Of a DNA stretch of 64,000 bases, positions 1-64,000 are shown one piece after another. The DNA comes from Lingula anatina (taxonomy: Eukaryota > Animalia > Brachiopoda). The DNA lies in the NCBI GenBank assembly GCA_051362555.1, contig CM120648.1, positions 10,784,587 to 10,848,586 on the forward strand, written 5' to 3'. Made by a program: the position numbers and the translations under genes. Position 1 is the stretch's first letter, and the number at the start of each line of letters is the position of its first letter. The notes under the pieces were generated by a model. The model was not told where the DNA came from and made no database searches. It saw nothing but the letters and a program-made list of their open reading frames with translations.

Positions 1-419
1 AATATACAAAAATGACAGTGTGAACTAAAGTTAGCTCAGTAGCCAATATAAGTCCCGTTGATTACGATAAAGATAAAACCTATAGGTACAGACAAAATCA
101 CACTAGAGACCCTAGTACACCATTATATCCATTTTATTGGTTTCTTCGTTCTTTAAAAGGTGAGTAACCTAACATAACTGTATGCACAGAGAATACAACG
201 CCAGATCACTTGAACTATAATATCTAAAATGAGTTGTAATTTATTACATGTGTCTTGTACTTCTGACGCCATCAGTACGAACAGTCAGGTGGTCTAGCGT
301 TGGGCTGACTCCTGTATCGTTCTGTTGACAAATTTTGAGGAATCTCTTCCACTCTGCAATTTGTATAAACATCGTGTCTTTACCCAAAATCTGAACAAGG
401 TCTTAATATTGACTTATCT

Positions 420-460
420 CAACTCGATTGTTATTGGCTTTAGCGAAACATGGTTCGGTC
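420..460 (+). mobile_element. Possible LINE (CR1/L2-like) endonuclease remnant
   Basis: Translates to IVIGFSETWF, resembling the APE ETW motif; very short. Confidence 0.3.
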
Positions 461-1019
461 AAAAAAGTATCCATATGTCGGCAATTACTATTTAGGATTT
501 GAAAATTTGCATACAAGCGGTCGGTTGTGCAGTGCGTAAAATAGGTTAAGCATTGTTTTAAAAAATTGTCAGTCTGTGCAAGAATGGTGCGATAAAGACA
601 AACATTGCTAGACAGATCACTGTGTCACACCGAACGGTCCGCACAGTTATATAAAGTTATACCCAGACTGATGTACCTACACAGAGTCCACACCCAATGT
701 ATCGAAATCTAACCATCAGGATACAGGACTCATTGTCCTTCTGGATATGCTGCTGCAACTAAACAAACCACCCATTCCGTTCAGAATGAGGGGCAAATTG
801 CCACAGGGTTTATAGTCATCCTGAAGAGGCCTGTATCGTGTGCAGCGTCTCAGGTGACTATGGTCGTTGGCAGCGTCAGTATTTGGAGTGGAGATCACAT
901 TGGTGCCAAAACATAAATGGTAGTCATCCATGAAAACCTGAACCACATCAAATAAAGGAATAATCTGGGAGCTATTTGATACCATTTGGTAGGGGACACT
1001 TTGGGAACAATTTTAGGTT

Positions 1020-1480
1020 ACACGATGAGATAACCAGTTCTCAAAGAGCACTTTTGATAGCAGATAACTTACAGAACCATGGGAATGAGCAGCTACCTTG
1101 GTCATCAAACTCGCCGTATTTGAACCACATAGACGACATGTGAGTGGGTCAAAACTGAATCAATTTAAACCAAACTGAACAAGTTTTGACCGATGTCTGG
1201 AATGTTATTCCAGATCAAACTCTACAAACCTATCCCAAGGAATGCCTTGCCACATGAGAGCCCTGGTAGCAGCCAGATGAGGTCTGGGATGACAGCGACC
1301 GTCGCTATGACTATAGACACTGACATGGGGGTCCTTTGTGGGGAGTGTGACTATTTTACAGATGACAATTTGGAAAATATGGAGATCCAAAATATCGCTT
1401 TTAATGGTTGTCGCATGACTTAGAATAGGCAATGTATTTCAGAGTGCTTTATTGACGAATTTAATTGATGAAATGTCATC
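1020..1480 (+). mobile_element. Highly decayed Tc1-like transposase remnant in intron
   Basis: ~1096-1143 translates to PWSSNSPYLNHIDDM*, resembling WPxxSPDLNPIENxW; downstream MRALVAAR resembles the Tc1 C-terminus. Confidence 0.45.
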
Positions 1481-1660
1481 AAAGTAATAATTAAAAGTTG
1501 TTAAAACACGATTTTTATCCAAATTTCCAAATTTCAGCAAAAAAAAAAAAAACTGATGGAAAATTATTTGTAAAAAATATTCCATATTAAATGTCAATTC
1601 TGTATATTGACACGCGCGTGTAGAATATTTCGTTTACTCTTGATTTTTTTTTTAATTTAA

Positions 1661-1971
1661 AGGGATAAAAACTCTTCGTTTTGGGAAAAAAAAAAAAAAG
1701 AATTTTCCTGGAGTAAACAACCATTTTCCCCTACTTACCAATGGTTAATGAGTGCATTTTTACATTCAAAGTTTGTCCCTGTTTTTTCCTAAAATTTTTT
1801 TTATTTTTTTTGTTATAATTTCTTAAGAGATTATTACAGAGAATAGCCATCAATGGAGGTCACGTGGTCTAAAGACAAGCTCAGATATCAGAATAATACC
1901 TATAACTGCCGTTTTAGTGGTAAATGTTTTTATTGTGAAATATAGATCTCAAACGAAGAGTTATTATTCCA
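1661..1971. mobile_element. TTAA-flanked MITE family 1 (Kolobok-like), copy 1
   Basis: TTAA|AGGGATAAAAACTCTTCG...CGAAGAGTTATTATTCCA|TTAA; other copies at 40046-40381 and partially ~49555-49810. Confidence 0.75.
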
Positions 1972-2053
1972 TTAAGAATAGACATTAACAATTTTAAGAG
2001 TTAAGATAAAATGGATTTGAATGAATTATTATTTGCTTTTAGTGGTTTCAGAG

Positions 2054-3337
2054 ATGACACATGGGGGCGGATCGGGCGGCGGAGGCGGCGGCGGTGGCGG
2101 CGGTGGCGGCGGGTACTACGGCGACGGATATTGGGGAGCGAACGACGGAAGATATGATGAAGGTTGCCAATTGTGTTGCTCTTTCATCTTCATGCTACTG
2201 GCTCCCCTTCTCTGTCTGACCAAACTAACCGGCAAACAGCGAATCGCCGTGTTATGGGTCCAAATCATCATTATTACAGTAGTGACGGGCACCGTATTGT
2301 ACTACAAATACAACGCTACAAAGAAAGTCAACGTCGCTCCTACGGACATGCGCGCTTTGACCAAAGACACGACCACGTTACTTGGCGATGGAATGACGCT
2401 GAAGTCGCAAAGCATTTTCAGTGCATACTTGTTCAAGCAAGTACCCAGGGTAGTCTTTAATGCCACGGCATCGCTGATTGCGTACGATGCAACGATAAAC
2501 TTAAAAACCGACAAATATGAGTATTATGGTTATTATCTGCTTCCAGGGTCAACCATCAAGCAACTGGTGTGTTCCTATGTTACCACAAGCATACTAAAAT
2601 TGTTCGTGATACGAGGTAGAAGCAATCTCGACAAATGGATCAATGATGATTGCGGAAATTGCTATATTTACTCTCGCCTTGTCGATACAAGCTATGGTAG
2701 CTGCGCCTGGGGCACACATTCTAACACCTACACTCTGCACGTAGAAAAAGCTGACGATTACTATTTCCTTTACGCCAACTTTCACATGTTCGACACAAAC
2801 AACGTTCAAGCTCGCTTCCGGTTGAACCGCACCATCTATGACGTCACGGACGGACTTCTGAAATCATCGTGCAATCACGTGACTCACTGCCATTATCCAC
2901 TGGCGATAAATTCAGCGGAAGTTGTCGTAATCGAAGCGCCTGCGTCTTACTCACACGATGACGATATGGACGTCACAAACAGCCCTCGCTCTTGGCTGTA
3001 TGTAGTTTTCTTCCTACTCATTCCATTGATACTCGGTTTCAGTGTTTCTTTTCTCTTGTTCTTCTTCTGCAAAGACCCTGAACAGCTGGAGAGGTCAACA
3101 AATCCTCAAACACCTAGACGTCCAAGTTTTTCTGCCAGGTCTCAACGTGCCACCGGCGGAGCAGCGAACGTGGCTGTTATTCAGGTGTCAGATCGCACTC
3201 CTTTGGCGCCAAATGCACCGCTGGCATACGATGGTATATCCCAGATCCCTCCCGTGAGTAAAGAGACCGGGATGCAGCCGTCGTATGAACAGACTATTCA
3301 AGGAGGCTTGGGCAATGTTGCTGCATATCAATATTAA
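2054..3337 (+). CDS. APD1-4/DUF4793-like membrane protein, paralogue A (no RING domain); single coding exon
   Basis: Acceptor ttttag at 2042, then ATG at 2054. Gly-rich N-terminus, Cys cluster, hydrophobic segments, middle domain with YEYYGYYLLPGSTI, DDYYFLYAN, FRLNRTIYDV and CNHVTHCHYPL, then a C-terminal TM and Pro-rich tail. Upstream non-coding exon ends at donor aag|gtgagt (159). Family recognised from motifs, not from a search. Confidence 0.75.
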   Translation: MTHGGGSGGGGGGGGGGGGGYYGDGYWGANDGRYDEGCQLCCSFIFMLLAPLLCLTKLTGKQRIAVLWVQIIIITVVTGTVLYYKYNATKKVNVAPTDMRALTKDTTTLLGDGMTLKSQSIFSAYLFKQVPRVVFNATASLIAYDATINLKTDKYEYYGYYLLPGSTIKQLVCSYVTTSILKLFVIRGRSNLDKWINDDCGNCYIYSRLVDTSYGSCAWGTHSNTYTLHVEKADDYYFLYANFHMFDTNNVQARFRLNRTIYDVTDGLLKSSCNHVTHCHYPLAINSAEVVVIEAPASYSHDDDMDVTNSPRSWLYVVFFLLIPLILGFSVSFLLFFFCKDPEQLERSTNPQTPRRPSFSARSQRATGGAANVAVIQVSDRTPLAPNAPLAYDGISQIPPVSKETGMQPSYEQTIQGGLGNVAAYQY

Positions 3338-4857
3338 GACTAATAATAGACTGGATATTTAGGTTTTGAAATTTAGCAAGTTATTCTTTATGGTCTTTAC
3401 ATTATAAATCTGCATGCAAATCTGTTTTTCTCTGTTTTAACTGTGTCTTCTATTTTGAATGTTAATAATTTTCATTATCTGAACAATGTACATAGATACA
3501 TAGATACAGGTCGTTTCTGAGTGCAATTTTGATTAATAAGAAATTAAATACGTTCCACATGTTTATCTTTATTTTGCAGATATTTATAATTTTCCTAATT
3601 CCACATTACGATAAGCACCACCGATACCCTCAATTCAAGTATATTAGTACTGAGGTTCTCTAACAATCTCCGCACGGTGCGATGATTCATGAACAACATG
3701 CAAACACGCAAAACAAATGGAGAGCAGCGTTTTACCGCTGTCAGTTCGGTGATTACTAATATACTCATGGCCAGAAACTGAATATTTCATAGGCACTCAA
3801 ATGAATCTTTAAAACTTGTTGCACGACTGTACATCTTTGGTCCTCTCTACTGATCGATAAGATGTAGATTTATTATCTGAGTTAAACTTAATGAGGCCAG
3901 ATATGTTGCTATTATACCATAAAAATGACAACTATATCAAATCAATATACGGGCTATCGGAGGACCATTGATCATTGGAGTATAATAGATTTAGCATAAT
4001 GGTGGTGAGGAGTGTGAGTAAAAGATAAAACGGTTTTGGAACACTTTGCATGGAAATATTAAAGAAGTGATTTTTAAATCACTTCTTTAACATTTACATT
4101 TAAAAAGCAATTTTACTGAGAAGAAATTATTATCAGTAGTAGTCAGTATTGGTATTATTTGAAGGGAGTGGGGGAGAGAAGGCAACCCAGCAATTAAGGG
4201 GGAGTGGCAGGTAACCCCCGTACGTATCTTTTAAGCCACTAAAATTATAAGCGCAGGAAGCCACTAATAATAAGAATAAGTATCAAAAAATTAATTGATC
4301 AATTAATTAATGAATTATAGGGGAAAAAACATACGAAAAGTGATGGGCCGACGTTGGACCACCATGTTTGACATCGCTCAAGTTACAGGTCGCTGGTGGA
4401 CCAACGTTGGACCGGCGGTCAGGCCATAGGCAATAAACTGATAGTCTGGAATTTTATCATAATTGTGTTATCCTTATTATATTTTTCATCACAAACAATA
4501 ACAATCTCGCCTTTAACACCCTGTATAAACCAATTTAAATACGCAGTGACATAAAAAGGAAAAAATAAAACAAGACCAAACATATTCGACTAAGTTTGTA
4601 CCTACTTGACTTGACGACCACGACCTCAACAAAAACGCCATTAGAATCCCCAACATGGCTGAACTCAGACATACATTACTAAAAATCTGCAAGTCCGTGA
4701 TGCAACTTGTGTCTTTACAAAAAAGAAAGGACTGAGGTTTTACCTGTTCAGGATTCGGGACAGGAAAATCAGTTACTTTTTGTTCTTATAACGTAACAAG
4801 TGAAGGGATCCTGCGGGGAATTCATTTCTCACCCACCCCCCACCCCTCTCCCCGCAC

Positions 4858-4860
<3 letters not shown>

Positions 4861-4934
<74 letters not shown>

Positions 4935-4982
4935 CCATCCGTCTGCCCAAGGTAATACACATCCTCTCTCTCACTTTCTCTC

Positions 4983-5020
<38 letters not shown>
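4861..5020. repeat. Compound (CT)n/(CA)n microsatellite
   Basis: Directly visible. Confidence 0.95.
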
Positions 5021-5024
<4 letters not shown>

Positions 5025-7165
5025 CACAACATTTCTATCTTAGAGGTATCCCCTTCAAATTGTTTACATTTTACCGTGTCTGTTGCTGTCATGAGACTCA
5101 CGACCTCGTGACATAGTACATATTTCGCAATGTACACAAATGACAGTGTGAACTAAAGTTAGCTCAACAGCCAATATAAGGTGCGTTGACCACGATAAAG
5201 ATAAAACCTATAGGTACAGACGAAATCGCTCTAGAGACCCTAGTACACCATTGTGTTGTATTGTTTTGTTCTTTAAGAAGGTGAGTAAACTAACATATGC
5301 ACAGAGACTAGAAGGTCAGACATTTTGAACTATAATCTCTAAAAAGATGTGTGATTTATAGCATGTTTCTTGTACTTCTGACATCATCAGTGCTAACACT
5401 CAGGTGGTCTAGCGCTGGTCTGGCTCCTGTCTTATCCCGATAATTACAACCGTTGGATTATAGGATAAAAGTCTAAGGGATCTATTTCACGTGCACCCTG
5501 CGATGTGTTTAAACCTAATTTATTTACCCAAATTCTGAACAAGGCCTTAATATTGACTTACCTTAACTCTGTTGTTATCCACCTATATACAGTGGAAAAC
5601 TGCTTTTACCTTCAACACTATGCAAGACAATTTTCTCTCAAACTGACGAAGAACACATTCTTACTGTTGTCGTTTTGGCATTAAGTAGTTGTCACAGCAA
5701 CTTCTGTGCCTTCTTGTGTCGTTAAACAGGTATTTAATTGATTAATTTGTATCTGCTTTTTTCGTTGGTATCAATGCCTACTTCATTAATTCCTTTAGAT
5801 TAAATAGCGCAATTATGTATGAGCGCCCATCTTCAATTCAGATTTCATTCTTCTGTCATGTGAAATACGTAATTGAACATACTTCAAATAGACTGGTTAA
5901 TTAAGGTGCATTATATGTCATATTTTATCATTTAAGTCTAGATTATTCACTTGTACACTGCTGTTCAACATAGTCCCTTCACTTGTACACTGGTGTTCAC
6001 CAAACGTCGTCTAAAATCAATTAAGTCTAATGTGGTTACGAGTTTGATTTTTCTTGCGTAAAGGAGGACCTTCAAAACAACGGCTAAACCAGTTATTTAC
6101 ACTACACCATTTTCCTGTCTCTAGGATCACCATTTCTTGAGTACAAATATATATGATACATGTATGAAGTAACCGCTTTGGATACAGTGAAGTGTAAAGA
6201 TATGAATTTATACTGCTGGACTGTTTTTATTTTAAATTAAAAAGCGTATTATTGCGCCGCGATACATACAGTACATGTGAACACATTTATTTATCGCCGA
6301 ACTCTGTTCGACTTGCTCAATTTGGGTTAAGTTACATATGATAACAAGTGGGTACTTTGTATTAATTATTTACATAAAATAAACACTAGCAGCAGGACGA
6401 TGTAACACAAGACTGGTTACTACGTTTCTATGCACCTTATACATATATGTCACCTGCAGCTTCGGAAAGATAAAAAGACACAGGCCCGTATGCGGAGGGG
6501 CTGGGGGAAAGGTCGGTCGCCTTGTGGCATAAAATGACCTAATTAGAAAAATTATATAGGTCAACCAGTGAAAAGATCCACCTTTTTTTCAGTGAAAGAA
6601 CCCCACTTTGTTTCAGAATTAAGGAATTAATAATTAAATGAGTGAATGAAATAAACATATTTTGATGATATACATAAATAAAACCTTTGTGCAACTTATG
6701 CATAACAGCTTGTATGGATGAATATATATTCACTCAGATTATATAAAATACGTTACCACTGCACTGGCATGAGACCGTACAAGAATGAGAGGTAAAAATT
6801 GTGTACTTTATGTACAGATTGGTGTATTAAAAATATAATGGCATGGTGGATAACAGAGAGATTTTAATCCAAATATTGGTCTAAACTTTCACGAAAAACA
6901 AATCTGTTCAAATCAATGATAAAACAGTTCAGTATTGTTCAGAAACATTAGCTAGCTGTCTATCTTTGTTGTTTTTAGCTTAATTAGAAGATATGTGGAA
7001 ATGTAGAATATTTCGTTTTTGGGACATTTTCAAACGCGGATTGTATAAAGTTTAATTTAAATAGATTAATTTTCAAAATTTAAAAATAGACATCCACAAT
7101 TTCAGTAATAAAGATTTAAAAAAAAGATTTGAAGGAATTGTTTTTTGCTTTCAGTGGTTTCAGAG

Positions 7166-8461
7166 ATGACACATGGGGGTGGATCTTGCGGTGGCGGATA
7201 CAGCGGCGGTGGCGGCGGGTTCTACGGCGGTGGATATTGGGGAGCAAACTCAAGTCGTCGAAGAAAAAATGACGAGGATTGCGAAAAATGCTGCTCTTGC
7301 ATCTTCATACTACTAGGCTCTCTACTTTGTCTGACCAAACTAACCCGCAAACAGCGAATCGCCGTATTCTGGGTCCAAATCATCATTATTACAGTAGTGA
7401 CGAGTGTAGTGCTGCACTCCAAATACAACACTACCAAGAAAGTCAACGTCGCTCCTACTGACATGCGCGCTTTGAACAAAGACACGACCACGTTACTTGG
7501 GGATGGAATGACGCTGAAATCGCACAGCAACTTCAATGCATATTTGTTCAAAAAAGTGCCCAGGGTCGTCTCTAATGCCACGGCTTTACCGTATACGTAC
7601 GACACAACATTAAGCTTACAACCCGACAGATATGAGTATTACGGTTATTATCTGCTTCCAGGGTCGACCATCGAGCAACGAGCGTGTACCTATTTTACCA
7701 ACAGTATTGTAACCATGTTCGTGATACGAGGCAGAAGCAATCTTGACAAATGGATAAAAAGTAAAAACAAGAATGACTGCGGAAATTGTTACATTTACTC
7801 TCACTTTGTCGAAACAAGCTATGGTCGCTGCTCCTGGGATGAGCAGTTTAACACCTACACTTTACTGGTAGAAGAAGCCGACGATTACTATTTTCTTTTC
7901 GCAAACCTTTACATGTTTGATTCAAACTTCATCCATGCTCACTTTCGGTTGAACCGCACCATCTATGACGTCACAGACGGGCTTCTGAGGTCATCGTGCA
8001 ATCACGTGACTCGCTGCCATTACCCATTGGAGATAAATTCAGCGGAAGTTGTCGTCATCGAAGCGCCTGCGTTCTACTCACACGATGACGATATGGACGT
8101 CACAAACAACCCTCGCTCTTGGCTATATGTAGTTTTCTTCCTAGTTATTCCATTGGTACTCGGCGTGAGCGTTTCTTCTCTCTTGTTCTTCTTCTGCAAG
8201 GACCCCAGCAAGCCGGAAAGGTCAACAAATCCTCAAACACCTAGACGTCAGGGGACTCCTGGCAGGCCCACACGTGTCACCGGTGGAGAGGCGAACGTGG
8301 CTGTCATTCAGGTATCAGACCGCACTCCATTGGCGCCAAACCTACCGCCGGCGTATGATTGCATCCCTGAGATCCCTCCCGTGAGTAAAGAGGCCGGGAT
8401 GCCGCCGACGTATGAACAGGCTGTGGAGGGAGGTTTAGACAATGTTGCTGCATATCAATAA
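7166..8461 (+). CDS. APD1-4/DUF4793-like membrane protein, paralogue B, with two PPxY motifs
   Basis: Collinear with 2054-3337. Acceptor ttcag at 7154, ATG at 7166, upstream donor aag|gtgagt at 5280. Tail contains LPPAY and MPPTY. Confidence 0.75.
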   Translation: MTHGGGSCGGGYSGGGGGFYGGGYWGANSSRRRKNDEDCEKCCSCIFILLGSLLCLTKLTRKQRIAVFWVQIIIITVVTSVVLHSKYNTTKKVNVAPTDMRALNKDTTTLLGDGMTLKSHSNFNAYLFKKVPRVVSNATALPYTYDTTLSLQPDRYEYYGYYLLPGSTIEQRACTYFTNSIVTMFVIRGRSNLDKWIKSKNKNDCGNCYIYSHFVETSYGRCSWDEQFNTYTLLVEEADDYYFLFANLYMFDSNFIHAHFRLNRTIYDVTDGLLRSSCNHVTRCHYPLEINSAEVVVIEAPAFYSHDDDMDVTNNPRSWLYVVFFLVIPLVLGVSVSSLLFFFCKDPSKPERSTNPQTPRRQGTPGRPTRVTGGEANVAVIQVSDRTPLAPNLPPAYDCIPEIPPVSKEAGMPPTYEQAVEGGLDNVAAYQ

Positions 8462-9204
8462 AAAGACGAAGAATAAACTAGATATGTATCATTTGAAATT
8501 GAAAAAAATTACGTCTGATGTTTACAAAATTCATAGGTCATATACATATAAATCTACATGTGCATGTGTGTCTGTCGGTTTTAACTATATTGAACTATAT
8601 TATTCCCTATACTGAAGATTAATTATTTAAACAACTTAATTAGGTAAACATACAGACCGTCTCTGAGTGCAGTTGTGATTTATAAGAAGTTACATACGTT
8701 TCACATATACATGTTTGTCTTTATTTAGCATGCAGATATATTTTTTTCTGAATTCTGCATTACTAAAAACACCACCAAAACTACTCGTACGGTTCTAAGC
8801 ACGTATTAAATACATACATGTATGAAACAGGGAAGATTCCCTGGTATGTCAACTTGCTCACATGCATTTTAACACTTGGCTCACTACTGTACACGTATAC
8901 TTGTATGTATATATATACTGGTTATCTTTCTCTTTCCCAATAAAAGATATAATCCACATATAGTAGGCCTATCTGAGATAGTCTTAGTGAGGCATATATT
9001 TCACAAAAATGAACATTATATCAGATCGGTATACCTGCTATAGAAGAACAACTGATCACCGTGGATCCGGAATTATGCTTAGGGTGTGGTGGAGTGTGAG
9101 CAAAGTAGAAGTTCTGGCACAGTTTGCATGAAAATAATAAAGAAGTGGATAAGAGCCACTTTACTGTAATATGAAAAGTTTTGTCTCATTTTAATTTCTT
9201 CTTT

Positions 9205-9235
<31 letters not shown>

Positions 9236-9640
9236 TTCGGGAGAAGGGAAGGGAGGGAGTACTATAAAGCTAGCTGACTAACTATAGCCTACCTTTCCAT
9301 GAGTTAGCTTTTCAATGAGGTATTACTGATATGGGTTATAAATGAAATCAAGATCGAGCTGGCAATACCGAAATCTAGAACCAGCACGGTGGGTTACCTG
9401 TCTCTCTCCTCTATTTCTGAGGTATGAGGGATGACCTATTATACACCTTCCCGTCCCATCCCAAACACAAACCCTTTGTCTTGCTTTTTGTTGTTTTCGG
9501 AATGGTTTGCCCTCACTGCTTTAGAATAATTGACTTTCTACGAGCTTGTCTTAATCGAGACCATTCGTACAGCTATAAGTTGGCAGCAGGCCAATATACA
9601 CTGGAAAAGAAAAGAAAAGAAAACATTCTATCAATGGTTA

Positions 9641-9684
9641 TACGTCATGCACATTTAGGGGATTTCCCTAGTTGAAAAATTCCC
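9641..9684 (+). promoter_or_regulatory. CRE half-site plus paired NF-kB-like sites upstream of coiled-coil gene A
   Basis: TACGTCA (9641), GGGGATTTCCC (9658-9668), GAAAAATTCCC (9674-9684); non-coding exon donor cag|gtaag at 9802. Confidence 0.6.
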
Positions 9685-10183
9685 AGGCGTTGTTAAGGAC
9701 TTCTCTCCAAAACAAACAGTACACACTACTTAACAGTATGTATAGGTGGTCGTCAGGTATACAAGAAACGTGCAGGTATAGGGGTTGTCGTCAGTTAAAC
9801 AGGTAAGAAGAATATCTCCTGCTTTTATAACTTAAAAAAAGAACCACAGCATGTTCATCATGAAATAGGTTAATTTTTATTCTCTTGTTTTCAGATGGTC
9901 ATTTTGTTGAGAAAAAATAGATGATAAAAAGACTAAACCTGTATTAACCGCAATGAATGACGCTTCGATCCTTCATTTAAAAGGACTCCAATGTTATGAA
10001 GGCACTTTAATGAATTTCATTAAGGACTGTAACCTCATCCCCTACAGTAATGGTATACAAAACATATGAGTCTATTTTTGCCACTCTTATATTGCCTCGC
10101 CCTGTATATATTAATCTTTTTAGAAATGATTTACTATATTTGACCAATTTCATTTTCTGTTCACAATAGATTAACAAAGAGAC

Positions 10184-10756
10184 ATGGCTGCAGCAAATGA
10201 AGTTCTAGAGCTCCGCCAGGAAGTTGAGAAACTTAACCAGGAATTGCTCCAAGAAAAGGAACGATGTAGAAATTATGCCACCACGAACAACGCCCATGTG
10301 CGTTATAGTCGGCAGCTCGAAAGTAAAGTCAGTGCATTGGAAATAGAAAAGGATCAAGTTATTCAGGCCAATAATACAATGTCCGACGAAATCAAGAGAC
10401 TCGCTGAGCAAAACAAGCGTATTCAATCAAATTACAGCTGTCTTATCGCAAAGAGTGATATCGCAAATTTTGCGAAAATTTGCAGGTTCTGCCTTGTGAT
10501 CGTAATCTTTATCGAATTTATATTTTGGGCATACTGGGACCTTTCTAATATTTATGCGCATGCGGGTATGGGGGATATTATAGGATATCTGATGCTGCGA
10601 GATGAAATTAAGATGATCCCTATTCGAAAGGGTGAGGTACTATTCTTGTGCTTGTATTTCAGTTTGCCATTGCTGTTCATATACGATAAATTAGTGAAAT
10701 TTAACAACACGTTGATGTTAAAAGCACTTCGTCGTCTGGTATGGCACTTTATTTAA
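10184..10756 (+). CDS. 190-aa coiled-coil protein with C-terminal hydrophobic/TM segments, unknown family, paralogue A
   Basis: Acceptor aatag at 10169, then ATG. Heptad-rich N-terminus (EVLELRQEVEKLNQEL...) and hydrophobic segments FCLVIVIFIEFIFWAYW and VLFLCLYFSLPLLFIY. Homologous to 12392-12871. Confidence 0.75.
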   Translation: MAAANEVLELRQEVEKLNQELLQEKERCRNYATTNNAHVRYSRQLESKVSALEIEKDQVIQANNTMSDEIKRLAEQNKRIQSNYSCLIAKSDIANFAKICRFCLVIVIFIEFIFWAYWDLSNIYAHAGMGDIIGYLMLRDEIKMIPIRKGEVLFLCLYFSLPLLFIYDKLVKFNNTLMLKALRRLVWHFI

Positions 10757-11133
10757 AGGTACATACAAACCGAGCAATCGTGGAGCATGGATTCCCAGTA
10801 ACACATGTAAACCACTTGTAATAGATTCTTATATGACTAAAATAAATTGGACATGCCAAGGGATAAAATGAATAGATCACTCGATCAGCCATAAAAGGCC
10901 TTTAGACTGCTCCTTTCTTTAAATTTTTGGTTGCAAATTTAACCTACTTCCGTGACCTACTTTCCTGCCCCATTGACATACAGCTTAGAATACCAGCAGA
11001 AAAATCTGTTCAAACATCATTTTTGGGTAAAATTAAACAATGCCTTTTGGTAATTCTCTTAGTTATACTACTTGAAACTTTATGCTGGCATTTGGTTGGT
11101 TTTTGTGACAAAAAATTGACTTTGTATGCATCT
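10757..11133. mobile_element. TTAA-flanked MITE family 2 (Kolobok-like), copy 1
   Basis: TTAA|AGGTACATACAAA...TTTGTATGCATCT|TTAA; inverted copy at 55142-55507. The left TTAA overlaps the stop codon of the 10184 gene. Confidence 0.8.
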
Positions 11134-11631
11134 TTAAGGTGAAAGACAAGACATTTACATACTCATATGCATTGTAATATACAGATGCAATGAATAAATT
11201 CAAATGCTATACCCTTGATTCCATTCAGAGGGGGCGTGAGATATTTTGTATCATACCTACATAGATTTTCCTGTATCTAAAAGTGCGTCAATTGTTTTAT
11301 GTAAAACTCCATATTTACCTATAGCAGTGTGCTTCGTGTGTAATGAAAATAAAATATTTGAACCACAATTGATTGTTTTTTTTTTCTTTTAATAACCCAA
11401 AAAATAAGTACATTCAATGTGAGATTTGTAAAAAAAAAGTGCTGTAAGTTTGAATGAGCTTCAATCGATTAAGCAAATCATCGAGATTTATATACACACT
11501 TAGAGATGTTGCGTGGCAATGTGTGCTTTACTCAGTTTAAGGGGTGTTTTTGTTGCAACAATGAACTGGTAGCAGAGCAATACAAACTACAAAAAAAAAG
11601 AAAAGAAAAGAAAACACCTATTAAATGAATG

Positions 11632-11674
11632 TACGTCATACACATACGGGGAATTCCCCGTTGTGGAAAATTCC
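11632..11674 (+). promoter_or_regulatory. CRE half-site plus paired NF-kB sites upstream of coiled-coil gene B
   Basis: TACGTCA (11632), perfect palindrome GGGGAATTCCCC (11648-11659), GGAAAATTCC (11665-11674); donor cag|gtaag at 11764. Same layout as 9641-9684. Confidence 0.65.
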
Positions 11675-12391
11675 ACTGGTGGTTTCAAGTGCAATTTTCT
11701 GCCTTTATTTAGACAACAGTTGTGGCAACTAATTCAGTCTATTAGAAGAGTCGTCGAGTTACAGGTAAGAGACATTTCTCTTGATTTTTGTATCTTGAAA
11801 CGTTAAAAGGGACACTGACTTGCTTGCAGTAAAATTGGTATTTAGAGACCAAACGTGTACTTTGTAGGTTGGTCTTCCAGACGTATTCAGCCTAACTAGC
11901 AAAGCTAGTGCATTGCATCTCCATCTCGACTGGAGTAACTGAGAGGGAGAGAGACTGGTCGTTATCAACTAGATTAAACTGTTAGTTCAGTTATAGATTT
12001 AAACATTTTATTACAGACTAAGCATGATATTATCAGTGAGGCCGTGTATGATGTTTCGATCCTTCTTTCAAAGGTGCTCACATCGACCACCTGTCACGTG
12101 ATCAAGATCCCTAAAGAGCCATTCTTCTCTGGCAAATACAAGTTCTACTAAGAAACTATTCTAACATTTACGCTAATACTCCACATTATCGTTCATTGCC
12201 TCAGGACTATGCGATATATTGTAGGCCGACCGGCTAGGTAACTCACAATCGAAAGAACAGAACTATCGGTAGAAAGAAATTGTTTAAGCAAAGCTAAAAT
12301 GGCGCTTCTCCAGTTTCTTTGTACATGTAGAATAAATATTTAACCATCATGCTTATTATTCACAGCAGGTTAAGTTAAAAAAGGAATCATA

Positions 12392-12871
12392 ATGGCAGCA
12401 GATGAAGTGTTAGAACTCCGCCAGGAACTCGAGAGAATTCACAACGAATTGCGCGACAAGAAGGAACAGAATAAAAATTACAGTACCGTGAACAGAGCTC
12501 TGGTGTGTTACAGTCAGCAATTAGAACATGAAAACAATAGACAAAAGATGGAAAAAGATCACGCCATCCAGGCCAACAACACCCTGCGTGTCGAGATGAG
12601 GCAGCTTGTCAAGCAAAAAGAAGATATTCAAGAAAAGTCAAACCAGTTTCTAGCAGAGCAAAAAGAGCAAAAATACACGAAGTCTGATATCCTTTGGGGC
12701 ATACCCGTGATAGCAACGGTAGGCATTACCCTGGCCTTAGGTTGCTTAGCCCCCCAAAGTTCTGGCTCCGTGGCGTGTTCATATACACCTTGGAGTAGAA
12801 AAATTCAAGAGATTGTTTCATCCATCGGCAATGATGAAGAGAAGGACACAAGTAAGGAAGAACGTCGTTGA
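12392..12871 (+). CDS. 159-aa coiled-coil protein with one TM segment, paralogue B
   Basis: MAADEVLELRQELE...NY...YSQQLE...EKD..IQANNT aligns with paralogue A; TM ILWGIPVIATVGITLALGCL; acceptor cag at 12368. Confidence 0.72.
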   Translation: MAADEVLELRQELERIHNELRDKKEQNKNYSTVNRALVCYSQQLEHENNRQKMEKDHAIQANNTLRVEMRQLVKQKEDIQEKSNQFLAEQKEQKYTKSDILWGIPVIATVGITLALGCLAPQSSGSVACSYTPWSRKIQEIVSSIGNDEEKDTSKEERR

Positions 12872-13457
12872 ATATTTGTGGACATTGCGCAAGAAGCAGG
12901 ATTGTTTTTTCAGAAGATGGCATAAGGAAAGGAGAGAGAAAAGGAACAATGACAAGATAGGGGAGAACAAAGGGTGCAGCGGGCACCCCCCCCCTCCTCT
13001 CACTTTGGGAGAGAACCCCATTTTTGTTACGAAAAAGAAATAAAAAAGCGTAAAACAAGCTAGGTAAGACAAAACATATGTCTTGTATTTTATGGAAGAA
13101 TTGTCCACTTTTACTGCATTGGTCTTGCGAAACGAAGCAAAATGCGTATCATCCACCGCCAGAGAAACATTGTGTGATACCTATGATATCAAGTTATTTG
13201 ATGTCATGAGAGTTTGCTGAGTTTGTTTCCGTCTAACATGTTTGAATTGGGGCTCTGTCAATCTCTAGCATGCGAGCGTGGTTCCCCCCTACAAACAGTT
13301 AACCACATAGCAGAGACTTGTCAGCTGCATCAGGGCCCAGGGTTGGACTCACGCAAGTCGTTAGTCGAAAGAGCTAAAGACTGGCTTGAGAATGCCAATA
13401 TAAGCCTTTGACTTTTGATTCTTGAGTGTACATTACCTGGATGGACATTCGGACATT

Positions 13458-13514
<57 letters not shown>

Positions 13515-15039
13515 AGAGAGAGAGTTTGCTGAAATGACTATGTATTTAATGAGTTTTTGTTTAGTTAAATGGAATACATTTACTCACAATGAAAAGTGTG
13601 TTGCCGTTCGTAGATCAACAACATAGCATTTTTTCATCGCCGGCTATTGCAACTTTGTAGTATTATTTCCGTGGCAGTTTTTGCTTGTTTTACGTGTTTG
13701 TCACTGAGTGCATTACAAACTGACATTTTGATGCAAATGCGATCTACTGTTATTAATTCAAATCCCATGCTCTAAGTTCCGTTTAATATATTTTGAATCA
13801 TCATACTCAAAAGGAATTGTGTTTAACTTGGTGTGTAGAAATTAAATTGTACAAATTTACTTGTTTGTCTGTAGGACTGCGACTGGCGTGTGCTGATATA
13901 AAATATTTCTCTACACGTGGGATTGATTTTCTTTTCTTTTAAAGACAAATAAGAATCGTCCACCAATCAAACAAAGAAGCGCGTTATAACAATAGTTAGT
14001 CGATCAATAAACGCATTGACCTGCCTTGTGCAGCTAAAGCCTAGATTACATTTGAAATGCGATGCACGTACATAATTCCCTTTTCGTCCGGCGTCTGGGC
14101 GGAAGTAGATGTGGCCGTTGCAAAATCGCACGGAATCGTACAGAAGCTGTACCATTTTGTCAAGCTGTAACTTAGAAAGGAAAAGGAGTTGCCGTTGCAC
14201 ACCTGTACAATTTTTCAAAATGTAGATCTCAGCTACCACAATATGGTGAATTATCTACGAGTTAAATTTTAGTCAAATAGTGCATCAGTTTAGCAATCAG
14301 GGTCTTTGGCTGGATAAGTGCTTGAGACAGCTAAGGTGTTCAATACAGGTTATTTGCATTCCCCGTGGTACTCATCTAAACGCTGAAATGAAAAAAAAAA
14401 AAAAGAAAGAGACGTGGTGGATTGGGAAAAAAGAAAGCGTCTAACACATCATACTGTAACAATCAGGGAAGTAGGCAAAGGAAATGTTTAAAATGCTTAA
14501 GACAGCAGTGAAGGGCTAAAGTACATGCAGACAGATCGTTTGTTATGTCTGCGGTACTCAATTAGAAAATGAACTTGGAAAAGTAAAAGACACCTGATGA
14601 ACTTGGATAAATAAAAAGGCTTTTCGAAACATTCCATGCATAATGTTGATTTTTGTTGTTTATAAAGGGAGTTATTGGTAAAAACAAATACGAATTAAAG
14701 TATTAACTTTAAATTTTACGAAAAAAAAAATAGCAAAAGCGTGTGTCTGTTAAGAATTAATATTAATGCTATGGTTTTATAAATGTGACCCAACCAGTGA
14801 GCACACCTTACAGTGACGAGTTCATTTCACAGGGAATAATACATTATATTTACACAGGACTTACTGCTTTGTTCGGGGTATGCAGTAAAAAACCGCGCGA
14901 CATATGTGGCATCACGATTCAGATGATTGTATCCCTTTTACAAATATTAGATTCATTACACATTTATTGGGTATTGATTTTAGATCGCATTAAAATGTTT
15001 AGATTACATGGGTTTTGTTGTATTTTGGGACGTAACTGA

Positions 15040-15080
<41 letters not shown>

Positions 15081-15359
15081 GGAGAATGGGACGGAAGAGA
15101 CGACGGGATGGGAGGGGAGGGGATAGAAAGAGAGGCAAAAGAAAGAGAAAGAAACGGACAGGTAAAACAAGATAGAGAGAAGCGAGCTGAGGACGCTGAG
15201 GACTTTCATGACCTTGGGAGTTTAATTCCCTACATTTTATTTTGGGTTGCATACCGATCTCTTACTACACGCACTAATTCAAGATCTCAATTTGAGAAAT
15301 CTCACCAGTGAGAGCCCTCAACACACAAAGGGTCTAGTTTCTCATTATTCCTATATATA

Positions 15360-16746
15360 CACACACTGGACAAAAGAAGTGTCACCCCTACTGAGCCAAT
15401 ACTATGGGGGAGATAAATGACTGCGGAATGATATGCTCCTGGTATCATTTTATTAACATCAAATTTCACAAAAAATCACAAAATGAGAACAAAATATACA
15501 TTCTACCAAAATATGCAGTTTCAAGTCCAAAATTAGCACTTAGTAGCATAGCCACGTGACCTAATAATAGGTGCCAGTCTACGAAGCAAGGTTTCATATA
15601 ATTGTCTGATGCGTTCAGGGCTAATGCTGTCCCAAGCATTAAACACTGAATATAACAGAGTTTCTCTGCTGGTTAGACGGGCATTTGTAAAAAGTTTTGA
15701 CATATCATTCCACACATTTTCTATTATGTTTGCATCCGGACTCTGGGCAGGCCACATCACCCTGCGAATGTCCTGTTGGTCAAACCAATCATCAACTGCT
15801 CTGGGCCTGTGACAAGGAGCATTGTCATCCTGGTGAACAAATGGATAATTCCTGTCACCAAACATGTTAGTAATAGATGGTAGCAAGCCTGACTCCAAAA
15901 CATCGATATATTTCTAGTGATTCATGTTTCCATCAACCACTATCAATTCGCCCAAGCCATGGATGCTGATGCAGCCCCACACCATGACGAATATGCTGCT
16001 CCGGGTTCGAAAATTAAGTGCATGTGGTTCAAATGCTTTACCAGCAGTTTGCCAGCATAGTACCCGTCTGTCATCAGAGGTCAGAACAAAGCGACACTCA
16101 TCAGAAAAAAATATATAGGACCAATTGTCATGAACTGTCCAGTTCCAGATCCTGTTGACCCTAGTTTACTCTACGTTGCCTGTTTTGTAACGATATAAGA
16201 GGTTTCAGTCTTGCTACCCTGCTGTACACTCTCTGAACATGTAACCGACGCCTAGCAATTTTCACAGACACATTCTTATGTGTGAAATTGTTCCACTGTG
16301 TTGTCAACTGACAAGCAGTGTCGAACTTTGACAACCTGGACATCAAAATCAGTCGTCGGTCTTCACGGCCATTATTTTTTCTTGGACGACCCATCAGAGG
16401 CAATTTGTCTCTTGATCCAGCGTTTCTATACCGAGATCAGACCCTCTGCACGGTTCTGACTGAACAATTCAATTGTATCGATATTCTGACATTGCTTATA
16501 TTCCGCCTCTTCAGGTTAATAACTTGCACCTATAACCGTTAGATAATTGACTGTATCTTGCCATATTGGAGGAAGACAGGAATAACATTTGCTGTACATG
16601 TACAAGACCAACAATACAATTCCATGGTATAGCGGTTTTATACTCATTAGTCACATTATAAGTAGACCAGGCATTATAAGTACCCAAGATCTGCCTACTT
16701 TTATTACTCTGAGTTAGGGGGTGACACTTCTTTTGTCCAGTGTGTG
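15360..16746 (-). mobile_element. Full-length Tc1-family (DD34E) DNA transposon with disrupted transposase
   Basis: Perfect 29-bp TIRs CACACACTGGACAAAAGAAGTGTCACCCC, TA on both sides. Minus-strand fragments contain GRPRK, FSDECRF and QDDNAPCH...SPDANIIENVW, with 34 residues between D and E. Confidence 0.95.
15533..16564 (-). pseudogene. Tc1 transposase pseudogene
   Basis: Coding region from MARYSQLS (ATG at 16564) is split over several ORF fragments (16161-16403, 15533-15898) by stops/frameshifts. Confidence 0.85.
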
Positions 16747-16885
16747 TACCTACTGACAGCTTTATCCCCCACTGAACTTTTGTGCTAAGAAAACCTACCT
16801 TCACCATCTCGCGTTACCGGTACTCTATATTAGTACGAGAAGCTAGCTGCCTGGCGCCTTTTTATTTTTATTTTATCATTTCATT

Positions 16886-16932
<47 letters not shown>

Positions 16933-17611
16933 TTTGTAAAAATTCTCTCACGGTACAAAAATACAGATGAATAGCCCTAAAACATCTGAGAATATCTAGT
17001 GAACATATCTATCCCTGACCCTGCTACAAGATACGATACCAAATCTACACTTAATACTAAAAAAAAAGTTGAACAACTTCATAAGTTACGAAACCAATCG
17101 GTTGCCAGTCCAGCAGCAGTCCACGTGTTAACAACACACTCGATTATGCTTTTCTGCTGGGTGGGAGACTGAGAAGTGCAAATTACATTTTCAAAGGCGT
17201 TTTAAAGTTTGGAAATGTTATCTACCAGTACACACTTGCACTGTTAAGGGTATGATCTATAAATATTCATGCATGTACTAGAAGTTTACGTTTGTTGTGA
17301 ACTGAAGACCCATCCATTGACAAAAATAAGAGAAATCCAATTTGTTTTGCACTTCTAAAGATATTCCACAAACAAAATATAAGAAATCGACATCAGACGT
17401 AGATAACACCTTATAGACACTTATTGCTCGGTCTTTTTCAAAGGAAAAGTGAATAAAAAAGGCCTTCCTAGTATAAAAGTAGACAAAAATGTTGGACTTC
17501 AGGATCAAGGGCTTTCCTTGTCAAATGTACAGAATGTTATTTTAGAAAATGATGGTGAGTTCCCTCTCTATCTCTCTTTCCCTCCTCCCTCTCCCCCCCT
17601 CCCCCCTCTCC

Positions 17612-17649
<38 letters not shown>

Positions 17650-19159
17650 AATTCGTACGAGAAAAAAAAGCCCCCCATCTCCCACACAAGAAAATGCCTT
17701 CATAATCCTCCAACGAAGCTCAGTACAAGCGCAAACAAAATGACAGCTTTGGGTCAGTTAATACAACTAAGGGCCAGAGGATCCCTTAATGTCGCGATAT
17801 CGACAAATAATCAAACCCCAGTTGACTGTCAATATTGCGTTCTATTACCCGTCTGCTGTCTTCGGGTCAAATTGTATTGACACTTCTTTTTGCGTCTTTT
17901 TCCTTTCACTCTTCTCTTTTTTCACATTTCAGTGGAGCTTGTATTGAGTGCAGTGTGCTTTCTATATCATATATTATTGCCTATTGACGAGATTAGATGG
18001 AGATCTCTGTTTTCATGTATTAAATCGTGCTGACGGGGTGTTAGGGGCCATTCTCCCCTGTAAAATCATTCTCCCTTATTTACTTTGCTTTCACTGGCAA
18101 GTCACGATGTACGCGACAATGGGATTCAAAAGACGTCGCAGATCCATTGTCAACACATATCTTCTTCAAATTAAATTGGTTTGTTCATCCATGTTATGAT
18201 CTCTATAAGAATTCTTATAAGTAAGCAATCTGGATAGTAGATATTATTGTAAAATCCATTCAGAGTAAGACACTGGAAAATATACTCCCCGCACCCCGGC
18301 CTCGGTTTGATTCACGTTTTTACATCTGTAAGTATAGTTGGAATTGAAAGTATGACTAGTTCGAGGTAACAACATAAAGATGTTGCACAGCCCCTACATA
18401 GGAATTTTTGAAACAAAAAAGGGCAAAGAGACCGAATCTGATAAATCAGTCACGAATTTGATTTTAAAGACGAGTATTCTGTTATTGTTATCTTGAAGTG
18501 AAAGGACGAAATTGCGACACTGGTCTGAGGCGTTATAAGAGATATTACACAAGGACACTCGATTTTTTTTTACTTGATAGATAAATGCAAAATTAAGGCG
18601 GTTATCTATATACGGTGGTTAGTAAATAACTTAAAGGGGCATACCTAAAAGTATTTTAAAGTGAAATTCAGTCAAAGAAACATCTGCTGTATATCGTTAA
18701 ATCCAAGCAAAGTTCAAACCATTCAGCACAAAATATGTTTGACTTGCAGCACAAAAGGGGGGATGCTTTGATGAAAAAGTGATGAAATTCCAGATAACAA
18801 CTTGCTTGATGAATAACCAGGCCGGAAAGCGCCTACAAACCCATCCCTTTGACGCCCTCCTCTGTAATCCCATTGAAAGCAGCGTCTCAAGCCCAAATGA
18901 CGTGTGTGCCGTTCACAAACACTGAAAACACAAAACCGGGGGTCACGGACCGTGTAATTCGTATCACAAATCACTTCTCTAGGGTGGAGACGCTCCTAGC
19001 CGAGCTTAAAGCGGGCGAAGAAATCAAATGCGACGCTAGAGTCGTATTAGACATCGTATTGCGAGGCACAGATCGTCGATCATTTTTAAGACCGACGGAG
19101 TCCATGTAACGAGGAGGAGTTCACAACTGCGAGAGCGACTAGTTTAAGGCGACAACAAG

Positions 19160-19657
19160 ATGCGCTGCGTGGTGTTAGCCCCTCTCTTCTTCGTTTCTTT
19201 GTGGTGCGCCACGGAAGGTATTATTTTCTCAATGCTAACCAAAGGAAAGCGCATTAAGAGAGCTGGTGCTGATCGCGCCGAGCAAGTCCCTGCACAGAGA
19301 CTCCTTTCAGACTTGACCAAGCATCACCCAGATAGGAACATCGACAAACGAGACGAAAATTTGGACGACACTTATCACCAGCCGCTCTATACCGATCGGT
19401 CTCAGGTAGATGACGTTAAGTCGAAGGACGCCGCCGAGATAGCTGAAGAAATGCGAAGCCGACTGAAAAGTTTCGAGGCAAGACGGCAAGGGGAGGCAGT
19501 GAAGAGCGTTCTTAAAGAAGATGACGACTTATCGTTGCTGGACCAGATCGATAGCGTTCTGGGGGCGCCGCTTAAGAAAGCACTCTTGGAAGTGTTGGAT
19601 AATGAAATTAAAGGTGACTCTTATTTTGCTTAAAATGCCTGCTTCTCTCCCCTCCTT

Positions 19658-19700
<43 letters not shown>

Positions 19701-21001
19701 CCAATACGCTTTAATAGTGATTTATAAGAAAAAAGTGTTTACTTTTCCCCTGATGGCATTTTATTTCCTAATTTCTTAACAATACTATCAATTTTAGTGC
19801 GCCTGTTTTTGTCTTTTTTTTTAAGACACGGATAAACCTAGCATCACAGAGAAAAAATCTAACAGTGAGAAAATCGATGACAAAAACAACAAAGACTATC
19901 CGTTTTATCCCGAGAACTCCATTCCAAATCAGAACAGCGATGACAAGGTTAAAACCTCCAAAGTGGACACAGCAACTCGCAACCTGGCGAGTTTCAAAAC
20001 CGGAGTAGGAAAAAGCCGTCCTCGCACTCGTGTTTTGGTGGCAGCCAGCGCCCCATTGGCAGATCACAATGCCGTGCATAAGAAGGGCGAGATGTCAGCT
20101 TCGCCGTCGCAGCGACAGGCATCAACAGCGGTAAAGAATCCTGGTTCTGATAGCTTCATCGCAGAGAAGGAGACTCAGAAACCTCAAACACGGTTCTTAG
20201 TTGCGCCTGATCGCGCTACGGAAGAGAACAGAAATGAAAATGATGCCGCTGTTTCTTCGCAACACCAACAGCAGGCTAAGGTGGTTGACAAAAAGGAAAG
20301 TATTTCATCAAGTCTCGCAACTAGAGGGCAGATGTCGCACTTCCAGATGAGATATTTAGTCGCTCCCGATGCTCCAATCACCGAAGAGAAGGCAAGAAAG
20401 CAAGAAGCAATGGCAGATCACAACGCCTTACAAAAGAAGGATGAATTGTCAGCAGCTGATAGCTTTGTCGCAGACAGAGAAAACCAGAAACCTCATACAC
20501 GGTTCTTCGTTGCGCCTGTTCACGCAAAAGACGAGAACAGAAATGAAAACGCTGCTGCTGATGTGTCTTCTCGTCAACAGACCCAAACAGCTGTCAAAAA
20601 GGAAAATACTGCGTCAAGTCTAACAACTCGAGGGCAGAACTTGCACTTTAAGACAAGATTTTTCGTCGCTCCTGACGCGCCAATGACCGAGGAGAAGGCG
20701 AGAGAACAAGATGCATCCACTTCAGATGTGGCCGATGATCGTAACGTTGATGAAAGTTATCCGGAACTAGAAGAAGACGTTGGCAATGAGGAACTAGATG
20801 AAGGTAAGAATACTCAGTATTATTTATGAATTTAGATAAATATCTTTTACATGTATATTGATATCTTGTTATTCAGTTCAAGTAATTTCTACAACAATGA
20901 CATAATAACAAATTGATATTAAGACATCCTTTTGATTAATTCTCAGTGGATCATATTGAAGCTACATTTCACGTCACATGCATTACCCCCACTAAATAAA
21001 G

Positions 21002-21042
<41 letters not shown>

Positions 21043-24000
21043 TTTTGTTATCCCCCCTTTGTTGTATAATTGTTTTATCAATATCAAATGATTAAAACAA
21101 GCAATATAGCAATTGGTTAATACAGTAACTATTTTGTTTGTCCCTCTACATGTACTAGTATCTAACTAATTAAACTTTGGTATTTATCTTCAAGATTTGG
21201 AAGGAGAGGAGGGCATGGACGACGACATGGGCGAGCTAGATGGAGGTATGGAACAACATGTCACTTTTATCTATGTGCTAATCCAGGCCCGATGCCAGCA
21301 ATTTTAAAAGGGGGGTCCTTTTTCTGAAAAAAGTGGACCTTTTTCCATAAAAAACTTCATGAACCTAGATCAAATGTTACACAGAGTGGACCTTTTCCCC
21401 AAAAAAGGGGCGGTTCTTTCGAACCCCCCCCCCCCCCCCCCCCCCGGGCTACGGGCCTGTTATCTTTGTCGTTTGTGAAGAAAACATAGCAAAGTATTAC
21501 ATGTACACACACTGGACAATAGAAGTGTCACCCCCTGAATCAGAGTAATGCCTGGTCTACTTATAATGTGACTAATTAGTATAAAACCGCTGTATCATGG
21601 AATTGTTTTGTTGGTCTTTTTGTGAAATTTGATGTTATTAAAATGATACCAGGAGTATATCATCCCACAGTCATTTGTCTCCCCCAAAGTAATGGTTCAG
21701 TAGGGTTGACACTTCTATTGTCCGGTGTGTGTATATAGTAGTTAATATTATGCTGTAGTGTGGCTCGGTATGGTTTACGTAGAGTACCACCAAATAAATT
21801 AAAATAGATTGTCTTTATACCCCTTTCTGTTTGTTTTTACATTTTGTTGTAGATTTGGAAATGGAAGAAAGCAGAGACGAAAACGCTGAGTTAGATGAAG
21901 GTAGGGAGCAATATTTTGTTTAATTTCAAAATATAATTTTAATTATAAAATGATTAAAATCATATAAGAAGAGAAGATTGATACAAAAAATATTATCTGG
22001 TACAACGTGCAACACTTTCAAGCATTGTGGTGTGATATAGGTTATTTTTAATTAATGTGGATTCATTATTTATCGTAGATTTGGAAGGCGACGAGAGCAT
22101 TGACGATGATATGGAATTAGATGAAGGTAATAGGTTTAGACGCTTCTCTATATCTGATCAATAACTTCAAAATAGAGACTTTCTTTTTTATAAAATGCTG
22201 AAATAGTCGTATTTACACAATTCAAATATATCTAATTAATATATTTACAAAGTTAGTTAGATAGTTATAATTAGTTAGTAAGTAAGTTTGTTGATTGGTT
22301 ATTTGGTTAGTTACTGTCAGTCAGATGGTTAGCCAGTTAGTCGCAACATGGAACACCAGTGTATGATGTTCGTTTATTATAAGGATTGCGAATTGACCAA
22401 GTGCTGTATTTTTGTTTTAGATTTGAAGGAAAATGATGTGGATCAGGACCTGGATCAAGGTCAGGATGTAGACCTGGATCAGGATATGGACCAGGGTGTG
22501 GATCTGGATCAGGATGGGGACGCGGAAGCCCAAGTTAAAGGTGAGTTTATTGATGATCCTTTTGACAGTTTAAATGTCTAGTTGTCAACATGGCCTTTTT
22601 ATTATTTAGTGAGCATAACTAGTATTTGCTTTGTGAAAAACAAAACCTGTTTTCCTCTTGGGAATATATTTTTGGATTGCTTTAATATGAAGGCTACGGA
22701 TACTGTAGCTATCTTAAGATTTCTAAATTTAGCTTGTATTACAGGCAAGTATTATTGAAGTTTGCTGTTTAAAACGCATTAACGGTCATTCGTGCACTGG
22801 AACTTATTAGTTTTTCTTCCAATTATTATTCCTTATTCAGACATACATCCATATGTTTATTTGTTTATACATGAGTAAATTTATGTTATCACTTACCAGT
22901 TGAACAACGCTGAACTCCCGTCCAAACACACATACACACACGTACACACACACACACGCACACACAAACACACACAAGCATACAAACACACACACACTCA
23001 CACACACCCTCACAAAAACACGCACAAAAACACAAAAACACACACAGCACAAGGTATAATTTTGGGACTGGTGACCACTTTATTATTCTACATGTATTTA
23101 TCAATTTATTTACAGAACATCCCAACCGCGTTGAGCAAGTTCCCGTAAAAGCATCAGACCACCGCCCCTCAGCTTTCTACCCTGAACAAGTACGAGGATA
23201 TCATCCAACAGCAGTGGACAAGGCCGCAGGGGCAAAAGTAGATCAGGCGTCTCGTGCGGCTGCCAAGGCCTACATTGCTGCTCGGGAGAAGGAGGGCACT
23301 TTTGTTCGCAGGTATTTCGTAGCTCCTGATGCGCCGATCTCTGATACGAGGACCTCGAAGATAAGCGGTGCCATGGTGAAAAAGAGCAAAGTGGACAGTG
23401 ATGGTACGGTTCTCTCTTTCTCTCTCTAGAGAATATATATATTTTTCTTTTGATTTTCAATTGTCTTTTAAAAGAGAGACAAGGAAAATCAAATGACCAG
23501 AAATCTCCCAATAATTTCAATCGAATCTTGTTATTTGTAAACTGACTCTATACAACATAATTCTGAGAAACTTTGATGACTTGGTCTATATTCATTTTCT
23601 GATTTGTTTAAGAAGCGATGGAGAAAATTCCAGATGACTTAGACCCCGTACCAGAAGATGGTTTTGATGACGACGACGAAAGTGGGAAGATAGAAAAACG
23701 AGCTTGGAGTAAGTTTCGCCCTCTATAGGGGTTTTTCCCTATATTATATATCTCTAAAATTCAATTTGATTGTAATTTGAGATATAGCGACTTTCATTTT
23801 CAATTTCAATAAAATGTATTTCAATCTTGAAAACAAGTTATGCCGATATCACAACTGAACTTGAATGATTCGCTTAGCTTTTGATGTTTATGAAATACCG
23901 ATAGAAAAAATTAATATTTTATGATTAATTTTATACGTTCAAATCCAAAGTTCAAATTCATGTCGATCTATGGTCTTCATAAATATATTTTAACTTCTGC

Positions 24001-24706
24001 GCCTTACAAACAGACCATCCCAGGATTACAGTTTTCGGAAAATCAGAACCCTCTTAAAATAAAAATGCAATCAATATACAGTGAATCTTTTTCATATCTT
24101 AAAAATGCTTTGGATATTTTGTAAATCGGTTTTGACCGTCAGTTACGTGATAATCTTACTGAGGCTTAACGCTAGATTACAGAACATTTCAAGAAAATGG
24201 TGACATCCTCCTTATCTAAAAATCAGATTTGTCCCATTTGATGAGATGGAAATCATTGTTAAAAAACGCGGCGCCGGACAATTTATTCATGATTAATATT
24301 CAAATTTTAAAAAAATGTGTGTGTGTGTGTGTGTTATCATTTATAGGGCTCCTCAAAAAATATTATTATTTTTATTGTTGTTGTTATAAAACTGGGAATC
24401 TAAACAGATATTTTTCTCTTTCTTACAGGCAGGAAAAAATGCGATCTTAACTGCGTCAAGGACACCGTGATGTGCTCCAACAAGTCCCAAGCGGACCAAA
24501 ACATCCACGTGAAATGCGGATATAATCCAAACCTTAAATACACCTCCGTCAAGCGCTCCAGTTTTACCATATGCACTGCCCCCTATCGACTGAAACTCTC
24601 CTGCTCCCGCAATAAGAAATGTTTCTACACTAGGGGGTGTTACGGTCTGTTTGATGTTGAATACTGCTACCATACGTGTGACTTCGCCTATTACAGTAAA
24701 AAGTGA
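19160..24706 (+). CDS. Secreted ~786-aa precursor: signal peptide, repeat-rich and acidic pro-region, KR site, 10-Cys basic C-terminal domain (unknown family)
   Basis: Exons 19160-19613, 19826-20803, 21195-21245, 21853-21900, 22079-22126, 22421-22540, 23116-23403, 23613-23708, 24429-24706. All introns GT-AG and phase 1; total 2361 nt with an open frame. Signal peptide MRCVVLAPLFFVSLWCATEG; ends ...IEKR-AWSRKKCDLNC...CYHTCDFAYYSKK*. Confidence 0.82.
21506..21731 (+). mobile_element. 226-bp MITE: internal-deletion derivative of the Tc1 at 15360-16746
   Basis: Near-identical TIRs (CACACACTGGACAATAGAAGTGTCACCCC), TA flanks, interior made of both subterminal regions of the full element; lies in intron 3 of the secreted-precursor gene. 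Confidence 0.9.
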
Positions 24707-27641
24707 CAAGGACTTTTTTCCAAAATGAAAGTTTTATTGCAAGGGAATAGTAATCTTTGACTTTGTTTGGACAATGGATTGTGAAATAATGTTGACCGAG
24801 TAGAAAGGTCATCTGTATTACAAATATACAGACACACTTTCACACGCAGAGTCAAGCACAGGGTACAGTTTTGATAGTGTACGTCAAAAACTTTGTCCTT
24901 ATAATGATTTTGGATTAGTTATTTCTTTAAAAAAGATGGTATGCCTGTACTTAATAAATACGTTTTCTACAAATGCTATAGCAATAAATATTTATCACTT
25001 GAATTATTTGGGATTATTTTGTTCTGGAATTCATTCAAGCAACCAATGCCACAGTCTGAGCCTTTGTCAGAAGGCTTTATGCAAGCGGGACGATGATTAT
25101 TCGTCCAAGATACAAGTCTTCCTTCTAAGCGCGTGTCTCTAAAACAACCTAGAAACTTAAAACAAAATTTTAAGCACCTTTGCTTCAAACCGTTGCCTGA
25201 ACAATATTTGTGAAAAGTGAACACAAAGTCGTGACTCGTGCCCCCTCAGCTACATTGTGTCATACTGGATTTACCAACTCAATTTTTTATGTATCCATAT
25301 CAATTTATTCAGTTGAGTTTTATTTTTCTTTATTTTTTATGATTTGTTAAACTTTGTCCCACACTACCGTGCCAACACATACGAGTTATCCCCCTTAACT
25401 TATACTCAGTGCTTAAATTTAAATTTGTCATGACTCTCGTGTATTCGTTCGGGTGAAAAAGTTCGGAGAACATCGGGTAGCTCCGTCGGGAAAACCGAGT
25501 ATGATAAGTGTCTGGTGTCCTCTAAAGCTTACCGGTTTCATTTATGTGCCCGAAGGGAAAAATTATCCCTATACATTGGCCGACCCCTGAAAAGGGGGGG
25601 GGGGGGGGGGGGGGGGGTAGGGGTTACCTGGGGGGGGGGAGCAAGAGGGTCGTAATGGGAGTTTCATTTAAATTGTATATGCTTATAGAATTGATTTTTG
25701 TGTTGTTTCACTTTTCTTTTAATAGGAAAAGGGGGATATTAAGTAAATTCTACGAGTTCAAAAATTACACATTTTAAAAATTATCAAGACAATTCTTCGT
25801 AGGAACGACTCTGCATGACGAAGGAGTAACAGTATAAAACTTTTTGAAAATTCATAATATAATATCTATAGTAGCAGGCACTTGTTAGAAGGTACTTTCC
25901 CATATCCTTGTTGAAATCACCCTTTCCGTGCTTCCTATTATAGAAAAAAAAGAAATTGGCAGACTTTTTTCCGAAATGAAAGTGATATTGCAGTGGGAAT
26001 AGAAATTCTTGGTCCTTTTTGTACATGGAATTGTAAAATTTTGACCGTGTGGAAAAAAATGACATCTGTCAAACGGTGCAAACTTACACCATGCCACTTT
26101 GCCTTGTGTTGCGAAGTTGATTTACCAAAACAAATATTGTTGGAGGGGGGGGGGGGGGGCTTGGGGGGGGGGGGGGGGGGCGTGCCCTCTACCAGGGCCA
26201 CAGATTTATTTTTCACTTGATATTCACATATATGTCTCTGCATGGTTAAATAGATGGCTATCTATGTACTGTGGTAGTTAAGAGCACACATATTACCGCG
26301 CGTCTGGTAGAGGGTATAAGGGGGGCAGGGATTTCTTCTGGCATCAGAGCCTTCAATAACATCAAACTGAAAAGAAAATTGTGAAATGTTCATCGGACAG
26401 TGATTTATTGCGCCCTCAGGTGGGAAGTCTTACCCCCCCCCCCCCCCCCCCCACCACCACCACTACCACCGCCAAACCGCTTTTTATTTTGTCACTTGCC
26501 ATCCCCTGCATTACACTACGCCTTTAATGGACCTCCTGTTGGAAGTTTATGGACTGTCCTAGGCCAATGTTCACTATGGAGTAGGCTATTTTAATTTTAA
26601 TTTGATTTCAAAAACTAAATTCTTAATTTATTTATTTATTGTATTATTTTATTATTTTACTATGTATATTGCTCCAATGGAAAATGATTTCCGATTTTTA
26701 TAATTGGCTAAATAAACTCTTATCTTATCTTATCTTATCTTACACGTAGCCTATATATTAGGTAGACGTAGTTTTTACTCTATCAGACTCACAGACAGCA
26801 AACTTTAATCCGTATTGTGGTGGGATAGCTTAAAAGATCATAAAATAGTGGTGAGGGTGGGGGAGAGAGATTCTTCTTACAGTTTCCACGCCTTCTACGC
26901 TCATGATTGACGTGTTTGAAAATAAGGGGGAGAGGGGGAGTAACCTCTACCAGAGGTCTTTTGTAGCTGTCATGAATACATTGTGTCTAATATACTTTAT
27001 TGAAACAGGTAGCCTAGAGATATTCTCTGGTATAAAGTAGAGGGCGGTAATTAACTCCCCCCCCCCCCCCCCCATACATACACACACACCTCCCCCTACC
27101 TGGCCCTGCGTCTTTTTGCCATGTTAAAGAATTTAAAAACTAACCAGTGTTGAATAATTTTAACAATCCAGAGATTTTAATAGTTCATGACATAAGGAAT
27201 TAAGCCTATGCCTATAAAAATTACGCAATGAAAAAAATAAATTGTCGTTAAATGCACGTATTATTATTATTACATTGAATGAAGATGGGGTAGGTTCTTG
27301 TGTAAGCCCACCGGTCACAGAATAGGCCGGTATAGGGACCGGCCCCCACTTGACGACGATCAAAATTCCGACTTTTTGTTTCTTTAACAAATGTTATGAT
27401 GGTGACTAAGCAAATTCTAAAAAGGATGCTCACATGCACGTGGCAGACGTGATACCAGTCGTTACTCCAGATTAGATGCACAGGCAAGGTGATTTGGGAA
27501 TAAACAGTAAGTGGGTCGTGGGAGGAATTTAATGGGTCACGAGCGCATTTAAATAAGAAAAGGTCCGGTTGGAGACTCCACTGCGCAAGCGCGTTGGTAT
27601 TTCCACAGAAGTCTAAAAATAGACAGACTAAACGGGGAGAA

Positions 27642-27690
27642 GGGAATTCCATGATCTCACGCTCGTGGGAATCAACGCGGAAAACGAAAC
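27642..27690 (+). promoter_or_regulatory. kB-like site and IRF-E/ISRE-like site upstream of the TNF ligand
   Basis: GGGAATTCCA at 27642-27651 and GAAAACGAAAC at 27680-27690, 100-150 bp before the ATG. Confidence 0.4.
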
Positions 27691-27789
27691 GTATGGCAGA
27701 AATTTGTGACTATTTCACCGATCAAGACGTATAACTACACAGTCCTCTAGTTAGAAACGTTCTATTCATGTTTGATATCCTTTCACAAC

Positions 27790-30700
27790 ATGGTCGATCG
27801 AGAGAGAGCTCTGGGGAGAAGGGCACGCGAGCCCTCTGGCGACGGTGACAGCGCTGTTCGAGCACAAGGCAGGCCGCTGCTGGAATGTTCGTTAATGCCA
27901 CCAAGACCGACAGCAGGCCTGCCGATTCCCAACGCCGCTGCTCACTTTTTAGCTCGAGAACTAGGACATTGTTCACAGTGTGGATCTAATAGTTCAACAG
28001 CTGTGTCTTCGGTGGCTTCGGACTTAGACAGTTACGGATCAGGAAGGGATTTGCTTCCACCGCCTTTATCCTGCTCGAGATCGAGACAGATTTATAACGG
28101 TACGCCGGTGTATGATGACATTGAGGGAAATAGCCCTGTACAGTGTAAGAAAACGTCGAGGACGAGACGATGTTTATGTAGCCTATCCGTTAAATGTTTG
28201 CTCACTTTTTTAGTCATATTAACTGGTATTGCTGGAGCAGGGACAGTATTTTACTTCCTTATATATAAGCCCGATATGGAAAGACTCCAGCAAAAGATAA
28301 ACAAAACAGAAGACTTGGCGAGGTTAAAACAGGTACGGAATTCTTCATTTTATATCTGTACATTGCTACTGAAATATATTGGGGGGGGGGGGGAGCGCAG
28401 TTCAAATTTTGATAATAAATTGCGTTTTCATTTTACGTTTTAGTGACGGACGGATGTATAGTATTAATTTAAAGGCGAAAGATCCCTAGAAGGTGAATAC
28501 GTTTAAAAGGGTTTGCATGTTTAGGCACGGCTAGGGTGTGGTTGGTGATGTAACAGTTTATCGTTCTCACTTCACTAACCAACTTTTATTTATTATCCGT
28601 AGATATATTTGCCTCTTTTTTCTAATGTGAATCCCCGCCCCCTTCAAAACTGTCTGAACGCGTTTTTGCAATGATTTAATTCCACGACTTTTTCCTCTGT
28701 TTTGTGCGCCTTTTGTTTAATTTGGTTTCAATTTCGATAAAACTTGCCTCATTGTTTCATTTTCGTTTTCAGTATAATGGTGAAAATTTGAAGAACGCAC
28801 GCCAGTTAGAAGGGGAAGGCCCTTCTGCATTCCTTTATGGGAAGAAGCCAGAAAGAGGTAAATTTCACTGTACTTTTGAAATATATGTAAAAAAGAAAAT
28901 AGACAAATAAGTCTTCAATATAGCCTACATTGAAGATAAAACAGGCAGTTGGGATTAATCAAATCTTTCATTTAATTCTTTCAAACAAAAAAGTTTCCTT
29001 TCCAGTGTTGGAAAAACCTCATCTAAAATAGAAAATTATTCTCCATAAATAAAAGAATTGAATGCCTCAGGCGCCTGTCGTCTGCACACTGCAGTCGTTC
29101 ACACACCTGAGCATCGTTATCTTAGCGTAACGAGGTCAACATCGGTCACTTTCGCGGAAGTCCGGAAATTCCGAAGTTGTGAGACCAGCGTATTGCACGT
29201 TACAGGTGTATTGGTATTCCATTGAATAGTTTGTTTTATAAACATACCTTATAACCGCAGTGAGTCATCGGATGAGATAACAATTGCAGAAGAATTTCGA
29301 AAGGGTTTTAGGGATTTACATACAGAATAGGCCCGAGGTTTTGATAACTTTTGGCCTTTACTCATAACTCGGGGAATATAATTTCGATTTTGAGAAACCA
29401 TATCATAATATTTTGCATGTGCAACTGAGACAATTTAGTTTTATTATCTCGCATTGGGTATTATTCCCCATTCGCGTGTAATTGATAGGGATAGGCCTTT
29501 CCTATATATATTGCCTAGTCTAATATGACAGATCCAGGGGTAGGCCTATTTCGAAAACCAAAAGTAAAGTCAACTAGAGCTCGTCGTATGACGATATAGA
29601 AATCACGCAGTTACCTACTCAGCTGCTGAGGGCGGATCCAGAGATATTTTCTGACAGTCTTCCAAATTATCTTTGTTGATCCATCCACCATTTTTGACCG
29701 TCTTCCGACAGAAAAAATTAGATACCCCTCAATGTAAACTTTAAAATCTTACCGTCTTCTGGAAGACCCAGAAGACCGCCTAAATCCGCCCCAGCAGCAT
29801 TACACCACCTAAGTCAACAAAAAAGCAAATGTGCGGAGTTGAACTCATATGAACTGAAGACATCTTTTTTTTTATATTTGTCAGTTTATGAGCTGGGGTA
29901 TTCTAATTGTTTTCTAAAATAGCTGGAAATCTTTTTAAAAAATTATGTAACGTTTTTGGAATGCAGATGCATTAATTAGGTTATCTGCATTTAAGTAAAT
30001 AAATAAATATGTAAAAGACATAGTAGGTTGCTACATTTATTGTTTTAACAATAAAATTTAAAATAACTATGTCAGAAATAACACACAAAAAAAGCTGAAT
30101 CGAAAATGTTTGGAAAATTTTTTTCTAAATAAATCGGGACAGCAGAACGAATTAAGGAGAGAGGGAAGTGGAAAAATGACAGGAAACAAAAGGAACAGAT
30201 AAATAAACAAACAAAAAAGGGGGAACAAAGAAAAAAATAAGCAAAAGAAATGAAAATCAAGCCAAGAAACAATTTTTAAAAAATCTTGAGATTCAACCGT
30301 AATTTAAAAATCATATCCTTTTTTATCTTATCGCAGGTGATCCAACACCAATTGTATGGGACACTGAAAAACGACGAAAACCCCGCAATACCATTCTCAA
30401 GAATATCACCGAGCACAAGATTCGAAATGACCATCATCTTAGGGTACACCAACGTGGAATATATCGGGTTCAAAGCCACCTTTGCTTCAAAGTTCAAGTG
30501 GACGGAGCAGATGACATCTCGAGCACCTCACTGACTGCGAGCGACGGGGACGAACGAATCGGCAGAGGGCGCTCCAAGACGTTCTTACATTTTGTGATAA
30601 GAAATTGCCAGGGAAACGAAGATGAAGTGTTGAAAACTTTGAAGCTGGTTTATCTGCTGCCAGGAGAGGAGTACAAATACTGCAGCGATCTGTCCGGCCT

Positions 30701-30821
30701 TGTTGGCATGGACAGCGGCTGCTCTTTGTATACTAAAATTAAATGTGAAGACGACTCAAGTGACCTTACACAATATATGGAGCATTATAATTGGAACTTT
30801 TTTGGATTAAACAGAGTGTGA
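27790..30821 (+). CDS. TNF superfamily ligand (type II membrane protein, ~370 aa)
   Basis: Exons 27790-28332 (phase 0), 28773-28857 (phase 1), 30337-30821. TM LLTFLVILTGIAGAGTVFYFLIY. TNF homology domain hallmarks: PSAFLYG (strand A), IVW, LRVHQRGIYRVQSHLCF, terminal NFFGLNRV*. Confidence 0.9.
29629..29793 (-). mobile_element. ~168-bp MITE family 3 (GGGCGGAT...ATCCGCCC termini), copy in TNF intron 2
   Basis: Reverse complement of copies at 41151-41317, 41545-41713 and 45126-45293. Confidence 0.8.
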
Positions 30822-33809
30822 CAGTTAGTAATCTTTCAAATTAGGTGGATTCTTTTCTTTGAAATGATACTAAGTGACAAATAACATCCGTCCTTTTTAT
30901 TTTTTTTTCTTTATTTCAATACATTTTTCATGACACTGCTTGAAGATTTTCAGAAAAATTAATATATGTTATAATTGTGCTTTTGTTATTTTAACTTTTA
31001 AATAACTCCCAACTGCATGAATATCATATATGTCATCTTATTGCTTTTTTTTATTTTATCGGAAATTGATATTATGTACGTATTTGTATTATATGTATAT
31101 AAACAAATGTATTTTGTACATTATGCTGACAATATAAGAAAAAAATAATCTGGTGTAATACTAATTTATTGATTTTATTTTTAAAATCTAATGAATTGAT
31201 TAATTCATTTCATTATTAATTTGAATTATGAACGATAGTGTAAATATTGTAAATATGTACATAGATCCGAAGCGGAGTTAGTTGTAGAAGGAAAAAACAG
31301 TGTGCTGGCCATGAAATTTGACCTTACGCCACATTATAATAGACCGAATAGCCTTTTAAAAACATGGGTGGGAAACAGGTCAGAGGGGGGCTCAGGGGGG
31401 TCCTGACCCCCCCCCCTTTCAGTCTCAGAAAAAATCTCACTAATGGCCCCCCTTGAAATTAGAATTTTGACTAGATAAATCATAGTTCTAAACCGTACCA
31501 AATGGCACCGTTCGACCTCTAAAATACCAAATTGAGGGGGGGCATTAAGCGGGCCACGAACTCCCCCCCCCCCCGCCAAGGGAGGGGGTGTCGGGTCGGC
31601 TTCGCATCTGCGGACCCCCCCCCCCCCCTTCAAATATTCCTGGATCTGCCCCTGGGTCGTGATCGTAGAGGTGGACCTGCTGAAATTTCTGAAAAAAAAA
31701 AAAAAAAACGGTTTCAACCTACTGATACGGCCCCTATTCTGTTGACTTCGGTCTTTTTCTTCCATCTCATCTTTCCGACTTAAAAGCAAAACATCCACCC
31801 CGCCCATGCATGTATTTTATTAAATAACAAGTTGACATAACTGTTCGGTGGTTTGTGTCTTTTCTCACTCAAATGCTTGATAAAAATAAAAGATACGATG
31901 GATAGTAGGCTTCTAAATCTGAATATATCAATTTAAAGAAAATCTTTCAACAAAACGTACCAATTTTTAAGCATTAAGAAAAAAATCATTAAGACCAAAA
32001 TGCCAAATTGACTTCCTGGTTCTACGAATCCCCACGTTCAACAATGCCCCATTGGATTTTTCCCAATCGATTTGTGACTGAGTCATGTTTCTTTTCTTAG
32101 GCATGTGAAAACTTTACTTCTTACTCCCACGCAAAGGCATTTCTTTCATTGCATAAGACACAAGGGACGAACAATTGATACAAAACACTTGAGGGACCCG
32201 TTGGGCATTTTTGTTACCCGTTCATGCTATTGAGCGTGAGCTCTCCATTCCAGTGACTCGTGAATTCTGATTCTTATTCTCCGCCCGTGAATTGGTTATT
32301 TGTGGTTTCCGGATTATTGAAACGCATTAATGTTATCAGTGAGATGTGAATAGAGAAGGCCTATTATTTACTGTGATTTGTGATTTTATTTTTCCCACGA
32401 ACGTGACCATTACCACCACCCCCTACGCGACCCTCATACATTGTACTACACGTGACTTTAACTTTTTATTTATTCATCTATTAATTCATTCATTTATCTA
32501 TTTATTTATTTATTTATTTATTTATACACTGAATATCAAAATTTTATAATTATATTATTATTATTACATTAACTGGTGTAATGAGAAATTGTACAGTGTT
32601 TATATACCCTAGTATACGCCAGGGTATTAAAATTGGTAGATTGCAGATGGGACTGGGTGCAAGTGGCAGATTTAGGGGGTGTCAGGGGGTCCTGATCCCC
32701 CTTCGGTTTCTAAAAAAATTAAACCAAATGTCCCCTCTTGAAATTAGAATTTTGACTAGCTATATCATAGCAAAACACCAAAAATGTCCTTCATCGGGTA
32801 CCCGCACCCCACCCCAAAAGGGGGGGGGGGGGCGAGGGTCCTCTTCACAGCCAAGGCCTGTGATTCCTAACATAAAACTGCCCCCACCCCTTCAATCCGT
32901 CCTGTTCATTAATGCTATTTCAATATAAATAATCAGTCTGTGTCAACAATTTCCAGCCGACTGAGTCTTAATACAATCAGTGTCTAAGAATCTACTGGGT
33001 CATAGCTCAACTAGTGGCCTGGTACTAAAAAAACGCAATACTATTTTGCTCTCCCAGTTTAATTTTACCGACTTGGGTCGCACATCAATTTCTGAAAAAA
33101 TAATAACGTACGGTATTTGATAACTCATGGAATAATATTTTTCTTGGGAAGTGGTTATTTTACTGTAGATAAACATAAAATGTTAGTCGTTGTTGTATTA
33201 GTCTGCCTACATTATTGTACAACTGGCATACTCATAGGCAGATCCAGCTGGATTATTTGAAGAGGGAGTCAAGTATTTTAGGAATGAAAGGCCACCGATG
33301 CCAAACCGATCCCCTTGCACACCATTGGTGTGATTTTTTTTTTCAGAAATCGAAGGGGGGTCCCCCTTGACACCCCCCTAAAGGAAGGAGGTGTCAGGAC
33401 CATGATTAAATGCTTGTTAAAGAATTGACTAGACGGGAAATGGTTTTACACAGCTTCACGAAGATTTAGACCCCTCGGGTAAGAGATTTGAATGATTATA
33501 AACTTTTATCAGAAGCCAGAGAAGTCATCTTACAGGTAGACAATGCAGCTCAGTTTAACAGCTAAGCACGCTCTATTCTCCAGTGGCTCGATTGTCGTCA
33601 TCAGACCACGTGACAACGTAGCTCATTAACTCTCAGGCCGAGCAAATAGGACGTTTTTTAAAGCCAAAAATTTACAAAATGAGCTTTTAATTTGTGTATT
33701 TGGATAAAGATATCGTTAGTTGGGCATGTTTTCTGAAAAATATGTTCCGTTCAGGCCATTCTGACGGCATGAAGCAAACCCTTTAATCTGCCAATGATAC
33801 TATAGTTAA

Positions 33810-35937
33810 GGCCACTAATAGTAAAAGGACCAAAGTCATAGAAACAAAGCCCTGGGCTTATAAGTTTTTATAAAAAATTAAAACAAACTTTCCAAAAGGC
33901 CAATTAAAGACGGGGATTAAGTACAGTGTCCAACGGATGACGCTCTGGCGCCAATTTGAGGGGAAAAATGCCGTTTTCGGTATTGGGATTTTCTCTATAA
34001 CCAAGACAGCTATTCAAGTGATTCAAAAGGCCTCATAAAGCTGGGTGAAAGCACTACAGCGGGGTACCAGGGAATTGTCTTAAACTATTTACTTTTGATT
34101 TTATCATCTTTTACGTTAAATCAGCCCATATTTCAATGGGTTATTCACTTCAAAAGGCGATAACTTTCAAACAAACAATTTCTTCTTAAACCCCTGATAT
34201 CATGCTGTAGTCCACATTCCCAACAACAATAGGTGCAACTTTTGTAACGATCAGTTGCTCAGATAGTGAGATATACTTGGCAGCGATTCCCTTATCTCGT
34301 CAATATAGAAAGCTGTTAAAACAGCCAAAAACGTTCACAGGTTGGTTAACAGGGCTTATTAGTCAAATGCTTAGCTGGCAAATTTACCTGTTATCGGTTA
34401 TATGATCAGATGGAACCATTGCCTATTGTCATCTAAAAATATTTTGTTTGGGTGCTTTGAAGGGGCAGAAAATCGTGCTTTTGTTACATTTTCCGACCAC
34501 TCGTTAGGCATGTAAGCGTGCCGCCATTTTGATTGACAGCTCTGGAGAGGGTCCTAGCCTAGTGATGCCCCGTAGGGTGTCAAGGATATGTAGAAGGAAG
34601 CGCTAACAAAGGCGATTACGTTTAACCGCAATTAAGAGGTGTATAGTTGCATTTGAACGTTTCAATGGCTCTTCCTCGGCAATCGAGTAATTTTACCTGA
34701 GAGATTCCTTCTTTGTTATCGTCAAAGTGATCAGATAAAACTGTGTCGAGAGCAAGTGTCCGTCACTTGTGTTAATAAGAGTTTTTTGACGGGTAACGCT
34801 GCAGGATTATTTTGCACGACACTTGGTAATCGTCAGATCAACGGAAAAATCCAGTGATTACTTCAGAGCGGTCTCTCTCAAAATGCCAGCTAAGATAAAG
34901 GGGAGACGCTCAGCTGCACAAGATTCAGCGGTAAAAGTGGCTGAGAGAAGGCTTTTGAATAAATATTTTATTTTTACACACATGACACTTAGACTCTATT
35001 TGCTTTTTACCTGCTAGTCTTGACTATTTTCGGGGTCTTTTTGTGATTTTCATTTTTGGATACATTTTGAACTCTTTCTTCCCGCTTGATCAGTGATTTT
35101 GAAATTGTTTTTCTCCAAACATCGCAAAATGCAAAGCGGCTAACATGCGTTTTTATTTTTATTGTTTTAATCATGCTGTCAACCCTTGCTTGGATTTCTC
35201 TCGTTTGGCCATTCACATCACAATTTTTCGCGTGTCTCACAAGCTCCATGATATATCTTGGAGAATAAAATTTAATTTTGTCAACATTAGATTTACCTTT
35301 TGCAAACGGCGACCAACAATCATTTCCGGTTTCGTAACGTGTCGCAGATACGCTCGCCGATGTATATCGCAAAAATTGAGAGCTAGGCTAAAAGTATCCT
35401 TTTTAGCGTTTTTTAAAATTTATTTATCGATTTTTCTTTCATTTGTCAATTAATTTAGGCGATTAACTCTTTCTCCCATTTATTAGGTATACAGAAATCA
35501 GTTATCCGACTGAACAAATAGGGTCGGTTTTCCCCAACCGCCACGCATAGGCCCTACTCTCTTTCAAAATTTTCTTTCTTTCCTCTGGAAATGGACTTTT
35601 AACACGAACTTTTCTCTTCCCCATAGTGTACTAGCTAGACTTCTTCGCTGCTAAGCTGATGTAAGACTTATGACCTATTACCGCACACGTAATCGGCTTA
35701 TAACTCATTAACTGTGCTCCGACCCCCTCATGGCAACGGCCCTTAGTAACAGAGGCGTGGCTTAGTTGTCAGCCTGACTGGGGCGCGTGCCGGTTGAAAA
35801 ACTCATCAAAAGACACATTTTGCGATGCAAATTCATAAAAATTATTACATCCAACGTTAGATACTTTTTTTATTAATATAAACACAAAAAAAAACTCAAA
35901 AACACGATTTTAAGCGTATTTAACCCTATCACCGGCC
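33810..35937. mobile_element. Possible ~2.1-kb non-autonomous TTAA-flanked DNA transposon
   Basis: TTAA|GGCCACTAATAG...CTATCACCGGCC|TTAA; weak terminal inverted match, no coding capacity seen. Confidence 0.3.
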
Positions 35938-35940
35938 TTA

Positions 35941-36392
35941 AGTAGGCTACATAGATTATGAGTTCGAGCAGCGAGATTTTTCAAGGGAATTCCCCAAGAA
36001 ATCTCGTTGTGAAACGGAGGATGAAATCGGTAAGCATAAGATCTGTATATCTATCTGTCAATATATGTCTAAAGGACCACTTCTGGTAGGCCTATAGGCC
36101 TATAATAGACGGGAAGAGAGAGCGCCTGGGAGCTTAATCACGCTGAACATAGGCCTGATAAATTTTGGGTGATTAAGCTTCCCATGTGCCCCCTCTTAAA
36201 TTCCCGTCTATTATATAGGCCTACCAGTAGGCCTAATGGTCCTTGAGACGTACTGCATATGACAGATAAAGATATAGGGGCCTATACAGATCTGCTTACC
36301 TACTTCGACCTCGGTTTCACAACGAGATTTGTTTGGGGAATTCCCTTGGAAAATTTGGCTGCTCGAATTCATATTCTATATGTAGGCCTACT
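35941..36392. mobile_element. ~450-bp fold-back (palindromic) element with one perfect kB site in each arm
   Basis: Arms are reverse complements over ~200 bp (ttcgagcagc...gggaattccccaa...aaatctcgttgtgaaac versus gtttcacaacgagattt...ttggggaattccc...gctgctcgaa); kB sites at 35985-35995 and 36335-36345. Confidence 0.8.
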
Positions 36393-36899
36393 AGTTGTTG
36401 AGTAATTCCCTTGGGAACCTGTTATACATGCTGTAGCCCTGGTCGATCTGGAAGCCTTCCACAGTTTCTGCAGGAACTTAATTGTACGTTACTTACTCAG
36501 TTCGTTCCACTCGGAGACTTCTCAGCTTCTGATAAAGAAATATTTTTCTAACTGGCGTGTTGCAAACGGTAACAGCGACTGTTTGGTTGGCAAGTTGTTT
36601 TTAGTGTCAAAGTCAGTGAATGATCTTGCCCTTGTAAAGACTAAACACGCACGACGTTCGTTAGAATTAACCCAGCAGACAAACGGCATTGATTAACCGT
36701 TGAATCAACATTAATTTTGGTGGGTCAACGTTGAATCAACGGATAATCAGTGTCGTTTGCCTGCTAGGCTGCTGGGAATTCAGCTGGTACATGTATATAC
36801 TGTATCAAGCAAGTGTCAGGAGGTATCGCTGGTACCAACCCCTCAACCACCTTGGAAAGGAAAGTTAGCCGCAGTTCCTACCTCCGGTACTGCAGCAGA

Positions 36900-37282
36900 G
36901 GGAGACCCAGTGATTTAAACGCGGAGGTAACACTATTAGCTGGAGACCCGACTTGATGGGGATTTGTCGATAGAGGGCTTGTTCACTCGTGTGCCTCCGT
37001 TTCACAACGAGGTTTTTTAGGGAATCCCCGTCTACATCCGCCATCTTAGGTGAGCATATCATAAGGAATTAATATCTGACCAGGTTTGGATATTCAGGAT
37101 AAAGTATTGGTTCGTTTTGTGCTTGAAAAGCGCCATATCATTAAACAGAATCCGTCTGTTTAAAAATAAGTAAATGTTATTGGGTATTTGCTCGCATGCA
37201 CAGCTGTACCCATCTACTTTATCTGTACTTTCTTAGAACACTTGGAATATTCTTGTAACAGGACAAGTGATGAACATTAAGG
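36900..37282 (+). promoter_or_regulatory. Putative promoter and 5' non-coding exons of the TNFR-TIR gene
   Basis: Locally more GC-rich; GGGAATCCCC at 37020-37029; donor ag|gtgagc at 37049; possible second small exon ending at gg|gtaggt (37282). Confidence 0.45.
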
Positions 37283-38299
37283 GTAGGTACCTGAAATTGC
37301 TTTCTTCCTATCTCAACACTGGGCATAATAATATTAAGGCTTATAATTTCTCTTCAAATGATTTATGAGTTTTATTTTTAAGAAGTGGTACCAGTATTTT
37401 ATTTAAATGCTGTCCGAATACAAGGTCAGCCCTTACCAAAAAAAAAAAAAAGACAGCAAGCCACCATTATGATTGAACCACTCATACATGGTACTCACAC
37501 TAGCAAGTAAACTGTGGCAGAGTGAACTCTGATTGAATCGTGGTCGAATAAACCCAGTTTCATTGTGTTCTTACTGATACTGTACAGTTGATAGGAATGG
37601 TACAGTAGACTACTATGTAATTTTTTCCATTCCCCATTACTTTGTACAGGTGACATTTGTCCTATTTACTAACCCCAATACTCTGACTAATCCTAACCTG
37701 TAGTAATCATAATGGAAGTCCCAGGACCACGATTTGGGTCAGACTATAATGTGTAATACAGTGTAACACAAGCAAGTAAACACAGGAAACAGTCATTCCC
37801 AACAATTTACATAATAGGATAATATGAAAGCGAAATATATTACTAGGTAATTAAAGGGACAACAACCATTCGTAAGATACCCACATTTCACAATAAATAC
37901 ATTGTAGGCAACTCAAGGAAATGTAGTAAATTCTATTTTACCACCAAAATGGCAGTTTACGCAATTGTTTTGGAATTTGTGCTTGCTATCACATCACTTG
38001 ACCTCTATAGTTGGCTATACACTCTGTAATAATCTGTTAAGAGGGTCATGGCTATCATTTCTTTTACACTTGCAGTTAAGCTGATGCACTATTGTTCTAG
38101 TTAGAAAGTGATACATATGATAAACATAGCTATTATGCTGTATGAAATATTAAACTTACTCTTGAACACTATAAACTTATTTACTTATTTTGTAAAATAA
38201 ACACCTGGCATAACACTAGCACGTGCTGATATTATAAAATGAAAAAATAAGCAAGCCACTTCAAAATAAACTTTCTTTGAAGTTGTACGCCTTGTTATG

Positions 38300-40040
38300 T
38301 ACAGACACAGATATGTCTGTACATATAGCCATCATCTGCGTCTGTCGTCGCCGTCGTCGCCGTGCACTTTTACCGATAACACGATAAGTGGAAAACCATT
38401 TTACCTTTTGACTTGAAACTTGCGGAACTGATGAATATTCATAATACGCAGGTCAAGTTCGAAAATCAGCATGATCGGGTCACTTTTAGGGAATTTATGC
38501 TGTTTTTTCACTTTTTTCAGCATATATGCAGCACCGATAACACGATAAGTGGAAAACCATTTCACCTTTTGACTTGTAACTTACAGAACTGATGAATATT
38601 CATAATATGCAGGTCAAGTTCCAAAATCAGCATGATCGGGTCACTTTTAGGGAATTTATGCTGTTTTTTCACTTTTTTCAGCATATATACAGCACCGATA
38701 ACACAATAAGTGGAAAACCATTTTACCTTTTGACTTTAAACTTACAGAACTGATGAATATTCATAATACGCAGGTCAAGTTTGAAAATCAGCATGATTGA
38801 GCCATTTTTAGGGAATTTATGCTGTTTTTTCACTATTTTCAATATAAATGCAACACTGATAACACAATATAAGAAGTTAAGATGTGACTTTGAACTACCA
38901 TGAGCCTGCAGCCCTTTGCTAGTCACATTTTCTGAATGTCCATGTTACTAATATTCTATTATTAAAAATTGATGGTCATTATGCTGTTTAACATTATGTA
39001 ATGTTGCATCAAAATTTGAAGAAACCCCTATTTTGGGCACTGCTCCCATGATGACCATTTAAGGAAAATCATGTCACTTACTGTGCTCAAACTTACAGGA
39101 AAGAAACTTGGGTCTAAATTACATGTGTTCAGCTTCTGTAGGCAATGCAGTTTGTTTGGTAATTTTTTTCTGGCAATTAAACAGTTTTTTGTGAAAATTT
39201 TATTTTTCACTTATTGGCATTTTCAAGGTGTGACTTTGAAGTTCCACGATCCTGAAGACCTTTGCTTGTCACTTTTTCTGAATGTCCATGTTACTAATAT
39301 TCTATTCTTAAAAAATTGATGGTCATTATGCTGTTAAGCATTATGTAATGTTGCATCAAAATAGAAGAAAACACAATTTTTGGTGCCGCTGCCATGATGA
39401 CCATTATGAGAAAACTGTGTTACTTATGACTATCAAACCTTTAAAAAAGAAACACTGGACTAAAATGCAGCCTGAGTTGGAAAAGCAGTCTAATTGGCTT
39501 CTTTTTCTGGAAGTTATACATTTGAGTGAAATATTCATTATCTTTTTGGCTCCCATGGACATGAAGGCGAATGGTAATCAAATTTTCTACATGTCCATGC
39601 TATTTATAGTCAATAATCAAAAATTGGTGATAATTATTCTACAATTTATTATGTAATGTTACATCAAAATTGACAACAATCTTTTTGCACTGCTACTGCA
39701 AACATTATGAAAAGAAAACTGTGTTACTTATTATCATTTTTAACTTCCAAGTATGATTTTAAGGATTGGCATGCAGTTCAAATTAGAAAGCCAGGTCAAC
39801 TGGGTTATCATTTATTATTGACTTTATGCAATTTTGTGTGAAATTTTCATTTTTCTCATTCTGGCAATTTCTAAGTATAAACTTGAACTCTGATGGGCCT
39901 GAAGCCTTATGCTCTTACTTTAGTCGGTGTTACCTGTTGTGCATAATTAAAATTTGATAATGACTGTGCAGTTAAACATAATGTATTATTGCATCAGAAT
40001 TGGTAGTCTCCTATTTTGTGCATTATTGTTTTGTGCTTTC
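38300..40040. mobile_element. Helentron/HINE-like non-autonomous element with ~161-bp tandem repeats
   Basis: Head ...gccatcatctgcgtctgtcgtcgccgtcgtcgcc; units start at 38372, 38533, 38694. Related copy at ~47380-49550, fragments at ~55680-56445. Confidence 0.6.
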
Positions 40041-40045
40041 CTTAA

Positions 40046-40381
40046 AGTGATAATAACTCTTCGTTTCGGCCAAAAAATGAATTTTACTGGAGTAAACAAC
40101 AATTTTCTCATACTTACCAATGGTTAATAAATCCATTTTTACATTCAAAGCTAGTCCCTGGTTTTTTTCTAAAAAGTTTGGTTTTTTGTTAAAATCTCTT
40201 AAGTGATTTTAACAGAGTATAGCCATCAATGGAGGTCACGTGGTCAAAGACAAGCTCAGATATCAGAATAATAGCTATAACTGCCGTTTTTGTGGTAAAA
40301 CAGAATATATTATATTTCTATGAGTTATTCACAATGTCTTTACTATGAAATATAGATCTCTAATGAAGAGTTATTATCCCT
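40046..40381. mobile_element. TTAA-flanked MITE family 1, copy 2
   Basis: TTAA|AGTGATAATAACTCTTC...GAAGAGTTATTATCCCT|TTAA. Confidence 0.8.
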
Positions 40382-40693
40382 TTAAGATGTGACTTATGGG
40401 CCTGAGAGGCCTTTGAGAGGGTCAGTCTGTAAATTTCCCTTGGGTATCACTTAGCTTAGTTTTGAGTTATAAATTCATTTGCCTAATTGATTATTAATAG
40501 GCCATTAAATCAGATTACATAAAGCACACTTGTTGATATCTCCCTGTAAACTCCCAAAGGTTAAGCTCTGCTAGATTAATAATAAGGAAGCAGTGATAAT
40601 TATGGAGGTAAATTATGCAGGTAATTACATATATATATATATATATCAAACACGAAGATGAAAAGTTTGAATAGCAGCATCATTGGAATTATA

Positions 40694-40918
40694 TTTACCT
40701 CAGGCTCTGCCAAGGAGGTTATATTTTCACCGTTTGTCTGTCATCAACATAACTCAAAAAGTTATAGACCGATTTCGCTGAAATTTTCAGGAACTGTCAG
40801 AAGTGGGCCAATGATTAGTTTTTGGTGGTGGTCTGGCTCAATTATCAATCAATAATCAATAATAAACAACAATTGCTGCCTTGGCAGAGGTCTGCACTCT
40901 CAGAGTGCTTTTCTAGTT
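40694..40918. mobile_element. Short Helentron-associated (HINE-like) element
   Basis: Subterminal inverted repeat ctctgccaagg/ccttggcagag, 3' hairpin gcactct-c-agagtgc, terminal ctagt. Confidence 0.65.
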
Positions 40919-41544
40919 TTGTTATGTTTTCCTTTATAATTTTTTCTCAAACACTTGCATTTGTGACTTTTAACTCAAATCCGTTCGAGGCTCTGCACAT
41001 TTTCTGTATTTCCACAGAAGCAGTTGTATTGTTTTTATGTCTTTAAACATTATGTAATATTATTTTATACACTGTCATCATTTTTCAAATATTGAGACTT
41101 TCATTGTGTGACTTTGGTCTCTCATGGTCCTGAAACTGCAATCTTATTGAAGGGGTGGATTGAGACCATCTTCTGGGTCTTCCGGAAGACAGTCAGGTTA
41201 TTAAGTTTATATTGACTGGTATCTATTTTTTTTCTGTTGGAAGACCATCAAAGTGGAGGATGGATCAACATAGATACTTTGGAATACTATCAGAAAATAT
41301 CTCAGGGTCCGCTCCTGTTATTGACCATGTTACCTGTTGTCCATGATTAAAATTCAGTGTTGACTGACAGTGCTATTATAAGCATTATTTATTATTGCAT
41401 CAAAATTCACAAAATGACCTTTTTTTGCATCTTTATTTTCTGTTTTTTGTCTGTACATTTGCCAGCTTTGCTGCCTTGTTATTGTCTCTCCCTTGATCAG
41501 AGACCACATGTTAGACCTGATTAAGAAGCATGTCAGTACAAACT

Positions 41545-41713
41545 CAGGGGTGGATTTAGGGCATCTTCTGGGTCTTCCGGAAGACAGTCAGATTTTCAAG
41601 TTTACATTGATGGGTATCTAATTTTTTCTGTCGGAAGACGGTCAGAAAATGGAGGATGGATCAACAAAGATAATTTGGAAGACTGTCTAAAAATAACTCT
41701 GGATCCGCCCCTG
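41545..41713 (+). mobile_element. MITE family 3 copy with 5-bp TSD
   Basis: AAACT|CAGGGG...CCCCTG|AAACT. Confidence 0.85.
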
Positions 41714-42452
41714 AAACTTGTGGCAAGAAATAATTTCATGAAGGGGGGAGGGGTGCAAGGAGTGATAGGGTATTGCAGTTCTTACATACCATGTCTGATA
41801 CAGTCATTGAACTGTACTGTCAGAAAATTTTATGAAATCTTATTAATTCTCCACTTACGTACTAGTAAAATTTGGGCAGAAGTTCCAAATGTAAACATTC
41901 CATCGTGACTGCTATGCAGAGTTAACTCTGATTAAACCCTTTAGGCTGTATTCCCAGAGCTTTTAGATCGATCTATCCCCGCGGGGAGTCTCACTAGATA
42001 ATTGTCAGATAATTCGGCTTAAATGTCCGTCCGGCCTACTACAAGCTGTAAGGGGGTAATTAACTTTCGTGGCCGCTTGGCTGACCGCTATGTAGCGTGA
42101 ACCCCCAGGGAGTTAGGTCGATCTAAAGTAGATTGATCTAATCTCTGGAAATGGGGTCTTAGTAGATTTCTGTTTATTTGGACCGTGGTCAGGGGTATGT
42201 ACAGGGTAGTCTGTTTAGATTGGAATACTTATAACTTGTTAACCCAGATATAGGTCCTAAGGACCTTGGTAAGGTCTTAACCGCGGTCGAAAATGCAAGT
42301 GTGAATGGGGTATATGTCGTCTACAGAGGAGTTGAGTGTTTATGGTACTAGTTCTGTCGCTTTACCATTAACATTTTTCTCTTGTTTTAGTCCCTTGTTG
42401 AAGGGGTTACCATAGTGACAGTAACCTTCCATACCCGCCTGGTTATTCGGCT

Positions 42453-45400
42453 ATGTTGGATATATACAAGGTAAGTGCTGGTTAGAAAAACACAAGTTAG
42501 AAATCTTATGATGTTTTGTAATATTTACCTGGGTTGAATAAAAAATTATTTAGTACCACCAGCGTGTACGCTGGCGGTACTCATGGTTTTAGTCCCGATC
42601 CGTCTCATCCGGCTCCGTAAGCTCCGCCGGCTCCGCGTACTGGCGCCGGATACAAGTCACCGTTACCGCTTCTCCTCCTAGACCGCAAGGACCCCTGTCC
42701 CCATCTCTTGGATTTAGGTCACATATAACCTCAACTTGAACCCCCAGGTTTTTTTGTCTCAGTCAGTGCATTAACCTGGGCGTGACGCTCGTTGAAATGC
42801 ACCCTTGTCAAATTTTTGAAAATTCAATGCCAATTATCTACCCTACGGAAGGAATTATGGGAAAAATTTATACAGACGGCTTTCCAAAAGTCATGTGTAG
42901 ATTTCAAATATGCCCTTGGATTTGACCTTTGACCTTTATTTCAAGGTCAAACGGGCCAAAATTTTCAAAAAAATGAAATTTTTTACAAAAAAAATATTAT
43001 TTGCGCTGTTATTCAGACACTACACAATAATATTATTGGAAAGTTTTACCCTTTGGGTCATCTTTCATCTTCGTGAATTTGGGGTCAATCGGTGCATTTT
43101 CATGGGAGAAGCGGCCATAAGATACCGAAACTGAAAACTGTCTCTAATTCGGGAACCGTTAATGCTAGCATCCCATTCTTTTTTGCATTTTGTAGAGCAT
43201 GTAAAGCCCAACATTGAAGGTGGTCTCTGTTTTTTTGTATTTCATACGGTTTTCGTGTTATGCTGTATTAAAAAGTTCATTGTGGTGGCACATTATTGTA
43301 ACTCAGAATTGTAACATTTAGTCCCTTATATCTCCAAAACTGGCAGAGATAGGTCAATAGTTATTATTTAAGTTGAATAGGAAGTCACTTACTGGCATTC
43401 TAAATGTGACCTTGAAATTGACCTTTGACCTATTTTCACCATGAACTGAACTTTGCAAATTTTTGTTCCCTTTTATCTCCAAAACTGGCAGAGATAGGTC
43501 AATAGTTACTATTAAAGTTGAATAGGAAGTCACATACTGGCAATTTAACAGTGACCTTAAAATTGACCTTTGACCTGCTTTTCACCATGAATTGAACTTT
43601 GCAAATTTTCGTTCCCTTTTATCTCCAAAACTGACAGAGATAGGTTCAAAGTTACTATTGAACTTGAATAGGAAGTCATAAACTGGCAATTTACTGTTAC
43701 CTTAAATTTGACCTTTGACCTACTTTTTACCATGAACTGAACTTTGCAAATTTTCTTTCTCTTTTATCTCCAAAACTGGCAAAGATACGCCCATAGTTAC
43801 TATTGAATTTGAATAGAAAGTCATTAGAGGCAATTTGCTGTGACCTGAAAATTGACCTTTGACCTACTTTTCACCATGAACTGAACTTTGCACATTTCCA
43901 TTCCCTTTTATCTCCAAAACTGGCAGAGATAGGTCCATAGTTACTATTGAACTTAAGTAGTAAGTCATATACTGGCAATTTACTGTGACCTTAAAATTGA
44001 CCTTTGACCGTCTTTTTACTATGAACTGAACTTTGCAAATTTTCTTTCTCCTTTATCTCCATAACTGACAGAGATAGGTCCATAGTTACTATTGAACTTG
44101 AATAGGAAGTAATACACTAGCAATCTGTGACCTTGAAATTGACCTTTGACCTACTTTTTATGATGAACTGCTTTTTGCATGTTTTCGGGCCTTTAAATCT
44201 GCAAAATTGGCAAAGAAATGCCCATGGTTGCTATTGAACTTGAATAGAAATTCATATACTATGATATTGAAATTGACCTTTGACCTACTTTTTCACCATA
44301 AACTGAGCTTTGCATATTTTCTTGCCTCTCATATCTTGTGCCCCTGATGTGCCCCTTGTTACCCCTAGGTTTTCTCTTTTGTCAGCATAAATGCACCATT
44401 GACAACACTTTTCAAGGAAAACCAATAGGCCTTTTGTCTAGAGAATACAGGAGTGATCAAAGGTAGGAAAATGCAAGTCAATTCAAAAATGTGCTTGATT
44501 GTACCATTTTTAGTTATATTTTTTTGCATATTTTGAGAACTCTTATTGATTGCATCTTAAAGAGCTTGTCAAGCATAAGACTGGTGATGGTGTCCCTTTT
44601 TGGAGGGGGGGGGGGGTCCATACGAATGCGCTTACTCCAGCTGGTGGTACAATATCCGGAGGCGGTATCGCCTCTCTGATCCTCTAGTTTTACTTGTAGT
44701 AGATGCATAATTTTACTAGTAGCTGTATAAAAATTTTGAAGAATATAAAATATGTGAGTTTACAGCGGATTTGTTTAAAAGAATCTGCTAATGTGGCTTA
44801 AATATGTGGCACGTCTACTGAAGCTGCTAAACAAAAGTTTATTACCCCTTACAGCTTCAGTAGGCATGCTAGACATTAGAACGGCTTAGGCTGAACTTCA
44901 TGCAATTTAGTGAGAAACCCCTTGATGATGGATAGATTTTGCTTTATCCATCTAGGTAAGGGAACGGGGTGTAATTCTATTGTTTTTTATGGGTTTCTCT
45001 CCAGAAAATTGCCATCATTCTTTCCTGCCTAGCTTACCTACAAGGCATCAAGACCTGTGATCCAGGTACGTATGCACGAACATGTGCATGCATGCATGTT
45101 TGATTCTACTGATAATCATAAATATCAGGGGAGGATTTAGGGCGTCTTCTGGGTCTTCCAGAAGACGGTCAGATTTTCAAGTTTACATTGACGGGTATCT
45201 AATTTTTTCTGTCGGAAGACGGTCGAAAATGGAGGATGGATCAACAAAGATAGTTTGGAAGACTGTCAGAAAATAACTCTGGATCCGCCCCTGAATATGT
45301 ATGTGTAAATGAACATATTTGAAGTAGCAGACTATATATATTACTTGTAAGTGAGCATTGTTATAGGCGGTAGACATGTGAAAATCACCATTTCTTGTAT

Positions 45401-48400
45401 TAATATTTCTGTGAAGAATTTCTATGTGACTGAACATGTTTTAAATTAGGAAAAATAAGGAGCAACAGTTTTATTGAAACTGAATGTGTGATTGTGAAGA
45501 ATGCTTCCTAGGTTGTATGTCAAAGTGATTTATCATTCTTATAATCCTCTTAGTTATATTTGCATTTATTTATTTATCATTTCATTATGTACATATATTT
45601 TTATTATTTTTAACGTTTATTTCTTTATTATTATGTACATTATTTAAATATATTTTTATTTTTTATCTTTATTTTTTTTAATCATTTCATTATGTATATA
45701 TTTATTTTAATTATTTTTTATCTTTATTTATCTATTAGGCCAAGAACCTGATGGCAATGGCGGTTGTAAAGAATGTCCGCCTGACTATTTTAATGCTAAT
45801 AACAGTCCTGTGGACTCCATACTTTCCTACTGTATAGCATGGACCAAATGTAATGGAGATGGCCAGTATATATTAAAAGAAGGGACTTCTCAAGAGGTGA
45901 GTAAGTTACCATCAAGTGTCCGGCCTGGTGCAGGCATAGACCCCATTTCCATAGATTTTTAGATCGATCTATCCCTGTGGGGAGTCTTACTAGATTACTG
46001 TCAGCTTGGCCGGCTTAAGCGTCTGTCCCGCCTACTAAAAGCTGTAAGGGGGTAATTAACTATGGTGCCCGCTCGGCTGACTGCAATTTAGCGTGAACCC
46101 CCAGGGAGTTAGGTCGATCTAAAACTTAATCTTTAGATCAATCTAAATCTCTAGGTAAGCACCCATAGAGGATCAGGGTCCAGTTTAGTCTATTGTCAGT
46201 CAGTTGGATGTGCTCGTTATTGTACAGTTGTTGATTTGTTGCGAAGGCATTAAGGCTATCAATAAATGATGTTCTTTGTCTTCATCTGCTTGTTCTTCCT
46301 TCAGTTTTCTCACAGAGTACCAGTGTTTCTATTCCATCTGTTCTGATGATATGGCCTAAAGATTTCGTTTGTCCTTTTCTGATTGTTTTCATCAGTGAGC
46401 GTTGTAGGTGATTGATTATAAATATATCATGTGAGTTTACTATGGATTGTCTAAAAACTGTAGAATTTTATACCTTTTGCCTATAAAAGAGAGCATTATG
46501 ATCAGTATGCTAAGTACTAGAGTACTTATTATTATGCTAAGGACTGAAAAGTGACACAAATTACAACTTTTTGGTACAAAGAGAGGGATTTTTTTTCTCT
46601 TTTACATGATTTTCATGTCAAGTAGAGTAATTGTAATAGCAGATCAGCCAAAGGCTTCTTTTCACTACCCTAGGTTCTAGATTCCGGTATTGCCAGCTCG
46701 ATCTTGATTTCATATACAACCCATAGTAGCAATACCAGGCTCTAGCGAACAGTGGCAACTCGGGGGCGTTCTTCTTCAAAATTCTGCCTGAGGCGCTTCC
46801 ATATTTGGAAGTCACACGTCACAGCTGTGTCCGCCTGGATCCATATTTGGAAGTCATAAGTCTCGTACGTCACAGGTTTGGCCGCCTGGAGCTGCCTTTC
46901 CCGCCTTGCGCTGAAGTCTCGTGCAGGCGAGACAAGAAGCAATTTAAGTGCCTGACGCGGAGTTAAAAGTTTGAATTGAAAATATCTTGCAGTCGAAGGT
47001 CAGTGCCACAATACAAGCAACATTCTGCTGTAAAAACTTATTTTCGTATAGCCATTGCGCAGCCCTTATAGTGGTATCGGGCATACGGTGTAGCTGTCAA
47101 ATTTGGCACACGGCAAGCACATGTATTGTGCACGTGTATATCTCAAGACTAAATGTTCTTTGATAAGTAAAAAATACAAAAACATTGGATATATCTTTTC
47201 TTTCCGAAGAACATTATTTATTTTTTCACTTTACATGTTAAATACAGCAAATAAAATTAAATAAAGCAGAATTAAATTTGTTTTACGTTTTATTTTGGTC
47301 TGATGACATTCAACTGCATTTTCACTGCGGAACAGTTCTATTTGATTGATGGAAAACTTTCGTGGCCGCTGGTCTTCAGAGTTAGTAAAAGCGACTGCAC
47401 ATAGATGTGTCTGTACATATTGCCATCACCTGCGTCTGTCGTCGCCGATCATGTCGCCGTCGCCGTCGCCGTGCACTTTCAGCGTTAACACCATAAGTGG
47501 AAGACAGTTTTACTTTTTGGCTTTATATTTACAGAGCTGACTAATATTCATAAAACGCAGGTCAAGTTCGAAAATCAGCATGATCGGGCATTATTGTAGA
47601 ATTTATGCTGTTTTTTCACTTTTTAGCATATATGCAACACTGTTAACACATTTCAAGGAAAACCGATAGGCCTGTTGTCATGAAACTCACAGGAGTAATC
47701 ATTCTTACTAAAACACAGGTCAAGTTCGAAAATCGGCATGATCGGGCCACTATTTTAGTAGTTATGCTGTTTTTTTCACTTTTTAGCATATATGCAACAC
47801 TGTTAACACATTTCAAGGAAAACCGATGGGCCTGTTGTCATGAAACTCACAGGAGTAATCATTCTTACTAAAACACAGGTCAAGTTCGAAAATCAGCATA
47901 ATCGGGCCATTATTTTATAAGTTATGCTGTTTTTTCACATTTCCTCAGATTCAATTCTTAGGCATGTTAACAGTCTCATTATTTAACTAATAAGATTCGC
48001 AAAAGTGTTTGTTTGACATTTCCTGCATCTTTACAACATTGTTAGTTGATTATGTAAAAATGATGGTAAACTTGGTATCATGTATTGTATAATAGAGTTT
48101 CAAAAATGGAAATAAACTCATATCATTGCAGTTTGTCAGATTTAATCATTCACTATGTTCAGAAACTCCTAATGGAGGAAATTGGACATTAAACACTGTT
48201 CTATTGATATTTTTCCCATCTCATCAATTTTCTTAGTTGATCATATAAAAATGGCAGTAAATTGTTAATTTTGTTATATGTAAAAAAATTGTTAAAAATG
48301 GAAAAAAACACATTTCAGGACAGTGCTGTCTTGTCTACATTTTGGCATTTTCAAGGTGTGACTTTGAAGTTCCATGGGCCTGAAGACCTTTGCTAGGCAC

Positions 48401-49933
48401 ATTTTCTGAATATCCATGATATTAATATTTTATTATTAAAAATTGATGGTTATTATCCTGTTAAACATTATGTAATATTGCATCAAAATTTGAAGAAACC
48501 CCTATTTTGGACACTGCCCTCATGATGACCATTTAAGGAAAACCATGTCACATACTGTTCTCAAACTTACAGGAAGAAACATGGGACTTAAATAAAGCTT
48601 CAGTGGGCAATGTAGTCTATTTGGTAAATTTTTCTGGCAGTTAATCAGTCTTTTGTGAAAATTTAATTTTTCACATATTGGCATTTTCAAGGTGTGACTT
48701 AGAACCTCCACGGGCTCTAAGACCCATGCTAGTCACATTTTCTGAAAATCCATGATACGGATCTTTTATTATTAAAAACTGATGGTCATTATGCTGTCAA
48801 GCATTATGTAATATTGCATTAAAATAGAAGAAAACACAATTTTGGGTGCTGCTGCCATGATGACCATTATGGGAAAACCACGTTACTTATGATTGTCAAA
48901 CTTTCAAAAAAAGAAACAAAGGACTAAAATGCAGCCTGAGTTGGAAAAGCAGTCTAATTGGCTTCTTTTTAGTGAAATATTTATTTTTATCATGTTGGCA
49001 TATTCATTGTGGGACTCGAAGCTCCCATGGACATGAAGCCAAATGGTAATCAAATTTTCTACATGTCCATGCTATTTATAGTCAATAATCAAAAATTGGT
49101 GATAATTATTCTGTAATTTATTATGTAATGTTACATCAAAATTGACAAAAATCTTTTTGCACTGCTACTACAAACATTATGAAAAGAAAACTGTGATACT
49201 TATTATTATTTTCAACTTACAAGTATGATTTGTAGGATTGGCATGCAGTTCAAATAAGAAAGCCAGCTCAAATGGGTTATCATTTATTATTGAATTTAAG
49301 CAGTTTTATGTGAAATTTTCATTTTTCTCATTCTGGCATTTTCAAAGTGTGAACTAGTACTCCCATGGGCCTGAAGCCTTACGCTTGTTACACATTTCAC
49401 TTACATTGGTATTACCTGTTGAGCATAATTAAAATTTGATGTTGAATTTGCAGTTAGGCATAATGTACTTTTGCATCAGAATTGACAGTGGCCTATTTTG
49501 TGCATTGTTATTGTCTGCTTTTTGTCTGTACATTTGACAGCTTTGCTGCCTTGTTACATTCAAAGTTAGTCCCTGGTTTTTTTCTAAAAAGTTTGTTTTT
49601 TTGTTAAAAGCTCTTAAGAGATTTTAACAGAGTATAGACATCATTGGAGGTCACGTGGTCTAAAGACAAGTTCAAATATCAGTATAAAAGCTATAACTGC
49701 TGTTTTTGTGGTTAAACAGAATATATTATATTTCTATGAGTTATTATTGTTATTATTGTGAAAGGTTTTTATTGTGAAATATAGGTCTCATACAAAGAGT
49801 TATTATGCCTTTAAATTTCAGCATGTCTGACAGGTGTCATATATTAAATGTCAATAACACTACATCAGATAGCAGGATTTACTGGCCCAGTAGTAATGTC
49901 CTTGGCTGCCAAACACTGTTCTGTTTTGTTCTT

Positions 49934-49968
<35 letters not shown>

Positions 49969-51382
49969 TTAAATAGTGTATACTAATCTGTTATCATGGT
50001 TAAGTAATTGATGTGATGGGTATCAGCTAGTAGATTATTTATTATGGTTTCCACTTATTGTTATGACCCTTTACATATACATATGAGATGAATGTCCTAA
50101 ACTTATATAATTTTGAGCGCTTAATTCAAGCATGGGCTCGAAATAGGACATTATATTTTCATCTAACTTAGTGGATAACGTGATCCAAACATTCCACGGT
50201 TCGTGTCAGATTTACGTTAGGTCGTGCAAAGAAAAGCCAAGTCCACATAATGACCAGTTTAATGGTTTTTGGTTAAATCTCTTGGGCTACATGTTCTACG
50301 TGAAGCCTCCAACTTCCAAGCTGTCTCCCATGGCTCTGTCGAGCGGTCACCTTTGCGTCATCTTCAGTCTGAACCCCCAATATTAATTCTGAATGTCTTT
50401 TATACAATATTTATTATCAGTGGTGGATTCTGTGCTGCATTATTTGGCGGTACATACTAATTTTTAATTATTCAAATTGCACACGTCCACTTACGTTATA
50501 TAACTACAGGTAAGGCCATAAAACGAGTCGAGTGCACAAGCAATCAACTCCAATCAAATTAATTTACATGTCTGGAGATAATAATTGTGAACTGAACATT
50601 ATGGGACATAATATAAAATTCATAATAGGCTTATCTAAAACCAGTCTCTTTTTATGTCAGTTAGTAGGCCAGTCCCTGTTTTTATCATTTCTCTTTTTCT
50701 TAAGTGAGTCAGTTATAAGCTAGATATCACTATGCACTGTCATGTTGCTATTTATCAAAGGTAAGCTTATATCCAACATTCAGATTGAATCGTCTGTTAA
50801 GGTAATTATAATGCCCTTTTGATATTTCTGTGTGATGACCTGAGGATTATTTTCACTTTGTATCAAGAAAATGAAATTGTATTGTTGTCTCTATCGTGTA
50901 CAATGTAAATAATCTTATGTATAATGTTCATTTAAAGCCATTGCTGTTTTATCTCAAGGCTAAATTCACAACAAACTAAATTCAAACAAGTCATGGCTCA
51001 GTACATTTATTTCACTTTAGAACTTGGTCATTACTCCAGGACACTTTCAAAACCATGTTCATTTGAGATAAAATATTCTAGGGTAATATATTGCTGTATT
51101 ATAATTAATTTTTTCTCAGTTTCCTTGTTCAAATTGATATAAAATTAAAAGGTTTCCTGTACTTATGTCAGCTTGAGCTGACTTGGTTTAACTTCATTTT
51201 ACTTTAGGACCGCCGATGCTGGTGCAATGAAACGGCAGGCTACGGACCGAAAAAACCGAAGCGATGTTACAAAGGCGGCATTGTGCAAACTGGAGAGCTG
51301 GAGGAGGCGTGTCAGTGTCGCAAGTGTAAACTGGCCGGAGACTGTCCTCTGCTCAGGGATAAGAATGGAAGTCAGTGCCTTT

Positions 51383-51421
<39 letters not shown>

Positions 51422-52377
51422 TTTGATTTTTATGTGTTTATTTAATTTTCATTTCTTGATTTATTTATTAAATTTTTATTTATTTATCAATCAATTTATT
51501 TATTTGATTTTTATGTGTTTATTCATTTTTTTATTTGTTTGTTTGTTTATATTTTATTTAATTTTCATTTCTTGATTCATTGATTTAATTATCATTATTA
51601 TTTTATTTTACATTTTATTCTTTACTAAAACAACATGCGATTAAACAGGAAAAAAAAACAAATGGCCATATCACTTAAAGGCAAGAATGCAGATATCCCT
51701 AAGCTGTATTATTGACAAAACAGATGTTGAATTTGTAGAATCATTCAAATTGCTTGGAGTGTATATCTCTAATGACCTCACAATGGAGTGTATATCTCTA
51801 ATGACCTTCAAATGAAAGACTTCCATTATAGATTTATTAAGATATCAAATAGAAGTTTGTTTTCAAATTCAACAACAACCAAGAAATATAAGGAGCATTC
51901 ACATCGAGAAGAGCGGAGGTCTAGTAAGGCCGCGGCCTAAATATGGCAGACCTACATGAAAGGAAGACCGCACATCCTGTTAATCCTCACCACGCGTGGT
52001 CCCAGCAGGACCACAGTAATTAAATCTCAGCTCAATTCAACTGGTCGAGGGACAACTCGTAGAGGGAGGAGAGACTATTAAAAGAATAGCAGTCTTCCTT
52101 TCATGTAGGTCTGCCATATTAAGGTTGCAGCCTTACTAGACCACAGCTCTTCTCATCTTAAATGCTCCCATAGTATTGGTGTTCAAGCATTTTTTAATTA
52201 AGTTGATGTATTTATTTTCATTTATTGTATTTATTGGGCTGGCAGTGATTTCATCCTTAACACTTTGACTTAATATTTTCATCAATGTGCTTACTTAGCA
52301 AACATAAGAGTAAAAATACAATATCAAGATTTCAGCAGGGCCTTGGATGTGCAATATCTTCATTGGTTTTTGTCATG

Positions 52378-52430
<53 letters not shown>

Positions 52431-55400
52431 ATCTTATACATGAAACATTTCAGTCCTACTTGAAGTACTTACACTAGATGTGGGCCATGAAAGTATAGGT
52501 TTGAACTCTTGTCGGCCTTGCAGTGGGTATGTAAATACAGTTGAAATGGCATTATATAAATTCTAATAGATTTGCTCACTGGAAAGATTAGATAAAGGTT
52601 AGAACAAGGCATAAAATGTCCAGTATGTAGAAGAAGTCTCACTTTTTGCAATGTATGTTACTACTGTTGTTTTGCCTATAATCAGATAACTTTGTGGAGT
52701 ATTCAGGCTTTTAAGTTCCTATTTTGCTGCCTTAAGATATAACTCTTAACATAATTTTTCATTGACCCTGTTTATTTCCAATATACCTATTAACTTACTA
52801 ACAGAGTTCGTACTGTACCTGGAAACCTGGAATAATCATGGATATTTATTTTGAAATTTCCAGGCCCTGGAAAACCTGGAGAAATAGGTGTTTTTTAAAA
52901 AATGTAAAATTACATCTGGAAAACACCTTAAATTTGATAATTTTTCACAACCCCTATCGTTATACTAGTTCATGCACGGTTTATTTATAATTTTGGTTTT
53001 CACCAATGACCGCTAGATGTCTCATGTATGATCGGCATGTTTCGGAAATAGTCAAACTACAAATTTATTTGAATAATTAAAATGTTTTAGAGAAAATTTT
53101 GTGTTTTCTTTTAGGCTTTATAAAATATGACTGTATTATGATCTCAAACTAATATTCCCTTTCATGAAATATAATTTACAGCCTCAAATATTAGAAAGTT
53201 TTTACACCTGGAAATTTAAAAATAATCCTGGAAAAGTCCTGGAAAAATCCTGAAATTTTGTTGAACGTTTTGAGTACAAACCCTGTACTAAAATACATCA
53301 AAGAAACCCACTTTATTTGCCTTACCTGTAAAATATTGGTATGAAAAGCCAAAATTAATAATTTCTAAAATTAATTAGGATATATCTCCATGAGTGGAAG
53401 ATCCACATGCAAGCATAAACAGTTTTTGCTATTAATATTTAACATGAGGCTTGTCTTGTTCTTTCAGGGTGCCAGTGACACAAGTGGTGCCCCCTACAAC
53501 TAAGCCAGTGACAAGTTCAGTACCTTTGCCAACCAACTCCAGTGATGTCACAGACCACACAGGAATTGCAGCTGCTTCCACACCTAAAGAAAAGACGAAC
53601 TATTCAGTAGTCATTGGTGTTCTTGTCGCAGTAGTAGGCGCAGTGGTGATAATAGCTGTGATAATAGGTAGTTGTTGTTTGTGAGTTTTAAAAGGCCAGT
53701 TTTAAATCAAAATGGACCAACATATTCATTGTTAGTCCAGGCTATCTCACCTAGTCATTTGAAGCTGGTCCCTGGGCTAAACCAGAAAATTTTTAAGATT
53801 CAAATTTGAGTCATCTTAGGGGCCATTCAGAAAAGAAGATGTGAGTATCAGCTGGTCCAAGGATCAAATATGGCTGATCGTATATGAAAGGAAGACTGCT
53901 TTATCCTGTAATGGTCTCTTGGCCTCTCACTCCCCTCCCCACACATTGTCCCTGCAGGGGCACAGTAATTCAATCTCTGCTCCATTCAACCAGACTAAAA
54001 AGAATTATTGATTGATAAGTTATTATTTGTTGTCAAAAATCAGTATTTTTTAGATTGTTGGAGACCCAAGGAACATATTTTTAGATGCATTTTACTGTCC
54101 TATGAGCTGTAATGTGTAGAGATATGAAATTGTATATGAGATACTTATTAAAATATATTTTATTTTCAGTTATATGGAAAAGATCAGGAAACTCATGCCA
54201 TGTCACAATGTGTAATTGTGTTAAAGGTAAAAACCACAGTGGACAACTTTTATTTATATAGTTTAAAAGAATGCTTTACATTGAAAACCACTGTTGTATA
54301 TACAGTGCTTTATTTAGTTTTTAATCTTGAAATTGCATAACATATTATTTACTTAAGATTTACAGACATGCTGAAATTGTCGGTCTGAACAGTCATGTCA
54401 GGGAAAATTTGTCTGGACCAGTGAAAAATTGGACTTGGTCGGTCCAAAGGACCAACAAGAGTTTTAAGAATTGCAATTTCGAATATACAGTCATCATTCA
54501 ACATACTTCACTAATCAAATTATTTAAAACACAAAGTGTTTCTTCCCTTCCATTTCAAACCTATCACATTCACAAACAAAGTAAGCTACCTATTCATACT
54601 GGTATTATCTGTCTCAAACAGATAGGGTGATTTTCGCTCCAACAAAAATCTATTTGGTCCGGCCATTCTGAAAAGTTTTTAGCATGTCTGGATTTAAATG
54701 AATTGTAAAGATCAAAATACTGCTTTTATGGTACAATAAAGAATCATTTGTTTCTCTTTCAGGAAACATTCAAAATAGCCATCAGTATGATCCTGTTAGT
54801 CGGTCCTCATCCGGGAATTACCAAAATGGCCACACCAGTGGCTTGGATAGGGAAATGTCTTTAATGGCTAACAGTGACCCAGAGAATGAAAGCAGTCTTA
54901 CTGTAGTGAACGGTAAATAATCTTGCTAGATTTGGATTCATTAGCATTAAGTTTTCAAAATTGAGTAGACTGAATAACTGACTGACTGGATCCTTTTGAT
55001 GTTTGTATTGTATGTGTCATCAATTAAAAATTCCAACAGTTGTAAGTGTTAGTCTTAAAGGTAACAAAAGCTCAATTTTATAGAAATTTCGGGTCTTTTT
55101 TTTAATGCCACCTCCATTGTTCCTTAAATTATGATCCTTATAGATGCATACAAAGTCAATTTTTTGTCACAAAAACCAACCAAATGCCAGCATATAGTTT
55201 CAAGTAGTATAACTAAGAGAATTGCCAAAAGGCATTGTTTAATTTTACCCGAAAATGATGTTTGAACGGATTTTTCTGCTGGCATTCTAAGCTGTATGTC
55301 AATGGGGCAGGAAAGTAGGTCACGAAAGTAGGTTAAATTTACAACCAAAAATTTAAAGAATGGAGCAGTCTAAAGGTCTTTTATGGCTGATCGAGTGATC

Positions 55401-58238
55401 TATTCAGTTTACCCCTTGGCATGTCGAATTTATTTGAGTCATATAAGAATCTAGTAGAAGTGGTTTACATGTGTTACTGGGAATCCACGCTCGGTTCGTA
55501 TGTACCTTTAAACCAGTTTTTGACTTCCTTATTTCTTGTTTCTGGTCTTCAGAGAATGGCCAAAATGACCATGTCAATAGTTTGCCAAGGGAAGAGCAGT
55601 TACAGAATGGTGCTGTGGAAAGAGAGGGTGGTCAAATGCAAGGTATTGATTGATCGGGCCAATATTTTAGAAGTTATTCTCACTTTTCATCTTATATGCA
55701 ACACTGTAAACACATTTCAAGGAAAACCAATAGGCTTATTGACATGAAACTCACAGGAGTGCTTAATTTTACTAAAATACAGGTAGAGTTAAAAAATAAG
55801 CTTAATTGGTTCAGTTTTGATGCAGTTATTCCTTGTTTTGTTTATAAGTGCTTTTACCTCAGATTCAATTCTTAGGCATGTTTACAGTCTCATTATTCAA
55901 CTAATTAGATAGGTATAACTGTTCTTTTGACAAATTTTTCATCTTTACAGTATTGTTAGTTGATTACATAACAATGGTGTTAAACCTCTATTAATCTATT
56001 GTATAATTAAGTGTCAAAAGTGGATAAAAAACAAATCATTGCAGTCTGCCAGATTTAATCATTTACTATATGTTCAGAATCTCAGAATGGAGCAAATTGA
56101 ACATTTAACATGGTTCTATTGATATTTTCTACATCTCAACAATTTTCTTAGTTGATCATAAAAAATTACAGTAAATTAATTGTTTTATGTAAAAAAAAGT
56201 GTTAAAATGGAAATAAACCCATTTCAGTACAGTTCTGTCTTGTTTACATTTTGGCAATTTATGGTTACACATTTTACTTACATCTGTAATACCTGTTGAG
56301 CTTAATTAAAATTTGATGTTGAATTTGCAGTTAAGCATAATTGTGTTAAGCATAATGTTAAGCATAATGTACTCTTGCATCAGCATTGACAGTAGCATAT
56401 TTTGTGCATTATTATTTTCTGCTTTTTGTCTGTACATTTGACAGCTTTTTTTAATGCCACCTCAAAAATTGTTCCTAAAATTATAATCCTTAAGCCAGTT
56501 TTTGACTTCCTTATTTCTTGTTTCTGGTCTTCAGAGAATGGCCAAAATGGCCATGTCAGTGGTTTGCCAAGGGGAGAGCAGTTACAGAATCGCGCTGTGG
56601 CAAGAGAGGGTGGTCAAATGCAAGGTATTGATTCTTGGCCTAAGTTTGAAAATCGGCCAATACTGTAATGGCCGAATCATTTCAAATGGGAAAATTATCA
56701 ATATTTCAGATACATAAATTTAGAATCATCAAAAAATACTTTCTTGTGTATCATTTTGGTGCTTTCACTTTTAAGAAAAGAAGTATTAGGTAGTCTGCTT
56801 TTTACTTAAAATATATAGTGTTATAGGGGGTACTAGATAAATTCACAATTTTCCTGGTTGAAATGATGTAGCCTTTACCATATTCATTGGATAAAACTGA
56901 GCAGACTTTTTAGGTTGAGGTATTTTGTCTTTTGTGACACCCAAAAAAAATAAATTTAGTAGTTTTATTTTATGGCAATCCTGGACTTGTTATAATTATG
57001 ATGTCTGCCGTGTACATATAGTAACTTTTAACAAGGTGGGCTGAAAGACAAAATATTTCACTTATACCAGTCTAGTAAAGCTACTTAAGTTATTTAATAA
57101 GCTCTCAAAAAGTATGTCAAAGACCAATACATGTGTTTTATGTATTAACAATAAAAATTTCACTTATGCTATGATCATAACCAATTTTGGAGTCAACATA
57201 TTTTATTTTTCTAACAAGTCGTTATTTACAATTTCTGTAATTGAAAAAGCAAAAAAAAAAAAAGAAAAAAAGATAAACAGCCATGTTTCCCAACCTTTTT
57301 CACATACATGTAGAAGATTATTTTGCTTCAATAGTTTATAATAAACTTTTTTTCTGTCAGGTGATGATAATCCAGTCCCCCCAGTTCGTTACAAATACGA
57401 CCTCTTTCTGGTGCATAGTAGTGAAGATGAGGAGGAGGTTCTCGAGTTAGCAGAACGCCTGGAAGAAGAACATGGCATAAAATGCTGCTATGCTGACAGA
57501 GATTTTCAACTTGGGAAGCGTGTCATGAACAATGTGGAAGATCTTTTCAAGGAGTGTAGACACATAGCACTTTGTTTGACTAGAAATTATTTGGCTAGTA
57601 GTTGGTGCCAGCATGAGCAGAGCATGGCACTGGGTAAAGCCACAGAGAATGGCGGTCAGGGGATGATCCCGCTGCTCTTCAGTGGCTTTCCCGAGTCTGA
57701 TGTTCCACCAACCCTGAGAGCTTACTCGTACTTCAAACTGACTTCTGATCCACAGTCTTTAGCACAGCTTGCCAGACATATTAAAGGTAATAACAAAGAA
57801 AAAAGTGTCTGCTTCGGAGGGAATTTATAGATGATAACCACTTAAGAGAAAATATTCACCAGTTATTATCCCCAGGGCTGCTGAGGGTCTATAACTGGAG
57901 GGTTAATATATGCATAAGGGCATAGTGTTTTTCACCCTGTCTCTTAGGAGTTTATCCCACCTCACTCAAACTTTGCTACATTTTCTAGAAATTCTTAAAT
58001 TATACGGTGGCTGGGATGTGCTGTATTTTAAAATTTTTAAAATGTTTATTCGCCAAAAAAAAAAAAAAAAGAATTAGTGCCCAGTCTCACACTAACCGAA
58101 TTTTTCTGGTAATGAAGAAAAAATTGTAAATCTAATTCTGCAAATAACATATTGCATTAATGGATGTCAATTCTGCAAGTAGGTAAATCTTGCAGTATTT
58201 GAATTTTTTATTCAGAGTGCTTTTATTTTTCAGGCTGA
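42453..58238 (+). CDS. Type I receptor with TNFR-type cysteine-rich ectodomain and cytoplasmic TIR domain (~470 aa)
   Basis: Exons: 42453-42470 (MLDIYK); 45005-45065 (KIAIILSCLAYLQGIKTCDP, signal peptide); 45739-45896 (CKECPPDYF...CIAWTKCNGDG...EGTSQE); 51208-51370/4 (DRRCWC..., 7 Cys); 53468/76-53667 (Pro/Thr/Ser stalk and TM); 54170-54226; 54763-54912; 55553-55642; 56535-56624; 57361-57786 (TIR: YDLFLVHSSED, CYADRDFQLG, YLASSWCQHE, IPLLF); 58234-58238 (stop). All junctions are frame-consistent except exon 4/5, which has two in-frame solutions. Confidence 0.82.
42549..44400. mobile_element. Helentron-like element with terminal hairpin and ~145-bp tandem array (about 7 units, 43320-44335)
   Basis: Hairpin agtaccaccagcg-tgta-cgctggcggtact at the start; units begin near 43329, 43474, 43620, 43765, 43909, 44054, 44196. 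Confidence 0.7.
45126..45293 (+). mobile_element. MITE family 3 copy with 5-bp TSD
   Basis: AATAT|CAGGGG...CCCCTG|AATAT. Confidence 0.85.
45939..46155. mobile_element. MITE family 4 (agaccccatttcc.../...ggaaatggggtct), second copy at ~41945-42160
   Basis: Two close copies with internal inverted repeat tagatcgatcta; degenerate relatives near 44800-44970 and 58680-58935. Confidence 0.7.
46270..46410 (-). mobile_element. RTE-like LINE fragment
   Basis: Minus strand translates TIRKGQTKSLGHII, resembling the RTE reverse-transcriptase C-terminal region. Confidence 0.45.
47380..49550. mobile_element. Second Helentron/HINE-like copy with ~160-bp tandem units
   Basis: Same head (gccatcacctgcgtctgtcgtcgcc); units at 47560, 47718, 47878; long collinear match to ~38880-40030. 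Confidence 0.65.
51690..51810 (+). mobile_element. LINE (L2/Rex-like) reverse-transcriptase fragment
   Basis: Translates EFVESFKLLGVYISNDL, matching the common xKxLGVxI motif. Confidence 0.55.
51892..52168. mobile_element. Fold-back MITE with ~75-bp inverted arms
   Basis: ggtctagtaagg...atatggcagacctacatgaaaggaagac versus gtcttcctttcatgtaggtctgccatat...ccttactagacc; partial relative at ~53818-53995. Confidence 0.8.
52802..53285. mobile_element. CAG...CTG MITE with 6-bp TSD
   Basis: TACTAA|CAGAGTTCGTAC...GTACAAACCCTG|TACTAA; internal cctggaaa repeats. Confidence 0.7.
54363..54690. mobile_element. CAG...CTG MITE with 6-bp TSD
   Basis: GATTTA|CAGACATGCT...AGCATGTCTG|GATTTA. Confidence 0.75.
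55142..55507. mobile_element. TTAA-flanked MITE family 2, copy 2 (inverted relative to 10757-11133)
   Basis: Reverse-complement match to 10757-11133; empty site visible in the duplicated segment at ~56490. Confidence 0.85.
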
Positions 58239-59582
58239 GGGGAACAGAGGTCAAGGACTTTGGAAGCTCAAGGTCATCCTGTCATCGGTCACTCTCACTA
58301 GATGATTGCTAGTATCAGTCTTCTGGAGGGAGGATGACCATCTGATAAAACAGAGATTTGTGGTTATTTATTTAGTTAAGCTGTTGTCCCACAGTTCACA
58401 GTGCAGCTGTTTTTCGGCAGTTTTAGATGCAGCTGTTGTCCAAGTGATGCTCTTGGGGCGCAGTTCACAGGGCAATTGTTCAACAATAAAAATTGCCCTT
58501 TTTTTTTGGCATGATAAAGATTGCAATTCTCAACAGACCTTAGTGCAATTTGAACTGTTATAAAACACATCTGAAATGACGTAAAATTGCCAGGCAGTTG
58601 AGGTTTGCATGGTCCTGGAATGCAGTCCCTTTCATACAGTATGTTGGGGGGAAATGGTGGACCTTTATATTATATTTTAGGGTGCATTCCCATTTACACC
58701 ATTGCTCTACATAGGTCAACCCGCTTTTGCAGGGAGTCTCACTGAGTGCAATTAGCTTAACAGATTTCCACTTCGCCTCCTTGCTTTAGTAAATCACAGA
58801 GAAGCTGGTGATTGTACAAGTATGTTGGAAACAGAAAGAGGTGTGTCATTCAATTAAGCTGATTGCACTCAGCGAGAGTCCCTGCAGATTTAGTTCAATC
58901 CATGTAGACCGTTGGTGTCTATTGGAATGGGGTCCTACACCTTCAATATGACAAATCTGTCATGGAAATATGTTTATGTCAGTGAGATGTTTTGCAATTA
59001 AGGTTTTGATAATTATCCATGTTATAGTGGATTATGTGTAGAAGTATTTTAATACTTATATTTAATACTAATATTTAAAAATGTGTACAAACAAGGAAGA
59101 TGCAACTTCAGTTCTAAGAGTCAGGTAGCAGAGTTACAAAAAAAAATTTTTTTTATTTCACAACTCAATTCATTTTGGGATTTATGTAAGTTTAATATTC
59201 TCATCTGTAATGAATTCTTATAAGCTGTTGACAGAGCTTGAATTTATTGATTTAACGCAATGTGCATCAAAGAATTGCATTTATTTAATCATTAATGTTG
59301 AGTCAGAGTATTCTTTTTAAAAGTACCTGCTTTTTCTGTGATCAGTGCATTTTTTCAACTGCATGACCATTGTTAAGATTCTGAAGTATTCCACACCAAG
59401 GTCCGCTGTATATAATGAAGATTTATCTTTGTTTGTGTGCTATCAAGCTTTTTTTTTCTTCAACTGGTGATATTTATTGAAAATGCAAAATGTGGTTGCC
59501 CTTTTCTTTTCATATTGGACTAAGCTATAAATCCTATGTTATGTCTGTTCCTGGTCCTGTCACTATTTAATAACAACACTTG

Positions 59583-59652
<70 letters not shown>

Positions 59653-60028
59653 TTTTTGGGGGGGGGGGTAGAAAGCTATTAATAAAACTTTATAAAATGT
59701 TACCTGCACTACTTTTGGGTAAAATGATGTTTCTGAAATATACTTCCTAAGTTTGAATAATTCTGCTAAAAGCTGCAGTGTATCCTTTCTTCCATTGTGT
59801 AGTGTTCAGAATAGTGTAATTTGACCTTCATCTGTTTATGTTGTTTCTTTAGCTATATTTGAAGTGTGCAGCATAACCGTTGCATACAAAGAAATACATA
59901 TAGTTTAGAGTGAGAAAGACGGAGGAAGAGAATCCATGTTGCTCATTTTGAAAAGTGATAATGGGGGAAAGACGGGGGGGTGCAGGCCACTCATCCATTT
60001 TTAGATCTGTCCATTCTTACACAGCTAC

Positions 60029-60308
60029 CACTAGTGGGCTAGATTTGGTCTTAAAGTGCAATTTAAGTTCTCTAGTGATCTTACACCATTTTAAACATTA
60101 CAGCAGTAGTCTTAAAATGAACTGAATCTGCTCTTAAGATCAAAAATGATCTAACATCTACTTAAGTGGTTAAGAAGTTTCCTCCCCTCACAATAGGGGA
60201 TACCTCCTATCACAATGGAGGACATCTCTGCTCACAAAAGGAGAATGTGTAAAGGAAGACGACTCAATTGGCTGTTAGTCCAAAAATGGTCTTACTCGTG
60301 GTTTAAGA
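60029..60308. mobile_element. Inverted-repeat element downstream of the receptor gene
   Basis: cactagtgggctagatttggtcttaaagtgcaatttaag versus cttaaattgcactttaagaccaaatcaagcctactagtg. Confidence 0.7.
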
Positions 60309-63300
60309 TCATGTAAGACTATTTCAGATCTTAAATTGCACTTTAAGACCAAATCAAGCCTACTAGTGTTCTCACTTAAACTTGCAGATGCTTTTGGCAA
60401 GCTTTGTTTTAAGTGGTCCTTAACATTATTCTCCACATTTCGCCTTAAGCTAAAACAGTAGGCGTTTCTTTTCCATGGTCTCTTTATTCTGATGGAAATT
60501 CATCTGTGTAGTCGTAGAATATGATTCAGGTATAACTCTATTTTTAGTGTAGAAATTGAAAAGTTTAATACTTGAATCATGTATTTTAACATTATATGTT
60601 ATAAGTCTTATTATAATATGGCCAGCTTATAATGGTTGGGTAAGAATGGACACATAGGTGCATGCAGTAATTATAGGATGAATTATACACCAGTAATGTG
60701 ATATTTTTTGTCAGCCTTTTAAAGGCCGTGTGTGCGATTTTAAGTTTTGATTTTTAAAGCTCTGTAAACAGGCTGATAAAATGTTTCATGTTTGTCAATT
60801 GCAGAAGGCTTCATTATAAGGACTCATACACATATTTTTGTCATTTGCTATAGTCTGGAAGGTGATACATGTCTCAGAAGTTTTCCAAGTTAGAGATATA
60901 ATTAAGGAATTGGGTGTATCCTGATTCTTTGATTCTATTTTTAGAATGTACAGGACGTCAAATAATAAAGGGCATCATCACGATGTCAAATGAAGAAAGA
61001 TGGATATTATGTTTTTCAACCAAGTTATCTAATACAATGTTTATGTCACAATGGCTTTTAACTCTTTATCCCTACATTGTCGCAAACAAGTCGTGTTAGA
61101 AAACTGAATATTTGTGACCACAAAATCAATGGCCTTTTACCGAAATTGTTAACTATTTTACAGGAAAATGAATGCCCATACAAAGGTTGAAAATAAAATT
61201 GAGATGATAAGAGACCTGCTCTAAAAAGAATTTTTGATTTCATTTACATTTTTTACTTTTATTAATTTTTTTATTTTTAATGCAATACTTAAAAGTTAAT
61301 TTGTATGCCCTTTAACTCGATCTCTTGAAACGGAATCAAATTTAATATTAGGCTGAAAATAAATGCTCCGATCATTATTATGAGGTTAGGCCATTCTATG
61401 CTGGCGTTTTGTGATACCTGACATGTTTCTAAGTATATTCGCTATATATAGTACCTGTCATCCCTATTGTTAACACAACTGGAAAGAAATGCGTCGTTTA
61501 CCAAAGCAGCAAAAGATATTGAAAGAGCTAACAAAGCGGTTGAGTCGCGTATGCCCAATCACTGCTGGGGCCATGACCCGACAACTGTTTGTAAAAAACC
61601 TCTGTGGAGTCAGGTTGAAGAAGGTTGAATATGATTTGAATACTGATTTGAATGAAAATGATTGGAATTGAATTGTGGGATAGATGACGCGTCAATTATA
61701 GCAGGAATTTCCCAGCTGAAAGATTGCGACACTTACCCTCTTGATAGACATCGCCGTGAACGACCGACAAGCCAGACAAGGCAGTAATTACCTCCTGGAC
61801 AGTGCTCTGACAAGGTGAGTGTTTTGGTGTAAATTTCTCAGTTTCTCTTTGAATTGCGACATGATTTCTCCCAGGGGCGAAACCAGGCATATTCACGGAT
61901 ACAGTGAGCGTACAATTTTTTGTACCAACCATGATATTATTCTCCATAAATTAAGTGTATTTTTTACGGTATTTAATTGAAAATCCTCTTCGTTTGAAGG
62001 TTTAAGAAACCTGTATGTATAAACCCGCTGTATTTATTTTACATGCGAAGTTGAAACGACACACTTTTTTGCTTAGTTTAATAATTATGAATTTTCTATG
62101 GCGTTAGGGAGTCATCTGTACAACCTCGGACAGGCTGTGCTCGGACGGAATTGTTTTGACACCCTGTCTCATTTGCTTTAACAATAATAGTTACTTTTTA
62201 AAGTCCTATCTTATTAAGGTCGCGCGACAAGGTTATTTTCAGTTGCACCCTGGATTACGCACGCTTGCTCCGCAAGGTGTCGCCTGTGGTGGGGGGGCAG
62301 CACAGCCCATATGGTTACTGTGGCGAAGGTGACAGGTACTTCCAAACATTTTTTCATAACTGTCATTTTTCCTCATTCTATTCATGAATTTGATATTTAC
62401 GGCAATTGAAAATGTGTCAACGGCAAAAGTGAATCTTGGTGCGTTGACAGGCCGCACAGGTGTCCCTAATTAACCGCCACCAAAGAAGAGACCCCAAGCA
62501 TTAAACAACACAACCTGTAGATATTGGAAATTTGGCGAAAGTTAAGCAACTGAGGCTTTATTAGATTTGGGCAGAAATCGAGAGGAATGTCCAGTGACAT
62601 GCCAAACCCCAAAGTTCAAGTCTTGGCCCTTGACACCAGTAACGCACCCCTTAGTCAAGAATCTGAACAAATCGATGTTGGACAGGTATGCTCTATTTTC
62701 TACAGGCGTTTTGTGATTTTATCAACTTGATTGCCAAGTGCCAGACCTTTTCTTCCCAGGTACTAGTAGCAAACTTTATCAGATAACAATCTGACACTAG
62801 CCAAGCTGCACTAAAAGCGCTGTAAACTCAGTTATCAATGCTGTCATCTTTACCTGTATCTTTACCGCTATTATGCCAGTGGTACGTTTGATACATTTGA
62901 GTAAGGAAATATGCTTTAATGCTTATGAAGTTATGTTCATTTGTAATACGTTAGCATCAACCTGTTAATAAAAACTTGGAAACTTTCAATGTTATTACAC
63001 AATAACAGTATAATGATGGGAGATGTTATGATTAAATGCTTAGAAGAATAATAAAAACAAATTATGTGAAATATAAAATGAATTGATTTTATTTGGGTTA
63101 TTTATTTATTTATTTCAAACCAATTAATTATCAAACATGAAGCTTATTTTTAGAAACATTCGCAGATATATGAAATATAACCCTGCTGGTACACAGATCT
63201 ACAGTTCTAAAATGCAAATACCAAGTACCTTTCACACACCACTGATGAGATGTGAATAATCATATGTATAAAGTAGTAAAAATATCACAAAATGTGTGTA

Positions 63301-63850
63301 AGCAAGATATTTCTGCAAGTAACCTCATTAATCAGTCAGGAAACTTCATAATGCACCCAATAAATGTAGAAATTTGAGCCAGAGAAATTCTAAATACAGG
63401 CATGACAGATTTACCATATATTGCCACCAACCCTTAACTGAATGGGCATTGAAAGAACAAAGTGAGTCTCCCTCCCATTAAAAATGAAAAATAAAAATAA
63501 ACAAATAAAAAACAGATACTGTCATTCTTAATACTGAAAAACAATGGCACCTTGCAGCCTTCACTGCCTCACTATTTGCAGACAATGTTCTAGTCACTGT
63601 AACTGCGTACTTTTGAGGCATAGATGCAAGAATAACTTCTTTGAAGTATATTGTGAAGGTCTCTTTTGTCATAAATCTGCCATGTTTAACCTGAATGTAC
63701 AACGATTCACACCGCAGCAGCTTGTCTTAGTAAGGACTCAACCAGTTTGAAAACTTGTGGCATAGCTTCAGGGACAAGATCACACCATCTATCCTTGCTG
63801 TGATGATGGATCTACTAGTACATTATCTATGTCTTGTCCTCCTAGTTTCT

Positions 63851-63923
63851 CTAATACCATTTCCCCTGATCTATGCTCACATCAATCTCTACAGCTTTAC
63901 CAACTGCTACACAGTTTTTACAT
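63851..63923 (-). CDS. Possible terminal coding exon of a minus-strand gene entering from beyond the window
   Basis: Minus-strand acceptor tttatactttcag, then CKNCVAVGKAVEIDVSIDQGKWY*; protein not recognised. Confidence 0.35.
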
Positions 63924-64000
63924 CTGAAAGTATAAAGCAAATTTGTAATAAAGCACTATCAATTTACTTGTTAGATATTGATTTGAGGGCAAGAGAAAAA

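Follow-up and report, generated by a model that had tools for sequence, protein, structure and literature searches.

A TNF ligand gene directly upstream of an expressed TNFR-TIR receptor gene in Lingula anatina

The ligand gene, the receptor gene and the DNA between them

The window, a stretch of 64,000 nucleotides of Lingula anatina DNA, carries a gene for a TNF ligand and, on the same strand, a gene for a receptor that joins a TNFR-type ectodomain to a cytoplasmic TIR domain. The features of the two genes and of the DNA ahead of them are as follows.

27642..27651, plus strand: near-consensus kB-like decamer (9/10) upstream of the TNF gene, read from the sequence
27680..27689, plus strand: candidate ISRE-like decamer ahead of the TNF gene; the window holds 19 decamers of this kind (motif scan)
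27790..28332, plus strand: TNF exon 1, with the cytoplasmic tail, the type II TM helix and the start of the stalk (gene model, hydropathy)
28773..28857, plus strand: TNF exon 2, with the stalk and the first strand of the TNF homology domain (gene model)
30337..30821, plus strand: TNF exon 3, with the TNF homology domain and the stop codon (Pfam, ESM Atlas, X7 and X9 read depth)
35951..36379, no strand assigned: inverted repeat with two copies of the kB element (sites 35985 and 36336; motif and repeat scan)
36994..37049, plus strand: third copy of the kB element (site 37020) with a splice-donor-like site, predicted to be a likely non-coding first receptor exon
42391..42470, plus strand: receptor start-codon exon, ATG at 42453 (gene model; P0003 matches 42405-42470)
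45005..45065, plus strand: receptor exon with the likely signal peptide and the first cysteine (gene model)
45739..45896, plus strand: receptor exon encoding the main cysteine-rich domain of TNFR type, more variable among copies than any other exon (TNFR_c6, E=7.6e-4)
51208..51370, plus strand: receptor exon with a second cysteine-rich stretch (48/54 identical to P0001)
52454..52526, plus strand: receptor exon that closes the cysteine-rich region (joined by RNA reads to the following exon in 4/4 runs)
53468..53667, plus strand: receptor exon with the Ser/Thr/Pro-rich stalk and the TM helix (hydropathy; RNA joints on both sides in 4/4 runs)
54170..54226, plus strand: juxtamembrane exon of the receptor (RNA joints in 4/4 runs)
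54763..54912, plus strand: linker exon of the receptor (gene model, RNA)
55553..55642, plus strand: 90-nt linker exon of the receptor, copy 1 (gene model, RNA)
56535..56624, plus strand: 90-nt linker exon of the receptor, copy 2, 92% identical to copy 1 (RNA)
57361..57786, plus strand: 426-nt exon encoding the receptor TIR, with phase 1 on either side (TIR_2, structure model, Foldseek, RNA)
58234..58238, plus strand: last coding bases and stop codon of the receptor (gene model)

The ligand gene encodes 370 amino acids in one open frame of three exons with GT-AG introns (27790-30821). The predicted protein has type II topology, with a single hydrophobic segment at about residues 127-159 following a hydrophilic N-terminus and with a C-terminal ectodomain. 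Pfam assigned the TNF family to it at E=0.0029, which at 18 bits is below the curated cut-off of 23; a PDB sequence search with the ligand gave no matches, and a single-sequence fold reached a pLDDT of 37. ESM Atlas features of P0004, the 97%-identical RefSeq copy, gave TNF at 0.91 (27 of 30 matches were TNF, with 199 shared features), and its ESM Atlas structure gave a TM-score of 0.68 to a TNF cluster. The complete three-exon TNF ligand that the sequence-only reading had placed at these coordinates was thus borne out by the gene model, the GT-AG introns and the TNF domain recognized by ESM Atlas, and membership in the TNF ligand superfamily, whose product here is predicted to be a homotrimer, is established. 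Exon 3 shares 97% identity with XP_013393217 (LOC106160949, P0004) of Lingula anatina and exon 1 is 90-93% identical to the RefSeq copies. The window ligand is not identical to either full-length RefSeq copy compared, so the window probably represents a different individual or assembly.

The receptor gene encodes 496 amino acids in 12 coding exons (42453-58238), all bounded by GT-AG introns and forming one open frame. The protein is type I. Its hydrophobic N-terminus is followed by a cysteine-rich region, then by a Ser/Thr/Pro stalk, one TM helix at about residues 200-231, a linker and finally the TIR domain. The model is in register with P0001 (XP_013402594, LOC106168180) of Lingula anatina, with which the TIR exon shares 98% identity. 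Pfam matched TIR_2 to the receptor at E=3e-21 and TNFR_c6 at E=7.6e-4, the latter below its curated cut-off. No death domain was found by Pfam, P0001 being matched by TIR families only among the best five families per protein, and no LRR or Ig ectodomain was found in the receptor. A scan for TRAF-type motifs with three patterns returned only one match, of the PxEE type, in the receptor linker. The RefSeq name "TLR5" for P0002 was rejected, as P0002 is a TIR-only fragment.

Identification of the ectodomain as TNFR-type draws on four agreeing but modest lines of evidence: the Pfam match, PDB matches of the paralogue P0007 (4-1BB residues 76-137 at E=6e-4 and OPG at E=0.005), ESM Atlas neighbours of the ectodomain (TNFRSF at 0.82, taken as a lead only, with TM-scores of 0.50-0.55) and homology to a second Lingula protein, P0057 (LOC106155781), which shares the ectodomain and TM helix with the receptor at E=1e-21 and 28-35% identity. 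When 35 proteins, P0001 included, were scanned for their best five Pfam families each, none matched TNFR_c6 at E<=0.01. Because Pfam overlooks the ectodomain in the RefSeq protein, other TNFR-TIR receptors may hide among "orphan TIR" proteins.

RNA reads joined receptor exons 5-6, 6-7 and 7-8 in 4/4 runs among the joints listed, which for the receptor region are the best 15 of 24. Among the same joints, exons 8-9 and 9-10 were joined in X1 and exons 9-11 in X7 and X9, so that copy 2 of the 90-nt linker exon (56535..56624) is joined in X1 and skipped or absent in X7 and X9; exon 4-5 and 10-11 joints do not appear among those listed. A 447-nt skip at intron 11 was seen in 3/4 runs, placed 2 nt off by the aligner. 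For joint reads in X1 and X4 the first mate always lay on the minus strand, consistent with transcription from the plus strand. The RNA mapping of the receptor left out exons 2-3 (45005-45896), and among the best 15 of 432 joints listed, where repeat-derived reads dominate, there was no TNF joint and no joint of a receptor 5' exon. Linkage of exons 1-5 is accordingly read from the open frame and the RefSeq model, which make it probable. These gaps bear on the possibility that the chimera is artificial, annotation or assembly having fused a TNFR gene to a separate TIR gene. The sub-threshold TNFR_c6 match and the first five exons, whose joints are not listed or lie outside the RNA coverage, leave some room for such a fusion, but a single open frame runs across 12 GT-AG exons, RNA joints lead from exon 5 via the TM exon to the TIR exon, and an independent RefSeq model has the identical architecture. 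We regard an artefact as very improbable. What stands firm is that a TNFR-TIR receptor, apparently confined to Lingula, is expressed from a gene immediately downstream of a TNF gene.

The distance from the TNF stop codon to the receptor ATG is 11.6 kb; if the likely non-coding first receptor exon ending near 37049 is counted, the gap would be about 6 kb. None of the 15 stop-free frames of at least 70 amino acids between 30821 and 42390 reached a Pfam cut-off, and there were no Rfam matches in the intergenic stretch, so a hidden gene between TNF and receptor was rejected. Tandem and dispersed repeats are present there and draw heavily mismatched RNA reads. The description of the receptor gene as lying downstream on the same strand with only repeats between is therefore a fair one.

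Random gene order would give an expected 0.004-0.07 adjacent TNFSF-TNFRSF pairs per genome, a range calculated with family sizes borrowed from Aplysia, oyster, amphioxus and coral (those of oyster, amphioxus and coral as given in the available part of PMC12843592) and one assumed mid case, and with 25,000-30,000 genes. Judged in advance, chance adjacency of this kind is unlikely; this pair was chosen in hindsight among the results of a large scan, which bears on the chance estimate.

Upstream sites and expression

Three strict kB sites precede the receptor, at 35985, 36336 and 37020, and none lies within 1 kb of the TNF ATG, where there is only the 9/10 match at 27642. The sequence-only reading had given both genes kB-like sites; this holds for the receptor, with its three strict sites, and does not hold in the strict sense for TNF. 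Shared kB control of the two genes is thus not borne out, the TNF promoter being without a strict site. The number of sites ahead of the receptor was reached in 0/1000 approximate shuffles, with the region chosen after the sites had been seen. With a likeness of 81-89%, the three sites are copies of a single repeated element, two of them forming the arms of the inverted repeat, and for this reason they are not independent. We therefore discarded the kB enrichment at the receptor as a separate line of evidence, given the shared element, the post hoc region and the approximate shuffle. Other strict kB sites in the window are at 9658, 11648, 33355 and 61704, of which 9658 and 11648 precede two unrelated coiled-coil genes. 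A Rel-responsive neighbourhood is plausible from these sites.

Expression was followed in 4/9 RNA runs, of which X7 and X9 come from one study; likeness thresholds differed between the read mappings (88 and 94), and reads from paralogues may contribute to the figures. Summed read depth in the bin of the TNF last exon and in the bin of the receptor TIR exon was 0.5 and 9.8 in X1, 0.1 and 3.7 in X4, 5.4 and 8.3 in X7, and 3.8 and 5.2 in X9, so that the ligand-to-receptor ratio differs by about 15-25-fold between X1/X4 and X7/X9. The receptor was present in 4/4 runs and TNF was nearly silent in two of the four (X1 and X4). These data fit a receptor that is broadly expressed and a ligand that is regulated, rather than tight co-expression. 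Co-induction of the two genes, which had been part of the original proposal, is weakened by the two runs in which the receptor is on and TNF near zero.

Origin of the TIR tail and divergence of the ectodomain

Among the best 150 of 2921 matches to P0001 in 1.84 billion representatives, three match the ectodomain (P0007, P0008 and P0057, all from Lingula) and the rest match the TIR domain. P0057 has a homologous TNFR ectodomain and TM helix; unlike the receptor with its TIR, it carries Death and OTU domains inside, and it sits on a different scaffold. As P0057 combines the shared ectodomain with a death domain and OTU, the TIR was likely swapped in for a death domain by exon shuffling in the Lingula lineage. 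The symmetric, phase-1 TIR exon of 426 nt would suit shuffling onto a P0057-like TNFR. A TIR tree of 46 rows gave no supported sister group for the receptor TIR; the best TIR match, the Lingula Ank-TIR family at 40%, is no more than a lead on its origin.

A model of the receptor TIR built with 73 sequences reached a pLDDT of 93.8. Foldseek placed MyD88 (TM 0.80) and MAL (TM 0.79) assemblies at the top, then TLR1 and Hydra TRR-2, with NADase-type TIR folds about level (AbTIR filament TM 0.79, TIR-STING 0.80). The BB-loop proline matters for the recruitment of MyD88 by TLRs. The receptor TIR has leucine at this position, as do 5/72 homologues, and 44/72 have proline. The helix-C glutamate after the WC motif is kept (exon position 85). 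This combination raises the possibility that the TIR is not a MyD88 scaffold but an oligomerization-activated NAD-cleaving enzyme of the SARM1, plant or bacterial type, or an inhibitory TIR. Retention of the glutamate, the leucine in place of the BB-loop proline, the likeness to the AbTIR filament and a best PDB sequence match to oyster TIR-STING, level with TLR15 (E=2.3e-10), all favour that reading. The glutamate, however, also occurs in 70/72 homologues and so does not discriminate; the MyD88, MAL and TLR TIRs rank first by Foldseek E-value, with SARM1 and plant TIRs lower (TM 0.63-0.70); and the tree gave no supported sister group. On balance we consider an enzymatic or inhibitory TIR improbable.

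Divergence among the receptor copies is uneven. In the main cysteine-rich exon 32/53 residues are identical to P0001 and 41/53 to P0007 (60-77%), versus 152/164 in exons 4-7, 139/142 in the TIR and 166-168/174 in the TNF domain of the ligand (95-97%). Fisher p was 1.7e-7 for the cysteine-rich exon against exons 4-7 and 1.6e-10 against the TNF domain, with a range of 1.7e-7 to 5e-11 over all comparisons of this exon. The changes gather, in the alignment, in one inter-cysteine loop. The window receptor is mosaic-like, its cysteine-rich exon being nearer to P0007 and its TM and juxtamembrane exons nearer to P0001. This pattern of divergence does not look like tight one-to-one co-evolution of ligand and receptor, as far as the protein sequences suggest, and in proteins alone diversifying selection and gene conversion would not be separable.

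It could be read to mean that the ectodomain has largely ceased to act as a TNF receptor and is a diversifying sensor of microbial or other non-self ligands, or the target of a pathogen protein, wired to a TIR in the manner of a Toll-like receptor. That divergence is confined largely to a single cysteine-rich exon beside a nearly constant set of exons 4-7 and TIR, that the changes fall in one inter-cysteine loop, and that several tandem receptor copies exist would agree with a sensor. The comparison, however, covers three to four copies as proteins, without dN/dS; gene conversion between older copies gives the same pattern, and the copies may be alleles or paralogues. We think a sensor of this kind decidedly unlikely.

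Pairing of ligand and receptor and comparison with known systems

The RefSeq TNF copies sit on two scaffolds, 69,062 and 744,486 bp long, the three receptor loci LOC106168180, 182 and 187 are all on one scaffold of 902,781 bp, and a TIR-only fragment is on a scaffold of 324,545 bp. A search for a further RefSeq TNF copy found none among 12 candidates of 88-280 aa, and among 373 of 281-2000 aa the only one was P0004 itself. Ligand and receptor copies are thus spread over four scaffolds of an assembly that is fragmented, and co-inheritance of the pair, as the sequence-only reading had it, gains no support there, the linkage not being reproduced. Among metagenome contigs, 95 pattern matches yielded none confirmed as a related locus.

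The four scaffolds, and the one that bears three receptor loci with no close TNF annotated, are what would be expected if the adjacency were incidental, that is, if a receptor copy had recently been duplicated or moved into this neighbourhood of genes flanked by kB sites, its true ligand were another Lingula TNF, and the neighbouring TNF served death-domain TNFRs such as P0057. The mosaic appearance of the window receptor among its tandem copies, the strict kB sites at 9658 and 11648 ahead of two unrelated genes, and the different expression of the two genes would agree with this account. Against it stands the low expectation for random adjacency. Moreover, the RefSeq Lingula assembly has a scaffold N50 of 294 kb and a heterozygosity of 1.6%, according to the available part of PMC4595640, and broken haplotypes could therefore produce the four-scaffold picture. 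Incidental adjacency is a substantial possibility that we nevertheless hold to be on the doubtful side. That the neighbours form a cognate pair stays plausible because the gene identities and the adjacency hold and random adjacency is unlikely; counted against it were the linkage not reproduced in RefSeq, the divergence of the cysteine-rich exon, the lack of a strict kB site at the TNF promoter, the BB-loop leucine, the NADase-like folds and the choice of the pair in hindsight. With these weighed, we hold the cognate pair tentatively, at somewhat short of an even chance, and the full co-induced feed-forward loop first proposed is less likely than that.

If the two are cognate, a TNF trimer, most likely the product of the neighbouring gene, would cluster the TNFR-TIR receptor, and the clustered TIR tails would nucleate a TIR-adaptor assembly of the MyD88 type. 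NF-kB/MAPK output would follow through the adaptor, as the modelled fold likeness to MyD88, MAL and TLR TIRs suggests. As the read depths point to a broadly expressed receptor and a regulated ligand, the ligand would be the regulated part and the receptor would stand ready, rather than the two being a co-induced pair. This arrangement of a ready receptor clustered by a switchable neighbouring ligand is a working proposal to which we give a little under even weight. A further step, in which one exon swap created a self-contained TNF-to-Toll module that was kept beside its own ligand gene and has a fast-changing ligand-binding exon, we think unlikely.

TNF and Toll/IL-1 signalling converge at TRAF/NF-kB, via separate receptors in the animals studied. 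A natural TNFR-TIR receptor would show that both pathways can be fused at the receptor level, and would test whether three-fold clustering suffices to nucleate TIR assemblies. If the pairing is true, this would be a natural TNF receptor with TIR signalling and would join the few invertebrate TNFRs whose ligand is identified; should the pair be non-cognate, the architecture is still a verified case of immune domain shuffling. A TNFR-TIR receptor was not found in the literature searched, which did not cover a 2018 survey of Lingula immune genes, reportedly in Developmental and Comparative Immunology, or a 2017 survey on the TIR proteins of bivalves and metazoans, either of which may include the architecture. 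The TIR classes given in the available parts of PMC4346834 and PMC9334734 are ARM-, Ig-, EGF- and TPR-TIR only, the partner domains of TIR given for 13 genomes in supplement 4 of PMC2575513 do not include TNFR, and the TNFR-TIR architecture is absent from the available parts of PMC11463336 and PMC8195603. The available part of PMC4979521 treats the ligands of invertebrate TNFRs as an open question and does not mention TIR, and that of PMC8024323 provides a protostome precedent for a TNF:TNFR hetero-hexamer.

Like the members of the TNFRSF (4-1BB/TNFRSF9, OPG/TNFRSF11B and Drosophila Grindelwald and Wengen), the Lingula receptor is type I with a cysteine-rich ectodomain; unlike them, it ends in a TIR instead of a death domain and its ectodomain is short and divergent. 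It shares with IL-1R/Toll-type receptors and with invertebrate Ig-TIR and EGF-TIR proteins a single pass through the membrane and a TIR at the end, but differs from them in its TNFR-type ectodomain and in the leucine that replaces the BB-loop proline. Shuffling of TIR tails between ligand-receptor systems is described for IL-1R/FGFR and Toll/Trk in the available part of PMC11087794, and a borrowed ectodomain is common to those cases and to the Lingula receptor. In amphioxus, the available part of PMC2575513 reports a cDNA-supported TNFR-caspase hybrid, Brafl1_82667, in which a TNFR ectodomain has likewise been joined, in one particular lineage, to a non-standard effector inside the cell. There the effector is a caspase, in contrast to the TIR of the Lingula receptor, and that part of the source does not mention a linked ligand gene.

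Divergence, linker-exon joints and repeats in the receptor gene

Sequence comparison of the TNFR-TIR receptor with its RefSeq Lingula copies showed that a cysteine-rich exon (45739-45896) has diverged among the copies far more than the flanking exons or the ligand, and that the differences are concentrated in a single loop. A 90-nt linker exon is duplicated within the gene (92% identity between copies), and the receptor introns contain tandem arrays:

55553-55642, linker exon copy 1
56535-56624, linker exon copy 2
38372-38869, tandem array, 161 bp x 3.1
43322-44321, tandem array, 145 bp x 7
47551-47942, tandem array, 160 bp x 2.5

In RNA read run X1, joints include both linker copies; in X7 and X9, two runs from one study, a joint runs directly from copy 1 to the TIR exon.

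kB sites and neighbouring genes

A kB-containing element occurs in three copies at 35951-37049. Copies 1 and 2 form an inverted repeat, each terminating in splice-donor-like sequence on opposite strands, and the copies are possibly duplicated promoter/first exons. The motif scan of the window also found a strict (full-consensus) kB site at 61704, 3' of the receptor, which may belong to the promoter of another gene extending beyond the window edge. Further features precede the TNF gene:

2021-3337 and 7133-8461 (+), two intronless tandem paralogues, both matching the N and middle domains of Pfam APD1-4 and containing hydrophobic segments
10184-10756 and 12392-12871 (+), similar single-exon ORFs with coiled coil and hydrophobic segment
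15533-16436 (-), broken Tc1/mariner-type transposase (DDE_3 and HTH_Tnp_Tc3_2 matches)
19160-24706 (+), multi-exon gene, likely a secreted precursor, directly upstream of the TNF gene

Ahead of each coiled-coil ORF lie kB-like sites (9658 for the first ORF; 11648 and 11665 for the second) and a short exon bearing a donor site, and no Pfam family reached the cut-off for either; they are candidate Rel-induced genes. The 19160-24706 product contains internal repeats and acidic stretches and ends in a dibasic site followed by a cationic peptide bearing 10 cysteines. A Pfam search of this product returned no family match, and the gene could encode the precursor of an antimicrobial or signalling peptide.

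A paralogue with a deubiquitinase domain

Outside the window, the Lingula receptor LOC106155781 (RefSeq; proteins P0057/P0159) has the same type of ectodomain as the TNFR-TIR receptor. It carries a death domain followed by a C-terminal OTU deubiquitinase domain, and a 526-aa isoform ends ahead of the OTU region. From its predicted domains, LOC106155781 is a further unusual architecture, a TNFR with a built-in deubiquitinase.

Follow-up and report, generated by a model that had tools for sequence, protein, structure and literature searches.

Gene content of the window

The window, which is the whole 64,000-nt stretch of Lingula anatina DNA analysed here (contig CM120648.1), holds a receptor gene on its plus strand at 42453..58238 and a TNF-like gene upstream of it at 27790..30821. 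With positions 42000-60000 read and the exons joined by coordinates, the receptor gene comprises 12 exons with GT-AG borders throughout, and its predicted spliced frame of 496 aa, which has 0 internal stops, encodes in order a signal peptide, a cysteine-rich region, a Pro/Thr/Ser stalk, one transmembrane (TM) helix, a linker of ~125 aa and a TIR domain. Comparisons were made with the L. anatina proteins XP_013402594.1 (P0001, LOC106168180), XP_013410238.1 (P0002), those of LOC106168182 (P0004) and LOC106168187 (P0008), and the distant paralogue XP_013386228.1 (P0057, LOC106155781). The exons of both genes are as follows.

42453..42470, + strand: receptor exon 1, ATG and start of signal peptide (5/6 aa same as XP_013402594.1; in-frame stop upstream)
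45005..45065, + strand: receptor exon 2, signal peptide core and first ectodomain Cys (17/20 to both RefSeq copies)
45739..45896, + strand: receptor exon 3, TNFR-type cysteine-rich module and most variable exon (TNFR_c6 E 7.6e-4; 4-1BB E 0.007; 32/53 and 41/53 to the RefSeq copies)
51208..51370, + strand: receptor exon 4, second cysteine-rich part with 7 Cys (48/54 to P0001; conserved in P0057; without Pfam match)
52454..52526, + strand: receptor exon 5, last ectodomain CxxC, 73 nt (22/24 to both RefSeq copies)
53468..53667, + strand: receptor exon 6, Pro/Thr/Ser stalk and transmembrane helix (hydropathy peak; 63/67 to P0001)
54170..54226, + strand: receptor exon 7, juxtamembrane, three Cys (19/19 to P0001)
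54763..54912, + strand: receptor exon 8, linker (42/50 to P0004)
55553..55642, + strand: receptor exon 9, linker, duplicate of exon 10 (136/144 bases the same between the blocks)
56535..56624, + strand: receptor exon 10, linker (the TIR-only model P0002 begins with its last residues)
57361..57786, + strand: receptor exon 11, whole TIR, 426 nt, phase 1-1 (142/142 to XP_013410238.1; 139/142 to XP_013402594.1)
58234..58238, + strand: receptor exon 12, stop codon (P0001 ends at the identical residue)
27790..28332, + strand: TNF-like gene exon 1, cytoplasmic tail, type II TM and stalk (reading frame)
28773..28857, + strand: TNF-like gene exon 2 (reading frame)
30337..30821, + strand: TNF-like gene exon 3, TNF homology domain and stop (Pfam TNF E 0.0029)

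The first-pass annotation had described eleven exons and a 12-Cys ectodomain. The signal peptide, stalk, TM helix, linker and TIR domain that it named are each found in the 12-exon frame, and these parts lie where it had placed them, but the exon at 52454-52526 had been overlooked; because this exon is included, the ectodomain, cysteine-rich as claimed, has 14 Cys rather than 12. The 11-exon model was rejected since both RefSeq sister proteins contain exon 5, whose CxxC pair is also kept in P0057, and eleven-exon versions are in frame only via alternative splice sites. The introns measure 447-5311 bp, GC is 46% in exons versus 33% in introns, and AATAAA occurs downstream of the stop at 58485 and 59681. 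A hydrophobic N-terminus and a single TM by hydropathy (peak up to 3.4 at aa 206-208, 19-aa window) give a type I topology, and a single-sequence model of P0001 (pLDDT 42) has helices at 2-20 and 203-230. By Pfam, the receptor contains no death domain and no LRR or Ig family, and it has no conserved TRAF motif; exon 9 of the window carries a TRAF-like tetrapeptide of a generic type, which is missing from the RefSeq copies. A second ectodomain cassette is absent from the window, and tblastn returned a single copy.

RNA coverage was taken from four of nine raw runs of the same species, two of which (X1 and X4) behave as stranded. Sorted by first-mate strand, the mean depth of X1 is 5.88 on the minus versus 0 on the plus strand in the TIR bin and 0.92 versus 0 in the exon-4 bin, and that of X4 is 2.49 versus 0 and 0.15 versus 0, respectively. 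This coverage fits low-level plus-strand transcription, either of the window gene or of its sister copies, from which reads of 92% likeness may derive. Splice-junction reads across receptor exons were not found among the 15 of 305 joints listed, all of which are intronic and repeat-filled. As no splice junction was seen, the single transcript is something that we infer, and we consider it very probable that the twelve exons lie on it. Repeats at 38305-40385, 43314-44336 and 47399-49815, both tandem (~145 bp) and dispersed, attract RNA reads by the hundred that stem from other parts of the genome.

The same data could be read as two units that gene prediction alone has joined: exons 1-10 would encode a TNFR-like decoy without a tail, and the TIR would be a gene of its own. 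RefSeq holds TIR-less (P0004, 339 aa, and P0008, exons 1-3 only) as well as TIR-only (P0002, 158 aa) models, AATAAA occurs five times in the stretch from the TM exon to the TIR exon, and the joints listed include no junction read. However, the frame runs without a stop up to the TIR; introns 6-10 are short (502-892 bp) and every one is in phase 1; P0002 itself opens with the end of exon 10 joined to the TIR exon; and in introns with a GC content of 33%, AATAAA is a common sequence. Moreover, two database models join all parts: the RefSeq prediction XP_013402594-6 (451 aa) joins signal peptide, ectodomain including exon 5, TM and TIR, and a second model of 589 aa also joins ectodomain, TM and TIR; with the TIR exon as query, one protein, that of LOC106168180, was returned among 405 candidates. 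We regard two separate units as very unlikely.

Several other features lie upstream in the window. Two tandem single-ORF genes (2021-3337 and 7133-8461, +), 79% alike in DNA, have Pfam APD1-4 N and M domains and Gly-rich N-termini. Two related ORFs (10175-10756 and 12374-12871, +) combine a coiled coil with a hydrophobic segment and give weak coiled-coil Pfam matches, and the broken-up ORFs at 15533-16813 (-) presumably resemble a Tc1/mariner transposase, judging by their motifs. Several ORFs at 19148-24706 (+) resemble exons of a secreted precursor: the start is signal-like, short motifs such as RFFVAP recur, dibasic sites are present and the last ORF is rich in cysteine. None matches a Pfam family at a meaningful score.

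Ectodomain, its copies and a candidate ligand

Profile searches against TNFR_c6 and TIR/TIR_2, which the first-pass annotation had proposed, placed TIR and TIR_2 above their cut-offs and TNFR_c6 below it: exon 3 of the window matches TNFR_c6 with 20.3 bits, under the cut-off of 29.4 (E 1.9e-4 with a trimmed query), and neither the RefSeq copies nor P0057 match this family in Pfam. Against PDB sequences, 15 of the 17 matches of exon 3 are TNFR-family chains, 4-1BB being the best, and a four-row ectodomain profile found osteoprotegerin (E 2e-4). The sequence match to TNFR is limited to exon 3, and exons 4-5 match no named family. Thus the TNFR motif, which had been called typical, is backed by the TNFR_c6, 4-1BB and osteoprotegerin matches but is weaker than claimed, given the score under the Pfam cut-off and the unmatched RefSeq copies; judged from sequence, we take the TNFR_c6 match of exon 3 to be a divergent one that is still significant. 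Matches of the ectodomain profile to chemosensory proteins, a family that we take to be helical, were dismissed at E 0.04-0.17.

Among the 10 structure rows returned for the Atlas model of the ectodomain, 9 bear a TNFR name or PF00020 at TM 0.42-0.56, with one row reaching the naming bar, and feature scores of 0.82-0.83 serve as leads only; in the Atlas search with the whole protein the best feature score is 0.79 and the structural rows are only TLR-type. A fold of the four-row ectodomain, poor at pLDDT 42.6, gave Foldseek E values of at least 0.67 with TNFR-family proteins in 8 of the first 10 rows, and a wide VIA-align search gave one row of Z 2.4, both results being uninformative. We consider a TNFR fold of the ectodomain highly probable. 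The earlier claim of one TNFR-TM-TIR gene is carried by the open frame, the sister-copy models and the ectodomain of the paralogue, and is held back by the TNFR profile score and the missing junction read; that a TNFR-type ectodomain and a TIR belong to a single gene is, in our judgement, probable.

The paralogue XP_013386228.1 has the same 14 Cys (pairwise E 1e-21), a TM, a death-like domain (E 1.5e-4, 22.3 bits versus a cut-off of 22.6) and a C-terminal OTU domain; hence a member of the same ectodomain family is part of a death-receptor-like protein, and because the same 14 Cys here precede a death-like domain and OTU, the tail of the receptor has likely been swapped. Phase-1 introns on both flanks of one exon are the form typical of shuffled exons. 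A likely origin is that a TIR exon with symmetric phases, akin to those of Lingula ankyrin-TIR genes, replaced the death-domain tail of a TNFR-type receptor. A TNFR-like receptor with its own deubiquitinase (OTU) domain, as in XP_013386228.1, is itself unusual, and the isoforms of this protein include shorter ones of 526 and 561 aa.

P0001, P0004 and P0008 are on record on one RefSeq contig of 902,781 bp, with different versions of exon 3. These are likely clustered in tandem, one copy being full, one TIR-less and one reduced to exons 1-3, and such a set could allow variable ectodomains or decoys; the window has one copy. Between the window gene and P0001, exon 3 is the same at 32/53 positions, exons 4-6 at 133/145 and the TIR at 139/142 (Fisher p 1e-6 for exon 3 versus exons 4-6 and 5e-11 versus the TIR). 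The window gene is closer to P0004 in exon 3 and closer to P0001 in exons 6-7, and this mosaic nearness suggests sequence exchange among the receptor copies.

The TNF-like gene (27790-30821, +) is complete and encodes a type II membrane protein of 370 aa in three exons. It is the upstream neighbour of the receptor on the same strand and ends 11.6 kb before it, with no other convincing ORF in between (ORFs of at least 60 aa, judged by eye). The Pfam TNF match has 18 bits versus a cut-off of 23 and spans profile positions 10-124 of 127; no PDB sequence matched the protein. The model is identical to XP_013393217.1 at 351/369 positions, and its RefSeq relatives are named only uncharacterized. In RefSeq, TNF-like genes are on contigs of 69,062 and 744,486 bp and receptor models on contigs of 902,781 and 324,545 bp; adjacency of ligand and receptor is thus seen only in the window. 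When the TNF-like trimer was modelled together with the P0004 ectodomain, in a run in which alignments were not used, the score was an uninformative 0.02. The neighbouring protein is a candidate ligand and no more; that the ligand is some member of the TNF family we find somewhat probable. Since the gene of a likely TNF ligand adjoins, the receptor would pass a TNF-type signal straight on to TIR signalling, and that it couples a TNF-type cytokine to the TIR, as the first-pass annotation proposed, is what we infer.

An alternative is a different ligand. The variable exon 3 might recognise, or escape from, a microbial or allelic molecule, so that the protein would be a pattern or allorecognition receptor and its TNF-like neighbour a coincidence. 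The low identity of exon 3 beside that of exons 4-6 and the TIR is in keeping with this, as are copies that look mosaic and vary in number and RefSeq contigs on which ligand and receptor are apart. Yet TNFR-type modules usually bind TNF-family trimers, and variation in exon 3 could come from paralogues with different TNF ligands or from gene conversion. We consider a non-TNF ligand rather unlikely.

The TIR domain and its putative output

Exon 11 is certainly a TIR domain (Pfam TIR_2 E 3.2e-21, 76.5 bits, cut-off 28; TIR E 2e-14, 54.2 bits, cut-off 21.3). In sequence alignment, the Glu at the catalytic position (codon 57615) falls opposite that of TLR15 and TIR-STING, and the BB loop has Leu (codon 57510) where TLR15, oyster TIR-STING and MyD88 have Pro. 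Among 150 aligned TIRs, 146 have the Glu, 79 the BB-loop Pro and 16 the Leu; since it is present in nearly all of them, the Glu discriminates little. The nearest single-domain TIR among the matches listed is that of a Lingula ankyrin-TIR protein, with 42% identity and the same BB loop, and the best single-TIR relatives, within the best 150 of 2921 matches, are Lingula proteins. A quick tree of 149 TIRs, from which P0003 was left out and whose search was unfinished, placed the receptor TIR in an 18-row group with no LRR-labelled member at an SH-aLRT of 91, i.e. under 95. The name 'toll-like receptor 5' that RefSeq gives to the TIR-only XP_013410238.1 was rejected, as this model is without LRR.

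To our knowledge, every characterised transmembrane TIR receptor signals via a scaffold, in which a MyD88-type adaptor, IRAK and TRAF6 lead to NF-kB. The BB-loop Pro is needed for adaptor recruitment by TLR2 and TLR4, and plant TIRs are generally enzymes. In the available text of bioRxiv 10.64898/2026.04.20.719644, 12 of 61 Glu-bearing animal TIRs made cADPR, mostly outside the TLR/IL-1R clades and including a Lingula TLR TIR, the other 49 were inactive in the E. coli assay, and only 9 of 64 plant and algal TIRs were positive in the same assay. Because so few of the plant proteins scored, this assay probably under-reports TIR activity, which slightly favours an enzyme output over a pure scaffold. 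A TIR without BB-loop Pro and with the catalytic Glu makes an NAD+-cleaving output, on sequence grounds, at least as plausible as an NF-kB/adaptor output; an enzymatic rather than purely scaffolding TIR would have, in our estimate, just over an even chance.

The same receptor and TNF-family ligand could instead act through the TIR as a scaffold that recruits a MyD88-type adaptor, IRAK and TRAF6 and leads to NF-kB, with which enzyme activity may coexist. Such signalling is established for the characterised transmembrane TIR receptors, the best PDB matches of the TIR include TLR15, MyD88, TLR1 and TLR6, and most Glu-bearing animal TIRs in the preprint's available text were inactive in E. coli; on the other side stand the Leu in place of the BB-loop Pro and the grouping of this TIR away from LRR receptors in the tree. 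We rate a scaffold receptor of this kind as fairly improbable.

We tentatively prefer enzymatic signalling, which taken as a whole still falls short of an even chance. The twelve exons would make one type I membrane receptor, TNFR-like and cysteine-rich outside and with a TIR inside; a trimeric TNF-family ligand, possibly the neighbour-encoded one, would cluster it, and the clustered receptor would signal by TIR self-assembly and NAD+ cleavage. The narrower proposal, that the TNF-like trimer encoded 12 kb upstream switches on NAD+ cleavage by the receptor TIR itself (giving cADPR or NAD+ depletion), is unlikely by our own estimate.

Relation to known receptors and meaning

With HMMER, 2921 proteins among 1.84 billion representatives pass E 0.001. 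Three of the best 150 match via the ectodomain, and all three are from Lingula; the other 147 match via the TIR, and none of these fits the ectodomain (next best E 0.2 and 0.13), a comparison that an independent TNFR-TIR protein with a distant TIR would escape. Pfam scans of 31 of the best 150 (top five families each) gave LRR, ankyrin, TPR, Sushi, Frizzled and Fn3 partners and no TNFR, and word-based protein searches returned Lingula proteins only. Hence no TNFR-TM-TIR receptor was found outside Lingula in the best 150 of 2921 matches. This absence of relatives, together with the low RNA depth, would also be seen with a young lineage-restricted shuffling product of little function or a dominant-negative decoy. 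However, the 12-exon frame is intact with its cysteines fully kept, and the TIR is 98-100% conserved between copies while the ectodomain varies; a product of little function or a decoy is therefore most improbable to us.

Gerdol et al. 2017 reportedly treats TIR proteins in bivalves and Metazoa, and Gerdol et al. 2018 is said to treat the Lingula immune system; neither is covered by the literature search by title and abstract opening, and with the phrase 'TNFR-TIR', in which the TNFR-TM-TIR architecture was not found. TNFR-TIR is likewise absent from the available text of PMC2575513, PMC4979521, PMC8662601 (which cites both Gerdol et al. papers), PMC9153377, PMC11463336, PMC8195603 and PMC9334734, and 'TNF' is absent from the available main text of bioRxiv 10.64898/2026.04.20.719644. 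A Salpingoeca protein in the PMC4979521 supplement with a weak TIR_2 match at residues 9-99 was rejected, as the TIR is N-terminal and the topology another one in the portion available. Within the literature and databases searched, the first-pass statement that no receptor of this architecture has been characterised is borne out, and the pairing is new in that we did not find it described. The Gerdol et al. surveys or the preprint's architecture tables could already list the receptor, in which case it probably stands there as an orphan TIR, its ectodomain being invisible to Pfam.

The receptor shares its type I topology with the TNFR superfamily (4-1BB/TNFRSF9, osteoprotegerin/TNFRSF11B, death receptors), and its cysteine-rich module aligns with the last module of 4-1BB and osteoprotegerin; the superfamily has a death domain or TRAF tail, whereas the Lingula receptor has a TIR instead. 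Like the TLR and IL-1R families it is single-pass with a C-terminal TIR, and IL-1R already couples a cytokine to a TIR, but those families have LRR or Ig ectodomains, whereas the Lingula receptor has neither, carries the long linker and no BB-loop Pro, and has a TIR nearer to ankyrin-TIR proteins than to TLR/IL-1R. Since it lacks the features tested as defining each family, the receptor is no formal member of TNFR, TLR or IL-1R; it should work like a TNFR outside and like a TIR receptor inside. The same design principle is found in invertebrate TIR receptors with swapped ectodomains, namely EGF-TIR and Ig-TIR, named in the available text of PMC9334734, and the Sushi-, Frizzled- and Fn3-TIR proteins among the Pfam-scanned HMMER matches, none of which, unlike the Lingula receptor, was seen with a TNFR-type ectodomain or an adjacent TNF-like gene. 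The nearest precedent is the amphioxus TNFR-caspase, a cDNA-verified protein in which a TNFR ectodomain is wired to a non-canonical effector, there a caspase and here a TIR; the list of TIR partner domains from 13 genomes in the same paper includes no TNFR in its available text (PMC2575513). With catalytic animal TIRs (SARM1, cADPR-making TIRs) the receptor TIR has the catalytic-position Glu in common, and by analogy with them activation triggered by oligomerisation is plausible. The receptor is best placed with the invertebrate TIR receptors built by domain shuffling, and to date it has turned up only in Lingula.

In the usual teaching, TNF receptors and TIR receptors start separate pathways, which converge only further downstream. 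The natural hybrid described here shows that TNFR and TIR modules can be joined in one protein, within the limits that the family is so far known from Lingula only and that domain shuffling is common in marine invertebrate immune genes. Receptors of this family will be classed as orphan TIR proteins, as their ectodomain goes undetected by Pfam. The hybrid also bears on the role and ligands of invertebrate TNFRs without death domains, a question posed in the available text of PMC4979521. If the TIR is catalytic, the gene pair would be a candidate ligand and receptor for cytokine-triggered, TIR-made cADPR in an animal, which the available text of bioRxiv 10.64898/2026.04.20.719644 leaves open. 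If true, a cytokine-gated enzyme receptor would be a TNF pathway without a death domain, TRAF or adaptor step, and brachiopods would have a receptor family in which a shared ectodomain is wired either to a TIR or to a death domain and OTU deubiquitinase.
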